In this document: in pieces, positions 1 through 52,157 of the stretch
Layout of the letters: the number at the start of each line of letters is the position of its first letter
How positions within the stretch are numbered: the first letter of the stretch is position 1
IMG/VR virus record: IMGVR_UViG_3300026549_000047
Location: 1-52,157 of that record
Strand: one strand, 5' to 3'
DNA length: 52,157 nt
Source of the DNA: a virus
Taxonomy: Duplodnaviria; Heunggongvirae; Uroviricota; Caudoviricetes
The notes under the pieces: generated by a model
The model's database searches: none
What the model was told of the DNA's origin: nothing
The model's input: the letters and a program-made list of their open reading frames with translations, nothing else
Position numbers and translations under genes: made by a program

Positions 1-436
1 TATCAAGATTTGTATCTCTATTATCAACTAAATCTTCTCTATGATCCTCTAATGAAGATTCCCTTTGATCAAAGAGTCTCTCTACTTGATTTTCAAGAAT
101 ATTCTCTCTGGAATCATTTAAGAGAAGTTTAGTATCTTCAAGAGAATTATCTCTATTATCAGTAATAGATTCTTTGTGATCCTCCAAATAAGTTTCCCTC
201 AAATCACTTATTTGATCTTTAAACTGACTTAAAGAATTTTCTCTTGTATCAGAAATATCAATTCTCTCATTTTCCAGACCTACCTCCCGTTGGTCGGTAA
301 GGTCTAGTCTAGTCTTATCAAGATTTGTATCTCTATTATCAACTAAATCTTCTCTATGATCCTCTAATGAAGATTCCCTTTGATCAAAGAGTCTCTCTAC
401 TTGATTTTCAAGAATATTCTCTCTGGAATCATTTAA
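1..436. repeat. Exact 121-bp direct repeat (1-121 and 316-436) inside the repeat protein
   Basis: Identical sequence tatcaagatt...gaatcatttaa. The 315-bp offset equals 7 x 45-bp units. Confidence 0.95.
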
Positions 437-1138
437 ATCCAAGCGCTCCCGAGACAGAGACGTCTCGCGCTGATCGTCTAGGTCTAATCTTTGACCACGC
501 AAGTCTTCGTCTTTGAGAGCTTCTGTCAAGTTTTCTTTGTAATCTTCTAGGTAACTTTCTTGTGAAATGTCACCCCCGATTCGTTCGACGTGGTCAGAGA
601 GAGTTTGGTCTTGGTCGGTGTTTCCTAAAATCCTGTCAACATAACCTTCGAGAATATTTTCGCCTGTTTCACTAATCAGCTCTTCACGATGACCAGACAA
701 GGATTCCAAATCTTTATGTTCGTCAGAGAGAATTTCTTGAATACGACTTAAGGTATCTACTTCTTTTCGATCTCCTTGTATGTCTTCTCGATTAGTCTCT
801 AATGAACCTATTTCTGGTCTTTCCCCACTCAGCTTTTCTTTTTCTGCTAGGAGTTCCTCTATGTTATTGTCGTGCTCTAACCATTCTTTTGAACTTACTA
901 AGCTTGAAACCTCGGAGCTGCCGGGACGGAGAACGTCAATTTTATCCGAGAGCTCAGGTTCTTTGATGAAGTGTTCTCTACCTCTGACTTCTAAGACGTC
1001 GTGGTTCATAGTCACGTAGTCATCAGTCAGCTCTTTCACTTTCTTCAAGTACTTACTAAGCTCCTGGATCTCTTCCGCACGCGTGAACTCATCACAGCTG
1101 CCCGGAATCATGTTTTCTTTCTTAATATCTTTGTCCAT
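1..1138 (-). CDS. Acidic protein with 15-aa tandem repeats, partial (runs off the left end; absent from the ORF track)
   Basis: ATG at 1138 overlaps the upstream stop (TAATG). The frame is open to position 1 and reads MDKDIKKENMIPGSCDEF... followed by repeats such as LDLDDQRETSLSRER / LDLNDSRENILENQV / ERLFDQRESSLEDHR. Confidence 0.8.
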   Translation of the reverse strand, partial: MDKDIKKENMIPGSCDEFTRAEEIQELSKYLKKVKELTDDYVTMNHDVLEVRGREHFIKEPELSDKIDVLRPGSSEVSSLVSSKEWLEHDNNIEELLAEKEKLSGERPEIGSLETNREDIQGDRKEVDTLSRIQEILSDEHKDLESLSGHREELISETGENILEGYVDRILGNTDQDQTLSDHVERIGGDISQESYLEDYKENLTEALKDEDLRGQRLDLDDQRETSLSRERLDLNDSRENILENQVERLFDQRESSLEDHREDLVDNRDTNLDKTRLDLTDQREVGLENERIDISDTRENSLSQFKDQISDLRETYLEDHKESITDNRDNSLEDTKLLLNDSRENILENQVERLFDQRESSLEDHREDLVDNRDTNLD

Positions 1139-1590
1139 TACATGTCGAGTGTTTCAACTATACTCATTAAGGTATAAGAATAAAGAGAGTTGGATAACTC
1201 AGAATACCCTTGTTTTAAGGATATTTTAAATCTGTATGTTCTTCCGCCTCTCGTATATTGTAATTCGTCACCAACCTCTAGAGAACCGTCATTTGTAACA
1301 GCCTCTAATGAGTCGCGGTTACGATTCCAGACGTCCCTCATTTCACTAGTATTAATAATAAGGGTGGTTTCGAATTGGTCATAGTCGTTTTCAAGGGTAC
1401 TATCTGAGGAATATGAACCTCCAAAAACATTCTTCCACTTAGAATTATCTTTGGGGCGCAACACAATAAACTTAGTACCATTGAGTGCCAACTGAACTTT
1501 AATCGCCTTAAGCCCTATCTGATAAAGTTTCTGAGCTTTATCTTGGCTCTTGGAGGTCATACTCTCGCTCATATGTTTAATAGTGTACAA
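1138..1590 (-). CDS. Virion protein, possibly head-closure/stopper-like
   Basis: 150-aa ORF in the morphogenesis operon. The beta-rich C-terminus (LEVGDELQY...YRFKI) is reminiscent of head-closure proteins; function is inferred. Confidence 0.4.
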   Translation of the reverse strand: MYTIKHMSESMTSKSQDKAQKLYQIGLKAIKVQLALNGTKFIVLRPKDNSKWKNVFGGSYSSDSTLENDYDQFETTLIINTSEMRDVWNRNRDSLEAVTNDGSLEVGDELQYTRGGRTYRFKISLKQGYSELSNSLYSYTLMSIVETLDM

Positions 1591-1922
1591 AAACCCTGTT
1601 CGTTGATAATATACTTTACTAGTTTATACATCTGAGGGAATGTAAGAGTTCCCTGCAACTTCATCACATTAATGTTTCTCTCTGAACTAATGTTAGTTCT
1701 GACAAACTTTGCTTGTGTCCTAATAAAGTCATCTATCTCGTATTGACTATATTCATAGTCCCGGGGGATATAAATCTTTAGTCCACCAGGCTCTCCAGTC
1801 ATGCTAATCACATCTGTGGGAACTCTGTCGGAAACCTCATAATCGGTTATCCCCTCTTGATCCAATTTTTCTGTGATCTTATTAATCATAGTTCCTGAAA
1901 AATATTTTCTAAGTAGTATCAT
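1569..1922 (-). CDS. Leader-bearing protein (MILLRKYFS)
   Basis: 117-aa ORF with the shared N-terminal leader. Confidence 0.75.
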   Translation of the reverse strand: MILLRKYFSGTMINKITEKLDQEGITDYEVSDRVPTDVISMTGEPGGLKIYIPRDYEYSQYEIDDFIRTQAKFVRTNISSERNINVMKLQGTLTFPQMYKLVKYIINEQGFCTLLNI

Positions 1923-1942
1923 TTCTCCAGGCCTCCCATGTT

Positions 1943-3172
1943 TTAGTTGTCATAAATATTAAACTTAGTCTTAACAGACATCAATTTCTTTAAGACCAAG
2001 TCGAATTCACTTTTATCTTTCATGGCGTATGTATAGACAATTACGCGACCAGTGTCACTTCTACGGATTTTCGCCTTAAGTGCTTTCCAGACTTTTTTAT
2101 CTATATCCCCCGATTCTTTCTTTATAACGGAAACAATCAAGACGCCACTAACCAATGACATATTAGCTTCGCTCGTTTCCTCACCAACCGTATAGTTAAA
2201 TCCCTCTACGTAATGAAGTCTCTTAAGAGCTTCTTTCAAGTATGCATTAGTATATTCTCCTCTTGTCAATGGGAGACCAAGTTTTTGTAAGTCACCAGAA
2301 GTCAATCCCTCTAATCCACCTTTAACAGCGCCCTGGACTGCTTGTACTATCATGTTGTTCCCAAGTCGGAAAGAGTTACCTATTCCTTTTGAGATACCGG
2401 TCAGAAGCATTTTCATAAGCTCATGCTTTCTGATGTCGAAACCCGGCACGGAGAAAGATCTTTCCTCTTCTCCATTAGCAGCTTCCTCTAGGCGAGCGTT
2501 AATAATGGCATTATTATCAAGGAGGTTAATCTTTGTGTTGAGTTTTTCTGATAGTTCCATAATGAACTGACACATTGCGTGATAATTAGTAAAAACTATA
2601 TCTACGGAATATGAGTTTACTTTCTGGTTTATAATTTTTGCTGTATACTCCATTGAGAAATACTTTTTACAATAGTAGTCCAGGGTATTACTGGTTTTGT
2701 CCAGCTCCTCCTTAGTCATCCCAAAAGTATACATTGTTATTGTGTTGTTATGGATAGCAAAGTTAATTTTATATTGACTAACGTTTCTATCATTAAAGCT
2801 AAACTTATCATCTAGCTTAGCTCGCTTGTCAAGTGTATCTCCCACAGTTACCCCCGACATTCTAAAAATACCAAATTGTCGACGAATATTTTTATCAACC
2901 TCTTGATATTTTACATGAGACATGGGTTTGTGGATATAATTGAGGAACAACTTAGCAATGATTCCTCCCAAGGTTCCCCACTTGGCACCTGTGACGGCTC
3001 CCTCTAGTACAGTTGTATCCTCTAAGACGGCTCCAGCTACAGCTCCTACTCCGGCACCACCCAGAGCTCCTTTTGTGATAGTCTCAATAGCTCCGGGCAC
3101 CTTGTCAATATCCTTAGGACCAGTATAGTGTCCTTCGGGGATTGTAAATTCTTTCTTTCTAAAAACTATCAT
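1943..3172 (-). CDS. Leader-bearing protein with glycine zipper (MIVFRKKEFT)
   Basis: 409 aa; GALGGAGVGAVAGA segment near the N-terminus. Confidence 0.8.
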   Translation of the reverse strand: MIVFRKKEFTIPEGHYTGPKDIDKVPGAIETITKGALGGAGVGAVAGAVLEDTTVLEGAVTGAKWGTLGGIIAKLFLNYIHKPMSHVKYQEVDKNIRRQFGIFRMSGVTVGDTLDKRAKLDDKFSFNDRNVSQYKINFAIHNNTITMYTFGMTKEELDKTSNTLDYYCKKYFSMEYTAKIINQKVNSYSVDIVFTNYHAMCQFIMELSEKLNTKINLLDNNAIINARLEEAANGEEERSFSVPGFDIRKHELMKMLLTGISKGIGNSFRLGNNMIVQAVQGAVKGGLEGLTSGDLQKLGLPLTRGEYTNAYLKEALKRLHYVEGFNYTVGEETSEANMSLVSGVLIVSVIKKESGDIDKKVWKALKAKIRRSDTGRVIVYTYAMKDKSEFDLVLKKLMSVKTKFNIYDN

Positions 3173-3177
3173 ACTTT

Positions 3178-3786
3178 TTACATTGTTAAAACAGGGATTG
3201 GCATAGTCTGAGCTGTGCGAATATAATCCCCCACAGTTCCCTTTGCTCCCCGGAGCTTTCTTGAAAATCCTGTTTTAGTGTAGTCTGTAGCAGCTTTGTC
3301 TAACTTGTTTTTTACTCCTTGTGTCATGAGTGGTCTATTGACTACCATAGGTACGGCAGCACTGTAGCCAGGCATACATAGAGCTGTTCCGGCTGGGCCA
3401 CCAATTGCTAGACCTACAGGAGTAGTAAGCTGAGATGCAGTTGCTACAACGGCGACATCAGGACGACGAATCGTTGATTCTATTCCTTTATCAACTACTT
3501 TACCTACCCTAGTGTCCATAACCTCAGCAGCTTTTGCTTGTGCTTTGGCTGGAGCAGCTTTAATAGCTTGCTCTTGAGCAATAGTTGCTCGATTAATCTC
3601 AGCATTTGTCTTTGGCTGAAATTTGAATTTAGGACCAACTGGCTGTTTACCAGTAATCGTGCTCTTAATAGCATCACCAGCACGAAGACCGACATTATCA
3701 ATAGCCGTCATCCAATTATTACCAATACGTCTAGCCACTTTAATAGAACGGGCTAGTTTACTGGAGTAATTTCTCTGTACAATCAT
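3178..3786 (-). CDS. Leader-bearing basic protein (likely start MIVQRNYSS at 3786)
   Basis: An internal ATG gives the leader-like N-terminus and avoids overlap with the upstream gene. Confidence 0.7.
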   Translation of the reverse strand: MIVQRNYSSKLARSIKVARRIGNNWMTAIDNVGLRAGDAIKSTITGKQPVGPKFKFQPKTNAEINRATIAQEQAIKAAPAKAQAKAAEVMDTRVGKVVDKGIESTIRRPDVAVVATASQLTTPVGLAIGGPAGTALCMPGYSAAVPMVVNRPLMTQGVKNKLDKAATDYTKTGFSRKLRGAKGTVGDYIRTAQTMPIPVLTM

Positions 3787-3788
3787 TT

Positions 3789-4580
3789 CTACATTAATAG
3801 TTCTCCATACCATCCGCTCTGAAGTTCATACTGATCACATCTAGCACGAAGCTCTTGATATGCAGCATCGACGTTGGCAAGAACCTCAACGGGTACGTTA
3901 GCTAATTGTATCGTAGCTCTCATTTGTCGGATATAGTCTAGGAGATTAACCATGACTAGGTCCATGAAAAAGTTCTCTCTTGCACCACTAGTCTCCACAT
4001 CTAACCAATAGATGGCACTAGATTCAGAGGCAGGGTTAAAGGTTTTGTCAGGAAGCCAATCTGGAACGATGGGTCTAGAGACTATGCCACGAATAATAAT
4101 CTCTCCTCCTCCTACCCCTTGCATAAGACCTAAGTCGCCTATGAATACATACGGTCGTCTATAGTCAGTAAAGTAGGTATAGGCACCTGGCTGAGGAATC
4201 GATGCTCCTCCTGCGTAGCTCGAGAATGCGTTCATGTAGCCACCGTCTCCAACACGCCAAGCGGGAAGGGAGTTTGGAACTAGAATAATACGGTTCTCTG
4301 GGATAACGCAATTTAAGTATAGTGTAAAATTCGATTTTATCTCACCATAACCAGCTGGTGGATTACATCCACAGAGTTGCTGGTAGTTAACGGGCATGTC
4401 GAGAATAAGAGGGTTTGTTTTCTCAAATTCCTTAAGTGCCTTCTTGAATATCTCAAGTAGGATTTCATCGGCCGATAGATAATCATTGAGCCCAAGGAGC
4501 TCGTCCAATGAGTCAAGTGAGATTAAGGCCGACCGAATAAATACCTTTTTCTTAAGATCAATTAATAATGTTTTGTCCAT
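3789..4580 (-). CDS. Putative neck/head-tail adaptor protein (T4 gp13-like by position and size)
   Basis: 263 aa with helical termini, just downstream of the sheath. Assignment is by context only. Confidence 0.4.
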   Translation of the reverse strand: MDKTLLIDLKKKVFIRSALISLDSLDELLGLNDYLSADEILLEIFKKALKEFEKTNPLILDMPVNYQQLCGCNPPAGYGEIKSNFTLYLNCVIPENRIILVPNSLPAWRVGDGGYMNAFSSYAGGASIPQPGAYTYFTDYRRPYVFIGDLGLMQGVGGGEIIIRGIVSRPIVPDWLPDKTFNPASESSAIYWLDVETSGARENFFMDLVMVNLLDYIRQMRATIQLANVPVEVLANVDAAYQELRARCDQYELQSGWYGELLM

Positions 4581-5769
4581 AATAACTCATTGGTACTGGT
4601 AGAAGTTTGGGTTGGATGTGGGTTGTGATATCCTTGCCTTCTAGGAGGAAAGTTTTTATCACTTCATTAAGTCGACCTCTATCACAGTAGGGAATTTTAA
4701 AAAGTTTAATAGAGTTATCCTGACAGTACTGTTCAAGACAGATATCTCGGTTAACTCTGTCTATATAGTTTTGGTAAGTATGATGAAAAAGGGAGATATA
4801 TCTATAGTGTTGGTCGCCATCGAATTCTATAGCTATTTTTAGAGAAGGTATAAATATGTCCACTAGAAAGTAATTTAGACCGCAATCAATGTACTCATTG
4901 TTATAGTTGATCTTATATTGCTCTTCTATTTTTACTTTCTTACCCAGGATAGATTTAACAATATTACAGCAGTCGAGCTCGCCAACAGAACTTCTACAAC
5001 TAGGACAATGGTATAGGGTTTTACCCATGAACTTAGAATAAGTTGGATTACATAATACGTTATGTTTCTTGCACTTAAGAACTAGTTTTGTCTTGTTAGC
5101 AGTTATCCATTTATTGTTTACAAATCCCAAGAATTCCAATTCTGTACCATAGGTAGAATTCATTTCAGTTAAGTGTTCTCTGATATTCTTCTCTGCTATC
5201 TCTTTAGTAATCTTTACATTAGAGTTAGCTGATTTTAGGTATCTAAGTTTATTACACGTCCAGCCTTTACGAACAAAGGTATCACATCTAATAACAGCAG
5301 AATCTTCATAAGTCTTGTCATATAGCATGACTCTTGTTTTGCTCATACTATTTCCTATACTATCATTTTCAAAACCAAGAAACTCTATAATCCTGCCTTC
5401 ATTGGTCCGTATTTCTTTTATCTTATCATCTATTCTTTTTAGTATCTCTTCTTTTGAGGAGACCCGGACATTTGAGTAAACTCTTTTTCTATCAGATGGA
5501 CTTGTCCAGCCATAAGAACTTTTCTTAAAAGCTCTATAGGTGATCTCTCCCTCCTCATTATACACAGTGTTTACCAGTTTAATGATAGTATTATTTGTAT
5601 TTGTTGAATCCTTTTTAACAAACCCAAGAAACACTAATTCTCTTTTTCCTGGTTCATTTACCCTTTTTATTTTATTTAAAATTTTTGTTTTTATTTTCTC
5701 CCAATTTATCATGTGCTTTTTATTAAAATGGTGAGTAATACTCACAAGATCATTATGAATACTACTCAC
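4558..5769 (-). CDS. Free-standing homing-endonuclease-like protein with C-terminal PD-(D/E)xK (DUF559/Vsr-like) domain
   Basis: VDIFIPSLKIAIEFDGDQHY and RDICLEQYCQDNSIKLFKIPY motifs; CPSC zinc knuckle; repeated FLGF units; AT-rich relative to neighbours. Confidence 0.7.
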   Translation of the reverse strand: MSSIHNDLVSITHHFNKKHMINWEKIKTKILNKIKRVNEPGKRELVFLGFVKKDSTNTNNTIIKLVNTVYNEEGEITYRAFKKSSYGWTSPSDRKRVYSNVRVSSKEEILKRIDDKIKEIRTNEGRIIEFLGFENDSIGNSMSKTRVMLYDKTYEDSAVIRCDTFVRKGWTCNKLRYLKSANSNVKITKEIAEKNIREHLTEMNSTYGTELEFLGFVNNKWITANKTKLVLKCKKHNVLCNPTYSKFMGKTLYHCPSCRSSVGELDCCNIVKSILGKKVKIEEQYKINYNNEYIDCGLNYFLVDIFIPSLKIAIEFDGDQHYRYISLFHHTYQNYIDRVNRDICLEQYCQDNSIKLFKIPYCDRGRLNEVIKTFLLEGKDITTHIQPKLLPVPMSYYGQNIIN

Positions 5770-5782
5770 CTAGTTTAATATC

Positions 5783-8341
5783 TTATGCGAACATTTGTCC
5801 GTCAAACGGCATGCCTATGTCGTAAAGAGCATCATATACGTCTATGTACTTGGCAGCTCTCTGGAATCGTATCTCAATAAGACACTTTACCTGGTTACGT
5901 CTCTGAATCTCTACAGGATTATTTGTCTCATTGATCGTAATCTGGTAAGCGTCGATTGTATACTCCATCGGGAGAATCGTGTTCTTAAACCAGAAATCAA
6001 TAACAGAAGTCATATCCTGCCAAAGGACCGGACCAATACGTCTGCCAATAAATTGGCGGAGAAGTACGGGCATGGCCTTTGCAATGCGGATTGCGAGACG
6101 GCTGTTACCATCATCAGACATGATAGTATCTTCGCTGCTCTTAGTCCAGTTATCATTCCAGTTCCAGGCCTGAGTCTGAGTATTCCACATGACAGTGTTA
6201 ATCTTCTTGCTCAGAAGCAACTGACGGGTCTTCTTGTTGAACTCAACAACTGGCTTCTGATACTGTGCGATACCATTGCTTTGACCCAGTACAGGAGCGA
6301 ACTCACGACCAAGGTTACGGTTACGACCTACAGTCTCCCAGTACAGGGTAGCAGGAGAAGCGTAGTACTTGAAACCAACGTTACCAGTATCAACATCCCA
6401 AGGAGCACTTGCATACAGCTTGTATGAGTCCTTGCTAATACGGTTGATTGAGTTAGCAATAGCCAGGTAGTTAGTGCTATTGATAGTGCTGATAGGATAG
6501 AAGTAGTTGTCGTTTACTGCCATATTAGCCATATAGCTCTGAACCATAGGACTTGTACAACCGAGGTCAGCAAGACCTTCAGTTACATAAACCTCATCCA
6601 GACTAATCTGGTCAAGGGCCTTCATGATGTCATTATCAGATACATCGAGGATACGATACTTCTCAGGATCAATGCTAAGATCAACCCAAATTTCCTCTGG
6701 TTCAAGGTCGCTCAAGGTACGAGTACCAACAACCCACTCATAGTATACACCGTCGGCCTGTTCACCAACCAATGCATACTCACCGTTAGCAGGATCCGTT
6801 GCACTTGCCTTCAGGGCAGCCATAGATGCCTCAGTATACTTGAAGTTGAGAGTATCATCGTTCTCAAAGTTCTCAATAGACTTATCTGTTACAATTTCCC
6901 ACTCGTGATTAGTTCCATTATACTGGTAGATATCAGGAGTAACACGACCAACTATAACTAATTCGCCCTGTTCTGTACCTACCTCAGACATCATCGCTTT
7001 CTTATTTGAAAAAGAACGAATTCCGTTCGGTGGTGTGGTAGGTTGAGTGGCAGCAACCTTCCAACCAGTCTTATCAGCCTCACTCAGATATCCATAGTAG
7101 CCCAGACCAAGGTCACTCAGGTCATCAGGGAGCTGTACTTGAATCATCTTCAGTGACTCATTGAGCTCGGCCTCAGTCATATCACCACGACCCAGGATGT
7201 TACCTACGTTGAAGTACACAGGCTCATCGCTGATGCTAGGATCGACTACAGCAACCTCATAGAAATCACGATAGAGGACGTCGTCAGTAGGAAGTTTTTT
7301 AGCACCCTTCTGGTAAGTACCTTTGTTAGTGAAGGTATCAAGAACTTTCGAAAGTACAGTATAGGGAGAATCACCACCTTTATTGGCATCATTCTTACTC
7401 AGTTCCTTGGTGACAACTGCGTCGTGATTGAAACGACGAATACGTAGCTTTAGCTCTGTACTAGAGTTAAAGTTATTTGTTGCGTAGAAGGGAGCAGCCT
7501 CGAAATCACTGAAAGCAACGCTATTCAGGTTAATTGTATGCTGTTCTTTATTTTCAATTTTCCATTCTGGTTCACAAATAACTACGTAAGATAAACCGTC
7601 CGGGCAACGAACATCTGTAGTATCAAGAATATTTTTACCAAGGTATACTTCATGGAACACAACACTTACTGCTTCAGATGCATCTTCTGTTTCATCACCT
7701 TCGTCAGCAGCTTCGGTATTATAGAAAGTATAACTAGGGCTGAAGAATTTTGAAGTATCGTTCAGACAGTCAACTAGCTCAACGATGTCCTTAACGAAAT
7801 AATCGTATTGAGCACCATCGTCATCATTGCGATTACCAATTACGCCAATACCATTGATGTTAATAGACCAACCGTCTGTGCTATGATCTGAGTTATCTGC
7901 ACGAGTATCAACTACGATCTTAAATTCTTGTACCTTCTTTAAGAGTTGGCCATCACGAAGAATATATACATCAGGGTTTTCTCCCTTAACCAGGGGTTTA
8001 GCGAAATAGATATCCTTAGCCTTAGAAGCACGAACTACGAGCATGGTGTTAGCACCAGCCAAGCGATATGCATTCAGCCACATAGTCTCAGCCATGTCAC
8101 TGATGTCGCCCTTATAGAGCTTATTCAGAGAGCTCACATAGTCCTTTGTCAGGTCCTCCGAAGAGTAGGTAGCAAGGAATTCGGACTGGCTCGTAATGAG
8201 AGTAGGGATGCTGGGGCCTGCGTCTGAAATAAGAGCGCAACCAATGATCAGATCCTCACCAGCTCTCGGGTTAAGAGCAGCCACTTTTACTTTCTCATGA
8301 ACGTCAACATACGGTTCACGAGTCTCTTTCCATTGTGCCAT
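5783..8341 (-). CDS. Contractile tail sheath protein
   Basis: 852 aa. C-terminus (KKINTVMWN...IDAYQITINETNNPVEIQRRNQVKCLIEIRFQRAAKYI) is typical of T4 gp18-like sheath proteins. Confidence 0.8.
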   Translation of the reverse strand: MAQWKETREPYVDVHEKVKVAALNPRAGEDLIIGCALISDAGPSIPTLITSQSEFLATYSSEDLTKDYVSSLNKLYKGDISDMAETMWLNAYRLAGANTMLVVRASKAKDIYFAKPLVKGENPDVYILRDGQLLKKVQEFKIVVDTRADNSDHSTDGWSININGIGVIGNRNDDDGAQYDYFVKDIVELVDCLNDTSKFFSPSYTFYNTEAADEGDETEDASEAVSVVFHEVYLGKNILDTTDVRCPDGLSYVVICEPEWKIENKEQHTINLNSVAFSDFEAAPFYATNNFNSSTELKLRIRRFNHDAVVTKELSKNDANKGGDSPYTVLSKVLDTFTNKGTYQKGAKKLPTDDVLYRDFYEVAVVDPSISDEPVYFNVGNILGRGDMTEAELNESLKMIQVQLPDDLSDLGLGYYGYLSEADKTGWKVAATQPTTPPNGIRSFSNKKAMMSEVGTEQGELVIVGRVTPDIYQYNGTNHEWEIVTDKSIENFENDDTLNFKYTEASMAALKASATDPANGEYALVGEQADGVYYEWVVGTRTLSDLEPEEIWVDLSIDPEKYRILDVSDNDIMKALDQISLDEVYVTEGLADLGCTSPMVQSYMANMAVNDNYFYPISTINSTNYLAIANSINRISKDSYKLYASAPWDVDTGNVGFKYYASPATLYWETVGRNRNLGREFAPVLGQSNGIAQYQKPVVEFNKKTRQLLLSKKINTVMWNTQTQAWNWNDNWTKSSEDTIMSDDGNSRLAIRIAKAMPVLLRQFIGRRIGPVLWQDMTSVIDFWFKNTILPMEYTIDAYQITINETNNPVEIQRRNQVKCLIEIRFQRAAKYIDVYDALYDIGMPFDGQMFA

Positions 8342-8370
8342 ATTAAATGATTTGTTGTTTTGTTTTATTT

Positions 8371-9045
8371 TTATCCAACTTCAACTATGTATGTTGGGTA
8401 TCCGGCCTTAATAAAGCCGCTAGCCAACTCTGTTACCGTCTTAATATTTGAGGGAGTATTAGAGATCGTTGAAATTGAGATCTCATTATACTTATTGGAG
8501 GCAGTATTATTTCGAACTTGGGGTTTACCAGTAAGACTACGAATAACCTTGTCCGTAGTCTGCTTAAGTTTAGGATCCTTTATTACGTTGACAAGAAGTC
8601 TGAGGTTGGCTCCGTCACGTGTCAAAACAATACATACTTTGAATGTAGAGGCTTGTTTTGGATCTCTTGTAAACTCTTTACCTTCTTTATAACCCTTCTT
8701 TTCAAGTTCTTTGATTACGCTTCCCATGAGTCTGTCATCTGCATTCCCCTGAGAAACGTGCTTATCTATTTCTTTAACAGTTCCCAAAAGCGCACCAAGA
8801 GCAGCTCCTAAGATAACAGATGTACCCATTATCGCTAATTGCTGCTTAATTTTACCCTCAGTGTCTTTCTTACCGTGTCTTAGGTTGTTATATTCTTTGG
8901 CTCCCGGTAAAAATTTAACAACAGGGAGTTTCTCTGGAGCTGCACCTCCGCCTATAACTGAACCTACTGCTGCACCAATAGTAGCACCCTTGACGGCATC
9001 TGACACAATATAATTGCTGAAGTCTTTCTGCTTAAACTTGATCAT
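8371..9045 (-). CDS. Leader-bearing glycine-zipper protein (MIKFKQKDFS)
   Basis: Leader plus GATIGAAVGSVIGG and LGAALGALLG segments. Confidence 0.8.
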   Translation of the reverse strand: MIKFKQKDFSNYIVSDAVKGATIGAAVGSVIGGGAAPEKLPVVKFLPGAKEYNNLRHGKKDTEGKIKQQLAIMGTSVILGAALGALLGTVKEIDKHVSQGNADDRLMGSVIKELEKKGYKEGKEFTRDPKQASTFKVCIVLTRDGANLRLLVNVIKDPKLKQTTDKVIRSLTGKPQVRNNTASNKYNEISISTISNTPSNIKTVTELASGFIKAGYPTYIVEVG

Positions 9046-9077
9046 AATGCGTTATGGGGTGTTAATATAATTACTCC

Positions 9078-9287
9078 TTAATCTTTGGGCTCTGCGTTTT
9101 CCTCTTCTTCCTCGACGGGAATGGGAGCACCGTCTGCATTATACCAAATGTCCTCGTGGGGAAGACCAATCAGGTCACGGTTAACAGGAGCATGGCGGTT
9201 AGCATCCAGAACCTTGATGAGGTTGGGAATAAATACGTCAGACTCGTAGAGGTTCTCTACGCTAGTAATGAAATCATTAACGTTCAT
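9078..9287 (-). CDS. Small acidic hypothetical protein
   Basis: 69 aa; start overlaps the upstream stop by 4 bp. Confidence 0.6.
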   Translation of the reverse strand: MNVNDFITSVENLYESDVFIPNLIKVLDANRHAPVNRDLIGLPHEDIWYNADGAPIPVEEEEENAEPKD

Positions 9288-9592
9288 TTCTCTTTATCTG
9301 TTTTCTTTAGGGAGAACTTGATTGAGGAGCCTCCCTTTTTCTCCTCTTTATTTTGTAGTGTCTTTGTTACTTCATTCATCGACGAAGCATTTTTCTTAAG
9401 CTGAGACGTCAAGTTTTCCATAGCCTTAAGCTGTTTTTCTTGATAGTCTCTATCTCTATTGTGTCTGCTTCTATTGGTAATTAGGTTTGCCGTACTAGCC
9501 GTAAGAGTGGCGCCTGAAACCGCAACTGGATGTTCTTCCACAAACTTAATACCTTGTTTCAGACCTCTCTTAAGTTTAATACGAGTAGCCAT
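9284..9592 (-). CDS. Small basic protein with variant leader (MATRIKLKR)
   Basis: 102 aa, tightly coupled in the operon. Confidence 0.65.
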   Translation of the reverse strand: MATRIKLKRGLKQGIKFVEEHPVAVSGATLTASTANLITNRSRHNRDRDYQEKQLKAMENLTSQLKKNASSMNEVTKTLQNKEEKKGGSSIKFSLKKTDKEK

Positions 9593-10013
9593 CCCTTTGT
9601 GTCATATTAGTTTTCCAGTCTTTGACCTCTCTACGCTCGGCTTGTTTCTTGGCATACTTGAGTCGCTTGTTATAAAACTCGGCCTCATTGTCTTCCTGAG
9701 CCTTCTTATGAAGGGCCTTTGCACCAAGAGCCAAACCACCTAAGATAGCACCTGCCTTGCCAGCCTTTCTCATGCCAGCTCCAGCTGCACCCATCCTAGC
9801 AGCAAAACCTGAACCACCCTTTGCCAGACCATAAGCAGCACCTGCAGCACCGCCGAGGGCCGTACCACCAACTACACCAACAGTAGTATCTCTGACAACA
9901 GCCGCCGTTGAACCACCCTTTTTATTCTTTTCAGCCAGAATATCAGAGTCTTTCATTCGCTTTAAGTTATCAGTTTCGTCCCACTTAGTGTAAAGTTTTC
10001 TTTTAATGATCAT
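9576..10013 (-). CDS. Leader-bearing glycine-zipper protein (MIIKRKLYT)
   Basis: 145 aa with long GxxxG runs. Confidence 0.75.
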   Translation of the reverse strand: MIIKRKLYTKWDETDNLKRMKDSDILAEKNKKGGSTAAVVRDTTVGVVGGTALGGAAGAAYGLAKGGSGFAARMGAAGAGMRKAGKAGAILGGLALGAKALHKKAQEDNEAEFYNKRLKYAKKQAERREVKDWKTNMTQRDGYSY

Positions 10014-11176
10014 ATTTGTTGATTCTTTGCGTCTTGATATTTATAGGCGTCAGGATCTACCTTATGGCCTATTTTATTAGTTATTTTTTCTCCAGCATCC
10101 CAAGTAGCCTTAGTAGCTAAAGCACCTGCACCAATTGCACCAGCCATAGCCTTCTTATTAGCGAGGAATTGACCAGCATATTTTCCTTCTCCTGGATTTA
10201 ATTTACCAGTAGCATCTTTAGAAAGCATACCCTTACCAAGTTTCTGAGCCCACTCCGACTTAGAGTTCATGAGGTTTGTAGCAAATTTACCCACATTCTC
10301 ACGACCCATTACACCAAAAGAGGTCATTGTTGATCCCCAACCGAGTAGTGTTTTACCGGGGTTCTTAACAATTTCTTTTTTCTTGGCAGCTTCAACCAAA
10401 GCATCTTTCTTTTCAGTAATTGTTTTGCTTGTCGAGTCTATTACGGGTTTAGCTTTTTGAATTCCAGCCTGAATGGCTTGTCTACCCTTCACTAGACCTC
10501 TCATCACAGACATAGGTAGCACTGCAAACTGTTTCTGTGTAGCAGCAATCTGCTCTTTCATCTGAGCTTTGTCTGCCTTGTAACCGAGAAGCGTCGGAGC
10601 ACCAACAAAACCAACCCCAGTTCCAAGACCACCTGCAGCAAGAGCTGTTTTAGGATGCTTCTTAGCAAACTCTCCGGCTGCTTTAGTGATTGTACCTAGG
10701 ACAGGGACTGCATAAGATTTCTGGTAAAGGTTACCGTTTTCATCAACGTCCATACCTTCTTTCTTCATATCTCGCTGGATCAGCTTTCCTGCTCCATAAG
10801 CAGCTACACCCATACCAACACCACCAGCAGCATTTCGGGCTAGACCTTTACCAAAGGCTTCCTTACCTGCTGTTCCGATTGCTTGGAGAGCTTGCTTGCT
10901 TTTTACTAGGTTTCTCATAGTTCCCATGGAGAGAGCCACTGAGTATTGACCTTGTTTTAAAACTTGTGCGGCTTGTCCGGCTGCATCGGGATTTGTCTTA
11001 GCGGCTTTGGCTATTTTCTCCAGCTTTTTGTTTTGAGCTCGCATGAGTTCTTGTGTTTCCTCTGCTTGCTCTTCGGTTTGTTTAGCCTGAGAAGATGCTT
11101 GTACCATAGATGCACCTGTTGCACCAATTGTTAATACGGCAGGCCAGAAGAACTCTTTCTGTCTAAATCTAATCAT
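10010..11176 (-). CDS. Leader-bearing Gly/Ala/Lys-rich putative polyprotein (MIRFRQKEFF)
   Basis: 388 aa; internal QGQYS, QKSYA and QKQFA sites separate amphipathic segments. Confidence 0.75.
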   Translation of the reverse strand: MIRFRQKEFFWPAVLTIGATGASMVQASSQAKQTEEQAEETQELMRAQNKKLEKIAKAAKTNPDAAGQAAQVLKQGQYSVALSMGTMRNLVKSKQALQAIGTAGKEAFGKGLARNAAGGVGMGVAAYGAGKLIQRDMKKEGMDVDENGNLYQKSYAVPVLGTITKAAGEFAKKHPKTALAAGGLGTGVGFVGAPTLLGYKADKAQMKEQIAATQKQFAVLPMSVMRGLVKGRQAIQAGIQKAKPVIDSTSKTITEKKDALVEAAKKKEIVKNPGKTLLGWGSTMTSFGVMGRENVGKFATNLMNSKSEWAQKLGKGMLSKDATGKLNPGEGKYAGQFLANKKAMAGAIGAGALATKATWDAGEKITNKIGHKVDPDAYKYQDAKNQQI

Positions 11177-11194
11177 GATGAGTTCCTCCTTTCT

Positions 11195-11494
11195 TTAATC
11201 GTCGTCTCCGCCAGCTTTCTTAAGACCTTTACCAAGACCACGTGTTGCAGCAGCACCAAGACCAGCACCTACCAACCAACCGAGAGGACCAGCAGCCATA
11301 CCTGCTATACCACCCAGAGAGCCAAGTGCACCACCAATACCAGCACCGAGTGTAGCACCGCCAGCCAAACCACCAGCAATGGCAGCAGGCTTTGAATCAA
11401 GGGCTTTACCTACACCACTCGTTACACCGCCAACGGTATTACTAGCAGCTTCGGCTAAACCATATGTTTTTCTCTTAAGTATATACTTTGCCAT
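11195..11494 (-). CDS. Leader-bearing glycine-zipper peptide (MAKYILKRKTYG)
   Basis: 99 aa, almost entirely GxxxG repeats; preceded by an AGGAGG site. Confidence 0.75.
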   Translation of the reverse strand: MAKYILKRKTYGLAEAASNTVGGVTSGVGKALDSKPAAIAGGLAGGATLGAGIGGALGSLGGIAGMAAGPLGWLVGAGLGAAATRGLGKGLKKAGGDDD

Positions 11495-11499
11495 AATAA

Positions 11500-11718
11500 T
11501 TAGGAATTATCTATTTTGCCCCGATGTAATTCCGACGATAGTTTTCGCATCTCCCTACCTAGGTCTCCAACTCTCTGGAGTTCCCTTTGTGCAGTATCCA
11601 TGCGACCCAATCTATCCATGTCGGTGTCATACTTACGTCCCCTTGTGAAACCAATCCCAGGGGCGTTAGTATTTAGGATCTTGGTTTGGGTAAACTTTTT
11701 TCGTCTAAGAACTAGCAT
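11500..11718 (-). CDS. Leader-bearing small protein (MLVLRRKKFT)
   Basis: 72 aa with leader. Confidence 0.7.
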   Translation of the reverse strand: MLVLRRKKFTQTKILNTNAPGIGFTRGRKYDTDMDRLGRMDTAQRELQRVGDLGREMRKLSSELHRGKIDNS

Positions 11719-11721
11719 AGT

Positions 11722-12333
11722 TTATGCGTCCAGCAAGTATATTTTATAATCGAGTCCGAAGGGAAGAATATTCAAGGCATTAATTGCATCACCAATGCTA
11801 TTAAATTCCAAGACAAGCGTACGACCAGGTTTGTCATACTTAATAGCTTCTCCAAGGAGTTCTGATACCTGATATTTAAGACTTACTTCAGGATAAATCT
11901 CGCTATCTATCATAGGTTTCGGTCCTTTCGGTTTACTCCCGTTAGAGAATAGTTTAAGTCGACCATCTTCTGTCTTAGTAGACTCTTCCTTCTGTTGTAG
12001 TTTTTGACCTGGTCCGAAAACACCACCCCTAAAGGTTAGTTTAACACCACCAAGCCTTTCATCATAGTACTTATTGGGAAGCCTAACACTATCAGGGAGT
12101 TTAGCTTTAGCCCCAATCTTTATGTACATTCTATATTTATCTTTACCAAACATAGAAGTACTAATAACGAATCTCTCAATAACGATATTGTTTCCTTTTA
12201 AGATAGGAATGAGAGCACTCATATTAATAACAGGGAACTTTCGTTTATCCCCATTCGTGCGCTTCATAATCTCATTGTAGAGACTCTTCATTGCATCGTG
12301 TTCAGAGTATTCTTTTTGTTTGAATGTTATCAT
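11722..12333 (-). CDS. Leader-bearing protein (MITFKQKEYS)
   Basis: 203 aa; internal RLKLFS site. Confidence 0.75.
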   Translation of the reverse strand: MITFKQKEYSEHDAMKSLYNEIMKRTNGDKRKFPVINMSALIPILKGNNIVIERFVISTSMFGKDKYRMYIKIGAKAKLPDSVRLPNKYYDERLGGVKLTFRGGVFGPGQKLQQKEESTKTEDGRLKLFSNGSKPKGPKPMIDSEIYPEVSLKYQVSELLGEAIKYDKPGRTLVLEFNSIGDAINALNILPFGLDYKIYLLDA

Positions 12334-12710
12334 CAGTCTTCTACGATTGAAAGATTATATTTTATTCCCAGAACCTCAATTACGTCAAGGGCCACACCTA
12401 AGTGATCCGTTTCCGCCGTGATGGTTCTTTCTTTCTTGTTTTCATCGATGATTCGCATGTTACAGTAGTCACTGTCTCCTAAGAACTTCTTAGTATACGA
12501 GTAGAATTCTTTATCCTTAACTGTAATCTGGTAGAAACCTTTTTCATTCTGGATGAAAGACAAAAGAACCATTGCCTTTGAGTTGACTTTACTAGCGGCA
12601 TCTGCCTGAGCGGAAGTAATTGAGTTGTAGCTTATACCCTCCTTCTTAAGCTGCTTGATAGCCTCCGGGATTAAATCTTTTGTGAGGGTCTTCTTTTTAA
12701 AGGTTATCAT
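12333..12710 (-). CDS. Protein with variant leader (MITFKKKTLT)
   Basis: 125 aa, coupled to both neighbours. Confidence 0.7.
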   Translation of the reverse strand: MITFKKKTLTKDLIPEAIKQLKKEGISYNSITSAQADAASKVNSKAMVLLSFIQNEKGFYQITVKDKEFYSYTKKFLGDSDYCNMRIIDENKKERTITAETDHLGVALDVIEVLGIKYNLSIVED

Positions 12711-13830
12711 CTTTTATACGATTTTCTTCTCTTGCCGACATCTCGCCGTCTTTATCTTCTGCATCTAGTCTGGTTACAATTTCTCGAAGGAATTCGTATC
12801 TCGTATCTAAGACCTCATAGAAGTACAGTTCGCATCGGAATTGACACTGAAATGCGAAATTAGAGTTATCATCTGGCTGATAAACGTGATTAAAGTCTTC
12901 TGTGATACTACCCCATTTAACAACACCATTCCACTTTCCGCCGGCCCTATCATAGACTCGGAATTCAGTGAAATTAGTTAAAAGATTGACATTCAAGTAT
13001 TTACTCTTGAAGTCATGGAAGATAGGCATATCCTTTGTGTGAAGTACGAAATCAATAGGTTGCTTATAATAGAGAATTCCTCTGTCGTAGTCCCTTCTCT
13101 TTGGGTGATTGACTAGGACTGGTGTCTGATTAAACTGATATGTTATATAGGAAGTAACTTCTAATGTTCTTTCCTTATTTAATCTAACGAGCTCTACTCC
13201 ATAGTCATCTAAGATACGACGAAGTTCTATAATAAGTTGATCTTGGTAATCAATACCTCTAATTAAGTAATCATTATATCTACGTCTCAGTGTGTAGATG
13301 GTAGTACTCTCTGACGTTAGGACTTGATTATTGATGGGGAGTTTTGGGAAATTTCTTAGTTCCCATCCGCCACCTACTTTTGGTCCTGTCGGTCTTAGGT
13401 ATAATAGGTTTCCAGAATAGAACAAAAACTTTATAAATTCAGGATTTTTATAATCATCTCTAGATATAACAAGTGTCGTGTAGTCGTAAGTTTGAACTAC
13501 CCTAGATTCAGAATCATCAACTATTGTTATACTAATAGCATGTGAATCATGTGTTAACTTCTCCAGCGTCAACCCATTTAGAGTTATAGTAGTTTTTGTA
13601 AAACGGATTGGTCCTGACATGGGTTCCATCTCTAGGTGTCCCGTTCCTACTAGGGGTATACCAAGGGATAATCCAATAGACCTCGCTGTTGAGCCTGGAG
13701 AATACGTAAGTCTAAGAACAGAGGAATCGGTGTCTTCAATGAGAGAATTCATGGATCCTTCTTTCACTTCATAATACCTACATCCTTTCTTACTTACTAG
13801 CCGAAGTCCTCTATAGATTACCTCGTTCAT
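12697..13830 (-). CDS. Virion structural protein, possibly tail completion/terminator
   Basis: 377 aa between capsid and sheath genes; function by context only. Confidence 0.35.
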   Translation of the reverse strand: MNEVIYRGLRLVSKKGCRYYEVKEGSMNSLIEDTDSSVLRLTYSPGSTARSIGLSLGIPLVGTGHLEMEPMSGPIRFTKTTITLNGLTLEKLTHDSHAISITIVDDSESRVVQTYDYTTLVISRDDYKNPEFIKFLFYSGNLLYLRPTGPKVGGGWELRNFPKLPINNQVLTSESTTIYTLRRRYNDYLIRGIDYQDQLIIELRRILDDYGVELVRLNKERTLEVTSYITYQFNQTPVLVNHPKRRDYDRGILYYKQPIDFVLHTKDMPIFHDFKSKYLNVNLLTNFTEFRVYDRAGGKWNGVVKWGSITEDFNHVYQPDDNSNFAFQCQFRCELYFYEVLDTRYEFLREIVTRLDAEDKDGEMSAREENRIKDDNL

Positions 13831-13833
13831 ATT

Positions 13834-14055
13834 TTATAAGTTTTCGTCGCCCATTTCACCTGCGAGGGCTTCTTTACTAGCTTTTCCGTATTTAGCTGCA
13901 CCAACAGCTCCTGCACCAAGAGCGGCTGTTCCGGCTACACCTCCGATTATCTTGGTTTTGCCCCAAGCACCGCTTTTCCATGTATCGGCCAGACCTTTTC
14001 CTAAGGAAGCTAAGCCTGCAAAAGTTTTTCTCTTGAGTTTAATTGTAGTAGCCAT
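13834..14055 (-). CDS. Leader-bearing glycine-rich peptide (MATTIKLKRKTFA)
   Basis: 73 aa; IIGGVAGTAALGAGAVG segment. Confidence 0.7.
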   Translation of the reverse strand: MATTIKLKRKTFAGLASLGKGLADTWKSGAWGKTKIIGGVAGTAALGAGAVGAAKYGKASKEALAGEMGDENL

Positions 14056-14063
14056 AATTTTTA

Positions 14064-14117
14064 TAAAAGAAGGAGGGGAACCTTCACCTTATGTCACTAA
14101 GGGAAAATTCCTCTCCT
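14064..14117 (-). terminator. Rho-independent terminator after the major capsid gene
   Basis: AGGAGAGGAA/TTCCCCTCCT stem followed by TCTTTT on the minus strand. Confidence 0.65.
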
Positions 14118-14155
14118 AATATTAATTTATCTAAAAGATTCTTCAGTTCTCTAGA

Positions 14156-15601
14156 TTAGAAGCCAACCTTGAAGGTAACCTTCTGAACGAGCTCGGGAGC
14201 CATGTAACGAACACCCTCCTGGTAGTAGATACCACTAGCCATCTGAGTGGGGTTGTTGTAGTTACCAATGGTCGGAGTGTCAGTCAGAGGCATGTAGATA
14301 CCACGAGCAAGGGGAGCCATCTGACCATCATGGGTCTTATGGATAGCATAGAATGTACCCTCACCAGCAGCCTCCTGGATGTCAGTTGAACGGAGAACGG
14401 GGATACCATTATACCAGCCGAGCAGGTCGTTGATATAAGTCATCTTGTCGTTCTTCTCCCACTTACCGATGATACCGCCCTTCTGGAACTGGTTACAAGC
14501 CTGGTTACCAGCAACATAAGCAGTAGTGTTGACACCCTTAACGGCCTTTGTAGCCAGAGCGCTCTCAACATTGATCAAGTAAGAGTCGAACAGGTCGACG
14601 CGAGAACGATAGTCATAGAACTTGTTAGCCAGACCAACAGGACCATTGCTCAGATCCAGATCAGACATCGTAGTTCCAGTGTAACCCTCCTCAAGCATGG
14701 TCACCAGCTTATAGTTGATGGTCTTGGTGTAGAGCTCACGCAGCTTGGTGAACAGGAAAGTAGCCATATCTGAACCAGTAGCCTTCTTCAGGGCACCCAG
14801 AGCAGCAATGTTGTACTCAGCAACCAGCATGTCGGGAACAGTGTTCAGACCAATCTGCTGCATCTTAGCGATGAAGCGCTTGTCATTAGCGTGTGCATTA
14901 GAAGCACCGTTAGTGCAGCTAGGAGTACCAGTTACATCCTCCTTACCAACGATGGTAATAGAGTTGGCGGGATCAGCGTCGATAGCAGTAGCCAACTCGA
15001 ACTCAACCTTACCATTCAGGTAGTTCACAGTACCGCTTGTGATAACACCAGCAACGGCCATGAAGTTACCCTGACCATTGTCGATCAGCTCATACTTGTT
15101 AGCACCGTCAACGATCTTAACGCGAACAGTACCGGGGATCAGCTTACGACCAATCAGAGGAGCATAAGCAGTTGTAGCACTAGCTACGGTAACGGGCAGC
15201 TCGAAGTGGCCCATGGTCTGCACATCCTGATACTGATCAGCACCGAGGTTGGGGATCACAGGACGGAGGTCAGTTACGCCCAGAACGTCAAACCAGTAGA
15301 ACAGGCCGTTGGGCTGATCAAAGTCGCGCTCGATTGACATGTAGCCAGCGAAAGAGCTAACATACGATGCAACAGAGGCGTTAAAATACTGAGTGCTCAG
15401 CAGAGGAGTCTCGGCATAGCCAGAGAAGGTCTTCTGCAGGAGGTTAGTGCTGTTCAGGCCAAAGCCAGACAGGAGCTCCTCATTACGGCTAAACATCTTA
15501 GCGTACTCACGGCCACGGATAGCGGCGTCCTCGGCAGATACCGAGCTATTCTTAAGAGCGATCATCATGTTAGGATCACTCATCAACTGTGTATAATTCA
15601 T
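14156..15601 (-). CDS. Major capsid protein (T4 gp23-like, HK97 fold)
   Basis: 481 aa directly after the scaffold, strong codon bias. C-terminal LARGIYMPL...NYNNPTQMASGIYY resembles gp23-type endings; KMFS and KTFS sites near the N-terminus. Confidence 0.8.
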   Translation of the reverse strand: MNYTQLMSDPNMMIALKNSSVSAEDAAIRGREYAKMFSRNEELLSGFGLNSTNLLQKTFSGYAETPLLSTQYFNASVASYVSSFAGYMSIERDFDQPNGLFYWFDVLGVTDLRPVIPNLGADQYQDVQTMGHFELPVTVASATTAYAPLIGRKLIPGTVRVKIVDGANKYELIDNGQGNFMAVAGVITSGTVNYLNGKVEFELATAIDADPANSITIVGKEDVTGTPSCTNGASNAHANDKRFIAKMQQIGLNTVPDMLVAEYNIAALGALKKATGSDMATFLFTKLRELYTKTINYKLVTMLEEGYTGTTMSDLDLSNGPVGLANKFYDYRSRVDLFDSYLINVESALATKAVKGVNTTAYVAGNQACNQFQKGGIIGKWEKNDKMTYINDLLGWYNGIPVLRSTDIQEAAGEGTFYAIHKTHDGQMAPLARGIYMPLTDTPTIGNYNNPTQMASGIYYQEGVRYMAPELVQKVTFKVGF

Positions 15602-15621
15602 TTTTAATTGGGTTTTATATA

Positions 15622-18102
15622 TTATTGTTTAGTCCAGTTCAGCCAGGTGATCAGTGTACCTGCACCTGCATCACTAAATGTCTTCTCAGTCTCGCTGAAC
15701 TGAGCTTCCTGAATTTCAGGTTCTGTAGTAGCGGCGGGAGCGGCTTTTGCCTCCATAATCTGAGCAACACCTTCCTCAACAGTAGCCTTTACACTCTGAA
15801 TAGCAGCGAGAGCCTTGTCCTCGATCTCCTCAACTGTGGGAGCGGGAGCGGGTTCTACAGGCTGAGCCTCAGCAACGGGCTGTTCAGCTACGGCAGGCTG
15901 TGCGGCAGGAATAACTGCTTGAGCAACAGGATCTGCAGAAGGCTGTGCAATAACGGGCTGTGCTACGGGAGCGATTGCCTGAGCGAAGTACTTGTCAAAC
16001 AAGCTAGAGAACTTCTTCTCTTCACCTTCCTCCTCTTTAGGAGCTTCCTCTTCGGCTTTCTCCTCTTCCTTGCTACCACCAGTAAGTCCCTTAGCCTCTT
16101 CCTCGGTGATCTTTGTGACGTCAATTTCATCCTCATCCTTCAGAACAGCCTTGGTGAACTCACCAGCATTTTCTTTATCTTCAATAACAGCAGTCTTGTC
16201 GTCGACCGGAGTAATGACTTCCTTCTCAGACTCTACGGTAGAACCAGTCTCAATAGCTTTCTCGATCTCGTTCTGATCTGCCTCCTCAGAGAACAGACGC
16301 TCCATGTAAGCGGTGAACTCCTCACCCTCACTGAAGTAACGAGTCTCAGCCTCATTGGTCCAATCGTAAGCAGAATAATCCTTCTCCTCAGCCTTACCCA
16401 TCAGGTTCTGTGCATCTTCCTCACTCATAGGATGAACGTTCATAGCCTCGTCGTCAATCATAGTAACCTTGGTGAACTCACCATTACCTTTATCCTGAAC
16501 AACGGCTGTCTTGTCATCCACTGGAGTAATAACCTCAGTAGGAGTCTCAACGGGCTCACCACCCTCGATAGCTGCCTCAATGGCATCCTGGTCAGACTCC
16601 TCAGAGAACAGACGCTCCATGTAAGCAGTCATAGTCTCAACCTCAGACTCGCTGAAGAAACGGGTTTCTGCCTCGTTAGTCCAGAGCTGGTCGTTCTCAC
16701 TAAACTCCTTCTCACCCTCCTCAGCTACGGGCTCTTCTTTACTAGCTGCACCAGTACCAGTCTGATCATTCTCGTCAGACTCGGCCTCAATGATGCTCTC
16801 GTTGCCAGTAATAGCACTAGCCTCCTCAGGAGTAATGGGCTGCAGACGCATATCCTCGCCTTCCAGAGTAGCCTTTGTTACTTCGCCACCATCCTGGATT
16901 ACGGCATTCTGCGCGTCAATAGGAGTGATAATAGCACCACCCATGTCTACGGGCTTACCACTGTTAATAGCCTCCTCAACCTGATCGCGGGTATCAGCAA
17001 TACCAGCAGCGTGCTCAGAGAAGAGACGGCTCATAAATACTGTATCATTTGTACGGTAGTTGTAGGTGAAGAACGACTGAGCACCATAGTGTTCACAGTA
17101 CTCCTTCTGCTCAACAGCCTCGTCAACGTCACCAGCGGCAGGATTAGCACCCAGACCCTCCAAGAGATTGATTGCGTACTCACGAGCACTGTCCTGATTA
17201 TCGAAAATCTGAACAGCCTCTACGCCATCCTCCTCCAACTGAGCCTTGAGCTGCTCTGCACTCTCCTGATCGTATTCCTGTGCATCTACGATAATGTGAT
17301 CGTAGGGCTGAACACCAATCACAAAGAGAGGCATAAACTGCTCTTCCTCGCTAAAGTTCTTGCTATCAAGCTCCGTAACCTCCATGTTCTCGTCGTCAAT
17401 CGTTACCTTGCACTGATCACCTGTTGACTCTGAAGTGACAATTACAGCGTTATCCTCGTCGGCTGACTTCTCAATCTTCAGATCACCGACCTTACTTGTC
17501 TCAGCAGACTCAATAACCTCTGAGAACAGGTAATCGCAGAATTCCTGCGGCATAGAGAAAATCTTCTGCCAAGCAGTATTGTCTGAAGTTACACTGAATT
17601 CCTTCTCTTCCTTACCGCACTCACACTCGGCCTTACCACACTCAGGGCATACTTCACCCTCAGCTGCGGGGCCTTCCTTAGCGGTTTCCTCAACTGACTT
17701 CTCGTGACCAGCCTCAGGGTTCAGACCACCATCGGGCTGATTAGGAGCGATAACAGACTCACCAGTCATGTGAGACTCTACGTTCTCATCAGGAGCACCC
17801 TGCTGGTTACCTTCAGTTACACCATCACTCGACGGATGAACAAACTTCTCAAGCTGCTCGTCCGGAACGGCAACGAGGTCATAGGTATCAGCCTCATCGG
17901 GATTCTTAGATGCGATTGTAATCTCACCCGTACCTTTATCAGTAATGGCTACATCGCCATTATCTTGCTTCTCATATTTAACTTCCTCGGTATCAACGAC
18001 GCCTTCCTTCTCTGCGGCTTTAATGTCATTGCCTACCTGCTCTTTGAGCTCATCGGGTGTCTTCTCAGAAAACATGAGCTCCATCAATCTTGTATTCTTC
18101 AT
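15622..18102 (-). CDS. Large acidic scaffold/prohead core protein with internal domain repeats
   Basis: 826 aa, very Glu-rich, between protease and capsid genes. Repeats WTNEAETRxFSE...MERLFSE...VITPVDDKTAV; about 15 x-F/Y-S/A sites. Confidence 0.7.
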   Translation of the reverse strand: MKNTRLMELMFSEKTPDELKEQVGNDIKAAEKEGVVDTEEVKYEKQDNGDVAITDKGTGEITIASKNPDEADTYDLVAVPDEQLEKFVHPSSDGVTEGNQQGAPDENVESHMTGESVIAPNQPDGGLNPEAGHEKSVEETAKEGPAAEGEVCPECGKAECECGKEEKEFSVTSDNTAWQKIFSMPQEFCDYLFSEVIESAETSKVGDLKIEKSADEDNAVIVTSESTGDQCKVTIDDENMEVTELDSKNFSEEEQFMPLFVIGVQPYDHIIVDAQEYDQESAEQLKAQLEEDGVEAVQIFDNQDSAREYAINLLEGLGANPAAGDVDEAVEQKEYCEHYGAQSFFTYNYRTNDTVFMSRLFSEHAAGIADTRDQVEEAINSGKPVDMGGAIITPIDAQNAVIQDGGEVTKATLEGEDMRLQPITPEEASAITGNESIIEAESDENDQTGTGAASKEEPVAEEGEKEFSENDQLWTNEAETRFFSESEVETMTAYMERLFSEESDQDAIEAAIEGGEPVETPTEVITPVDDKTAVVQDKGNGEFTKVTMIDDEAMNVHPMSEEDAQNLMGKAEEKDYSAYDWTNEAETRYFSEGEEFTAYMERLFSEEADQNEIEKAIETGSTVESEKEVITPVDDKTAVIEDKENAGEFTKAVLKDEDEIDVTKITEEEAKGLTGGSKEEEKAEEEAPKEEEGEEKKFSSLFDKYFAQAIAPVAQPVIAQPSADPVAQAVIPAAQPAVAEQPVAEAQPVEPAPAPTVEEIEDKALAAIQSVKATVEEGVAQIMEAKAAPAATTEPEIQEAQFSETEKTFSDAGAGTLITWLNWTKQ

Positions 18103-18109
18103 CTCTTGT

Positions 18110-18976
18110 TTAATGAATTGTTACTTGTGTACCGTCCAACTGGATAGCACCCTTCTCTACCAGGAGATCTAAGATGTTCTCTGGTGCATCAGGGTAGCGA
18201 TCCCTAATAATCTTAATGAATTGTTCAATACCAAAACTTTGGTTATTATACTCCAACTCAAGATCAGGGATAATACTTGAGTCCGTCAGCCAGGTATCAG
18301 CGTCCTCCGAATAGGTGTGTTCCTCTTCGATGGGAATACCATGTGCTTTCTTAAGAGCAATGATTCCCTTCTCTGGGAGACGCTCCTCTAGCTTTTCGAT
18401 AATATCCTCTCTCTTGATATCTCCATTCATAATAGACGGATCAAGTTCAAGAGTCTTTGTAACGGATATAATTAACTTTGAGAAAGTTTTCTGCATAATG
18501 TAAGCATTAGGGTCAATAGTAACTTGACCATCTTCGCTTACTTTAGCAAAACCTCTTTCCTCTAGGCTCTCACGATCGAGGGCCTCACTAAATGTCTTCT
18601 CATACTCCCCAGTGGTCATAGTTTGTCCAGAGAACTCTTTAAGTTTGTTCTCTAAGGGACTATCAAAGAGTGACTTTCTTTCGATTTCAGCCACGGGGTC
18701 TTTTGGTGTGTCTTTGTCGGTATCTTTCTCGTCCATAAGTTCTGCTTCCTCTACTTTCGGTGTAGGGAATAACTTAAGGATCATTCTTTTACCTCCACAG
18801 TTCGGACACACTGCGTGGGTAGGAGTTTCTGCAGTCTGGATTACGTGACCACAGTCCTGGCAAATAAGCTCATGCAGAATCTCCTCCGCTACTACCTCAG
18901 CTTCCTCATGGGGTTCGTCCGAGAATAACTTCAGACGCGAGGGATACTGGGCACTAAATAATTTAAGCCTTGCCAT
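18110..18976 (-). CDS. Head assembly/core protein with zinc ribbon
   Basis: CQDCGH...CPNCGG; RLKLFS twice, then KEFS, KTFS, KTFS and HTYS sites. Confidence 0.6.
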   Translation of the reverse strand: MARLKLFSAQYPSRLKLFSDEPHEEAEVVAEEILHELICQDCGHVIQTAETPTHAVCPNCGGKRMILKLFPTPKVEEAELMDEKDTDKDTPKDPVAEIERKSLFDSPLENKLKEFSGQTMTTGEYEKTFSEALDRESLEERGFAKVSEDGQVTIDPNAYIMQKTFSKLIISVTKTLELDPSIMNGDIKREDIIEKLEERLPEKGIIALKKAHGIPIEEEHTYSEDADTWLTDSSIIPDLELEYNNQSFGIEQFIKIIRDRYPDAPENILDLLVEKGAIQLDGTQVTIH

Positions 18977-20373
18977 TTTCTTCCTCCTTTATTTCTTGTT
19001 CAAGTTCAGCGGGGATTGGATTAGGACCAAATACCTCGTCTACCATACTCTGTGCAAACTCTGTATAAGCCTCCTTGATTTTCTGGAAACGCATAGGAGT
19101 AAGTTTACCTGTCTTTTGCATCTCCTGGAACGCCAAGCGATATGGAAGCTGAAGCTTTTGTGCACTAAGTCTCAGGTTCTTGGAAATAGAACTTGCACCA
19201 GTTAATGTATTGATCTGTTTACCAGCCAGAACTTCTTGAGTGAGACCAGAGAAAATCTGATTAATATCAGCTAGGAACAGAGACTTGAGTGTTTTTAACG
19301 TCTCTGGATCCATATTCTCGGCGCCACCCATCTGTTTAACAACTTGTTTATACTCTAAGAAAAGTCTACGGAATCGCATTCTAGTAGACATTTTCGTTGC
19401 ATAACGAAGTCTTTCTTTAATAGTTGCTACAGAAAATTCTTTTTCAGCGGGTTGTTTTATTTCCGCTGTTTCAGAAGCTAATTTTTCCTCTAGAACAGTG
19501 GTATCAGTTTTATCTTCAATGATAGTTGTAACACCGTTCGTACTAAACTCTTTTGCTTTTAATTTAGTAAAAGAGCCGTTAATTTTACTAGACTTAGCAA
19601 CATCCCCAAATTCAGAGAGATCAGAGAATGTCTTTACGGTGAGTTCCTCTGCCTTGACGGAAAATGTTTTCTCCTGTCCATCAGGAATAATCTCTGTCAC
19701 TGTTGCATCAACCCAGCTAGGGTTTAACGTAATGTCGAAGCCTTTCCGAAATTTATATACTCAAGTATATTAACTAGATCATATCATTCTAATTTCATAT
19801 ATGATCGTTGAACCTATTTTTCTAGGATGCTGATAATCTTTTCTGACTTCCAGCAATTAATGAGATTTTCTAAGACCAAGTCTTAGGCACAAAATCTATG
19901 CGAACTAGCTTCTTAAGTACATCAGTACCTGTTTGCTGACTATCCCAATACCCAAGTATGATAGCGCTTACTCCTGGATAAACATTATTTTCCAACAAGC
20001 CCCGAAGCCTCTTGATATTTTGGACAGCCTCATCATCCATGACTTTTTCGTCTAGGATAGTTGCCGTACACCACACCCACTGATCATTATCAATCCAGAT
20101 ATTGTCAATATAGTGTGTAGGGGCAGTGTTATTTCCAACAAGAAGAAGATTATCCTCTCGCCCGATTGAATTGGCGGCTGCAGGATTAAAATTAGTCTTC
20201 AGCCCCGTTTTTCCTCTGGAAATATGGGTACATGCGCCCAACAGTTTGTGTGATGCAATGGCGTTTTTAGCTTCTTCGCTGTTTAACCAGCTTTCGAAAA
20301 CTTCACGAGGTACGATGCTCCCATCACTAGCAGGAACACCACCCACGCTTAAAAGTTTAACTTTAATCTGCAT
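18963..20373 (-). CDS. Prohead maturation protease (T4 gp21-like), two exons: 20373-19898 and 19746-18963, 419 aa spliced
   Basis: His (GACTH) and GVSA motifs in exon 1. The exon 2 frame KGFDITLNPSW supplies the conserved FD...PS motif. Exon lengths 476+784 nt = 420 codons. Confidence 0.8.
19747..19897 (-). ncRNA. Minimal ORF-less group I intron (151 nt) in the protease gene
   Basis: P1 GCAU/GUGC with U.G at the 5' splice site; P4 UGCUG/CAGCA; P7 GAUCAU/AUGAUC; P9 AUAUAC/GUAUAU; terminal G; splicing restores the frame. Confidence 0.8.
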
Positions 20374-20391
20374 ATTATTGCCATTCTTTAT

Positions 20392-22197
20392 TTAATTATT
20401 ATATAAACTCTCATAATCGATTAGAGTATACGGATCAACATTATTAAAAATAACCTCTGTTAAAAAGTTATCAACTTTATCAAATGTATCTAAAACATAT
20501 GGAGTTTCGACTAAGTCGGGGTTATTTGATAAATTACAGAAATCTCTTAACTGTTTATCTCTTAATTTTTGTAGCTCAAATTCTTTCTCCTCTCTATTCC
20601 ATATATTTCTCCTATTTGAATAATGTTGGATTCCGTGATATTCTATGATTACTTCCCTATTATCAAGTTCTATAACAAAATCTGCTATGATAGAATTTGT
20701 TATTCTAGCAGTAAATATTGGATCTTTATAAGTTACTTGTTTTCGATAACTTATATTATGATTTTCGATCCAAGTTCTCACAAGAAGTTCTCCACTAGAC
20801 TCTTTCAATTGACCTATTAATCCACAAAGCATCTCTCTAGGGGTTCTTTCAAATTCAATCCCTGTTTCTGTATCCACAACAATTACTTTGTTTTTAAGTC
20901 CTGTGTATATCATTTTAGAGAAATCGTATCTAGGACTATACATTCCCTCTAATTTCCTTTTTATTTCTTCTGGATCATGTAAATACAGCTCTCGGAAATA
21001 CTTATTTCGACACTCTGGGCAACCTTGTCCACCTAAGTGTCTATATGGCTCTTGTAAAAATGATTTTTGACAACTATTACACCATATTTCTACTGGCGTA
21101 TTAACATCCCAAAACTTAACAAGATGATATCCGTATTTATTGCCATGGATTTTTACAGACCTATTGACAAAATCTTGTTTCCTCTCTTCTCTATTAATAG
21201 AATAATGTAAGAAACTAGCTAGAGAGGGAGGATAACTTAGCCTTTTTACTGAACTACTGTAAGTAGTTCTCCAAACTTCGTTATAGGGTTTTCCGGTTTT
21301 TGGATTATTCTCTTCTATAATTATATCTACATAGGTATAATCTTCTGATTTTATTTCTTTTGGTAAAAGATCAAAATTGAATTTATATAATATTATTCCA
21401 GCCTCTTTTCTGCGCTGTACAAAATCAACTATAAAATCTTCTTTTACCATACAATAGTCGGGCTCATAATATGGGTCTTTTAGCAGATTTTCCGCAATAT
21501 ATTGTTTTGTATAATATCCCACATTTCCATAGTAATATTCAACTTTCTTTTTAGCCCATAGAGGAGACCCTATATCTTTAGTGTCCAATTCTAATAACCA
21601 ACGACATTCCCAAGAAAGATAATCCAGGCCGTTACTAAGTAATCTTTTCTTTAAAATATTTCCGGAAGGAAACCATGTTCCTAATTCAGGTACAAAATAG
21701 AACCTTCTTCCGTGATCTTTGTTTTTCCCTATATGAAAAAGGGCAGTCATTATTATTGGTTTATAGAGATCTATAGGAACTAGTTTATTATTTATTTTGC
21801 TCTTTTCTCGAATACTTTCAAGTTGTGATTTTTCAAATTCCTTGAAAATATAGTAATCTTTCATCTTACTACTAAATCGAGTTATTCTTTTCCTAATGAT
21901 CTGCCCAGTCGTCCCTTCGTATCTTGCCATATCTAAAATAGAAAACCCTTTCTCTTTTAGTGATAAGTATAAATCTATTTTAGTAAACTCTAAATACCTG
22001 CTCCTAGTTGTACCTATAATTTTATCTATGAGCATATTCACGGTTCGCTGTGAGGCTGAAGGGATGTTAAAATACTTCGCACCTATTTCAGATGTAGTTA
22101 CATTGTCTATTATTAATTTCTTAAGCTCTGTTATTTTCTCTTCTGTTAAATAATAGTCAATGTCCACTTTAAATACGCTGTTAGTTACTTTCTTCAT
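20392..22197 (-). CDS. Free-standing homing-endonuclease-like protein (zinc knuckles, C-terminal PD-(D/E)xK domain)
   Basis: HLGGQGCPEC and IADFVIELDNREVIIEYHGIQHY motifs; same family as 4558-5769. Confidence 0.7.
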   Translation of the reverse strand: MKKVTNSVFKVDIDYYLTEEKITELKKLIIDNVTTSEIGAKYFNIPSASQRTVNMLIDKIIGTTRSRYLEFTKIDLYLSLKEKGFSILDMARYEGTTGQIIRKRITRFSSKMKDYYIFKEFEKSQLESIREKSKINNKLVPIDLYKPIIMTALFHIGKNKDHGRRFYFVPELGTWFPSGNILKKRLLSNGLDYLSWECRWLLELDTKDIGSPLWAKKKVEYYYGNVGYYTKQYIAENLLKDPYYEPDYCMVKEDFIVDFVQRRKEAGIILYKFNFDLLPKEIKSEDYTYVDIIIEENNPKTGKPYNEVWRTTYSSSVKRLSYPPSLASFLHYSINREERKQDFVNRSVKIHGNKYGYHLVKFWDVNTPVEIWCNSCQKSFLQEPYRHLGGQGCPECRNKYFRELYLHDPEEIKRKLEGMYSPRYDFSKMIYTGLKNKVIVVDTETGIEFERTPREMLCGLIGQLKESSGELLVRTWIENHNISYRKQVTYKDPIFTARITNSIIADFVIELDNREVIIEYHGIQHYSNRRNIWNREEKEFELQKLRDKQLRDFCNLSNNPDLVETPYVLDTFDKVDNFLTEVIFNNVDPYTLIDYESLYNN

Positions 22198-22250
22198 TTG
22201 TACATATACTGCATCCCGAAATCGTAATCCTCTTCTGATAAATTTTCATT

Positions 22251-22286
22251 AAAAGGAGGAACTCCGTAGCTACTCAAAGCTCCTCC
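22251..22286 (-). terminator. Probable terminator
   Basis: GGAGGA/TCCTCC stem followed by TTTT on the minus strand. Confidence 0.45.
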
Positions 22287-22396
22287 TCGGTTGTACAAAT
22301 GAAGTTTTATCAGAAAACATGATTTCTTCGTCAGTTTTCCTTTGTTCTCACAACTCGATCGAACGACCAGGCTCTTATTTCAAGACCACTGTGAGA

Positions 22397-22681
22397 TTAA
22401 TCTTTATGTCTTTTCCGAATTTCTTCTTTGAACTTTTTAAATTCGTTATCTTCAAAAGGTTCAATAAGTTTTCTTTCCTCCTCCTCTGGCATTTTCTCGC
22501 CAGTTCTTCTTTTATATTCTCGAATCTTTTTCATAGCTTCGAAAAATCCTGGACAACAGATATAATAGTGTTCACTATTGATTGCTTCATTTATTTTTCT
22601 CAGCTGATATTCCTGCTCTGATGTTGGATCTCCTTTTCCTGCCCAAACAAATCTATCTTTTTCTTTATCCATAGTTCCCAT
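22397..22681 (-). CDS. Hypothetical charged protein
   Basis: 94 aa; its ATG lies inside the stem of a three-way-junction element. Confidence 0.6.
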   Translation of the reverse strand: MGTMDKEKDRFVWAGKGDPTSEQEYQLRKINEAINSEHYYICCPGFFEAMKKIREYKRRTGEKMPEEEERKLIEPFEDNEFKKFKEEIRKRHKD

Positions 22682-22726
22682 AATCTGATCGAACAGTATA
22701 AGTCATATTTCAACTTAATTATGGGA
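22676..22726 (-). repeat. Three-way-junction element copy 1
   Basis: TCCCATAAT/ATTATGGGA stem, AAGT-loop-ACTT, CTG-TTCGAT-CAG, then GAACTA. Confidence 0.75.
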
Positions 22727-22753
22727 TTTATATTCACCTTGCCAAGTTTACGG

Positions 22754-22969
22754 TCAAAGCAACAATAGATTTAATCCAATTCCGCTAGCCATCCCTAAGG
22801 CATCAAATCCTAAGTCAAGCCAACACCAATGACCACCATAGACTTTATCACACCACTCTTTCGTAATGGCAGCACCTAAGGCAGCAGAGAAACCATACCA
22901 ACCAGTTAGGGAAAGTGCAAAGCAAATTCCGAAATGTTTGGCAGAATTCCAATCAATATGAATTTTCAT
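22754..22969 (-). CDS. Small membrane protein, YfiM/DUF2279-like
   Basis: KHF...KEWCD...WLDLGFDALG pattern. Confidence 0.55.
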   Translation of the reverse strand: MKIHIDWNSAKHFGICFALSLTGWYGFSAALGAAITKEWCDKVYGGHWCWLDLGFDALGMASGIGLNLLLL

Positions 22970-22991
22970 TTATCTTCTTTCCAAGTATTAT

Positions 22992-23462
22992 CTACTTGAA
23001 ATCTATTAAAGGATTCTTTTTGACTTCTTTTTTATACTTCTTGAAGTCTACTATCTTCTTAGCCTCTTTATCCATGCCATTATTTTTGAAAGCTTTGTAC
23101 ATATCTACTACATCCCCCGTTTCGTCGGCATTAAAATACTGCCCATTTTTGCCAGGCTTAGACTTAGGGACTACTCTAGATTCTGCATAACCACCATGCC
23201 CTAATTGACGTTGAGTTCTTACAGCAGCTGCTTCTGAAAGTTCTCTTGAGGTTTTCTCGATACCCTTTTTAGATAACTTTCTATCAAGATTAACTGCCTC
23301 TTCTGCGACGATGTTGTGATGTCTTCCCTTTTCAGCAGCACTTTTTAGATGACCAAGATATCCTCCACCATTCTCTTTAGTTCCTATCTCTTTGAGTATA
23401 TTAGACTTCTTAACTAATTTGAATGCTCTAGAGGTGAATAATTTATTCCTCAATATAATCAT
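22992..23462 (-). CDS. Leader-bearing basic protein (MIILRNKLFT)
   Basis: 156 aa with leader. Confidence 0.8.
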   Translation of the reverse strand: MIILRNKLFTSRAFKLVKKSNILKEIGTKENGGGYLGHLKSAAEKGRHHNIVAEEAVNLDRKLSKKGIEKTSRELSEAAAVRTQRQLGHGGYAESRVVPKSKPGKNGQYFNADETGDVVDMYKAFKNNGMDKEAKKIVDFKKYKKEVKKNPLIDFK

Positions 23463-23503
23463 TTCTCTCCTTATACTGAGGGATTACTGTCAATTTTAGC
23501 TTT

Positions 23504-23545
23504 TTGCCCCCCCCCCCCAGTATTCAAATTTAAGTGGGAGAGCAA
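23504..23545 (-). promoter_or_regulatory. G12-tract hairpin 1
   Basis: C12 at 23507-23518 on the plus strand; TTGC/GCAA outer stem; 45 nt before the ATG at 23462. Confidence 0.65.
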
Positions 23546-23551
23546 CAGTTT

Positions 23552-23803
23552 TTATTTCATCAATCTAGAAATCTCCTTAGCGAATTCTTTATCTGACATC
23601 TTCGTAGCTTCTGCTCGACCAATTCGCTTTAAAGCAGCTTCTCTAGTATTCTTTACTTTGTCCGAGTTGTAGTGACCTGGCTTACTCCACTCATTGACCT
23701 TCTTTAAGTTAGAATCCAAAAACTCGACGGCTTTGGGTTTCATTCCTTTTATTCTTCTCTTTGCCAGGTCTTGAATAAAGTCTGCCTTTCGTTTAATGAT
23801 CAT
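23552..23803 (-). CDS. Leader-bearing small basic protein (MIIKRKADF)
   Basis: 83 aa. Confidence 0.7.
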   Translation of the reverse strand: MIIKRKADFIQDLAKRRIKGMKPKAVEFLDSNLKKVNEWSKPGHYNSDKVKNTREAALKRIGRAEATKMSDKEFAKEISRLMK

Positions 23804-23920
23804 ATCACCAACTCATCTTTAGACTTATTGATCGAACAGAACCAGTTGCCTTAGGAAGAATAAATTTTCTCCTAAGTATTCTACGAGCAGGTTCAAGTCG
23901 ACCAAAGAAGTTTTTAGTCA

Positions 23921-24415
23921 TTACTTCATAAGTTTATGTGCTGCCAATAATCCTCCAGCAACACCTATTGTACTTCCAACAAGACCTCCAGCTTTCGAAT
24001 AATTACCAGGATGCTTTTCTGGATTTGCTAGGACAGCTTTGTTCTGATTTATGAGACCATGAATTCCATTAATTATCTTCTGCTTATTTTTATTTAGAAG
24101 ATTATAGTCATATTCGTCGGGGTCATCCCAATTCATTCCATACTGGTTAAGAAATGGTAATATATCATCGTCGCTAGTTAGTTTTCCGATATTTCTACCA
24201 GAAATAGTATGAGTGTTAAGATATTTAATCAAATCCTCTCGGGATTTCAATTGATCCTTTTGAGATTTAATATCTTTCTCATTAAGTGGTTTCTTGAATT
24301 TAGCTCCAATTTTTTCACCAATCCGTCCACCAACTAAACCACCAGCTACATATCCAGTACCGTATCCTAATACTTTTCCAGTTGTTGAAAAGTTTTTATT
24401 TCTTAGGATTATCAT
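23921..24415 (-). CDS. Leader-bearing glycine-zipper protein (MIILRNKNFS)
   Basis: 164 aa; GxxxG segments at both ends. Confidence 0.8.
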   Translation of the reverse strand: MIILRNKNFSTTGKVLGYGTGYVAGGLVGGRIGEKIGAKFKKPLNEKDIKSQKDQLKSREDLIKYLNTHTISGRNIGKLTSDDDILPFLNQYGMNWDDPDEYDYNLLNKNKQKIINGIHGLINQNKAVLANPEKHPGNYSKAGGLVGSTIGVAGGLLAAHKLMK

Positions 24416-24854
24416 TTTTCTTCTCTTTTATTTTCTTAGCCAATTTAGAAGTGGCTCCAGCCCCAACCAAAGCAAGACTAGCAATCTGTGCTTTCTTCAT
24501 TCTCTGGAAGGGCTTATTTCTCCTAACTGTCCTTAAAGCCATTTCATAACCACGCTCAGCTTCTTTCTGTGCTAACTTTTTTGCCTTAGCTTTCAACGAG
24601 GCCTTGTACTTCTCTTCCTGACCAGTTGCTCTGGCCATTGCTAGGTCGATGGCGTCTGGTTTGATTGTTTTATGAACCTGTATATCATTTCCAACCCTCT
24701 TACCACCAACTTTTTCGGCTGCTTTATCGAGGGCCTTGTTTATGATATGTTTTTGAGCAATCCCCGTTCCAACAATTGTTCCGGCTCCTGCTGCAATGGC
24801 TACATTTTCAGCTTTATCTTTTTTAGAGAAGAATTTATCTCTAAGTATTATCAT
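24396..24854 (-). CDS. Leader-bearing basic protein (MIILRDKFFS)
   Basis: 152 aa; 20-bp overlap with the next leader. Confidence 0.8.
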   Translation of the reverse strand: MIILRDKFFSKKDKAENVAIAAGAGTIVGTGIAQKHIINKALDKAAEKVGGKRVGNDIQVHKTIKPDAIDLAMARATGQEEKYKASLKAKAKKLAQKEAERGYEMALRTVRRNKPFQRMKKAQIASLALVGAGATSKLAKKIKEKKNDNPKK

Positions 24855-24873
24855 TTATTTAACAAATATTTAA

Positions 24874-25638
24874 TTAAACCACTCTGCTATTCTTGACTAA
24901 CTTAATGGCGCTTAATAAACATTCACAATACTTTCTCATATCAAATCCAGTATCACCATATTTATTATCCCACGCATCTAATCTATTAGCTAGTAGTTTA
25001 TTGTACTTTGGGTCAAAATTGATTTCTATTGCCCCAAATAAGTCATTATCTTTTATTCTCCACTCTTTGCGAGGATTATATGTTCTATCTTGAACATACC
25101 ACGCTTTCCTATCGAAATCCCAAAGATAGACTAGTTCATTACCAAAGGTGAATAAAACTTCAGCATAATCACCAGCACCCTTAGCACTAGGATCTGACAT
25201 ATAGTCTTCTCTATATGATCTGATTTCTTCAGGTTTAGCCAACACCATAAAACTTGGGAAACATTTCCAGATAAACTTTTGCCCTTCCTCAGGAACAGAT
25301 TTCAAAATTCGAAAATTGTAAGAAGATAATGCTGCTAATTTAGCATATTCCTTAATCTCTTTACAATATTCGTTAAAATTAGCATCCATTGGTACGTCAG
25401 AAAATTTCTTTTCAAGAGGACCGTGATCACCTTTACTGTGATCATTGCTAGTACTACCTGTTGCTGAATGTTTTTCTTTGATACCTTTAATGAAACCAAC
25501 CATTGCACCAAGAATAGTTCCTGGCCATAAGAAGTATAATTTAGCGTTCCCGCCGATAGGTATTCTAGGAGTAAACTTCTTTGCCCAATCAACAGTACTA
25601 GACCAAATACTAAATTGTTTATTTCTTAGAATTACCAT
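24874..25638 (-). CDS. Leader-bearing protein (MVILRNKQFS) with a TM segment, an internal KKFS site and a globular C-terminal domain
   Basis: 254 aa. Confidence 0.8.
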   Translation of the reverse strand: MVILRNKQFSIWSSTVDWAKKFTPRIPIGGNAKLYFLWPGTILGAMVGFIKGIKEKHSATGSTSNDHSKGDHGPLEKKFSDVPMDANFNEYCKEIKEYAKLAALSSYNFRILKSVPEEGQKFIWKCFPSFMVLAKPEEIRSYREDYMSDPSAKGAGDYAEVLFTFGNELVYLWDFDRKAWYVQDRTYNPRKEWRIKDNDLFGAIEINFDPKYNKLLANRLDAWDNKYGDTGFDMRKYCECLLSAIKLVKNSRVV

Positions 25639-26209
25639 TTTTAGCCTCCTTCTTTTTCTCTTTAGCTAACCATTTATTAAAATCCTCGCTAGCCTGCTTG
25701 CGTCTTCCAAGTACGTCTGTTAAAGTCTCTTTACCTTGTTTTTCGTACTTCTTACCAAGACGCTTAGAGTTTGCATAACCGGCTACAGCAGCAGTAGTTG
25801 CTGCACCAATAGCAGCCCCGGCTTTATTGTTAGCTGCAATACCAGGGAGTGCTCCCAATGCTGCTCCTGCAACAGCTCCCGAGATAGCTCCACGCTTTGC
25901 TCCTTTTTTCTTAGCATAGGCGCTAGAGTCTTTGATAATTTTCTCATCAGATTCTACAATAGGACCATCTTTATGAAAAGCATTATCTATCTCCTTTACA
26001 TCTGCATGGCCTTTTGCTATTTTTCCGCCCTTCCCTGCTTTCTTAGTATCATAGCCGAAAATGAACAACGCTTGTTTTCCAGTTTTCTGATGCATTAAAT
26101 CGTTAGCAACCATTGCTGATCTAAAACCTGGATCGTTAGGAGATATCGTTCCATATTTTCCATCAGCTTTAATGTCCCTAGAGAACTTTTTATTTCTAAG
26201 TATAATCAT
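25619..26209 (-). CDS. Leader-bearing glycine-zipper protein (MIILRNKKFS)
   Basis: 196 aa; GAISGAVAGAALGALPG segment. Confidence 0.8.
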   Translation of the reverse strand: MIILRNKKFSRDIKADGKYGTISPNDPGFRSAMVANDLMHQKTGKQALFIFGYDTKKAGKGGKIAKGHADVKEIDNAFHKDGPIVESDEKIIKDSSAYAKKKGAKRGAISGAVAGAALGALPGIAANNKAGAAIGAATTAAVAGYANSKRLGKKYEKQGKETLTDVLGRRKQASEDFNKWLAKEKKKEAKNGNSKK

Positions 26210-26256
26210 CCCTTTTCTTAATCAGGAGAGGGAAGATTATTGTTTATTTCAGTTCC

Positions 26257-26295
26257 ATTACTCCCCCCCCCCCTTGTTTAAAGTTTGGGAGTAAT
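26257..26295 (-). promoter_or_regulatory. G11-tract hairpin 2
   Basis: C11 at 26263-26273; ATTACTCCC/GGGAGTAAT stem; 54 nt before the ATG. Confidence 0.65.
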
Positions 26296-26312
26296 TTCCT
26301 TTATTGTCCTAG

Positions 26313-26360
26313 TTCCTGTAGTCTAATCGAATAGTAGAACCTAATAGTTCGCTACAGGAA
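26313..26360 (-). repeat. Three-way-junction element copy 2
   Basis: TTCCTGTAG/CTACAGGAA stem, GAAC-loop-GTTC, CTA-TTCGAT-TAG. Confidence 0.75.
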
Positions 26361-26370
26361 ATTTTATAAT

Positions 26371-26883
26371 TTAATCTTTCTTAAATTTCTTTCTATTGCC
26401 AGTTACTTTGTCATAAAGACCAACACCCTGTGCAACAGTAGTACCTACACCACCGAAACTTCCGGTAAGTGCCTCTGCAGTACCTGCTAGAACTCGACCA
26501 GTACTGTGGTGCTTTCCCCTATTTTCGAGGTATTCACGAATCTCTTCAGTCGACTTTCCTTCCTCAGCCATCTGCTCGGCCTTCTTCTTTACGTAAGTTG
26601 AAACACCGGGAGCGAACAAGCCCTTGAGTGCATAACCAGCCCTCTTTTTCTTGTAGTCCTCCTTGTTATCGTAGCCATACTTAGCAGCTTCTTTAGCTTG
26701 ATAGCTACCGGGAGCAAGAAGTCCAAGTGCTTTAGATTTTGCACCATACTCTCTTTGCTCAAGTGTCTCGGAATAGAGTTTCAGATATTCCTCTTCTGTT
26801 ATGATAGAGTCAGCACTAAACAGCCTCTCCTCTCCAGTCTCTTCATCAATTGCTGAGAAGTAAACCTTTCTTTTAATTAACAT
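26371..26883 (-). CDS. Leader-bearing protein (MLIKRKVYFS) with internal RLFS and QREYG sites
   Basis: 170 aa. Confidence 0.8.
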   Translation of the reverse strand: MLIKRKVYFSAIDEETGEERLFSADSIITEEEYLKLYSETLEQREYGAKSKALGLLAPGSYQAKEAAKYGYDNKEDYKKKRAGYALKGLFAPGVSTYVKKKAEQMAEEGKSTEEIREYLENRGKHHSTGRVLAGTAEALTGSFGGVGTTVAQGVGLYDKVTGNRKKFKKD

Positions 26884-26921
26884 CTCTTTTAATTCAGTTC
26901 GGAGAGGGTGTGGTTATGTAT

Positions 26922-26967
26922 TGCTACTATCCCCCCCCCCGGTTAAACGAATTGAAGGGATGTAGCA
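26922..26967 (-). promoter_or_regulatory. G10-tract hairpin 3
   Basis: C10 at 26931-26940; TGCTAC/GTAGCA outer stem; 48 nt before the ATG. Confidence 0.65.
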
Positions 26968-26979
26968 TTTAATTAGTCT

Positions 26980-27456
26980 TTATTTCTTTTTCTTTCTTAG
27001 CTTTAGCGTCTGTTTTACGAGATTCTTCTTTCCCTCGATTTCATCGTTGGGAATATATCCATGATCGTATCCATAACGTGAATCTTTATTGGCGTTTTTC
27101 ATCAAAGATTTTGATATTCCTTCTCCTCGAGGACGACCTAGTGGACCTATTTCTTTGCCACCAAATATAGGTGATTGTTGACTTCTAATAGCCTGTGCAC
27201 CATTACCTAATTGACTGGCCCTAATATTTATCCTATCATCGACACTACGTTTGGCTGTTTTAAATGTTTTACTAATACGTCTACCTTCTTTACGGATAGC
27301 GTTACTTACATCTTCTATTTTCAAAGCCTCCTGTAACCGTCTTCTAGGTACATTTGTATCGATATTAGGAGAAGATAAGCCTTTCGCTAAATCATAGGCC
27401 TTTCTAAGGGCTTTTTGCGCTTTACTCGAAAACTCCTTATTTCGAAGTATAATCAT
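26980..27456 (-). CDS. Leader-bearing basic protein (MIILRNKEFS)
   Basis: 158 aa. Confidence 0.8.
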   Translation of the reverse strand: MIILRNKEFSSKAQKALRKAYDLAKGLSSPNIDTNVPRRRLQEALKIEDVSNAIRKEGRRISKTFKTAKRSVDDRINIRASQLGNGAQAIRSQQSPIFGGKEIGPLGRPRGEGISKSLMKNANKDSRYGYDHGYIPNDEIEGKKNLVKQTLKLRKKKK

Positions 27457-27493
27457 TCTCTCTTTTTGGTATCAGAGGGAGATGATTCTTTTG

Positions 27494-27543
27494 TTTACGG
27501 CCCCCCCCCCCGATACACAACTTTCAAAAAGGGAGACAGTAAA
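27494..27543 (-). promoter_or_regulatory. G11-tract hairpin 4
   Basis: C11 at 27501-27511; TTTAC/GTAAA outer stem; 45 nt before the ATG. Confidence 0.65.
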
Positions 27544-27550
27544 TTTTAAT

Positions 27551-28030
27551 TTAATTAGGCCTTACTTCCATTTTCATCCTACTAAGACCGTTCCAAGAGC
27601 TATTATCTAGTTCTCTTATGTCGCCAGTTTCTTTAAAACCTAGCTTTTCATAGATATGTTTAGCATCTGGAGCATTTCCTGGAACTTCTAACTCCAATAT
27701 TTTAAATTTCAACTCCTTAGCTAAACTTATGCACCACTCAATCACACTGGTAGCATATTTATTACCTCTATGACTTTTGTTAATATCAATCCAAGCGACT
27801 TCCATAGAGTCTTTTCCAGATTTTCTTAAGTGAAGACTTCCAATATTATTACCATCCTTTATAATACTGTAGTAGATAAAGTCTTCTGGTTTTTCCCGGA
27901 TTGATTGAACATATTTATTTAGAATTCTATGAGACTTAGGATAACTGCCCTTCACTAAACTAAGTCCATTAAGTAATTCTACTTTCTTAGGACACTTAAG
28001 GGCAAAGCATCCATTCCGCAATACTATCAT
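27551..28030 (-). CDS. GNAT-family acetyltransferase with leader (MIVLRNGCFA)
   Basis: Acetyl-CoA motif A (IDINKSHRGNKYAT) and motif B (AKHIYEKLGF). Confidence 0.8.
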   Translation of the reverse strand: MIVLRNGCFALKCPKKVELLNGLSLVKGSYPKSHRILNKYVQSIREKPEDFIYYSIIKDGNNIGSLHLRKSGKDSMEVAWIDINKSHRGNKYATSVIEWCISLAKELKFKILELEVPGNAPDAKHIYEKLGFKETGDIRELDNSSWNGLSRMKMEVRPN

Positions 28031-28055
28031 ATCTTAAGTCTCTTTAGTTATTAGT

Positions 28056-28099
28056 TCCCTGAGTTACATCGAAGCATAGACCTTTACGTCTCTCAGGGA
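28056..28099 (-). repeat. Three-way-junction element copy 3
   Basis: TCCCTGAG/CTCAGGGA stem, AGAC-loop-GTCT, TGC-TTCGAT-GTA (G.U pair on the minus strand). Confidence 0.75.
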
Positions 28100-28110
28100 T
28101 ATACTCTGTA

Positions 28111-28809
28111 TTAATTTTCCTTTTTCTTACCGAGTAACTTACTAGCACCGCCTGCCACAATGCTAGCAGCAGCTGCACCAGCGGCAATCTTTGTACCCTT
28201 ACCTGCATTACGGAAGGCATTGATTGCATTAGCCTTGTTAGCGATCTTAGCACTCTGACTCTTAGCCAGCTGTGCCACACGCTCAGTCGTGGCCTTAGAA
28301 GTTGCGTTTGTATTGGCAGCCTTGAGGTTAGCCTTACTGAGAATCTTATTGCCAGTTGAATCAGCAGTAGCCTTTAAACCTTTAGCAGCCTGGTAGCCAG
28401 TATAACCCAGAGCACCAGTTGCGCCTAGAGCAGTAGCAGTTGATGCATCCTCAGCTACGTCCTTAGCAGTCGAGAATAACTTCAGACGACCATTCTCAGA
28501 AAAATTCTTTTCCTTTTTCTTGTCCTTAGCTTTCTTAACTGCAACAGCGCCGGCCACAGTACCAGCTGCAATACCAGTAGCAATAGCAGTCTTCTTATTA
28601 GCCTTGGCAGTTTCAACAACAGCCTTAGCAGCTTTGGCTACACGACCTTTGAGAGTCTTAGACTGAGCAATCTCAGCCTGACGTGCGGTCTCTTTCTCAG
28701 CAGCCTCCTGTGCGAAACGCTGACGAGAACGATTGGAAGCAAGATTAACTTTTTTCTTGCCGCCACCTTTATTTTTTGTGCCGAATTCGGCCTGTTTAAG
28801 TACTAACAT
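28111..28809 (-). CDS. Leader-bearing Lys/Ala-rich two-module protein (MLVLKQAEFG)
   Basis: 232 aa; internal KNFSENGRLKLFS double site. Confidence 0.8.
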   Translation of the reverse strand: MLVLKQAEFGTKNKGGGKKKVNLASNRSRQRFAQEAAEKETARQAEIAQSKTLKGRVAKAAKAVVETAKANKKTAIATGIAAGTVAGAVAVKKAKDKKKEKNFSENGRLKLFSTAKDVAEDASTATALGATGALGYTGYQAAKGLKATADSTGNKILSKANLKAANTNATSKATTERVAQLAKSQSAKIANKANAINAFRNAGKGTKIAAGAAAASIVAGGASKLLGKKKEN

Positions 28810-28823
28810 GTATGTATGCTTTA

Positions 28824-29039
28824 TTAATGTTTGTTGGCATAGTATCCGCGAAGAGCCGCACTTGCTTTCTCCTTAGATTCATAGTGTGAATCCCAATAGA
28901 CGCCTTTCTTCCGGTTAATAATTCTCCATCGTCCCTCTCTATCCTGCTGGACAACACCACTTCGTTTGGCTTTCTCTAAGATATCTTCGGGGACTTTTTC
29001 TCGATCATCCGAGAACATTTTGCTTCTTAAGATTATCAT
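28824..29039 (-). CDS. Leader-bearing small protein (MIILRSKMFS)
   Basis: 71 aa. Confidence 0.75.
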   Translation of the reverse strand: MIILRSKMFSDDREKVPEDILEKAKRSGVVQQDREGRWRIINRKKGVYWDSHYESKEKASAALRGYYANKH

Positions 29040-29044
29040 ATCTT

Positions 29045-31096
29045 TTAAAATATATTTTCCAACATGCTCTGGAACTGTAGGTTAGAATCTTCTTTAGCTG
29101 ATTTAACCATATCAGTAACCAGGTGTAACTGTTTATCGACTCCATTCGAATATCCTTGTTCCTCACCAGCATCAATAGACATTTTCAGACTATAACAAGC
29201 TGAGGCAAGTGAATCCCAGACGTCCTTAGAGCCTTTTCCATTATTCCTATCAAAGACTTGCGGATTGTTTGTAGCCTTAGTCGGGTGATCTATCTTATAT
29301 CCCTTTCCCGTCGGTACATATCTTAAGTCATAGGCCTCTCTTTGAAGTCGTCTGTTTTCGGGTAATGAGATTAATCCCTGCATAATCAAGTTCTTCAGGT
29401 AGAGAGCTGGTTCACAAGGAACATTATCTGTTGAGATTCGCCCATTAGTCTTTATATTTTCACGCTCACAGTCTTGTAAGATTTGTTTTGAATATGCCTG
29501 GTCGGCTGATACTATAACATTATAATCTTTTTTCAAGGCCATAATTAGGTCAAAGACGTGATGCAAGCTTGTCTCCTGTCCATCTTTTCTCGCCACTGCC
29601 ACAGTGAAATAACATTTTACCTTAGGCATTTTTGAGTCTCCCATAAATTCCCAGTGATCAAACTGAACACAGCTTATTCCAGCATAGTCATTATTCGTTG
29701 CTAGGTCTAAGCCAATCCAAATAGAAGTCCCGAACGGAATCATGTCTATGGCGGGTTGAAGTTTATCTATAAGTCGATCTGTCTTATCGAAGAAATCAAC
29801 GGTTACGACTTCTGGAATGGGGTTCTTTATACCTCTACTACACTCCACCAACTTTTTAATTGATCCATTAAAGAATAGATCTGATGAACTTGTTGAGATA
29901 CCGCACTTATCTTGTAGCATCTTAATCAAGTTTTGTTTTGCCTCCACCTTAAGCTGGATAGGAACATTTATAACACGCTCAGGGTCTTGATCAAGGGCAA
30001 GTTTATAGCCTTCTGGTAAAATCTGAGCAGGGTATTTTCCATCACCAGTATAGACAGGAAACGTTACTCCTTTAGAATCAACATAATCTTGAGGCTTAAC
30101 AGCAAAATGTGTTGGGTGACAATAGTAAGTAAGCTCTCTAGGGGAATTATCTAGGAACCATTCAGTCGAGGAATTATCTCCTTTACTAGACGAGTCTATA
30201 ATGAGATTACCCACCATCTTAAGCGCTTGGGAATTGAAACGCGAAGTCATACGACCATAGGCCGACTCAACAATTCCCTGAGCTCTTTCTGGGTTAGGGT
30301 AGAAATTTAACTCACTTAGAATATAGCAATATTTATATCATGTTTGACACAACATTTGGAATATATCTTTAGCCAAAAGGCTAGTTAAGCACATATTCTC
30401 TAAACCAGGATTTCTGGCTTGGCATTAAGATTTATCTATTCGCCAAATTATCTAAACTGATTATCTACAGAGTTTCCCTTGTAGACGGCCAATTAAAACC
30501 AATACATCAGATCCCAGACCTACGCGTCCACCTAAAGGACCAGATGTAATAAATTGGAGTTTAAATTTCCTTTTAACGTTTTTGAAAAACGGAACTTTCA
30601 TCAATGCTTCATCCTTAAACCACTTAATAAACTCAGCGTATCCTACGTTTTCATCTCGATGGGTCACAACGAAGGAAAAGGGTTTAGGGACGAGGTGAAG
30701 AGTTTTAGAAGGGTTTTTCATACAGAGAAGTCTTGCATAACAATTAGCCATGCAAAGTCTCGAAACTGTAGATTTGCCAATTCCTATGGCTCCCGATAGT
30801 ATTAGAAACGGATATGCTGTGGTCACCTCGGATGGAAATATCTTTGGTAACTCATCTCTCCAAAACTTATATATAGATCTACCACCATCAAAGAAATCAG
30901 CACTTCCTAGGTAGTAGTCATCAGAGTATAATTGTTCTATTGTTGGAGGCATTCTGTTATACCCATTTACCTTCAAAAATACTAACTTTTTCTCTCTTTC
31001 TGATAAATTTGTATATTGTGTTTGAAAAGTTATCCCAGCTAGTTCATCCGTCAGATCCCTAGAAGGATCAAATTGATCTATAAACTTCTGGTTCAT
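29045..31096 (-). CDS. terL: Terminase large subunit, two exons: 31096-30498 and 30326-29045, 626 aa spliced
   Basis: Walker A ILSGAIGIGKST; splicing rebuilds the Walker B region DVLVYILSE; RNase H-like WIGLDLAT and KDVWDS motifs. Exon lengths 599+1282 nt = 627 codons. Confidence 0.85.
30327..30497 (-). ncRNA. Small ORF-less group I intron (171 nt) in terL
   Basis: P1 GGU/GCC; P2 with GAAA loop; P4 UUGGC/GCCAA; P7 GAAUAU/AUAUUC; P8 UAGCC/GGCUA; terminal G; frame restored. Confidence 0.8.
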
Positions 31097-31124
31097 AATC
31101 TTTAATAATTAAATTTATACTAGC

Positions 31125-31175
31125 TCCTACAGTCCTATCGAAAGGTATCAAGCTTATTTCACTCAAACTGTAGGA
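31125..31175 (-). repeat. Three-way-junction element copy 4 (upstream of terL)
   Basis: TCCTACAGT/ACTGTAGGA stem, TGAAATA loop, CCT-TTCGAT-AGG. Confidence 0.7.
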
Positions 31176-31183
31176 TTTATTCT

Positions 31184-31282
31184 TTAACCTCTATTCTTCA
31201 TCCTCTCGACAATGTAATTTTTATAGTCCTCCAATGTCTTCTCAGCAGGAATAGGAACAGGTTTCTTATTTTTCTTTGCCAT
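31184..31282 (-). CDS. 32-aa basic peptide (MAKKNKKPVPIPAEK...)
   Basis: Translated by hand; fills the gap upstream of terL. Confidence 0.45.
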   Translation of the reverse strand: MAKKNKKPVPIPAEKTLEDYKNYIVERMKNRG

Positions 31283-31296
31283 ACTTAAAATTATTT

Positions 31297-31779
31297 TTAA
31301 GCCAAATCTTTTCCAGATTTATACCACGTGTAATAGCTATTATATGTACAGAAGAAGTCTTCTGGCCATTTAAAGTTCTGAGTATACAGGGCTCTAGCAT
31401 AAGAGGAAATTTTAGTATCTTTAGAGAAAACTAGTACAACAGCACTAGCACCCTCTTTTCCATTGACATTATCTTTATAGGAAAGAGGATGGATTTCAGT
31501 TAATGTACCACCCTTTTCGAAAAACTTATTTCTTTGCATCCACTCAGTAAACGTTTCCCAACCACCATTTGGCTCTTTATCAGAAGATTTGATATGAACA
31601 ACCACTAAGGCTGGCCAATAATCTTGTTCATAACCCTCTTTAAAAGTTATTTCACTATAAACTACTGGCTTCTTTGGTGCCGACGATTTATCCATAACCT
31701 CTTTCTGAGATTTTCCAGCAGAAAAGAGATTCTTGATAGTTCCCAACAAAGAGAACTCTTTATTTCTTAAAACTATCAT
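31297..31779 (-). CDS. Leader-bearing protein (MIVLRNKEFS)
   Basis: 160 aa. Confidence 0.8.
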   Translation of the reverse strand: MIVLRNKEFSLLGTIKNLFSAGKSQKEVMDKSSAPKKPVVYSEITFKEGYEQDYWPALVVVHIKSSDKEPNGGWETFTEWMQRNKFFEKGGTLTEIHPLSYKDNVNGKEGASAVVLVFSKDTKISSYARALYTQNFKWPEDFFCTYNSYYTWYKSGKDLA

Positions 31780-31780
31780 A

Positions 31781-32386
31781 TTAGTACTTCTGATATTTAA
31801 CCCAAGACTTTATATCCTTAACTTCCTCCGGTTCAAGCATTTCTGAATCAATAGAAACATACTTACCAGTCTTTGTATCGAACATCAAATTAGAATAGTC
31901 TCCATCTGAGGATATAGGTAAGTATCGGCCTTTCTCTAGACCGCCATCTTCAAACCACCCAATGTCTCCAGGATTTTCATCAGAATAGTATCCAAGGTCT
32001 CCGAGATCTTTTAGCTGTCTTGCTTGTGATGGATATTTCTTCAGGAACTCTTTATAACTAATTGGAAGATTTTTGGTTCTCCTATTAAAATCATTTTTAC
32101 GATAGTTATTATTTTTCTCATCTATCGCTTTATTGATTTTATCTATTCTCTTGTTCCTAGCTAAGTACATTCCTGTTGCTGCACCAAGGCCAGCACCTAT
32201 TTTAGCCGCACTTGTAGCAACTCTAGAATTACCAGTTAAAGCACCAAGAGTAAATCCACCGACAGCTCCTATTCCAGAAGTAATCCCTATTGTGCCTATC
32301 CTTTGGGCCGGAGAATATTTTCCTTCGTACTTACCTGTTCTGGGATCATACTTTAAGGAGAAGTTTTTATTTCTTAGAATTATCAT
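31781..32386 (-). CDS. Leader-bearing glycine-zipper protein with SMI1/KNR4 (SUKH)-like C-terminal domain (start MIILRNKNFS at 32386)
   Basis: LPISYKEFL...YLPISSDG...MFDTKTGKYVSID pattern. Confidence 0.65.
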   Translation of the reverse strand: MIILRNKNFSLKYDPRTGKYEGKYSPAQRIGTIGITSGIGAVGGFTLGALTGNSRVATSAAKIGAGLGAATGMYLARNKRIDKINKAIDEKNNNYRKNDFNRRTKNLPISYKEFLKKYPSQARQLKDLGDLGYYSDENPGDIGWFEDGGLEKGRYLPISSDGDYSNLMFDTKTGKYVSIDSEMLEPEEVKDIKSWVKYQKY

Positions 32387-33050
32387 CCTTCTCTTCCTTC
32401 TCTTTCTTCTTCCGGTCAATCTTTTTCTTTACCTTGTAGGCAACAATTCCAGCAGTACCGACACCAGCAATTACATTAGTAGCTCTTTCTTCGTTATTCT
32501 TACCTAACTTGTTTAAGAGTGTCTCTTTCTTGCTTGGCTTCTTAGGCTGAGGTTCTGATGCACTATTTGGTTTTGCGTTTTTGGGCTGATGTTCATTCCA
32601 TACTCCGCCTTTACCTTTCTGACGACCACCAGTTCTCATAGTTTCCCATCGACTCTGGTTAACTCCAACAGTACCAGCACCACCATCAGAAACTATTGCA
32701 TTATCTCCATACTTATTCAAAGGCTCTTTTCCTTTAGTTGGCCCTGAAATAATAGCTTTCGTATTTATGTTATGGTTTACATTTCTCTTTCCACTGAGAA
32801 CTGCATCAGATGCAATATCTATGTTTTTAGATGGATCCTTCGGGTGAATAACTTTTCCTGCTCCACCGTGAGCATCAATCACGTTCTTCAGACGGAATAC
32901 ATGTTTCTCATCACCAGGCCCAAGATTAATGCCAGTATTCTTATATATTTTATCACCGATTTTGCGACCCTCAGCTGCTTCCCAAGCCTTTTTCATAGCT
33001 CTGTTGGCAGCTTTTACTCGGCCAAACTCTTTCTGTCTTATAACAATCAT
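32367..33050 (-). CDS. Leader-bearing basic protein (MIVIRQKEFG)
   Basis: 227 aa; 20-bp overlap with the next leader. Confidence 0.8.
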   Translation of the reverse strand: MIVIRQKEFGRVKAANRAMKKAWEAAEGRKIGDKIYKNTGINLGPGDEKHVFRLKNVIDAHGGAGKVIHPKDPSKNIDIASDAVLSGKRNVNHNINTKAIISGPTKGKEPLNKYGDNAIVSDGGAGTVGVNQSRWETMRTGGRQKGKGGVWNEHQPKNAKPNSASEPQPKKPSKKETLLNKLGKNNEERATNVIAGVGTAGIVAYKVKKKIDRKKKEKEEKDDNSKK

Positions 33051-33101
33051 CTTTCCTTGTCCTTTTCTTAGGGAGAGGAAGTATTGTTATATCACTTTAT
33101 C

Positions 33102-33140
33102 GATCACCCCCCCCCCTATTGCTAGAAAATTGGGATGATC
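33102..33140 (-). promoter_or_regulatory. G10-tract hairpin 5
   Basis: C10 at 33107-33116; GATCA/TGATC outer stem; 57 nt before the ATG. Confidence 0.65.
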
Positions 33141-33146
33141 AACACT

Positions 33147-33551
33147 TTATTTCATTAAATACTTAACCCAAGCGAACGGTTTGCGTCCTTTCAAGTAGGT
33201 TAAGTCATTTTCATTTGTATATGCCTCTTGTTCGAAAGCCACCTTTCTATATGGCTTCTCCTGTCTGATGATCCACTTCCTCACTGCATACTCTAAGCCA
33301 TACCATATAAAGTATACGAAAGGAGCAGCGAACATCCACCATGGGGACATGACATGGAATACGACACTCAGGAGGAATAGAATAATCAGAGAAACTATAA
33401 GCACCTCTAATTGCTGATAGCCATGAATAGTTTCATGATTCTTATCCTCTGCCGTTAATTCTCTAGCACTTTCTCGAACAAACAAGAACGGCCATATACA
33501 TGTTGCAAGAAATCCCTTGAAGGGAATAATATCGTTACGTACTTCTATCAC
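33147..33551 (-). CDS. Membrane protein with HExxH zinc-peptidase-like motif (no leader)
   Basis: NHETIHGYQQ, two hydrophobic helices, FEQEAY; GTG start. Confidence 0.65.
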   Translation of the reverse strand: MIEVRNDIIPFKGFLATCIWPFLFVRESARELTAEDKNHETIHGYQQLEVLIVSLIILFLLSVVFHVMSPWWMFAAPFVYFIWYGLEYAVRKWIIRQEKPYRKVAFEQEAYTNENDLTYLKGRKPFAWVKYLMK

Positions 33552-33709
33552 TTGTTGTGTAAGTAGTGAATACCATAGAGAATACCAACCAATGGCCAGA
33601 TAGCAGCAAAGCCAATCTTTTCAATGGTAGTATGCGACCAATTCTTCATCTTGTTGTAGGCGAAAACAGCGCCTAGCACATACAGTGCTATAAGAATAAT
33701 TGTAATCAT
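33548..33709 (-). CDS. 53-aa two-TM membrane protein
   Basis: Translated by hand: MITIILIALYVLGAVFAY...FAAIWPLVGILYGIHYLHNK. Confidence 0.6.
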   Translation of the reverse strand: MITIILIALYVLGAVFAYNKMKNWSHTTIEKIGFAAIWPLVGILYGIHYLHNK

Positions 33710-33724
33710 ATTATTTATTTTTAT

Positions 33725-34003
33725 TTAGTTTTGTATTACTACTTCATGGTAATAATACCCACATTTATCACAAACCCAATTGTGTCCTGCACTTCCAGTT
33801 ATCGCATTGGGACAAAGTGTATCAAAGTCTTCTAAGTGATAATGACTTTTCCCACAGACTGGACAAACCCAACGGGCGCTTTTTATATACTTACCGTTTT
33901 CCTGTAATTCTGGTGATAAAGCCTCCTCTTTATCGGAGGTATAGGAAACAACAAGATCAAAAGGAAGCAAGTGACAATGCATGAGTAATGTACTATTATC
34001 CAT
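33725..34003 (-). CDS. Zinc-ribbon protein
   Basis: CPVCGK...CDKCGY. Confidence 0.65.
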   Translation of the reverse strand: MDNSTLLMHCHLLPFDLVVSYTSDKEEALSPELQENGKYIKSARWVCPVCGKSHYHLEDFDTLCPNAITGSAGHNWVCDKCGYYYHEVVIQN

Positions 34004-34046
34004 TGTTATGTGTCTCCTTTAAATTAGTTTAGTTTGGTATTAGAGT

Positions 34047-34096
34047 TCCCATAACTGCTTCGATGCATAGAGACGTATTTCATCTCAGTTATGGGA
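34047..34096 (-). repeat. Three-way-junction element copy 5
   Basis: TCCCATAACT/AGTTATGGGA stem, GAGA-TGAAATACG-TCTC, GC-ATCGAA-GC. Confidence 0.7.
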
Positions 34097-34115
34097 TTTA
34101 TAGGGTATGATAAGA

Positions 34116-34634
34116 TTATTTCTTTTTATTATCTTTTAGAGATTTTGCAACTAAAGCAGAGCCTGTAGCAATACCACCGGCCGCTAAAGCTATATTCTTC
34201 TTGTTATGTTTAGCAACATATTCTAAGCCTGCTTTCTTGCCAAACTTATTAGCCAGTTTATCTGCAACTACGCCAGCTTTTACTGACTTTTTGGCGTCGT
34301 TTTCTAGTTTTCGAACTTTCAAGACACCTTTAATTTTATCTTTTATACTAGCCGGGCTTTTTAATATAGCCTTCTTAGCTTCCTTGGCTTGTTTAGAAAC
34401 CTCTTTCTGGGTGTCTATAATTTCCTTCTCACCGGCTTTTGCACTCTTATATGCTTCGGTATCTTTAATATAGTCCTTAGCACCTTCTTTAACACCTTCA
34501 TAGGTTCCGTGAACTATTCCAGCATTGGCACCACCTACTCCGAGAGCAGTAAGACCGGCACCATAAGTAGCTAGACGCTTCTTATCAATTTTCTTCTTTT
34601 CTTCTGAAAAGTTTTTATCCCTCAATATAATCAT
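34116..34634 (-). CDS. Leader-bearing Lys/Ala/Gly-rich protein (MIILRDKNFS)
   Basis: 172 aa. Confidence 0.8.
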   Translation of the reverse strand: MIILRDKNFSEEKKKIDKKRLATYGAGLTALGVGGANAGIVHGTYEGVKEGAKDYIKDTEAYKSAKAGEKEIIDTQKEVSKQAKEAKKAILKSPASIKDKIKGVLKVRKLENDAKKSVKAGVVADKLANKFGKKAGLEYVAKHNKKNIALAAGGIATGSALVAKSLKDNKKK

Positions 34635-34676
34635 TTTATTCTCTCCTACTGAGGGAAGATTATTATTCTCTTACAC

Positions 34677-34718
34677 ACGTCCCCCCCCCCCAGTATCGAT
34701 TCTAAACGAGGGAAACGT
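34677..34718 (-). promoter_or_regulatory. G11-tract hairpin 6
   Basis: C11 at 34681-34691; ACGT/ACGT outer stem; 47 nt before the ATG. Confidence 0.65.
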
Positions 34719-34736
34719 CTTTTTCATTCTCTTAGT

Positions 34737-34787
34737 TCTCCTAGTCGTATCGAAACGTAGAACCAATGTTGTTTGTTCGCTAGGAGA
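34737..34787 (-). repeat. Three-way-junction element copy 6
   Basis: TCTCCTAG/CTAGGAGA stem, GAAC-loop-GTTC, CGT-TTCGAT-ACG. Confidence 0.75.
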
Positions 34788-34790
34788 TTA

Positions 34791-35267
34791 TTATTCTTTT
34801 TCTTTCTCTGCTCTCTTTCTAAGACGTGCTTTAGTCTGTACGCCAGCTGATGCACGACCACCTATTCCACCTAAGATAGCCCCAACTGTACCAGTTACGC
34901 CAGCACCTTGGGCCATGTTCTTAGCAGTTCTCTTGGTAACTTCTTGCTGAACGCCTTTACCAATGGTCTTCCAGGCTTTACCTTTTGGTGCCATCACAGC
35001 ACCCGTTACAGCGGCAATAGCTCCGCCACTAAGTGCACCAACATTCCGACCAGCCTTCTTGGCACGATCTATAATCTCTATGTCACGCGCACCTTCTTCG
35101 TCAGCTTTATCGGCAGCTTTCTTACCGGCCTTGCGACCAAAATAAGCACCACCAAAACTGGCCTTAGAGGTAATCGCTGTTCGAACCATACCACGATTAG
35201 ACTTAACGTCTTTCAGAGAAACTTTCTTCTCATCCTTAGAGAAGTTCTTATCACGTAGTAATATCAT
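34791..35267 (-). CDS. Leader-bearing glycine-zipper protein (MILLRDKNFS)
   Basis: 158 aa. Confidence 0.8.
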   Translation of the reverse strand: MILLRDKNFSKDEKKVSLKDVKSNRGMVRTAITSKASFGGAYFGRKAGKKAADKADEEGARDIEIIDRAKKAGRNVGALSGGAIAAVTGAVMAPKGKAWKTIGKGVQQEVTKRTAKNMAQGAGVTGTVGAILGGIGGRASAGVQTKARLRKRAEKEKE

Positions 35268-35521
35268 TTCTTTACTTTCTTCTTGCCATGAAGCACCTTC
35301 AGTGGCTTAGTATAACCTTTGATTCGGTTTCTCCATCTACTGGAAGCTTTATCAACGACGGGATGTATTCCTTCCGTTCTGTCTAAGGCATCGTCAAGAA
35401 TATCTGCTGTTCTGACTATGCCATCATCAATATCCTGCTTAAGTTGAGCAGAACCTTGTTTATAGCTAGTCCCAAAAATGGGTTGATAGCCAGAATAGTT
35501 TTTATTCCTAAGAATTACCAT
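35264..35521 (-). CDS. Leader-bearing small protein (start MVILRNKNYS at 35521)
   Basis: An internal ATG gives the leader. Confidence 0.75.
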   Translation of the reverse strand: MVILRNKNYSGYQPIFGTSYKQGSAQLKQDIDDGIVRTADILDDALDRTEGIHPVVDKASSRWRNRIKGYTKPLKVLHGKKKVKK

Positions 35522-35654
35522 AAATATCAATTCAAAGCCTTATATATGTAACAAACTAACTAATAATAACTATGATTAGTTTTATTGAATACATCAGGCA
35601 ATTAATAAGTCGTTGGATGACTTGTAGCCGGGAGGATGGGCCCAAAGTAGTGGG

Positions 35655-36428
35655 TTAATCCTCTTTCTTTTTCTTCTTCCTGGCAACTTTGTATGAGATA
35701 CCTCTACTAAGCTCCCCTAGTCCAGCATTCATAGCTGTCTGAGTTCCATATGTACCCCAAAGAGAACCCAATTGTACACCAGACTTTAAGAGTTGCCCTT
35801 TCTTAGCTCCTGCACCTTTCAGGTATCTAAGTCCTTTAGCACTAGCGGCTGCCTCAGAAACCAGCATAGGAGAAGCAACAAGTACTGGTGCTGCCCAGGC
35901 GGCATGACGAATAACCTTATTCTCTTGTTTTCCTTGTTCTTCTGCTTTAGCCTTAGCAATTCCACTACCTATTCCGGCTATGATAGCAGCGTTTTGTGAA
36001 TGTCCAGCAAAACCATAAGTACCACCACCTCCTAAATAAACCTTGTGGGCAGCCTTACCTATTCTAGTGCCAGCACCTCTTTCTACATCAAAGTGTGCAT
36101 GACCTAGTTCGTGAGCAATTTCACTTGGATTGTAAGAACCATTTCTAAAGACGGTTCCTTTTCCGTATGCAGGACCAGGAATTCCTCCACTCTCAGGAGA
36201 AACTTTAATTCCTCTCTTTTCAGCTTCAGCTACCAACCTGTCAGAAAGTGCTTGTTGTTCTGGGGAATATACTCTGTTGTCGCCCTTGATCTGCCTAATC
36301 ATTATAGGTGCAGCAAGAGCCGAATTAGCAATAAAAGAACCACCTAGGATAGCAGCTCCTCGCTTTATATCTTTATTATCTTTCTTCTTCTCGTCCTTAG
36401 AGAAGTTCTTATCACGTAGTAATATCAT
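35655..36428 (-). CDS. Leader-bearing zinc metallopeptidase-like protein (MILLRDKNFS)
   Basis: IAHELGHAH zinc motif plus downstream EAAAS third-ligand segment; hydrophobic helices. Confidence 0.7.
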   Translation of the reverse strand: MILLRDKNFSKDEKKKDNKDIKRGAAILGGSFIANSALAAPIMIRQIKGDNRVYSPEQQALSDRLVAEAEKRGIKVSPESGGIPGPAYGKGTVFRNGSYNPSEIAHELGHAHFDVERGAGTRIGKAAHKVYLGGGGTYGFAGHSQNAAIIAGIGSGIAKAKAEEQGKQENKVIRHAAWAAPVLVASPMLVSEAAASAKGLRYLKGAGAKKGQLLKSGVQLGSLWGTYGTQTAMNAGLGELSRGISYKVARKKKKKED

Positions 36429-36443
36429 ATACCTCTTCTTAAT

Positions 36444-36476
36444 CTCCCCCCCCCCCCGTTTAAAACGGAAAGGAAG
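36444..36476 (-). promoter_or_regulatory. G12-tract hairpin 7
   Basis: C12 at 36446-36457, pairing with CTTCCTTTCC; 18 nt before the ATG. Confidence 0.6.
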
Positions 36477-36558
36477 AAGGAAGAGATATTTTAATTAGAA
36501 TTTTGCAATTTATTTAATCGCTATGCCCTATAAGTGTAGGTAAATTAATTTTAAACCT

Positions 36559-36882
36559 ATGAAAATAGCAATTAAATCTGGCTTATTATCGATAAAGCCA
36601 CTAAAATCTAAGTGGGATGGATTTGATACAGGGATTATAGTTCCAAAATATGCTCCAAATCCACTATCTTTAAAAAGAATAGAGAGTGCTTGTCTTTGGG
36701 AAGTTCTTGATTCAGATAAAACTCTAGAAGAAGAACTTGGGGAAGATAATATTCTTCTTTTAGTTCCTGGAAAATATAAATTTGAAAAAATTCCAGAAGA
36801 ACCGTATTTCGGAAGATTAATCAATACTGAAACTGGTCAATCTGTTGAAGAAATGTTTGACTCTAGTTACCCTTACTATTGA
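36559..36882 (+). CDS. Hypothetical protein; the only convincing plus-strand gene
   Basis: 107 aa, very AT-rich; occupies a gap with no credible minus-strand gene. Confidence 0.6.
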   Translation: MKIAIKSGLLSIKPLKSKWDGFDTGIIVPKYAPNPLSLKRIESACLWEVLDSDKTLEEELGEDNILLLVPGKYKFEKIPEEPYFGRLINTETGQSVEEMFDSSYPYY

Positions 36883-36917
36883 CAATCCCATTAAAACAGG
36901 ACTGCCATTTTATTCTT

Positions 36918-37028
36918 TTAGAACATCTTCATCATTGGATCAAACCCACGTTCAACCCTCTGCTCATTCAGCTGCTGGTCTTCTACCTCAGCTGTGAAGC
37001 GTTTTTCTTTTTCTTGAACCATGTTCAT
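36918..37028 (-). CDS. 36-aa peptide (MNMVQEKEKRFTAE...)
   Basis: Translated by hand; contains a KRFT site. Confidence 0.4.
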   Translation of the reverse strand: MNMVQEKEKRFTAEVEDQQLNEQRVERGFDPMMKMF

Positions 37029-37035
37029 AGTAGTA

Positions 37036-37431
37036 TTACTTTGGCATCGCAACAGGCTGAACAGCCTTCGACTTAGTCTTATAAAGGGCTGTATTATCAG
37101 GTTTCTGATTAGCCACTTCCTGTTGACGTGTTCTAATTCTATCTTTATTTTCAGACTGCTCCTTCTCGTTTTCCATCTTCTGCAATTGAGTCATGTTCCT
37201 AGCCTTAGCCATTTGTTCTTTGGCTAGGAGCTGTTGACGCTGGTGTTGAATCTGGATCTGCTGTCTTTGCAGCTTCATCTGTTCGAGTTGAAGGTCTTTA
37301 GCAGTTACTTCCTGAGAATTATCATCCCCTTGCTTTGGTAATTGCGGTTGCTTCCCAGGATCAATTGTTTCCCCGGGCTTGGGGATTCTATTAGCCTGTT
37401 GTGCGAAGGCTTTATTTCTCAGTACTATCAT
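37036..37431 (-). CDS. Leader-bearing Gln-rich coiled-coil protein (start MIVLRNKAFA at 37431)
   Basis: An internal ATG gives the leader; 20-bp overlap with the upstream gene. Confidence 0.75.
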   Translation of the reverse strand: MIVLRNKAFAQQANRIPKPGETIDPGKQPQLPKQGDDNSQEVTAKDLQLEQMKLQRQQIQIQHQRQQLLAKEQMAKARNMTQLQKMENEKEQSENKDRIRTRQQEVANQKPDNTALYKTKSKAVQPVAMPK

Positions 37432-37774
37432 TCTTCTTGCTCTTATGATATTTATAACCAGCAGCTGCCAAAACAGGAACACTAGCAAGAGCTACCGCTT
37501 TACCAGTCCTATCCAGGTTTCGGATGGCCTTACTAACCACCAACTTCTTTCCTTCCGTAGCTTCTCCTACCAAGTCACGGGAGTGTCCTTGAATAGATTC
37601 ACGGAGAGCTCTTAACTGCTCTGGGGTTGCTTTTTTGGCTTTTCCCTTTCCCTTGAAGAGGTCAGCCTGATTCTTAGCACCCAAAGACATGGCGCCACCG
37701 AGGCCAGCCATCGTGGTTCCGGCAGCGACACCTGTCTTTGCGATTATTTTGTCTTTGTTGTCTTCTTTCTTCAT
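37412..37774 (-). CDS. Basic glycine-zipper protein without leader
   Basis: 120 aa; same composition as the cargo family; ATG overlaps the portal stop. Confidence 0.7.
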   Translation of the reverse strand: MKKEDNKDKIIAKTGVAAGTTMAGLGGAMSLGAKNQADLFKGKGKAKKATPEQLRALRESIQGHSRDLVGEATEGKKLVVSKAIRNLDRTGKAVALASVPVLAAAGYKYHKSKKNDSTEK

Positions 37775-39477
37775 AGTTCCTCTTCAGTAGGATCAGGTTG
37801 TTCAGTTAAGATCGAAGCATCCATTCCCTGCTGTTCTGCTTGGGCAGTAAGTTTAGCTTGCATCCACTTGGTATACATTTCCTTTGTCTTATCCGTTATG
37901 AGAGCCTCCGTATCAGGATCGATGTCTTTAATGAGGTTCTGGATATAGTTGAGGTATGCATCTGTATCTATAAGTGGAGCAGCCATGTCGAGTGCCTGGA
38001 GTGAGTTGGTTAGGATACCAGTGATACCAGTCACAAGACCTGAGATGGATTCACTCTGATTAATCTGATTGTTATATTCAACACTTGTCTTCTCTGATAT
38101 ATGAAGGCGAATAAGCGATGGGTCAATCTCTTCTCCATACAAAATATTATAAAGAGTACAGACAAGGGCCGTTACACTATCCTTGATACCAGTCATGAAA
38201 CCAGCAACCCTTGAGTTAGCACGTTCACTGCTCTGAAGGATGGCCCACTTAGAACCACTCGTTGAGTCAAGGATTGTACTAGGGATACCAAGCGGAGAGA
38301 GGACGTTATTTCTACATACATCCAAGTTCTGCATGATATCCATAAGTTTATCAGAGAGTTTATCAAGGGGCAACATATTATTCTTATTGCCCAATGTTGA
38401 ATTATAGTCAGGAACAAACTTAGCACTCTGAGTCATCGTATTCTCAAGGAATGATACTACATCAAACTGAGAAGTCAAGAACGAGGCAAGTTCGTTTGTA
38501 TTGTTTGCAAGTTTTGTTGTTCGGGCACAGAGCTCATTGGCAGTCTCCATTGGAGTGCTCTTATCGAATTGAAGGAGGAAAATCTGAACGCTACTTAAGT
38601 CTCGCAAAGAAATAAGCGAAACAAGTAACTCTTTGATTATTAACTCCTTAACTTTCAAAATCAATGAGTAGAACAGTGGTTCACCTGCTGAGTAGCTGCA
38701 TTGACGGAGAACCATCTTCTTAGCTACTTCCACATCTGTTAATCGAGTAGCTGATTTAGGTTTCTCCTGTTGGTCCTTCTTCTTAAGTCCGTAATCATCC
38801 TCCAAGTCATTGATTAAGCGAAGATTGATGGAGCCTAAAGTGAAAGCATCATTTCTACCAATCTCGTAGAGTTTACCATCTTCACCACGAACAATGTAGG
38901 TCTCCTCTATTTCACCATCTGCATTTCTTTTTTTCTTGGTGATTACTGAGACAGGATCGAATAATTCCTCTACACGAAACTTAAGATGACCAAGCTCATC
39001 ACGCTGACGACATAACATACTAGTATATTGACCATAGAAGACTGTATCCTTGATATGGTCTCGAATATAATCAAAGATCTTAATATCTTTTGTCAGGATG
39101 TCATTAATACGTTCTGTCTTACCTTCATCAGTATTGCCTTCGTCATCTAAGATCGTTACTACTTGCTGACCTGAGTCCTCTAAAAAGTTTACTACATAGT
39201 CAGCAAAAAAGTTTGTAGCAAGCTTAACAACATCTAAGAGTTGATAGCCTTTCAGTTCATCCACTCTTTCATAGTACCCGCTGATTAAGGATGAAGGAGA
39301 ACTTGAACCCAAAAGAGGCGATTCACGATTAGTTCCTGTTGCTCCGAACTTTGTAGACCCAATAGGCGAGTATCCTCTACCACCTGAGCCAAATATATTT
39401 GATTTAAGTGGAACTCGGCTATTCCAACCACCTATTCCACCAAACATTTTCTGGAAAAATCCTTCTTGCTTTTTCAT
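37771..39477 (-). CDS. Portal protein (T4 gp20-like)
   Basis: 568 aa with portal-like organisation (...LSPLGIPSTILD...); size and position in the head module. Confidence 0.7.
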   Translation of the reverse strand: MKKQEGFFQKMFGGIGGWNSRVPLKSNIFGSGGRGYSPIGSTKFGATGTNRESPLLGSSSPSSLISGYYERVDELKGYQLLDVVKLATNFFADYVVNFLEDSGQQVVTILDDEGNTDEGKTERINDILTKDIKIFDYIRDHIKDTVFYGQYTSMLCRQRDELGHLKFRVEELFDPVSVITKKKRNADGEIEETYIVRGEDGKLYEIGRNDAFTLGSINLRLINDLEDDYGLKKKDQQEKPKSATRLTDVEVAKKMVLRQCSYSAGEPLFYSLILKVKELIIKELLVSLISLRDLSSVQIFLLQFDKSTPMETANELCARTTKLANNTNELASFLTSQFDVVSFLENTMTQSAKFVPDYNSTLGNKNNMLPLDKLSDKLMDIMQNLDVCRNNVLSPLGIPSTILDSTSGSKWAILQSSERANSRVAGFMTGIKDSVTALVCTLYNILYGEEIDPSLIRLHISEKTSVEYNNQINQSESISGLVTGITGILTNSLQALDMAAPLIDTDAYLNYIQNLIKDIDPDTEALITDKTKEMYTKWMQAKLTAQAEQQGMDASILTEQPDPTEEEL

Positions 39478-40184
39478 GTCTTTACTTTGCCAAATTCGTT
39501 ATTAAATAATTTCATAAAGTTATTTATTGCTTCCTTACTTTCTTCACTATCAAAATCCAAATCAGAATTTTCTTCTGCTAGCTTCTGAAGTTCAAGATCA
39601 TCTCCTTCAATTTCCATAGTATCCTTAAGATCACCTAAGGTCTGGATATAGGAAATAAGTTTTTCAATTACCAAAAACTTATCAGCCAGGGTTAATTCGC
39701 TTGAATCTAACATGTTCTCTGGTCTCGTCACATAGTCAATAACCAGAGACAATCTCTGTATTAAGTGAAGACTCAGGACAGCTTTTGCATTTCTATATAT
39801 ACGGCTGGTATACAGCTCTAATATTCGTGTCGATTTAGGATCTGTTGCAACCGTAGCTAGCGTATTTGAAAGAGAATGCAAATCCAAGTTTAATTGGATT
39901 CCATACTGCTTATTATAGGAAGTAAAGATGTCATTAAGAGCTAACTCCATCTCTGCTGCCTTTTTCTCTTTCTCATTCTTGGCAATGGCACTAGCATCAA
40001 GGATCATATTAGTTGCAGCTTTTTTGGGGATACTGGGAGCGCCGACAATTATATTCTTAAGATCTGACTTCTCCTCTATGATATCATCAAAAAGCTCATA
40101 ATCGTCGGAAGCCTCTTGTTTCCCTTCCTTCGCAAGAATCTTCTCTTTGAATTCCTTGCTATTAAATGGGTTCATTGCTTCCAT
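39474..40184 (-). CDS. Helical acidic protein upstream of portal, candidate terminase small subunit
   Basis: 236 aa; assignment by context only. Confidence 0.35.
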   Translation of the reverse strand: MEAMNPFNSKEFKEKILAKEGKQEASDDYELFDDIIEEKSDLKNIIVGAPSIPKKAATNMILDASAIAKNEKEKKAAEMELALNDIFTSYNKQYGIQLNLDLHSLSNTLATVATDPKSTRILELYTSRIYRNAKAVLSLHLIQRLSLVIDYVTRPENMLDSSELTLADKFLVIEKLISYIQTLGDLKDTMEIEGDDLELQKLAEENSDLDFDSEESKEAINNFMKLFNNEFGKVKT

Positions 40185-40193
40185 ATTTCTTTT

Positions 40194-40370
40194 TTACTTA
40201 AGTTGGGATGAGACCATCTGATTGTGGTCGGTGTTCATGAACTCTTGAGCTCTCTGAATCTGAGCTTGTTCTGAACTATCTTCTATTGCTTGGTTTGCCT
40301 GAGACCTATCCATATCGGTCCCTGCATTTCCCATAGCAGCATTAAAAGTTTTTCTACGTAAGACTATCAT
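40194..40370 (-). CDS. Leader-bearing 58-aa peptide (MIVLRRKTFN)
   Basis: Translated by hand; below the ORF-track cutoff. Confidence 0.7.
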   Translation of the reverse strand: MIVLRRKTFNAAMGNAGTDMDRSQANQAIEDSSEQAQIQRAQEFMNTDHNQMVSSQLK

Positions 40371-40485
40371 AACTCGTTTTCACTTATCTTGGAGGGAGAG
40401 TCACTCCCAGCATTTCCGGGCTCCCTCTCTAGCGTTCTTTCATAAGTTCCTAACTACGTTGGCTACTGTTCTTCACCACACTTAC

Positions 40486-40638
40486 TTAAATCCAGCGTGC
40501 ATACTTATACCACTCCGGACCAAGTAATTTCTCGTAGTTTTCAGCCGACTTGTTAAGATACCAGACAATAGGTTTGACAATAACCACCTTGCCAGTCTTC
40601 TTTGCAGCCTTTCCGAGTTTGCAAATTACTGTCTTCAT
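40486..40638 (-). CDS. 50-aa basic peptide (MKTVICKLGKAAKK...)
   Basis: Translated by hand. Confidence 0.5.
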   Translation of the reverse strand: MKTVICKLGKAAKKTGKVVIVKPIVWYLNKSAENYEKLLGPEWYKYARWI

Positions 40639-40643
40639 ACTAG

Positions 40644-40693
40644 AATTCTCCCAAGGACTTGAACCTTGGTTAGGCCTCTTGTACCTGAGAATT
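40644..40693 (-). ncRNA. Truncated tRNA-like element (acceptor stem plus T-arm only)
   Basis: AATTCTC/GAGAATT stem and CCAAGG-TTCAAGT-CCTTGG T-arm; no full D or anticodon arm and no CCA. Confidence 0.4.
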
Positions 40694-40711
40694 ACTCGGA
40701 ATTTCGTTTAG

Positions 40712-40761
40712 TTCTGAGAGTCACGTCGAGGTGTAGGACCGGATTATGTCCGCTCTCAGAA
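40712..40761 (-). repeat. Three-way-junction element copy 7
   Basis: TTCTGAGAG/CTCTCAGAA stem, CGGA-loop-TCCG, CAC-CTCGAC-GTG. Confidence 0.7.
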
Positions 40762-40767
40762 AATCTA

Positions 40768-41478
40768 TCAACATGTTTTATAAGAATCGTTTGAGGTAAT
40801 TAGAATTTTAGCTTTTTGGAAAAGCTTAATAGGTTTATCGTATAAAAGTTCATCTTTATCTGTTGGTATAATTTCAAGCTTAGAATCATCTTTAGGTTTG
40901 TAGACATAATATTCTTTACCTACTTTTTTATTCTCTAAGTTTTTAACAGCATCACTTATACTTTTGTAAAATTTAATTTCCGGTTTAAGTGTAATAGAAC
41001 TTTTATTTTCATCAGTTACCCAAACCACCTTCGATGTCTTCCTCTCGCGAGTCAGGTCAGACCATGACCACTTAGGAAAAGACTTCGTGACAAGTCTGGG
41101 CGTATATTGTTTTAAAATATTGTCCTTGATTTTTCGATTTACTCTGACCTTAGTAACTAATTTTAACCTAGTTGTAGTAAGACACCAAACCTCCTGTGTT
41201 TCCTGGAAAGGATTTTCAGTAGGGCTCGGATATGTCTTCGATAAAGGATTAATTCGTCCGACGGGTTCATAGATGTAAACTACTTTTCCAGTCAATCCTT
41301 CGCCCAAACCACTAATAGCTAGGTCTATGCTTGGATAGAAAGTTGTCCTAGGAAGTTTCGTTTTTCCTAAACCCCTCTTTGAAGCTTCATCGTTGGGGAC
41401 CATCGGAATCATGACATCTCTGTCAAGGTCAGAATGCAGAGAAGCCAAATAGAGTTTTTGATTTCTAAGTATTATCAT
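40768..41478 (-). CDS. Leader-bearing protein with a duplicated ADP-ribosyltransferase-like (Arr-like) domain (MIILRNQKLY)
   Basis: FYPSIDLAISGL...VYIYEPVG...ETQEVW, repeated as FYKSISDAVKNL...YYVYKP...ELL. Confidence 0.5.
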   Translation of the reverse strand: MIILRNQKLYLASLHSDLDRDVMIPMVPNDEASKRGLGKTKLPRTTFYPSIDLAISGLGEGLTGKVVYIYEPVGRINPLSKTYPSPTENPFQETQEVWCLTTTRLKLVTKVRVNRKIKDNILKQYTPRLVTKSFPKWSWSDLTRERKTSKVVWVTDENKSSITLKPEIKFYKSISDAVKNLENKKVGKEYYVYKPKDDSKLEIIPTDKDELLYDKPIKLFQKAKILITSNDSYKTC

Positions 41479-41493
41479 GGTTGGTTCTCTGTT

Positions 41494-41703
41494 TTAGTAA
41501 AAAAGAGGCCAATACAGCACTACTGCTGGGACCAGGAGAAGATTATCCACTCTTTCCTCACTCACCGCAACAATAATAACTGTATTGGACGCTCCCCTGA
41601 AAATTATTATAAAGTTTAAGTCATCTCTGACCAAAACAAAAGTGAAAGGCAATATTTTCAAATCGCAATTCACTTGAGGCAACTGAACTTCGGGATAATT
41701 CAA
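41494..41703 (-). CDS. Hypothetical small protein
   Basis: 69-aa ORF; start uncertain. Confidence 0.35.
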   Translation of the reverse strand: MNYPEVQLPQVNCDLKILPFTFVLVRDDLNFIIIFRGASNTVIIVAVSEERVDNLLLVPAVVLYWPLFY

Positions 41704-41950
41704 CCGGAAGACAGTTTTGTCTCACATATAAGGTTTTCGTTATTTTTGGGCCAAAAAAAGTGGGGGAAAATGGGTACTTTTGACCCTCTAGGACCCCAAA
41801 ACTGCCACAAATCCCCCACCCTCCCCAAAATACCTTCCAGAAACTGACAATTTGGCAGAAAAACAAAAAGAAAGGGGCTCGATTTATCTCAAACCAAGTC
41901 CCTTCAATATGGCTTCAAAAGACCCAAAAGATCTTCCACCTTTAAGGATT

Positions 41951-42544
41951 TCACCAAACTTTCCATGTCTTAATGAGATCCAAATCTCTATATCTAGCCT
42001 TTGGATCTAAGTTAACTCCCACCTGGTGTAGAGCCCACCCTAAGCAGGTTAGATTTCCAACGGGGTCATAGAGAGCATTCTGTGGTAGTCCTAAGACTTT
42101 TGGAATAGAGATCTCTGGAAGACCGTCTTCTACCTCCATACCACTCTCCGGAATATCACAGAAGAGAGAATCAATGTCTTCCTCTCCATCATACTTAATC
42201 ACTTGTCCATCCCAAGTTAGGTCAGAATCAATCCTGGTTATGTATGGCTGGAATGTAACAGCCTGATTGAGTGTTTCGTCCATAAACTTAACTCTGGCTA
42301 TAACTGTTTTGAAGTGCCTCACAGCCAAGCGTACTATTTCTAGGTCATTGGGTTGACGATTAAATATAATCACCTTCCCAATAAAGTAGTCTAAGTTCTT
42401 TGGATTAACAGCAATCTGAGCCTTCTTAAAACTACTCGTCACAGGCTCTTTCAAGTAAATTGCCTCTAAGACTGAGGCTAAGGATCCACTAAAAATCATA
42501 AAGTGCAAATATATGTTTTTGAGTTTCCCAAATATAAACCTCAT
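41951..42544 (-). CDS. Hypothetical protein
   Basis: 197 aa; start uncertain. Confidence 0.6.
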   Translation of the reverse strand: MRFIFGKLKNIYLHFMIFSGSLASVLEAIYLKEPVTSSFKKAQIAVNPKNLDYFIGKVIIFNRQPNDLEIVRLAVRHFKTVIARVKFMDETLNQAVTFQPYITRIDSDLTWDGQVIKYDGEEDIDSLFCDIPESGMEVEDGLPEISIPKVLGLPQNALYDPVGNLTCLGWALHQVGVNLDPKARYRDLDLIKTWKVW

Positions 42545-42749
42545 CTTCGTTCAATGACTCAACCTCCTCAAGCCATACTACGGTCTTCTTTTGGAGGTGA
42601 CCAGCCTTATTCACAACGTATTCCGTACGGAGATAAAAGTCAGGAATATCCTGAATAATCTCTAACGGTAGACGAGACCAAAGAACAGGAAAGGCGGATT
42701 CACTCCAATCCTCTCCGTCCTGGTCGACTATCAAGTATTTCTTTTTCAT
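42489..42749 (-). CDS. Hypothetical protein
   Basis: 86 aa, coupled to the stop of the topoisomerase A gene. Confidence 0.6.
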   Translation of the reverse strand: MKKKYLIVDQDGEDWSESAFPVLWSRLPLEIIQDIPDFYLRTEYVVNKAGHLQKKTVVWLEEVESLNEDEVYIWETQKHIFALYDF

Positions 42750-44113
42750 AGTCTATTAATTATATCTTCCGTATAGGCTACGGGATCAAACTTCTTAAGT
42801 TCTTTAAGCTTATCCTTCAGTGCCTTTACTCTATCTGACGTATCCTTATTCTTTCTAAGGTACGAAATAGGTTTAGACATCACCGCAGAGATTATCTCGG
42901 GCGAATAACCTAAGTCTTTCTGAATTTGTGAGTCCGTAGCTTTCGGGTTATTGATTATGTATTCCGATATATAGGGGAGGGCTTCGTTAGTAGCAATCTG
43001 GAAGTTAACTTTCTCGATCTTTTTCTCGTTTACTCGCACGAGAAGTTTGATATAATTGTTAACGGTATATCCAACCCAATCTTTAATTGGAATTCGGAAT
43101 GCTTTCACAGAATCTGTTACCCACACTTGGTATTCTGTTGCTGAATAACATATCTTTCTAGCAATAGCTTCTATGTCATCTACTGTTATGTTTCTAGCCC
43201 CCGGTACACGTCCCACAAAAAGCTTCGGTCCATTTTCATCAGTCAGGTCTTCAATATACACCTTACCCTCATCCACAAGCTTGTCATATTTGCTGATTTT
43301 CGGAGTGAAGATCTCGGTAGCACACTCAGACTTAGATTCGAATAGAATTCCCTCTGTCTTACCGTCGGGACTCTTGGTGCGTGAAATTTTATACGAATAG
43401 ATAACTCGGCCACGACCAGTCTCCCATAACTTTTGAAGTTCAGAATTTTCCTTATCAATAATCAAGTCCACCGAACTTTCTAGGAGGTATGGATTATTTT
43501 CTTTCCATGCTCGATACAAAGACTGCGGATTAAAGGAAGGAATCTGTGTCTTCACACCTACCGCTAATCCCATCGTCTGAATAGGAAGGTAGAGAGCAGC
43601 AGGGAGAGGGAGCGGTAAACCTGATGCTGGTTCACGTTCACCTTGTGGAGACTCATGAAAATCAATATACTCTGGATTAACTAAGTCACCGAGAATATCC
43701 CAGTAGAGGTCACTGAGTCGAATCTTGGTATAACGAGTAGCGGCAGGTGGACTGACCACACCATCAATGCTCGTATATCCAAAGAATCCATGACCAGTAA
43801 AAACACCCGACCTAACCATATGAGCTGCAGAGAGTTCTAGTCCCGTTGTTCCATGCGGGTGAACCCGCGAAACTGAAGGAACAAACTCATGAGTAGGGAG
43901 ATCTTTCCCTTTCGGATGAAGAAGCGACATATAGATTAATCGCATGATAGAAACTTTAAGTCCATCACTTAAGCGAGGAAGGGCACGTGAATTAGATACA
44001 TATCCACCATAGAGGACATAAGCTTCTTCTGTGATTTCACCAACGGAACGAGTAAGACCTGTGTTATTAATTTGTGGTTGCTGTTTTTCTATTACTTTTT
44101 TACGTGGGGCCAT
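42746..44113 (-). CDS. gyrA: Type IIA topoisomerase, GyrA/ParC-like breakage-reunion subunit (no C-terminal pinwheel)
   Basis: RALPRLSDGLK, HPHG and AATRYT (catalytic Tyr) motifs; 455 aa. Confidence 0.9.
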   Translation of the reverse strand: MAPRKKVIEKQQPQINNTGLTRSVGEITEEAYVLYGGYVSNSRALPRLSDGLKVSIMRLIYMSLLHPKGKDLPTHEFVPSVSRVHPHGTTGLELSAAHMVRSGVFTGHGFFGYTSIDGVVSPPAATRYTKIRLSDLYWDILGDLVNPEYIDFHESPQGEREPASGLPLPLPAALYLPIQTMGLAVGVKTQIPSFNPQSLYRAWKENNPYLLESSVDLIIDKENSELQKLWETGRGRVIYSYKISRTKSPDGKTEGILFESKSECATEIFTPKISKYDKLVDEGKVYIEDLTDENGPKLFVGRVPGARNITVDDIEAIARKICYSATEYQVWVTDSVKAFRIPIKDWVGYTVNNYIKLLVRVNEKKIEKVNFQIATNEALPYISEYIINNPKATDSQIQKDLGYSPEIISAVMSKPISYLRKNKDTSDRVKALKDKLKELKKFDPVAYTEDIINRL

Positions 44114-44115
44114 AA

Positions 44116-47100
44116 TTAAAGATCTGTAAAATTATACGGATTAGTTAGTATTTCTTTATCGTATAGAAGTTTCTTTCGATTATCAATATTCTCTACAAGA
44201 CTCATAGCATATTCTGCATACTCGGGGGTTACTTGAATTAGACGTCTGGTTTGCTCATTGTAGAAAGAATAATACACATCCTCTCGTTCAAGAGCACCTA
44301 CATTTATTTTTACACTAGATTGTCAGTCCAGTATGAGTCTTAAAAAACTCCACACCCTCTCGGGTCGTGATAAGACTATATCATCACCTACGACTTTACG
44401 TTTAGGTGTCCCGCTTTTCGAGTGGTCATTAATGACTTACCACCCTACTCCTTTTCAAGATAGTCGTTGTCAGTTTTCACTAAGCGAATCATCTCTATTC
44501 TCAGGATTATTACACTTCGGTACCTGAGACCTAACGAGAAGTTTCCGCAACAACGGGATTTTCATTACATATTTCTACGTAATGGGACCAGTTTCATTAA
44601 TCCTTTGAAACGTCTAAATTTCTTACTCGTATCCATTCCCACACAAAATTGAGATCCTGGAATACGTGGATCACTTGGATAGAAATATTTTCCACCTTGT
44701 TCAAATATTGGAGATTCAGCAATATAAACCAAACCAAAATCGATCATAAACCTAGCAAACTTCAAGATAGTATACAATATACCTTTCTGGATGCTAAGTC
44801 CATCTTCATCGGCCATTTTGTTCAAGAAATATCGTCACTATTTCCCGGTTCTCTTATGAACTCCTGTATGTCTCCATACAGATCAGACTATATTTTTACC
44901 CACGTCTTGAACGTTTGGGTATCCTATCTTTCAAACAGCCATTATTGACTTGCTGTCTTACTCCCATAGAGGGATAGTCGTTGTCTTGTTATAAAATTAA
45001 TCTTCGTTATAGTAGTTAAAGTCTGTTTGATGCTTACTGTTAAGCCTAAAAGTAATTGCTTGTCTAGTAAGTCCATAATGTTTTGCACATTCAGTAATTG
45101 AATTATAAATAACTCCTTCAGCAATAACTTTAGTAGCCATAGCTTGACGTGTTAGTGGGTTATTCATATTTTCAGCTCTTGTACAAATTTTTAAATTAGT
45201 TGCTCTATTATTTTGTCGATTAGTATCGAGATGATCTACGTGCAGGTTTTTGTCAATAGGTTTATTATCATTTAGAAAAACCTCTGCGACTGCACGATGT
45301 ACACTATAGCCATTAAAAGATCTATATTTTCCATTACTATCTAATGCACCTAGAGAAATAATATTTTTTGTCTTTAAATTCCGAACCAAGCCAAGCGGAT
45401 GGACTTCAAATTTTCCTGAAAAATGCAATTTCCATAAACTATCATCAATTGTCTCACCAGACTTAAGATAGTTTTCTATGTCAATGTTTACAATTTTCCA
45501 ATAACGTCCGTGGTATTTTACTCCCTCTGTCGTTTTATCCCTTATTCCTCTTTTTCGCAGCGTAGGGTGATTGTATATATCCTCATTTGAATATATTCTG
45601 TCTAATTGAGTTAACTCTCTGTCGTAATATGCCTCAAACCTTAGGTTACTCGTAAAAACAGCCATTCTTTTGTTGTTATTATTTTCAGTGACTGTTACCC
45701 AGCGTAGATTAGATAAAGCATAATTATATTTATTTCTATCAATATGATCTACGCAGTCTTTATCTTCACTTAATCTGGGAATAAATATTATAGCCAGTAA
45801 TCTATGGACAGAGGGTCGTAAAGTAGTTCTACCAGAAGAATCTGTAGCCAATACATATGAAGGATATTCATTAGAGAACAATACATTCTTAATAGTTGTA
45901 TTGAATCCACTGACTTTCCTAAGTACACCATTCCTATTTATCTCAAATGAGTGTTTAGTATTTATATTCGGATATACTAATTTTATATTAAACCACTCAT
46001 CTTGTATATCATCATAGAAATAATCCATGATATATCCATTAGAAGGATTCCAACACACTATTTCGCCATTTATTTCTCCCACCCGATAAGTGCTTTGATC
46101 TATGGCTCTATGTTCCATAAATAGTGAGTTTAAATCAGAGTCTTTTAATTTATCCATTATATCTCTTCGTATCATAACCTGAAATTTATTTTTGATTAAT
46201 TTTATAACAAAGCGAATTGTCTGTATTCTTAGGATTGTTACTAAGAGTTAACTACACCTCTTTAGTACCTAAGACTTAACCAGAGTTCCTCGCAACAATA
46301 GGATTCCTTAGGTGTATCTCTACACCTTCAGACACAAACTTTCGTTTTATCTGTAGCTATTACTAACTTTCCGTAACGAGTTTTCTTTTTAATCATTTCA
46401 AAAGCCTCTTCTGGACTTTTAGCATCTTTAATAACAGAGTTAACTGAAATACCAAGACCCATAGTACTGAAAATCGTAAAATATTCAGTATTATCCATCA
46501 TCTTATCGGCATTACAGTCACTAGTATCAAGAACCTTGCCTTTGAGGCCGCACACGGCTTTATACTTTACATCTATAGCTTTTCTAGCAGCCTTCAATGA
46601 ACCAGCAGGACTATCGCCCTCTGTAATGAAGAGTTCACAATTCCATCTTTCGCTAGGTCCAGCAGTAGCATCAGCAAAACCTTTCTTTAAGGTTCCTTTC
46701 ACTCTGTAAATTCCATTACCTCCTGCTGCATCCATAATCTTTTGTGCCTTCTCAACGGCCCCTAGTGATTTATGTGCTTCAGCCAAGGAGTTAAGTTTCT
46801 CTACATGCAAGTCCCAATACTCAGGATTCTTCCTGAAGATTCTCTGGATGTCCTTAACAACTTCTATGAAGTCTGTTGGCTTAACTTTAGCTATACTTTT
46901 TACCCTCACTTTATTCTGTGAGTCAAAGATAGTCTCATTTGCCAACATAATCACACACATCTTTAGGCCTGCATCCAGGTAAGAGTGTTTGATTTTATAG
47001 AAGTCCTTAATAGCAGTTTTAAAGAGAGTCTCTGCAATTGTTATGTGTTGACCAGTACAATCTAGACCATTAACAGATCCAAACTCAACTTTAGGAGAAA

Positions 47101-47968
47101 GTTCAGGATCCGCCTCGAAGGTCATATAGATTCCTACTTCCTTGTTCATTGAATTATCTTTCGGAGTTATCGTTCGAAGTAATTCAAATTCATAGGGTCG
47201 GAAATCATTCTTAATAGTCTGTCCGTCAATTATTACATTAACATTTCGCTTGAAAAACTTCTCCTGAATCAAGAGGAAATACTGTAAATTCTTAACGGGA
47301 ATCTCAGGCTCAATGCTCTCGAAAATCTCTGGATCAAGTTGGAGAAGAACTATAGTTGAAAGTCCTTCTGGAATATGAACATAGTTCTTAGTTCCCTTGA
47401 AAATCATCTTCTCAAGATCCTTCAAACGCCCCGCTCCTTCATAGACTTTATAACCACGTTCAGTTACTACAATGTAGAATAAGTCTTTCTTACTTCTAGG
47501 TCCTGCATTCTCCCAACATTCCTTGACGGCGGGAATAGATCTATTATAATTATTCTCGGTTATCTTTGACATGAGCACGAACCTCGTTGAGGTAGCACTA
47601 CACAGGGAAATGCCAAGACCATTAAGACCAACACGAGCTACACCTTCTGTACTTTGAAACTTAGAACCTGAATGTAGTTCGCTAATGGCTAAGTATGCAG
47701 AAGTACGATCTGGAATATCCTTACTCATTACGATAGGAATTCCTCGACCATCATCCCCTACAAAACAATAACCATTAAGGTTAGTACTAATTAATACATT
47801 GTTTCCATAACCAGCTGCAATCTCGTCAGTGGCATTATCGATAACCTCACGTAGGGCTGTATTGGCAGCATTCTTATCATTGCCTCCAAGATACATACCT
47901 ACGCGCCGACGGACACATTCTGGAAATGGAAGATACTCAATTACTTCTTCACTAATTTCTTTTTTCAT
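44116..47968 (-). CDS. gyrB: Type IIA topoisomerase, GyrB/ParE-like subunit, three exons: 47968-46349, 44813-44600, 44300-44116; 672 aa spliced
   Basis: EVIDNATDE, DDGRGIP and TEGDS motifs. Splicing rebuilds TD|ADEDG and RFKG|LG. Exon lengths 1620+214+185 nt = 673 codons. Confidence 0.9.
44301..44599 (-). ncRNA. ORF-less group I intron (299 nt), gyrB intron 2
   Basis: P1 GGAU/GUCC; R element ACAACGACUA; S element GAUAUAGUCU; terminal G. Confidence 0.85.
44814..46348 (-). mobile_element. Group I intron (1535 nt) with homing endonuclease, gyrB intron 1
   Basis: P1 ACAGAU/GUUUGU; R element ACAACGACUA; S element AAAUAUAGUCU; terminal G before GCC GAT GAA GAT. Confidence 0.9.
44997..46175 (-). 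CDS. Intron-encoded homing endonuclease with two HNH domains and a C-terminal NUMOD1-like HTH
   Basis: VHRL...VDHIDRNKYNYALSNLRW; VHRA...VDHLDTNRQNNRATNL; YNSITECAKHYGL. Confidence 0.9.
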   Translation of the reverse strand: MIRRDIMDKLKDSDLNSLFMEHRAIDQSTYRVGEINGEIVCWNPSNGYIMDYFYDDIQDEWFNIKLVYPNINTKHSFEINRNGVLRKVSGFNTTIKNVLFSNEYPSYVLATDSSGRTTLRPSVHRLLAIIFIPRLSEDKDCVDHIDRNKYNYALSNLRWVTVTENNNNKRMAVFTSNLRFEAYYDRELTQLDRIYSNEDIYNHPTLRKRGIRDKTTEGVKYHGRYWKIVNIDIENYLKSGETIDDSLWKLHFSGKFEVHPLGLVRNLKTKNIISLGALDSNGKYRSFNGYSVHRAVAEVFLNDNKPIDKNLHVDHLDTNRQNNRATNLKICTRAENMNNPLTRQAMATKVIAEGVIYNSITECAKHYGLTRQAITFRLNSKHQTDFNYYNED

Positions 47969-48173
47969 AAAAATAAATTGACATATTTTCTCATTACATG
48001 GGAGGACCTTTAACCTCCCATAGGTAAGGTTATTTTGGCCCTAAAAACGCAAAATCTTCGTGTAGGGGTATACAGGGCGAATCCACTGTTTCCATTGGGA
48101 AGGAAGTTTATCAGTGAAGAGCTCTTTCCGAATATTGTAGGAACTGTAATGACCCATAAGACCAAGGTAGGAA

Positions 48174-49166
48174 TTAATGGCACTCACTAGATAATCTATC
48201 TTCAGTTGGGATATTCTTAAAGAGAACTTCTTCTAAGCGACCCCTAACTCGATTACCACAATACACACGTCCTGGCATGATCATAGAGCCGATAAACTTA
48301 ACTCCATGTCGGATGGGCTGTAAGTAGAATTTATCTCTGGATATAGTTAGGTCTAGATTATCTTTGGCAAAATCATAGATAAGTGGAGCTGATTCCAGAA
48401 GTAACTCCTTCGGACCAAACATAATAAAATCATCCACGTACCTGCAATACATTGGAATCCCTAGGTAAAACAGAATAAACCAGTCTAGAGGAGTCATATA
48501 AAAATTAGCAAAGACTTGAGAACTATAATTCCCAATAGGTAAACCTTTATCGGGAGGCAGAAAGAAAAGAGATTTTTCTTGAGGAAGGGCTTTAACCAAG
48601 CTAGGATCGCCTTTTCTTATACACCCTACAGTTGGATCAGAAAGAATAATAAGCCTAACTAGCCAAATCAAGTCTTCTAATTTCCTCTGATTATGATAGT
48701 TCTCCTTGATAAAATCAACTAATCGTTCCGCCAACAGAGACTTCCGGATGCTCATGAAAAAGCTCTTTACATCCATTTTCATAACATACCAATCCCTATC
48801 AATCAGTGAGGCTCGGTTAATATACTCCTCTGCAGCCACAACAGCAGCTAGGGTTCCTCGTGTGGGGAGACATGAATACGTATCCTTTACGAAGTACTGA
48901 AGAAACAGTGGAAGAAGTTCTCTGACTATCAAGTGATGTACGATTCTATCTATAAAAGCTGCTGCAAAAACTTCCCTAATCTTTGGGTCACAAATTATGA
49001 AAACAGTTGATGGAGAAGGTCTGTAGGTATGATTATTAATAGCATCAGTTAAGGCCATAAGCTTTGGAATGTAACCGCCAAAGATAAACTCTTGAGCGGC
49101 TTGTGTATTTTTCTTAGACTTGTAACAGTCTTTAAAAGCATCTAAGACTTCTTGATACGTGAACAT
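48174..49166 (-). CDS. DGR reverse transcriptase
   Basis: REVFAAAFIDRIVHH, GLPIGNYSSQ and RYVDD motifs; adjacent to TR and avd. Confidence 0.95.
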   Translation of the reverse strand: MFTYQEVLDAFKDCYKSKKNTQAAQEFIFGGYIPKLMALTDAINNHTYRPSPSTVFIICDPKIREVFAAAFIDRIVHHLIVRELLPLFLQYFVKDTYSCLPTRGTLAAVVAAEEYINRASLIDRDWYVMKMDVKSFFMSIRKSLLAERLVDFIKENYHNQRKLEDLIWLVRLIILSDPTVGCIRKGDPSLVKALPQEKSLFFLPPDKGLPIGNYSSQVFANFYMTPLDWFILFYLGIPMYCRYVDDFIMFGPKELLLESAPLIYDFAKDNLDLTISRDKFYLQPIRHGVKFIGSMIMPGRVYCGNRVRGRLEEVLFKNIPTEDRLSSECH

Positions 49167-49193
49167 AATAACGGGGACAGAAAATAAAAAGAT

Positions 49194-49283
49194 CTGAAGA
49201 AAGGTAACACATGGTTCCTGTAATTCAGGTAATCGTAATAGTTCCAGTTGTTCCAGTTACCATTACTGTTCAGGTTCCAAACC
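49194..49283 (-). repeat. DGR template repeat (TR)
   Basis: 90 bp aligned to 49899-49988; AAC/AAT-rich. Confidence 0.95.
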
Positions 49284-49411
49284 TCTCTTATGCTATTCTT
49301 AATTTTAGCGAGGCTTATTAAACCCTGCATAGCACCCTCTTTTTATTTGTTTATTTTAAGCTCACTAACCCACCATTGCAGAATAGGGCAATGTTTGTAC
49401 ATTTGTGAAGG

Positions 49412-49819
49412 TTAGTCTTCTTGCTCTTTTCCTCTAACATAAACATCGTGCAAGTAGTTTCTCCACCTAGTGGCCTGATCCTTTATCTTTGATAACCGTA
49501 TTAAAGGCTGATTGATATTATACCTTCCACTAACTGATAGTGCATTATCCTCAAGACAATCCTGAAGAGCTATTTCAATATGTGAAATTGTCTCTAAAAG
49601 TTCTTGAACTGCCTCATACTTACCCTTTATTTCTATTTTCCCTGAAGCATCAGCTATTAAGTATTTAATTTGACGAAGGAGTTTCCTTAGTTCATCGCCT
49701 ACGTCAAATCTATAATACCTCGACATCTGCTTAATTGATTCCCTCAACTCAGCGGACATAGAGGATGCCTCGGAGAAAATTTCTAATTCTGAATAATTTT
49801 TCTGTTTATTATCATTCAT
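49412..49819 (-). CDS. avd: DGR accessory variability determinant (Avd-like four-helix bundle)
   Basis: 135-aa helical protein between target and TR; YYRFDVGDELR and W near the C-terminus. Confidence 0.8.
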   Translation of the reverse strand: MNDNKQKNYSELEIFSEASSMSAELRESIKQMSRYYRFDVGDELRKLLRQIKYLIADASGKIEIKGKYEAVQELLETISHIEIALQDCLEDNALSVSGRYNINQPLIRLSKIKDQATRWRNYLHDVYVRGKEQED

Positions 49820-49863
49820 AAGTTTATGTTAAGTTTTATATTGATCGCTGTCCTTACAAAGTC

Positions 49864-49901
49864 CAGCTCTTATTTTTCATCACCCTTCCTCATAAGAGCT
49901 G
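49864..49901. other. Stem-loop at the 3' end of VR (DGR target-recognition hairpin candidate)
   Basis: CAGCTCTTAT/ATAAGAGCTG 10-bp stem with an 18-nt loop. Confidence 0.6.
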
Positions 49902-50881
49902 AAGAAAGGTAACACATGGGTCCCGCAACCCAGGTAACCGCAATAGCCCCAGCAGAGCCAGTAACCATCACTGAGCAGGCGCCAAACCGTGGTATTGTCT
50001 CTCACTGACGAAGACCAGTACCACGCAAAAGGCATTGGATCTAAGCCTAAGGCTGTTCGAGTTAAGTTCAGCTCTAAGAATTGTGAGAAAACATCCTTAA
50101 GCTCTTTAATAGCTGGGAGATAACCACCCACATTCTTAGCTGCTTCTATAGCAGGGAAGCTATAGTCTGGGTTATTGGCGAGAATGTTCTTCTGATTCTC
50201 TTCTCCAGCACTATCTTTCTCTGCTTCATCCCAACTCATCGGCTTTGGGGTGGATATAGTTCTAGAGTTATGACAAAACTCAAGGGCTTCGAAGTATTGG
50301 GTAGATACTACATGTCCGGCAACCTTAATACCGATCACCTTATCACCTTTCCTGGCTTGAACTGGGTTTAGGGTAACATCTCTACCATCGGCCAGTCTAA
50401 CTTCTGCTGTTTTTAGGAACTGATCGTGGAGAGGCTTTAAGGACCTCTGATAAAGAGCCTTATCTGCCTTGGTAATAGTATCCTTGCTTATGTATACTCG
50501 TGAGGCAGCTATCTGTCCTAAATCATCCTGTATCCAAATGTGAGTCCCGGCAGGTATGGTAGCTTTGAATATCTCACACCCCGAATAGTTTTCTAGGGCC
50601 TTCACTGGATTCAAGAAAGTATGTATTGCACCACCATCTAGGGAAAACTTAAATCCACACTTACTTATCGAAGGCTCTGGATTAGATGGTACCAGGTCTT
50701 GACCTATTTTAGCGGGATAGCCCTGTGAGGGAGTTTTATATCCTCTTCCGGATTTTGAGAGTGCTTTATAAACTGTAATCTCTTCTTTTGTTACAAATCC
50801 ATTTTTGTTTCCGATAAATAAACACATAAGTTCTAATTTGTTTGTTTCTATGGGTAAGGTGTTGAGAAAACGCGGGCCCAT
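49880..50881 (-). CDS. DGR target protein with C-terminal C-type-lectin-like variable domain
   Basis: YLPAIKEL...YWSSS followed by the VR-encoded TVWRLLSDGYWLCWGYCGYLGCGTHVLPFF. Confidence 0.9.
   Translation of the reverse strand: MGPRFLNTLPIETNKLELMCLFIGNKNGFVTKEEITVYKALSKSGRGYKTPSQGYPAKIGQDLVPSNPEPSISKCGFKFSLDGGAIHTFLNPVKALENYSGCEIFKATIPAGTHIWIQDDLGQIAASRVYISKDTITKADKALYQRSLKPLHDQFLKTAEVRLADGRDVTLNPVQARKGDKVIGIKVAGHVVSTQYFEALEFCHNSRTISTPKPMSWDEAEKDSAGEENQKNILANNPDYSFPAIEAAKNVGGYLPAIKELKDVFSQFLELNLTRTALGLDPMPFAWYWSSSVRDNTTVWRLLSDGYWLCWGYCGYLGCGTHVLPFFSSYEEG
49899..49988 (-). repeat. DGR variable repeat (VR)
   Basis: 19 mismatches to TR, all at TR adenines on the coding strand; the 3' 21 bp are identical. 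Confidence 0.95.
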
Positions 50882-51149
50882 TTTTGGCCGGGGCTGGTTT
50901 TGTGTGGCGCAGCAGGAGGGGCCAATGGAGTTGAGCGTCTGGAGCGTAAGCGGAAGAAAGCTCTCCTAATAGACATAGAAGAAGAAAAGAAATAATGAAG
51001 TCGGGCTGCCCTTCGCTCCGCTCGCCCACCACACCGCCCGACTACTCGGGAATTGAGAACAATTCCCTCCGCGACTTCAAGCAACCGAGGACTTCTCTTC
51101 GACCGTTAGGGAGAAAGAAGGACTGGTTGAGAAGAAGTAAGGCAGAGAA

Positions 51150-51572
51150 ATTTACATGAATATGTAACATTTTTTTTATATTTTTATGCAAAACCTATAA
51201 AGAGAAAAGAACAGAAAAAATGTTACATCTATGCTTTTTGTATATTAGGAAAATCTCCACTGGCAATTTTATTTTGTTACTCGAAAAACGTTACATAGTT
51301 TGATAGCATTTTCTTATCCGATACCTATACTAGAAATAACAGATGGTTTTCTTTTTATTATTTCTAGATGGAAAATTTTTTGGCCGAAATTACTTATATT
51401 TAGTTTTGCATAAAATTATCCAGGATTTTTTCCACTTAGTAGGTATTCTTGTCTTAAATTTTCTGTTTAAGAGAACATTTTTTTATATTTTTATGCAAAA
51501 CCTATAAAGAGAAAAGAACAGAAAAAATGTTCCCCTATTAAAGAATATATTTACATGAATATGTAACATTTT
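51150..51572. repeat. AT-rich non-coding region with direct repeats and TTACAT palindromes
   Basis: 54-bp repeat at 51171-51224 and 51478-51531; 24-bp repeat at 51150-51173 and 51549-51572 containing TTACAT-GAAT-ATGTAA. Confidence 0.85.
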
Positions 51573-51707
51573 CCTAGGAATTTGTTAATTTTTAGATTTT
51601 ACATGGAATAAGGAGAAAAGTGCTACATAAAAGGGAATCAGTTTTGGGTTAAAAAAAGAAGGGTGAGGACCTCTTTGTAGAGAATCCCCAGCCCTATTAG
51701 AGCTATT

Positions 51708-52157
51708 TTAATTAAGAGTTTTTATAATTTTTAATCCCCTCACTCTTTTTCCATTTTCCATAAGCGTTGTTTCTTCAATTTCAAACCATTTTCCTAGATC
51801 TACAGATTTAGCTGTAGCATTAATACCCACTTTTTCATAAATTCTTGCTAGTTTTTTCTTTACTTCAGCTCGGCTAATCTTATCTCCGATTGTAAATTCA
51901 GAATATACTAATAGTTCAAGTCCTCCTTGACTAGTTGTACATTTATCCTGCAACTCTTTATTTAGTAAAGCTATATTATAACCACAGGCTTTTAATCTAT
52001 CTTTCCCTAATGCTAGGTATTCTCGAACCTTTTCATCCATCTGACTTTCTACTATTTCTCTTGTCTTCTCACTTAGGTTTGTTTCACAGAGAAATCTTAA
52101 TTTATCAGATAATATGGTTTTTGATTCTATTTCCATTAGAGCTCTTTTAACTTCAGA
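51708..52157 (-). CDS. Hypothetical protein, C-terminal part (frame stays open past the right end)
   Basis: Seven open codons upstream of the listed ATG; probable winged-helix-like C-terminus. Confidence 0.7.
   Translation of the reverse strand, partial: SEVKRALMEIESKTILSDKLRFLCETNLSEKTREIVESQMDEKVREYLALGKDRLKACGYNIALLNKELQDKCTTSQGGLELLVYSEFTIGDKISRAEVKKKLARIYEKVGINATAKSVDLGKWFEIEETTLMENGKRVRGLKIIKTLN

Follow-up and report, generated by a model that had tools for sequence, protein, structure and literature searches.

A spliced 151-nt group I-type intron with a P8-less core in the prohead protease gene of a giant phage from cattle gut

Introduction

Short group I introns without open reading frames (ORFs) are already known in Jug phages, and the available text of the study describing them (Sci Adv 2026, PMC12880540) gives a mean length of about 206 nt and 18.5 introns per genome, located in essential genes, with splicing of 37 of 76 introns supported by metatranscriptomes. 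The same text reports that the prohead protease is fragmented and that homing endonucleases are mostly free-standing, and it mentions relatives in ruminants. The introns are likened there to group I-like (GIR1) ribozymes, and the text searched contains no secondary-structure analysis and no mention of a loss of the P8 helix (PMC12880540). P8 is a helix of the P3-P9 catalytic domain in the group I consensus (PMC3984707). Our literature search, which left most subscription papers outside, found no relevant paper on natural group I introns that lack P8 or are the smallest of their kind.

Other described systems are also close to such introns. The Twort ribozyme, from one of the phage introns of type IA2 (T4 td, nrdB and sunY; Twort orf142), is about 100 nt longer than the intron described here. 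The Azoarcus tRNA-Ile intron (IC3, about 205 nt) is compact and ORF-less with few peripheral domains, and has P8, tetraloop-receptor contacts of L2 with P8 and of L9 with P5, and a high GC content. GIR1 of Didymium and Naegleria is a small ribozyme with a group I-derived core, in which P15 takes the place of P1 and which cleaves or branches without ligation of exons.

We describe here an ORF-less intron of 151 nt in the protease gene of a giant phage from cattle gut. It is located on the minus strand (19897 to 19747) of a window of 52,157 nt, by which we mean the whole stretch of DNA analysed, and this window is a portion of a 122-kb virus record that is 33% complete. The intron is very probably a functional, ORF-less group I intron belonging to a stripped-down lineage that is common in gut jumbo phages of the Bacteroidota type.

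Source of the sequence and the protease locus

The protease locus is part of a head-gene cluster and lies upstream of the major capsid gene. ORFs of 167 codons (20373-19870) and 245 codons (19700-18963) flank the intron, and scans for promoters and terminators gave signals at chance level only. The sequencing runs that matched best were from bovine gut, and relatives having a protease gene more than 90% identical are found on contigs of up to 430 kb. Human-gut phage records of 220-380 kb that hold P8-less cores, and that were fetched via their introns, encode capsid proteins 80-82% identical to that of the focal phage. Judged by their size and habitat, these human-gut records would correspond to Jug phages, and the focal phage is probably a ruminant relative of the Jug phages (PMC12880540). 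Within the window, a 331-nt segment (22343-22673) with a 94-aa ORF inside is missing from contigs of runs X19 and X20 and represents a strain-variable indel.

Splicing of the intron

In one assembled contig each of the metatranscriptome runs X1 and X2, which are two runs of a single bovine-gut biological sample, position 19898 is joined to 19746 and exactly 151 nt are skipped. The joint has no positional ambiguity and equals the predicted junction. Exon contigs in both runs stop exactly at the splice sites and are identical to the window over 1442 and 529 nt, and a 7.4-kb contig of run X19 traverses the intron unspliced. By a rough deconvolution, depth was 13.5 and 7.6 at the joint and about 6.8 and 5.0 along the path that includes the intron; since contig depth is not an expression measure, these values say only that spliced and intron-containing forms coexist. 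The assembled contigs show that in vivo the 151 nt are excised and the two exons become ligated at U|G, and this adds RNA evidence for the precise splicing of a P8-less intron. Other pairs of U|G boundaries also restore the reading frame, and only 19898|19746 agrees with both the homologues and the RNA.

The spliced gene product

When the 151 nt are removed (after U 19898, through G 19747), the exons form a single open frame of 419 codons, which reads LVR-M-KGFD across the junction. Exon 1 (19898-20373, minus strand) provides codons 1-158 plus 2 nt, with the invariant His50, His87 and Ser136, and its last base is the U of the 5' splice site; exon 2 (18963-19746, minus strand) provides the invariant Asp163, the PSW motif and a C-terminal extension. 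Intron-free homologues, 34 in number and 398-441 aa in length, align over the junction without gaps, and insert-free relatives read GTTCGCAT|GAAAGGC or GTTCGAAT|GAAGGGC directly across it. A first-pass annotation of this DNA had proposed a group I-type intron with these exact boundaries, whose removal restores this motif in a prohead protease and over whose junction intron-less homologues should align; the RNA joint, the homologues, the fold match given below and a family covariance model bear this out.

The identity as a protease came only via the intron-free homologues and a fold search. Sequence searches of Pfam, PHROG and PDB with the separate exons or a profile gave no protease match, GenBank phages contained no relative of the protease, and IMG/VR searches with exon 1 and with the exact intron core returned no matches. 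PHROG 207 (head maturation protease) was matched by 20 of 24 homologues. The fold comparison and the assignment of invariant residues were based on the intron-free homologue P0005 and its alignment, and the fold predicted for it matches that of T4 gp21 (PDB 5JBL) with a Foldseek E-value of 2e-5 (Z 12.7, rmsd 2.9 A over 131 residues). The proteins share the fold and the invariant His, Ser and Asp; they differ in having 19% identity and in a C-terminal extension of about 240 residues that the focal protease adds. His, Ser and Asp are invariant in the homologue alignment, with a Ser-Asp spacing of 28 residues. Because model residue 169 corresponds to residue 172 of gp21, the invariant Asp falls on gp21 residue 168, which we take to be the catalytic Asp. 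The spliced product is the full prohead protease, of the T4 gp21 type. Exon 2 encodes Asp163 at four codons from its beginning. If the intron is not spliced, the frame terminates at codon 167 and the strand bearing this residue is missing; an active protease would therefore require splicing.

A K/R-x-F-S motif recurs in the protease extension and in scaffold-like proteins (regions 15622-18976 and 22992-25638), and leaders of small proteins carry it too (M-I-I-L-R-N-K-x-F-S). It is a candidate signal for cleavage by the protease.

Structure of the intron

The intron occupies site B of the protease gene (19747-19897), as supported by the RNA joint, intron-free alleles and the family model, and all elements described below are on the minus strand. 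P1 is formed by exon GCAU (19901-19898) and guide GUGC (19890-19887) with a U.G pair at the 5' splice site, and P10 consists of 4 bp between UUUU (19894-19891) and GAAA of exon 2 (19746-19743); the P1/P10 region (19887-19901) is invariant among site-B variants. P2 (19870-19886) is a hairpin of 7 bp with a 3-nt non-GNRA loop. The 5' strand of P3, at about 19867-19860 (element 19859-19867), has one C.A mismatch with the 3' strand (19791-19798), which was assigned by cognate pairing and a permutation test in the family. P4-P5 (19828-19855) contains UGCUG/CAGCA plus a G.U pair in P4 (19855-19850 with 19833-19828) and 4 bp in P5, and is followed by the P6a hairpin and J6/7 UUCAAC (19807-19826); the P4-P5-P6 domain with P/Q elements is present.

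The 5' strand of P7, GAUCA (19802-19806), keeps the G-C and A-U pairs of the G-binding site, and the 3-nt linker AGA (19788-19790) is found where P8 is expected. J8/7 (AUGAUA) and the P7 3' strand UGAUC (19781-19777) together occupy 19777-19787, and the P3-P7 pseudoknot with its G-binding site (bulged base, G-C, A-U) is present. P9 (19755-19770) is a hairpin with a 6-bp core and a UUGA loop, and its stem is retained with a different sequence in the relatives L024, L046 and L054. The terminal G (19747) is the omega-G, and G ends all site-B variants. The helices listed in the first-pass annotation (P1, P2, P3 with one mismatch, P4, P5, P6a, P7 and P9) and its omega-G all exist in the sequence, and P10 is added here.

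GC content of the intron is 30%, and neither L2 nor L9 has a GNRA loop. The folding z-score is modest (-2.5). In the predicted minimum-energy fold, P7 is extended to give a long hairpin, which competes with both P3 and J8/7, and the active fold was therefore derived from comparison and not from computation.

Loss of P8 and the variant P7

Of the 20 nt between the P7 strands, 8 belong to the P3 strand and 6 to J8/7, with 3 nt preceding and 3 nt following the P3 strand. Since just the latter 3 nt (19790-19788) lie between the P3 3' strand and J8/7, a P8 hairpin cannot form, as the near-absence of P8 in the earlier description had implied. Among 12 P8-less introns, the pairing score of P3 was 5.8 for cognate versus 4.3 for non-cognate strands, and none of 5000 permutations scored as high. 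At the position of P8, 2-7 nt are present in 12 short-core introns versus 10-26 nt, mostly forming hairpins, in longer members. The site-B variant in L054 has 6-9 nt at this position and a U-A to C-G change in P3, and two introns at different sites having the same P3 carry a 20-nt P8 hairpin in one case and 5 nt in the other (L091, 89-213; L097, 1177-1281). The specificity of P3, the numbers of leftover nucleotides, L054 and the L091/L097 comparison together show that the loss is real. The P8 helix of the canonical consensus was not found in the focal intron, and sister introns bearing P8 share every other element. As judged by comparison of sequences, P8 is absent and the P3-P7 pseudoknot is closed by the 3-nt linker.

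P7 had been drawn by the first-pass annotation as a variant of six pairs, GAUCAU/AUGAUC. The variant itself stands: the two central pairs are swapped in a compensatory manner (C-G to U-A and U-A to C-G), and the helix is fully paired and retains the bulged C and the G-C and A-U of the G site. The helix proper has 5 bp, and the sixth pair is an extension that is also possible in most family members with a canonical P7. An extension of 3 bp is possible at 7 of 11 P8-less sites versus 2 of 11 sites with P8, which is a weak trend. Another true intron, L204, has the identical P7 variant yet a normal P8; the variant is therefore independent of P8 loss and mild. A pattern scan for cores with the variant P7 gave matches that were nearly all due to chance, with L204 as the one further true intron. 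None of the family members examined has a GNRA loop in L2 and few have one in L9, and the P8-containing members likewise lack these loops.

The first-pass annotation had also suggested a search with group I covariance models. Rfam RF00028 gave no match at E-values up to 10 in the 451 nt scanned, and none in the genome search. With a family covariance model built from 14 introns, all at other sites, the intron scores 71.3 bits (E 6e-10, E-values being rough), and a family-specific model is therefore needed for detection. The family sample was fetched by a short-gap pattern and is hence biased.

Comparison with known introns

The focal intron shares with the phage IA2 introns the geometry of P7 with a bulged C, a phage host and insertion in conserved motifs, and its core motifs P4 UGCUG/CAGCA, J3/4 AAU, J6/7 UCAAC and J8/7 may correspond to those of the IA type. 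It differs from the IA2 introns in lacking P7.1/P7.2, P8 and GNRA loops and in the variant central pairs of P7. Where the P7.1/P7.2 insertion would be, P7 is separated from the 3' strand of P3 by just 3 nt. The intron is as compact, ORF-less and poor in peripheral domains as that of Azoarcus, and has none of its P8, tetraloop-receptor bracing or high GC content. With GIR1 it has in common the small, group I-derived core; however, it has a standard P1/P10 and its exons are ligated, and it does not belong to GIR1. Compared with the mean of about 206 nt in the available text on the Jug phages (PMC12880540), its length is 151 nt. In its working the intron resembles the IA-type group I introns of phages; because neither P8 nor P7.1/P7.2 is found and the Rfam model does not match, it is filed as a P8-less variant, not as a canonical member.

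Introns of the same family

In close relatives, the protease gene has three intron sites (A, B and C) inside 90 nt, with introns of 136-155 nt. Introns at site A, just after the catalytic Ser motif, are 136-144 nt in length and thus can be shorter than the focal intron, have neither P2 nor P8, and form a P10 of 9 bp (L040, 3414-3549; L046, 3414-3550; L054). Those at site B, to which the focal intron belongs, are 149-153 nt, and those at site C are 147-155 nt with no P2 and a short P8. Among alleles more than 90% identical, the combinations B, C, BC, AC and ABC were seen; in L046-L054, one gene has three mini introns, and a 21-nt micro-exon between B and C encodes the catalytic Asp. Six assemblies contain the identical 151-nt intron, and variants 149-153 nt in length and 78-98% identical retain the helices.

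At least seven further short cores are present in the polymerase region of the genome, several of them with hundreds of nucleotides inserted in the P6 region, and more than 100 stretches of viral contigs fit the short-core pattern. The focal intron is therefore not unique, and P8-less cores recur in its genome and in related gut jumbo phages. Because several such introns have long P6 insertions, P8-less cores may also carry endonuclease genes and be mobile. The phage record has a cluster of more group I introns (G000:C1:85800-97000 and 68000-69300), in many of which 17-21 nt separate the P7 strands. In the terminase gene (about 30327-30497, minus strand), a short group I-like insert has the P7 variant GAAUA/UAUUC, a P8 and a family-model score of 27.8 bits. 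The topoisomerase B region has two larger group I introns detected by Rfam (44351-44609 and about 44864-46330, minus strand), one with an HNH ORF.

These data divide the earlier statement that the intron is unusually minimal. It holds against model introns; it does not hold within a large family in which relatives have, in the same gene, a 136-137-nt intron without P2 and P8.

Discussion

From group I biochemistry, the pairings P1 and P10 would align the splice sites, and a guanosine bound in P7 would attack after the U.G pair. The omega-G would then take the G site and the exons would be joined, completing two transesterifications. Because J8/7 has its full length, the active site may be intact and P8 may have been lost as a purely structural helix, along with the tetraloop contacts that it normally receives. 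Self-splicing in vitro at high Mg2+ is probably retained. We also lean, by a small degree, to the view that the RNA folds poorly alone and depends on general RNA chaperones, because of its core of 30% GC, the absence of GNRA loops and the competing hairpin of extended P7. T4 introns receive help from the host chaperones StpA, S12 and IF1 (PMC3984707).

The contigs joined at 19746-19898 might represent DNA (or RNA) of a co-occurring intron-less strain, as the same junction sequence is present as DNA in relatives (L040-45, L059-61), X1 and X2 derive from one sample, and RNA libraries may contain DNA. This explanation is extremely improbable: each fetched allele without intron B has intron C 21 nt downstream, whereas the joint contig is without it 30 nt into exon 2; the exon contigs flanking the joint are unbroken and identical to the window; no intron-free full-length protein nearer than 69% identity was found; and the joined sequence had no match among viral contigs in the IMG/VR search. 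Even if such a strain existed, the insert would still have to leave for the gene to work. The first-pass annotation had suggested that the intron gates head maturation. An unspliced mRNA gives no active protease, Asp163 being in exon 2, and the RNA assemblies hold both spliced and intron-containing forms, but nothing goes beyond this trivial need for splicing. Close alleles show at least five combinations of the introns A, B and C, the 34 more distant homologues have no intron, and the same type of intron is present in polymerase, terminase and other genes. This distribution is that of a mobile element, and neither a sensor nor a switch element was seen. Because of this patchy distribution, we regard a regulatory gate that times head maturation as very unlikely. 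The intron would rather be a selfish element that persists within a conserved catalytic motif, where it must splice well and not regulate.

Protein help, raised as a possibility in the first-pass annotation, might be stricter than general chaperones provide, if splicing needed a dedicated phage protein, such as a phage IF1 or a trans-maturase endonuclease, in place of P8 and the tertiary contacts. Against this, P8 deletion in engineered Tetrahymena ribozymes was reportedly found to be tolerated by Ikawa and co-workers in 2000. Points for such a cofactor are the AU-rich core, the rarity of GNRA loops throughout the family, and the IF1 gene of a complete relative with an 82% identical capsid protein (L265, G001:C1:13292-13489, E 4e-22); the available text counts IF1 among the core genes of the Jug phages (PMC12880540), and IF1 shows chaperone activity on T4 td (PMC3984707). 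However, the catalytic elements are all intact, the P8-containing members lack the same loops, and the relative that encodes IF1 has only one detected family intron. A splicing factor of the CRM-domain or TyrRS type was found neither in the 33% complete focal record nor in this complete relative, which is a weak negative. We therefore hold a strict need for a dedicated protein to be unlikely. Somewhat bolder, and improbable in our judgement, is a distinct subclass with a rebuilt catalytic domain (no P8, no tetraloop-receptor bracing and possibly an extended P7) that splices only with a phage-encoded protein, its own IF1 or a trans-acting endonuclease; if this were true, one phage factor would tie together the expression of head protease, polymerase and terminase. 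As to mobility, a free-standing gene for a homing-endonuclease-like protein of 601 aa lies directly upstream of the protease gene (20392-22197, minus strand; PHROG 559 HNH endonuclease, E 6e-29, and PHROG 9084). Spread of the ORF-less intron by collaborative homing with this endonuclease, a process known in phages (PMC3984707), is compatible with a stripped-down group I intron and is a tentative possibility. The endonuclease was found with 98-100% identity wherever upstream DNA of loci with the 151-nt variant allowed the check, and in L040-45 and L059-61 the same slot is filled by a 30%-identical paralogue, but 149-nt site-B variants exist in loci without such an upstream gene (L024-33, L046-53).

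Taken as a functional, stripped-down group I intron, the element is less surprising in view of the published short, spliced Jug introns and the reported dispensability of P8 in an engineered ribozyme. Since it is precisely spliced in an essential gene with a 3-nt linker in place of P8, it places the lower bound on a working natural core at 151 nt, and by comparison the predicted site-A intron would push this bound to 136 nt. Natural pairs with and without P8, such as L091 and L097, are ready test molecules for the requirements of ribozymes, and if these introns work without protein, they may be useful as short scaffolds for tools of RNA circularisation and trans-splicing. For the phages themselves, because the Rfam model misses the intron, essential genes of these gut jumbo phages are called as fragments.

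Follow-up and report, generated by a model that had tools for sequence, protein, structure and literature searches.

What is the compact folded element that recurs on the minus strand between the genes of this tailed phage (Caudoviricetes; IMG/VR record IMGVR_UViG_3300026549_000047), and what does it do for the messages in which it would lie? An earlier note on the window, by which we mean the whole stretch of 52,157 nucleotides analysed here, had described seven minus-strand copies. All seven are real: each folds as a three-way junction (z-scores -2.7 to -5.3), and a covariance model (CM) built from these same seven scored them at 57-72 bits on the minus strand versus 10-16 bits on the plus strand. 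The model also recovered an eighth copy that the note had missed (copy 8; 36.4 bits with CM R1 and 54.5 bits with CM R2), bringing the phage to eight copies, all on the coding (minus) strand (Table 1), and found none beyond these eight in the 122-kb record. The segment at 23804-23920 (CTGTTCGATCAA) was considered as a degenerate copy and rejected, as it did not adopt the plan on folding.

Table 1. Copies of the element and a larger tRNA-like cousin in the window
Feature	Coordinates	Strand	Setting	Details
Copy 8	22342..22398	minus	Begins at stop codon of 94-aa ORF	Loop 2 UUCGAU; tail ACAA; linker UGG (not UA); bulged hairpin 1
Copy 1	22672..22728	minus	25 nt past stop of 71-aa ORF	71.6 bits; tail ACUA fuses directly with AUG (ACUAUGG)
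Copy 2	26310..26361	minus	9 nt past stop of Gly-zipper "family 0" gene; followed by G-tract hairpin	
Copy 3	28052..28101	minus	Stop 9 nt before; ATG of next gene 21 nt after	G.U pair in hairpin 2; bridged by RNA contigs
Copy 4	31121..31177	minus	First terminase exon 24 nt downstream	RNA contig ends at 31123 and 31132 (two runs of one sample)
Copy 5	34043..34098	minus	Stop 17 nt before; next ATG 39 nt after	Loop 2 AUCGAA
Copy 6	34733..34789	minus	Starts 1 nt past stop; followed by G-tract hairpin	
Copy 7	40709..40762	minus	5 nt past stop; followed by larger tRNA-like cousin	Loop 2 CUCGAC; bridged by RNA contigs
Larger cousin	40645..40700	minus		Three-way plan as in the copies; not detected by CMs

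The covariance model identified 45 distinct copies, counting those of the phage itself, of four relatives from IMG/VR and of additional metagenome contigs. Unrelated viral DNA amounting to 750 kb gave no copy, its 80 loci peaking at 22.5 bits; each of these control loci is unrelated viral sequence containing the pattern TTCGAT..GGAACTA, and they were drawn from an exact DNA pattern scan of viral contigs that returned at least 117 single chance matches and no relatives. A chance origin of the family is excluded. Three distant relatives (G002, G005 and G006) contain no copy, and a search of genome contigs with the terminase as query yielded no bacterial relative. At the syntenic place G002 has a large tRNA array, with no copy of the element.

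The element is ~52-55 nt long and comprises an 8-bp closing stem, a variable hairpin 1, a UA linker, a 3-bp hairpin 2 and an unpaired tail. This plan departs in several respects from the one first proposed. Eight pairs of a closing stem put at 8-10 bp are borne out, with a ninth forming only in about half of the copies. Hairpin 1 ranges from 3 to 7 bp rather than being fixed at 4 bp, and the linker, thought to vary between 1 and 6 nt, is a conserved UA at times extended by one or two unpaired bases. The conserved "GAACTA tail" begins with a GA that is paired, and the unpaired tail proper reads N-C-U/A-N. Loop 2, which caps the 3-bp hairpin, has six nucleotides of the form N-U-C-R-A-N (TTCGAT in 27 of the 45 copies, TTCAAT in 8, TTTGAT in 3, ACCAAA and CTCGAC in 2 each, and ATCGAA, ATCAAA and TTCGAA once each), and the loop 1 sequence UGAAAUA is common to about half of the copies.

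Pairing is conserved to a degree that the sequence of the stems is not. Among the 45 distinct copies 97.9% of the cells at pair positions are paired, compared with 64% in shuffles, and all 15 pairs covary, with double changes in 234 cells versus 59.8 ± 6 in shuffles; none of 500 shuffles matched the observed covariation. Helices 1 and 3 are paired in 99.7% and 98.5% of cases, respectively, every pair covarying. In a set of 33 distinct copies, 25 G.U pairs occur in hairpin 1 and four in the other helices, where A.C mismatches number zero. The same constraint is visible over a short evolutionary distance: by hand count on alignments, G000 and a 96% relative differ at about 17 positions, none of which breaks a pair, and the four differences within stems are all switches between G.U and Watson-Crick pairs. 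The proposal of a structured, covarying RNA signal on the minus strand is therefore upheld, both by the strength of the covariation and by the occurrence of G.U pairs on the coding strand only.

The element was also rightly called undescribed, as Rfam gave no match over the whole window at gathering score and chance-level matches only in E-value mode. Several familiar RNA devices can be set aside. A known self-cleaving ribozyme is excluded by the lack of an Rfam match and, for the hammerhead, by junction strands of 1, 2-3 and 1 nt, which are too short for its core. RNase III processing sites of the T7 type consist of a nearly uninterrupted duplex of roughly 20 bp, or about two turns, and the longest helix here is 8-9 bp. 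A kissing dimer formed through the palindromic UCGA is disfavoured by the UCAA, UUGA and CCAA variants, and hairpin 1 cannot be read as an anticodon arm because its shared loop (GAAAUAU/UGAAAUA) lacks U33.

From its sequence and dimensions, the element looks like a scaled-down mimic of the top, acceptor/T-arm half of a tRNA. In 41 of the 45 copies, 12 nt (3+1+8) separate the end of loop 2 from the first tail base, as many as the T stem (5) and the acceptor stem (7) of a tRNA add up to, and helices 1 and 3 would stack along a continuous 3' strand to match the ~12 pairs of an acceptor/T-arm. The first tail base is A in 31 copies, G in seven, U in four and C in three, and the second is C in all 45. 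This 3' end resembles that of the genome's own tRNA genes, which likewise have N-C without CCA: in the phage and two relatives, 25 of 25 tRNA genes encode N73-C74 and then depart from CCA, and eight of the 25 read N-C-U-A, the commonest tail of the element.

Intermediate forms extend the resemblance, among them two cousins in the same genome with a true T-loop of 7 nt. One (G000, 75672-75728, plus strand) has its canonical T-loop, UUCGAAU, on the 3+1+8 plan and lies about 10 nt past a stop codon. The larger cousin next to copy 7 has a canonical T arm (CAAGG-UUCAAGU-CCUUG), a closing stem of 6-8 bp depending on the fold, a 4-bp hairpin 1 and a 2-nt linker, and it ends 4 nt ahead of the ATG of a 50-aa ORF. 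Syntenic with it in the relative G004 is a bare 7+5 acceptor plus T-arm minihelix, 5 nt before an ATG.

The likeness has limits. The stem of hairpin 2 has 3 bp versus 5 and its loop 6 nt versus 7 in a T arm (T-loop consensus GGTTCRANYCC), and the +1/+72 pair is U-A, not G-C. Since some lineages have A or C at the first loop position, a U54-A58 pair is not always possible, and UCAA and UUGA, as the expected CpG-decay products of TCGA, are no proof of an R57-type constraint. The element is not a tRNA as such: it has two arms and a closing stem only, ARAGORN called no gene in the window, and the Rfam tRNA model gave no match even at E<=10 around copies 5, 6 and 7. A three-way junction with a shortened T-arm mimic is a new form of tRNA-like element.

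The copies are tightly linked to the ends of genes. The element starts a median of 9 nt past a stop codon (30 nt or less in 41 of the 45 copies), and the next ATG follows a median of 25 nt downstream, most often at 21-25 nt, with a bimodal distribution of distances (about 22 or about 100 nt) and with the tail abutting the ATG directly in copy 1 and in L146. Similar copies precede unrelated genes and stand between different gene pairs in different genomes. The gene upstream is often a glycine-zipper cargo gene of an abundant type and the gene downstream a low-copy one, such as the terminase. Nearly all neighbouring proteins stayed unassigned with Pfam and PHROGs, and tblastn of a 568-aa protein against GenBank phages returned nothing. 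For the "family 0" that recurs upstream, matches to glycine zippers are weak and fall below the cut-off; it is not a nuclease, and a homing-endonuclease cassette was rejected on this ground.

A position just past stop codons, between cargo genes and low-copy genes, is what one would expect if the fold stabilised 3' ends, or acted through its structure as a terminator or attenuator, without the help of tRNA enzymes. Placed behind virion-cargo genes with high expression, the compact junction would block 3' exonucleases, or pause or terminate the phage RNA polymerase, and the upstream message would exceed the downstream one. Several RNA contigs that end in or just past elements agree with this, whereas contigs reading through copies 3 and 7 do not. 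The elements also lack a U tract, and none was called as a minus-strand terminator, in contrast to the ordinary hairpin-plus-U terminators present elsewhere in the window. An intrinsic (rho-independent) terminator is rejected outright, as the ACUA tails give way to A-rich sequence and no minus-strand terminator-like site coincides with any element. Moreover, the invariant C, the 12-nt spacing, the UA linker and the conserved loop would be superfluous in a simple protective hairpin. We consider a stabiliser or terminator unlikely, if a candidate to be reckoned with.

Those conserved single-stranded bases (UA, N-UCRA-N and the tail C), carried on freely varying helices, could alternatively belong to an operator, at which a phage or host RNA-binding protein would read loop 2, the linker and the tail and so set the translation or decay of flanking genes. 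The recurrence of UGAAAUA in loop 1 and the frequent 21-25 nt spacing to the next start codon would suit such a site. The bimodality of that spacing, however, makes direct occlusion of the ribosome site unlikely, no candidate binding protein was identified, and the tRNA-like measurements and the true-T-loop cousins would be left unexplained. An operator therefore appears quite unlikely to us.

RNA contigs from bovine-gut samples that contain the phage show that the region is transcribed, and the terminase intron seems to be spliced out in them. Some of these assembled contigs have ends at or near copies 2, 4, 5 and 6; several end inside or 0-17 nt past copies 2, 4 and 6, and in one the end falls precisely on the C74-like base of copy 4 (31123). 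Other ends scatter, with those at 31180, 26376 and 34793 lying ahead of the element. We take the ends near elements as a weak hint that RNA is cut or ends there. Given that copies 3 and 7 are bridged by contigs, any cleavage would be partial at best, and uncovered stretches together with the scatter of ends mean that cleavage is not demonstrable from RNA contigs. A hairpin-type late promoter, one of the functions suggested earlier, is not favoured, in view of the elements hugging the upstream stop codon, the unrelated genes downstream and the read-through contigs at copies 3 and 7. Another of those suggestions, a processing site, is the one that we favour, narrowed to a mimic of the tRNA top half.

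The explanation we prefer, at a confidence that stops just short of an even chance, is that the element is a tRNA-like punctuation signal, similar to the t-elements of plant mitochondria, and is cut by RNase P or RNase Z. The elements would be transcribed within polycistronic minus-strand phage messages. We predict that the 8-bp closing stem takes the role of the acceptor stem and that the 3-bp hairpin with its N-U-C-R-A-N loop acts as a T arm of reduced size and, via the 12-nt 3' strand, stacks on that stem; the first tail base would correspond to the discriminator, the invariant C to C74, and hairpin 1 to a variable extra arm. This minihelix would be recognised by nucleases of tRNA maturation, which would cut the message where the element begins and ends, RNase P at the 5' edge and RNase Z or a similar 3' endonuclease at or beside the discriminator-like base. 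These enzymes are assumed to be those of the host; a phage RNase Z was looked for and not found. The upstream virion-cargo mRNA would thereby end in or just ahead of a stable structure, and the leader left to the downstream gene would be short, at about 20-25 nt, or next to nothing. The family itself, with its fold, strand, position and tRNA-like measurements, is what the sequences show; cleavage and the identity of the enzymes we infer. The t-elements demonstrate that RNase P/Z can be guided to cut mRNAs by mimics of this type (Forner et al. 2007, PMC1920247). A further point in favour is that the relative G004 has a gene for a protein (PF01743) belonging to the CCA-adding/poly(A) polymerase family.

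Gene content around the elements raises the alternative of an action at the DNA level, in which the element would be a boundary or recombination site of "ORF + element" cassettes or a hairpin promoter on single-stranded DNA. G000 and the 96% relative differ by exactly one "ORF + copy 8" unit, with indel junctions that fall within the GRGAAC tails of copies 1 and 8; G004 has a tandem duplication of a gene with its element; and the presence of similar copies between different gene pairs across genomes also speaks for it. However, gene-precise indels in the region also occur away from elements, at shared leader sequences, and the copy 1/copy 8 junction may therefore reflect mere modular shuffling. 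The integron core sites RYYYAAC/GTTRRRY are absent, no tyrosine recombinase (PF00589) was found in five related phage fragments, all incomplete, and the G.U pairs argue for RNA from a single strand. The close association with the upstream stop codon and the read-through contigs are a poor match for a promoter role. We judge an action at the DNA level very unlikely. An integron attC site in particular was rejected, the stem ending in UCCC../..GGGA with the AC unpaired, and the five incomplete fragments giving no PF00589 match.

The tRNA-like measurements, the invariant C74-like base and the multiple copies per genome would also be compatible with a gene for a small stable RNA, whose product would be the excised ~52-nt RNA itself, which might, for example, sponge up or decoy enzymes recognising the acceptor/T-arm. 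The CCA-adding-family protein of G004 could be taken to speak for this as well. Accumulation of such an RNA is, however, purely conjectural, and the stems differ so freely between copies that, apart from the loop and tail, nothing is shared that could serve as a guide or decoy sequence; this reading strikes us as most improbable.

The preferred punctuation signal might in addition be more than a passive cut site, which we regard as highly improbable in either of two versions. In one, the tail-bounded "ORF + element" may be at once a unit of RNA processing and a unit of gene gain and loss in the cargo region, as the copy 1/copy 8 indel would illustrate. In the other, excised ~52-nt mimics may accumulate, receive CA from the phage CCA-adding-family enzyme, and decoy or sponge whichever host enzymes or defence nucleases recognise the acceptor/T-arm of tRNAs.

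Punctuation of messages by tRNAs is known from mitochondria. Literature searches found no description of it in phages. If enzymes of tRNA processing do cut these elements, tRNA punctuation would be the way in which giant phages of gut anaerobes arrange their late messages. The family further illustrates the extent to which a tRNA top half can shrink with the 12-layer helix, the discriminator and C74 kept: the acceptor mimic is lengthened to 8-9 bp as the T stem is reduced to 3 bp, and the total stays at 12. In that sense, nature would have run an experiment on what it is that RNase P, RNase Z and CCA-adding enzymes measure. On a practical level, gene boundaries can be marked with the covariance model in genomes whose proteins almost all lack a recognisable family, and the 45 covarying members are a well-supported addition to the RNA motifs missing from Rfam.

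Like integron attC sites, the element conserves structure over sequence, lies in one orientation directly past the stops of small variable genes, and is associated with one indel whose junctions fall at element tails. Unlike attC, it has no R''/R' core sites, no integrase was found, only some genes carry it, and its G.U pairs point to RNA. With canonical tRNAs (RF00005 and the phage's own seven) it shares a 3' strand of 12 nt between T-loop and discriminator, a preference for A at the discriminator-like position, a C74 that is encoded while C75-A76 are not, and the U-C-R-A loop core; it differs in lacking a D arm, an anticodon arm and an anticodon, and in its 3-bp T stem and 6-nt loop. The t-elements of plant mitochondria are likewise non-decoding tRNA-like folds situated in messages beside coding regions, with an acceptor-like stem and a T-arm-like hairpin (PMC1920247), and the cuts by RNase P/Z that we propose here have been partly shown for them. 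Whereas t-elements measure about 70 nt and possess a full GGTTCRANYCC T arm, the phage element manages with about 52 nt, a 3-bp T-stem mimic, a 6-nt loop and a single extra arm, and, known here from sequence, it recurs in multiple covarying copies per genome.

The element of the earlier note, a three-way junction of about 55 bases built from a closing stem, two hairpins and a tail on the minus strand, is present at all seven of the sites proposed for it, and matches to a loose pattern of its 3' half on the minus strand of the window are confined to these places. R1, a covariance model trained on the seven copies, gives them 57–72 bits on the minus strand and 10–16 on the plus strand. The same model recovered an eighth copy that the original count had overlooked; covariance model searches of the 122-kb record gave no match beyond these eight. 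Folded singly, the seven sequences adopt the three-way junction or a near alternative (z-scores -2.7 to -5.3), and their opposite strands fold somewhat more weakly. As had been suggested, the element appears to be undescribed: Rfam gave no match at the gathering score across the whole window, its E-value mode around copies 5–7 returned chance matches only, with no tRNA match, and ARAGORN called no gene in the window. Three known structures were rejected as candidates: a terminator (no copy has a U tract or was called as one), an RNase III site (the helices are too short) and a hammerhead ribozyme (whose core needs longer junction strands than these).

Positions of the elements and associated features (window coordinates unless a genome is named; G000, whole record; G001, G002 and G004, relatives of the phage)
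Feature	Position	Strand	Remarks
Copies 1–7	22672–22728; 26310–26361; 28052–28101; 31121–31177; 34043–34098; 34733–34789; 40709–40762	minus	
Copy 8	22342–22398	minus	found by R1; directly 3' of stop codon of 94-aa ORF
94-aa ORF + copy 8 unit	22342–22681		
tRNA-like cousin	40645–40700		directly after copy 7; same three-way plan, full T arm
tRNA-like cousin	G000:75672–75728	plus	outside window; 3+1+8 plan, canonical 7-nt loop UUCGAAU, tail GCA
Minihelix	G004, syntenic to cousin 40645–40700		bare 7+5 acceptor/T-arm, 5 nt before ATG
PolyA_pol head domain	G004:66824–67204		in 494-aa open frame
tRNA genes	G000:74500–80403		seven genes
tRNA array	G002 (L119) 400–9950		
Upstream paralogues	26371–26883; G004 (L130) 8721–9254, 12549–13753, 17052–18046		
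Terminase intron	30327–30497		
Stretch absent from G001	36496–36915		about 420 nt
ORF overlapping this stretch	36559–36882	plus	107 aa
G10–12 tracts inside hairpins	23463–23551; 26210–26300; 26884–26979; 27457–27550; 33051–33146; 34635–34730; 36429–36470		
Gene-precise insertions/replacements versus close relative	22981–23436; 23922–24866; 26995–27410		

The covariation claimed for the element is upheld by an alignment of 45 distinct copies with 15 modelled pairs, in which 97.9% of pair cells are standard-paired compared with 64.3% in shuffles. Double changes occur in all 15 pairs (234 cells observed versus 59.8 ± 6 shuffled), and shifting the partners by one column lowers pairing to 43–52%. 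Among 33 distinct copies parsed, hairpin 1 has 25 G.U among 162 pairs, and the other helices have 4 G.U and zero A.C. By direct count on the alignments, the elements of the phage and its 96% relative G001 show about 17 differences, none pair-breaking, and each of the four in stems is a switch between G.U and a Watson–Crick pair. These G.U pairs and the sparing of pairs bear out the reading as minus-strand RNA, and point to an element that acts as coding-strand RNA.

Read from the 5' side, the order is two flanking bases and then a closing stem of 8 bp, whose outermost pair is U-A in 39/45 copies and C-G in four. One junction base comes next; in about half of copies it and its counterpart form a pair. 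Hairpin 1 (3–7 bp) has a variable loop, UGAAAUA in about half of copies, and is joined by a UA linker to hairpin 2, whose 3-bp stem carries a loop of 6 nt, N-U-C-R-A-N. A single base, mostly A, separates this hairpin from the closing stem's 3' strand, and the tail is N-C-U/A-N.

The window is the initial 52 kb of a record that CheckV estimates at about one third of the genome, which is therefore roughly 370 kb. The minus strand carries nearly all of the genes, and few of their proteins match Pfam or PHROG families. In relatives drawn from IMG/VR and metagenomes by protein searches, covariance models identified seven copies in G001, seven in G003, six in G004 and five in G007 (terminases 74%, 69% and 52% identical in the last three), further copies in metagenome contigs, and none in G002, G005 or G006. 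Within any one genome the copies all lie on the same strand, grouped close to the genes for the terminase and the virion cargo. The best score among 80 unrelated viral loci (750 kb), each containing the pattern TTCGAT..GGAACTA, was 22.5 bits. In the distant relative G002, which has no three-way-junction element, about 16 tRNA genes together with tRNA-like fragments lie upstream of the homologue of the 568-aa protein, the place occupied in the window by copy 7 and its tRNA-like cousin.

Elements start a median of 9 nt past a same-strand stop codon (≤30 nt in 41/45), and the next ATG is a median of 25 nt downstream, most commonly 21–25 nt, extending to about 100 nt where a G-tract hairpin intervenes; in copy 1 and contig L146 the tail directly adjoins the start codon. 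Many of the upstream genes belong to a single paralogous family (160–190 aa, MYIRRKVFS..GEERLFS; glycine-zipper matches weak and below cut-off), present in one to several copies per site and directly preceding the terminase and conserved genes of 564 and 413 aa. All but one of the paralogue copies observed have the element 3' of them. Among the downstream genes are the terminase and two further conserved large genes. Similar elements lie between differing gene pairs across genomes, indicating that genes and elements have been shuffled. Each G-tract hairpin is followed by CUUCCCUC..GAGAG-type pairing just 5' of the start codons of leader genes; those found beyond copies 2 and 6 lie 3' of the three-way junction in the same gap. 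RNA contigs often break at the G-tract hairpins.

A cassette boundary or promoter operating at the DNA level, the promoter having been among the functions listed in the earlier note, would fit one striking observation: the phage differs from G001 (L122) by exactly one extra unit of 94-aa ORF and copy 8, with indel junctions within the GRGAAC tails of copies 1 and 8. However, gene-precise indels also occur at shared leader sequences away from any element, and a search for an integrase in five incomplete phage fragments found none. We regard this explanation as improbable. Gene-precise changes are also seen in third-strain RNA contigs; break points fall partly in or near a shared cargo-gene leader of about 10 codons (MIILRNKNFS), others at gene ends.

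Bovine-gut metatranscriptome runs contain 91–94% of sampled words from 26–35 kb, and because RNA contigs from two runs lack the terminase intron (joining 30326 to 30498), this region is expressed. The 96% relative lacks the intron in its DNA as well, and the G004 terminase is an uninterrupted 622 aa. The plus-strand ORF at the stretch absent from G001 lies in an otherwise minus-strand region. Contigs from several runs stop inside or 0–17 nt past copies 2, 4 and 6, and one of these ends falls on the C74-like base of copy 4 itself; other contigs end ahead of elements, and copy 3 and copy 7 are both spanned. As contigs cannot reveal true ends, these stops are a weak hint of processing, and cleavage, if it occurs, is partial. 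A plain 3' stabiliser or attenuator is conceivable, if unlikely, a protein operator distinctly less likely, and a small decoy RNA the least probable.

We tentatively favour tRNA-like punctuation, the processing option of the earlier list, as the best-supported reading, at somewhat under even odds. The 12-layer helix and its T-loop-like cap would serve as the recognition target of host RNase P and/or RNase Z, whose cuts at the element borders would detach the cargo message 5' of the element from the gene that follows. The t-elements of plant mitochondria, as outlined in PMC1920247, are a precedent for such punctuation.

The likeness to the top half of a tRNA is drawn from the 3' strand, tail, loop, intermediate forms and an enzyme encoded by a relative. 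In 41/45 copies a continuous 3' strand of 12 nt (3+1+8), as long as the acceptor and T stems of a tRNA combined, runs from the end of loop 2 to the tail's first base. That base is mostly A (31/45), as in discriminator bases, and the one after it is C in 45/45. All 25 tRNA genes, seven in the phage at 74.5–80.4 kb and 18 in two relatives (L119, L133), encode N73-C74 and never C75-A76, and eight have N-C-U-A, the commonest element tail; this suggests a tRNA 3' maturation route retaining C74 in these phages. The loop core U-C-R-A matches the most conserved part of the T-loop. Among the intermediates, the cousin outside the window is two-armed, with a 3-bp stem under its loop and an 8-bp closing stem; it lies about 10 nt 3' of the stop of an ORF that is OmpA-like by eye and 180 nt upstream of tRNA-Phe, and is called neither by ARAGORN nor by the element covariance models. 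G004 further encodes a protein of the CCA-adding enzyme/poly(A) polymerase family. In this design an acceptor mimic of 8–9 bp would compensate for a 3-bp T-stem mimic, and the tail is N-C without CCA. A literature search found no paper on such elements in phages. With unusually good covariation support, the family is a distinct three-way-junction variant of tRNA-like minihelices.

Follow-up and report, generated by a model that had tools for sequence, protein, structure and literature searches.

Length-variable poly-G tracts in conserved 5'-UTR hairpins of a jumbo phage: candidate contingency loci heading leader-plus-cargo genes

Seven G homopolymers that form part of RNA hairpins upstream of leader genes in a jumbo phage change in length far faster than the surrounding DNA, and on this ground they are most likely heritable mutational dials on cargo expression. 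We put at roughly 55% the probability that these 5'-UTR tracts work as hypermutable, length-graded dials, and infer both the effect on expression and its route. The window, that is, the whole stretch of DNA analysed, is 52,157 nt long and belongs to a 122-kb record, itself a fragment of a Jug-like jumbo phage (gut/rumen).

Seven tracts of 10 to 12 G are present in the window, on the coding strand, which is the minus strand. A preliminary description of the same DNA had listed seven C-runs of 10-12 nt with no comparable run elsewhere in the window, and the run count bears this out: no further G or C run of at least 7 nt was found there, and overlapping C9 matches number 21, compared to 0.13 expected from shuffles. 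Over the full 122 kb of the record, run lengths follow a bimodal distribution, with a single 6-nt G/C run (about 9 expected), none of 7-8 nt and nine of 9-12 nt. Two of the nine lie outside the window, at 81529 and 112572 of the record, and have a C-box/loop/G-run design identical to that of the seven; since the genes are on the minus strand here, every tract reads as G in the sense (9/9). At all seven window sites the run is uninterrupted, reaches the 7-8 nt or more at which a homopolymer becomes slippage-capable, and is far above chance. The tracts are linked exclusively to leader genes, with starts of the MI[ILV]LR type; six of the window tracts end 44-56 nt before the leader ATG and the seventh ends 17 nt before it, in agreement with the 45-57 and 18 nt given earlier. 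All seven lie 5' of an ORF, and not within it as do the polyG tracts of Campylobacter phages. No start codon (ATG, GTG, TTG) opens a frame through the tract, in any frame, at 36446, 33107 or 26263, and an ATG-initiated uORF crosses the tract at two window sites only, which does not fit a uORF-gated switch.

In the sense strand, each of the seven tracts provides the 3' arm of a hairpin; all features listed here are on the minus strand. Hairpin 1 (23500-23548; outer stem TTGC/GCAA, TCTCCC arm) carries G12 at 23507-23518; its orthologs have G10-12, and relatives keep the outer stem through G.U pairs. Hairpin 2 (26257-26295; ATTACT/AGTAAT, CCC arm), preceded by a three-way-junction-like element, has G11 at 26263-26273, and its orthologs G9-12. 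In hairpin 3 (26922-26967; TGCTAC/GTAGCA, CCC arm) the tract is G10, at 26931-26940, and the orthologs of its gene in two deeply diverged lineages also have an element upstream. Hairpin 4 (27494-27543; TTTAC/GTAAA, TCTCCC arm) has G11 at 27501-27511; its orthologs have G10-11, and in three assemblies of one lineage the tract takes the interrupted form GGGGTGGGGG. For hairpin 5 (33098-33144; GATCA/TGATC, TCCC arm), with G10 at 33107-33116, the 12 ortholog lengths are G9 in four cases, G10 in four, G11 in three and G12 in one. Hairpin 6 (34675-34720; ACGT/ACGT, TTTCCCTC arm) also follows a three-way-junction-like element; its tract is G11 (34681-34691), orthologs have G10-12, and computed stability is optimal at G11. 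Hairpin 7 (36442-36487; ATCT/AGAT, 19-nt pyrimidine 5' arm) carries G12 at 36446-36457, compared to G11 in the orthologs of five assemblies, and lies 17 nt from the ATG at 36428 of a gene for a 257-aa MILLRDKNFS protein.

A CCCTC-type box had been described downstream of six of the seven hairpins, pairing with the purine-rich segment before the ATG. The box is indeed present at six sites, and the predicted pairing with the purine block is recovered at four of them: 26263 (box TCTTCCCTCTCCT, 26224-26236, with AAAAGGGA 5' of the ATG at 26209), 26931 (box CCCTCTCC, 26901-26908; ATG at 26883), 27501 (box TCTCCCTCT, 27474-27482, with AGAGAGA 5' of the ATG at 27456) and 33107 (box CTTCCTCTCCCT, 33070-33081, with the block 5' of the ATG at 33050). 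It does not hold at 23507 (box TCCCTC, 23478-23483; ATG at 23462) and 34681 (box TCTTCCCTC, 34651-34659), where the predicted partner is leader codons 3-5; the RBS and the ATG (34634 in the latter case) are consequently placed in a loop.

That the G-run is the 3' arm of hairpins with covarying outer pairs, as first proposed, was upheld by two analyses. The G-tract hairpins exceed shuffles in stability at all seven sites (z = -2.6 to -6.2). When the flanks of 15 distinct elements were swapped, an element's own 3' flank was on average 3.7 kcal/mol better than that of another and ranked first in 7 of the 15 (permutation P < 1e-4), so that outer-stem covariation holds. Among close relatives, mismatches amount to 0.5% in the 5' arm and loop, compared to 3.9% for coding sequence (P = 1e-7) and 4.2% for spacers (P = 2e-4); the hairpin head is conserved more strongly than the genes. 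The hairpin is under selection. A scan of the whole window against Rfam at gathering thresholds gave no match. In 20 distinct elements, with 3-7 G.U pairs each, the sense RNA folds 8.8 kcal/mol more stably than its antisense counterpart, an asymmetry that is partly inherent to any G-run among U-rich sequence.

Could the element act as DNA? It might be a promoter or terminator for one of several multisubunit RNA polymerases encoded by the phage itself, or a replication-stalling hotspot promoting cassette exchange at conserved heads. Orientation strictly follows transcription, the loop is conserved among orthologs, 7 of 15 elements have A[AT]AC immediately before the tract (3% background), CTAATTAAA occurs three times in 122 kb, each time just upstream of a hairpin, and cargo swaps begin directly behind the heads. 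However, a sense RNA is indicated by the way in which the outer stems covary and by the use of G.U pairs, loops are 3 to 23 nt long without a motif common to all elements, there is no resemblance to published jumbo-phage promoter consensuses (PMC7598289), and recombination at conserved heads does not need a homopolymer. An intrinsic terminator is excluded because no U-tract follows the hairpin; the 3' flanks are A/G-rich without a T-run, the loops of 9-19 nt were counted against it as well, and a terminator scan makes no minus-strand call on the elements. We consider a DNA-level signal very unlikely.

Length variation was assessed on 49 orthologous tract instances from 16 independent assemblies, among which the seven elements are found again with near-identical flanks and lengths of G9-G12 (mode G11); 46 of the 49 tracts are pure (6 of G9, 12 of G10, 20 of G11 and 8 of G12). 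Repeat number differs between otherwise identical genomes, both in the G9-12 range per site and in a G9/G10 split. Two assemblies, L036 and L039, have identical flanks and different tract lengths at two sites. In an AT-rich lineage, seven contigs whose flanks show 0-1 mismatch across 2.4 kb divide into four with G9 and three with G10, and the two lengths co-occur within single metagenomes. This co-occurrence, like the ending of five contigs at tracts, is an indirect sign of length heterogeneity within one population. In two records of about 200 kb from another lineage, all G-runs of at least 8 nt (three and two, respectively) sit 32-44 nt 5' of a leader ORF.

G-runs this long are error-prone on Illumina, and five contigs (L016, L039, L110, L114, L116) end at tracts; length differences between assemblies, and these breaks, could be due in part to the difficulty of sequencing such runs. 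The tracts themselves are not assembly artefacts, the outcome named at the outset as fatal to the idea, because IMG, ENA and Logan assemblies of many samples have tracts at these same seven sites. Moreover, the interrupted variant is reproduced in three assemblies, lengths differ despite identical flanks, and lengths of 7, 10 and 12 inside ORFs (see below) exceed typical miscalls. An artefactual origin of the tracts is already effectively refuted, and artefact as an account of lengths or tracts is extremely improbable.

A sister lineage (relatives L010 and L011) carries the same hairpin-plus-tract module within the leader ORF, and there repeat number alters the linked gene by reading frame. 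At locus A, G11 or G9 is OFF and G10 is ON (214 aa); at locus B, G12 is OFF and G10 or G7 is ON (240 and 239 aa). Three ON/OFF combinations of the two loci are found among five genomes from different samples, with identical flanks. The proposal that the tracts serve phase variation gains indirect support from these relatives, along with the 9-12 range among genomes of identical flanks and the rarity of interruptions. Close relatives also exchange the cargo behind one and the same head; such exchange is characteristic of diversifying host-interaction genes.

The effect of length on structure was computed by partition-function folding of the seven sites over G4-G16, with nested structures. At four of the seven, hairpin stability has a sharp optimum at G11, one G more or less costing 1.2-4.1 kcal/mol; this peak, which coincides with the mode of natural lengths, suggests graded tuning. 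Stability is flat with respect to length at 26263 and 23507. RBS and start accessibility is almost constant over G9-G12 at five of the seven sites. For the UTR copies, length therefore has a computed effect on hairpin stability and little predicted effect on RBS access.

These computations bear on the switch originally envisaged, in which the G-run would pair with the upstream C-box or the downstream CCCTC box, with length choosing between them and the start region opening or closing as a result. Minimum-energy folds do use the upstream partner at some sites and the downstream one at others, and the succession of C-box, G-run, box and purine block is reminiscent of an attenuator with four segments. 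The topology would also allow an H-type pseudoknot, and tracts of G11 or longer are predicted to form a two-layer G-quadruplex, for which the ViennaRNA energy is probably overestimated. Within the natural G9-G12 range, however, the tract changes partner at only two of the seven sites (26263 and 27501, both between G10 and G11). Where start accessibility moves, pairing with the downstream box reduces it, opposite to the proposal. The downstream box is missing at 36446 and from several elements of relatives, and direct inspection of the sequences gave no fixed relation of tract length to combined box lengths. The folding results do not support a length-driven toggle of start access, and we hold it to be highly improbable.

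The near-constancy of RBS access at most sites also agrees with a cis-regulatory RNA of purely structural function, which would stabilise the 5' end, serve as a processing site or couple translation within the cargo mini-operons; length variation would then be tolerated noise and the G-run a convenient arm able to pair with any pyrimidine. The covarying outer stems, the highly conserved 5' arm and loop, the confinement of lengths to a 9-12 band, and the position of the elements at the head of mini-operons, where they directly follow an upstream stop codon or the three-way-junction element, all favour it. An arm of this kind could do without a perfect homopolymer, yet every one of more than 20 independent elements, unrelated in their loops, has pure G7-12, and the rest of the genome is depleted in G/C runs of 5-8. 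At most sites only 3-6 upstream C's are available for pairing, and the in-ORF copies clearly act through length. We regard the structural reading as possible, if on the unlikely side.

In the preferred interpretation, that of a mutational dial, the conserved hairpin, formed by the sense RNA, stands in the 5' UTR and heads a leader-plus-cargo gene or a short operon of such genes, and the G homopolymer would be kept by selection as an element hypermutable by slipped-strand events. As the covarying outer stem fixes the register, tract length would set hairpin stability. The tract may thereby provide a heritable, reversible and graded control over the expression of an individual cargo cassette, acting through mRNA 5'-end stability or start-region access. 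The host belongs to the Bacteroidota and most genes of the phage have no Shine-Dalgarno sequence, which weighs against a dial acting on initiation from 44-56 nt upstream. In sister lineages, the module has moved into the leader ORF and become a strict frame ON/OFF switch.

A more specific version, which we offer tentatively and think rather unlikely, is a dedicated RNA 'rheostat' of jumbo gut phages: with the register clamped by the covarying stem, each slipped G would take the hairpin off its G11 optimum, or across a quadruplex or pseudoknot threshold at G11, and so set translation or mRNA half-life of a cassette of injected cargo. If this were true, at least seven independent dials per genome would yield a burst with combinatorial cargo doses, hedging against diverse host defences, and the module could be transplanted into a leader ORF as a binary switch.

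Among known systems, hypermutable polyG tracts have been described in Campylobacter (Fletchervirus) phages (Sorensen et al. 2021, Cell Rep 35:109214, as summarized in PMC12823448). Going by that summary, the present tracts resemble them in being uninterrupted phage G tracts whose length varies between otherwise identical genomes, a variation that in Fletchervirus creates phenotypic diversity, and the in-ORF copies of the sister lineage work in the same way, by reading-frame shift. The Fletchervirus tracts, as summarized there, are in the ORFs of receptor-binding genes, whereas the seven tracts are in 5' UTRs, built into a covarying RNA hairpin, and head leader-plus-cargo cassettes in a jumbo phage of Bacteroidota. 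We take them for a hypermutable variant, placed in the 5' UTR, of the poly-G contingency loci of phages, with a presumed effect on expression. The UTR-hairpin form of such a locus appears to be undescribed.

Intergenic homopolymers also mediate phase variation at the porA/opc promoters of Neisseria and the fim promoters of Bordetella. In Campylobacter, intergenic G/C homopolymers do so as well (PMC8355987). The phage tracts share with the bacterial ones a position upstream of the ORF and, presumably, graded multi-level expression rather than ON/OFF. The bacterial homopolymers act on promoter-element spacing in double-stranded DNA, without strand preference, whereas the phage tracts have an absolute strand bias and form an RNA hairpin arm, and no promoter elements were found flanking them.

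The T-even internal-protein (IP) loci, which Repoila and colleagues are said to have described in 1994, reportedly place a conserved promoter, RBS and capsid-targeting leader before shuffled ORFs. To our knowledge, the T4 IP loci have neither a homopolymer nor a hairpin switch. The likeness lies in a conserved regulatory head and a short N-terminal leader before hypervariable proteins that are probably packaged in the virion; the shuffled ORFs of the IP loci have their counterpart here in the cassette exchange seen between close relatives.

The window holds seven C-runs of 10 to 12 nt on the plus strand, starting at 23507, 26263, 26931, 27501, 33107, 34681 and 36446, positions by which the sites are named here. 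They account for 21 overlapping C9 matches where 0.13 would be expected, and no other G/C run of at least 7 nt was found in the window. In this part of the window every gene lies on the minus strand, so the tracts are G-runs on the sense strand. A common layout was observed, reading in the sense direction: the stop codon of the upstream gene or another intergenic element, an outer-stem arm (4 to 7 bp), a pyrimidine C-box, an A/T-rich loop, the G tract, the matching outer-stem arm, a spacer of 20 to 30 nt with a CCCTC-type box (6 of 7 sites), a purine block, and the ATG. The proteins opened by this ATG begin with MI[ILV]LR[ND]K.F. From tract end to ATG, the distance is 44 to 56 nt at six sites and 17 nt at the seventh. 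The preliminary description had reported seven such runs as unique in the window, placed 45 to 57 nt (once 18 nt) before the ATG and followed by the box in six cases, and it is borne out on these points.

The window forms the initial 52 kb of a 122-kb IMG/VR record (CheckV completeness about 33%). In the whole record, nine G/C runs of 9 to 12 nt were counted, none of 7 to 8 nt, and one of 6 nt, compared to about nine expected. In all nine long runs, the G's are on the strand that is sense for the local genes, and the two beyond the window share the C-box/loop/G-run design. These two G9/G10 hairpin elements (plus strand, G000:C1:81529-81537 and 112572-81, G000 being the record) do not precede leader genes: one lies within an intergenic region of 540 nt and precedes a 108-aa ORF by 89 nt; the other sits inside a 182-aa ORF, 24 nt ahead of its stop, and is followed about 45 nt downstream by a canonical terminator hairpin. 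The record is placed among the Jug jumbo gut phages, of which more than 1,500 genomes are published and which have genomes of 360 to 402 kb and Bacteroides/Phocaeicola hosts (PMC12880540); that paper makes no mention of homopolymers, promoters or the leader. When searched by megablast against GenBank phages, the region had no match.

The leader, a short shared N-terminus, is carried by about twenty genes between 22.9 and 37.4 kb. G elements are found only at intergenic gaps, where they head one to four tightly packed leader genes. A second, unrelated element, with a three-way-junction-like fold, a TTCGAT loop and an end in ...GGGAAC or ...GGAGAAC, fills other gaps (minus strand, 22198-22396, 22682-22753, 26300-26370, 28031-28110, 31097-31296, 34004-34115 and 34730-34790) and, at 26263 and 34681, lies ahead of the G hairpin. 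The 122-kb record has just three copies of the motif CTAATTAAA (window 26968-26976, 27550-27558 and 36490-36498, minus strand), each of them directly upstream of a G hairpin and overlapping the upstream stop codon; a junction or promoter-like motif is one possibility, mere paralogy another.

The same elements are present in sixteen non-redundant same-lineage assemblies from IMG, ENA and Logan (TerL exon 99 to 100% identical). With lengths called from the assemblies, 46 of 49 orthologous instances are pure tracts (G9 in 6, G10 in 12, G11 in 20 and G12 in 8); the three others, from one lineage, read GGGGTGGGGG at the ortholog of 27501. Between two of these relatives, L036 and L039, flanks are identical and tract length differs at two sites. 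Five contigs (L016, L039, L110, L114 and L116) end exactly at tracts, as expected from within-sample length heterogeneity or from read dropout at long G-runs. That the tracts themselves are an artefact is essentially excluded. Among close relatives, mismatch was 0.5% in the 5' arm and loop of the hairpin, compared to 3.9% in aligned coding sequence (P = 1e-7); the spacer and the 3' arm reached 4.2% and 4.9%.

The body behind a given head is often wholly different between relatives: four alternative bodies were found at site 33107 (after MIVIRQKEF), three or four at 27501, and two each at 34681, 26263 and 23507. From this conservation of 5' arm and loop, together with the swapped bodies, it follows that UTR element and leader form a conserved cassette head placed before hypervariable, mostly orphan cargo. 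Cargo swapping extends over window 22992-36428 in comparisons with the related assemblies L009, L015 and L036-L040, despite their 99 to 100% TerL exon identity, and the heads (orthologous UTR element and leader of about 10 aa) are near-identical islands amid divergent genes. Pfam searches with ten leader proteins returned one GNAT domain and weak Gly-zipper matches, and nothing else. Behind hairpin 36446, the cargo is a 257-aa protein (window 35655-36428, minus strand) with an HELGH motif (HExxH, zinc-metalloprotease-like) and no Pfam match; of the seven cargo genes, its gene alone is unchanged across all relatives.

Hairpin 1, formed on the sense RNA with the C-box in its 5' arm, the G tract as 3' arm and the outer stem around them, is by itself much more stable at each of the seven sites than shuffled sequence (z = -2.6 to -6.2). 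Since MAFFT did not bring loops of 3 to 23 nt into structural register, a flank-swap energy test replaced a covariance model: 9-nt 3' flanks were exchanged among 15 distinct elements, nine from this genome and six from relatives. An element's own flank folded 3.7 kcal/mol better on average and ranked first in 7 of 15 cases (permutation P < 1e-4), which confirms the covarying outer stems noted from the sequence earlier. In the orthologous pair L014/L018, the inner core is shared, but the outer stem is CACAC/GTGTG in one and AATAC/GTATT in the other. Across 20 distinct elements, folding as sense RNA is favoured over antisense by 8.8 kcal/mol, an asymmetry that is partly inherent to any G-run amid U-rich sequence, and each contains 3 to 7 G.U pairs; these predicted folds are consistent with a structure acting as sense RNA. 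The hairpin is not an intrinsic terminator, as no U-tract follows it. An antisense terminator was also discarded: AT-rich composition accounts for the T-rich stretch that follows the hairpin on the plus strand, and there are no converging genes. No Rfam family matched the element or the window, and no tRNA or tmRNA was found in a search of this DNA. A purely structural UTR hairpin in which length noise is tolerated is ranked second among the readings, and we regard it as possible, though doubtful.

To evaluate length effects, each leader was folded as nested secondary structure with G4 to G16, and accessibility was averaged over -14 to +3. The tract changed partner, between upstream C-box and downstream box, within G9-G12 at two sites only; accessibility was flat at five sites and dropped when the tract paired downstream. 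The toggle proposed in the preliminary description, where the G-run would pair with either box and so control access to the start, is therefore not supported. We consider it improbable, well behind the structural hairpin, and DNA-level roles of the tracts are placed equally low. The stability of hairpin 1 has a sharp optimum at exactly G11 at 34681, 33107, 27501 and 26931, G10 or G12 costing 1.2 to 4.1 kcal/mol; it rises with length at 36446 and is flat at 26263 and 23507. G11 is the modal natural length among the 49 instances. With the quadruplex option of ViennaRNA, whose energy term we judge generous, a two-layer G-quadruplex was predicted at G11 and longer, and is kept solely as a speculative lead. 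An interrupted G-rich block elsewhere, GGGGAGGGTGGGGGA (window 41812-41826, minus strand), is followed by GGGG some 16 nt on and could form a G-quadruplex; it sits in the gap between genes 41951-42544 and 40768-41478, and is unrelated to leader genes.

Several other mechanisms were discarded. A uORF-register mechanism is not general, because at three of seven sites no frame that crosses the tract has a start codon. A 'sum rule', by which tract length would equal upstream C-box plus downstream box, found no fixed relation on sequence inspection. The Bacteroides sigma promoter consensus is -33 TTTG / -7 TAnnTTTG; comparison by eye across the tracts gave no consistent match, and the spacing was wrong. 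Nor did the elements match the jumbo-phage consensuses, namely AR9 late (AACA-N6-TA/G), phiKZ late (TATG) and AT-rich early (PMC7598289). SD-like sequences (anti-SD duplex of -5 kcal/mol or lower) precede only about 8% of 104 non-leader genes in the record, in keeping with a Bacteroidota host. The seven G-run genes, in contrast, are unusually purine-rich upstream, and the purine block may be there mainly for pairing with the CCCTC box. A phage-encoded ribosomal protein S21, of interest as a possible link to the SD-like blocks, was not found in the 122-kb fragment, about one-third of the genome.

Tracts also occur inside ORFs in a sister lineage. In L011, a relative of that lineage, two paralogous leader genes carry an insert of 34 to 35 nt directly after codon 6, out of frame as assembled, and both inserts share the hairpin design TATC-CTCTC-A-Gn-A-GATA. 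In L010, a second such relative, a plain G8 after codon 13 is out of frame. Changes of 1 or 2 nt in these tracts would open ORFs of 211, 240 and 291 aa. For the two loci of L011, both states of the switch were found among independent assemblies with identical flanks. At Locus A, G11 (L011) and G9 (L119, L120) are OFF and G10 (L121, L125) is ON, giving 214 aa; at Locus B, G12 (L011) is OFF, and G10 (L119, L120) and G7 (L121, L125) are ON, giving 240 and 239 aa. Three ON/OFF combinations are thus seen among five genomes, which, as judged from assembled sequence, is classic contingency-locus behaviour on the same hairpin module. In L030 and L024, at about 16820-16860, a leader gene homologous to a G-tract-headed gene of L013 has an A7 run at codons 6 to 8, and in both assemblies this run shifts the body out of frame by one base, which suggests that homopolymer frame switching on leader genes is not confined to G.

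Scanning IMG/VR for G9 followed 36 to 60 nt further on by a leader-type start revealed more Jug-like lineages with the same architecture and unrelated sequences. In two records of about 200 kb from a 31%-GC lineage, every G-run of at least 8 nt (three and two) lies 32 to 44 nt upstream of a leader ORF. Seven contigs of this lineage are identical across 2.4 kb apart from one indel shift, with G9 in four and G10 in three, and the two lengths coexist within single metagenomes. Three deeply diverged lineages have a G element upstream of the gene family behind site 26931 (...FSAIDEETGEERLFS), so this element is old. Other lineages (TerL about 52% identical) lack tracts, their leader genes being packed without UTRs; the element has therefore been gained and lost over evolution. 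Another scan of IMG/VR, for a leader and then a G-run, returned only the three known Jug-lineage loci, along with 13 unrelated chance matches.

Four observations argue that the homopolymer property itself is under selection: more than 20 elements with unrelated loops use a perfect homopolymer; usually only 3 to 6 C's offer upstream pairing; short G/C runs are rarer than expected in the rest of the genome; and inside an ORF, the module works through its length. The reading we rank first, with a probability slightly above one-half (about 0.55), is that the UTR tracts serve as hypermutable expression dials. Phase variation by simple repeats is a textbook strategy of bacteria; to our knowledge, few phage cases have been shown so far, all with the tract inside the gene. 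The closest published system is that of the hypermutable polyG tracts of Campylobacter phages (Sorensen et al. 2021, cited in PMC12823448), where the tracts are described as lying within genes, whereas the seven tracts of the window are in 5' UTRs. Intergenic G/C tracts are known in bacteria and act through promoter spacing (PMC8355987). What is new here is that Jug-like jumbo phages have a class of 5'-UTR tracts embedded in hairpins, in evolutionary continuity with an in-ORF switch. This very abundant group of gut and rumen phages carries 5 to 9 putatively hypermutable tracts per genome, mostly in a structured 5' UTR and tied to one gene class, with a short shared leader and interchangeable, mostly orphan cargo. 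If tract length tunes expression, these phages would diversify the products of each lineage with gene content unchanged, perhaps including packaged or injected products, and the reading of host range and anti-defence repertoires from metagenomes would be affected. Apparently frameshifted genes, such as those of L010 and L011, would be annotated as switched off rather than dead, and contigs break at the tracts. Hairpin and Gn would then also offer a compact natural part for graded expression control in Bacteroidota systems.

Two further features of the region were recorded. A 477-aa ORF with faint helix-turn-helix/TnsD-like matches lies between two leader genes in L036 (11534-12967) and is also present in L039-L041 but is missing from the window; within the cargo block it may represent a mobile or homing element. 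The large terminase is encoded as two ORFs (30461-31096 and 29045-30250), and the gap of about 210 nt between them (window 30251-30460) looks like a small group I intron of a kind present in this phage; L036 and L037 have extra ORFs (DUF723) in this region.
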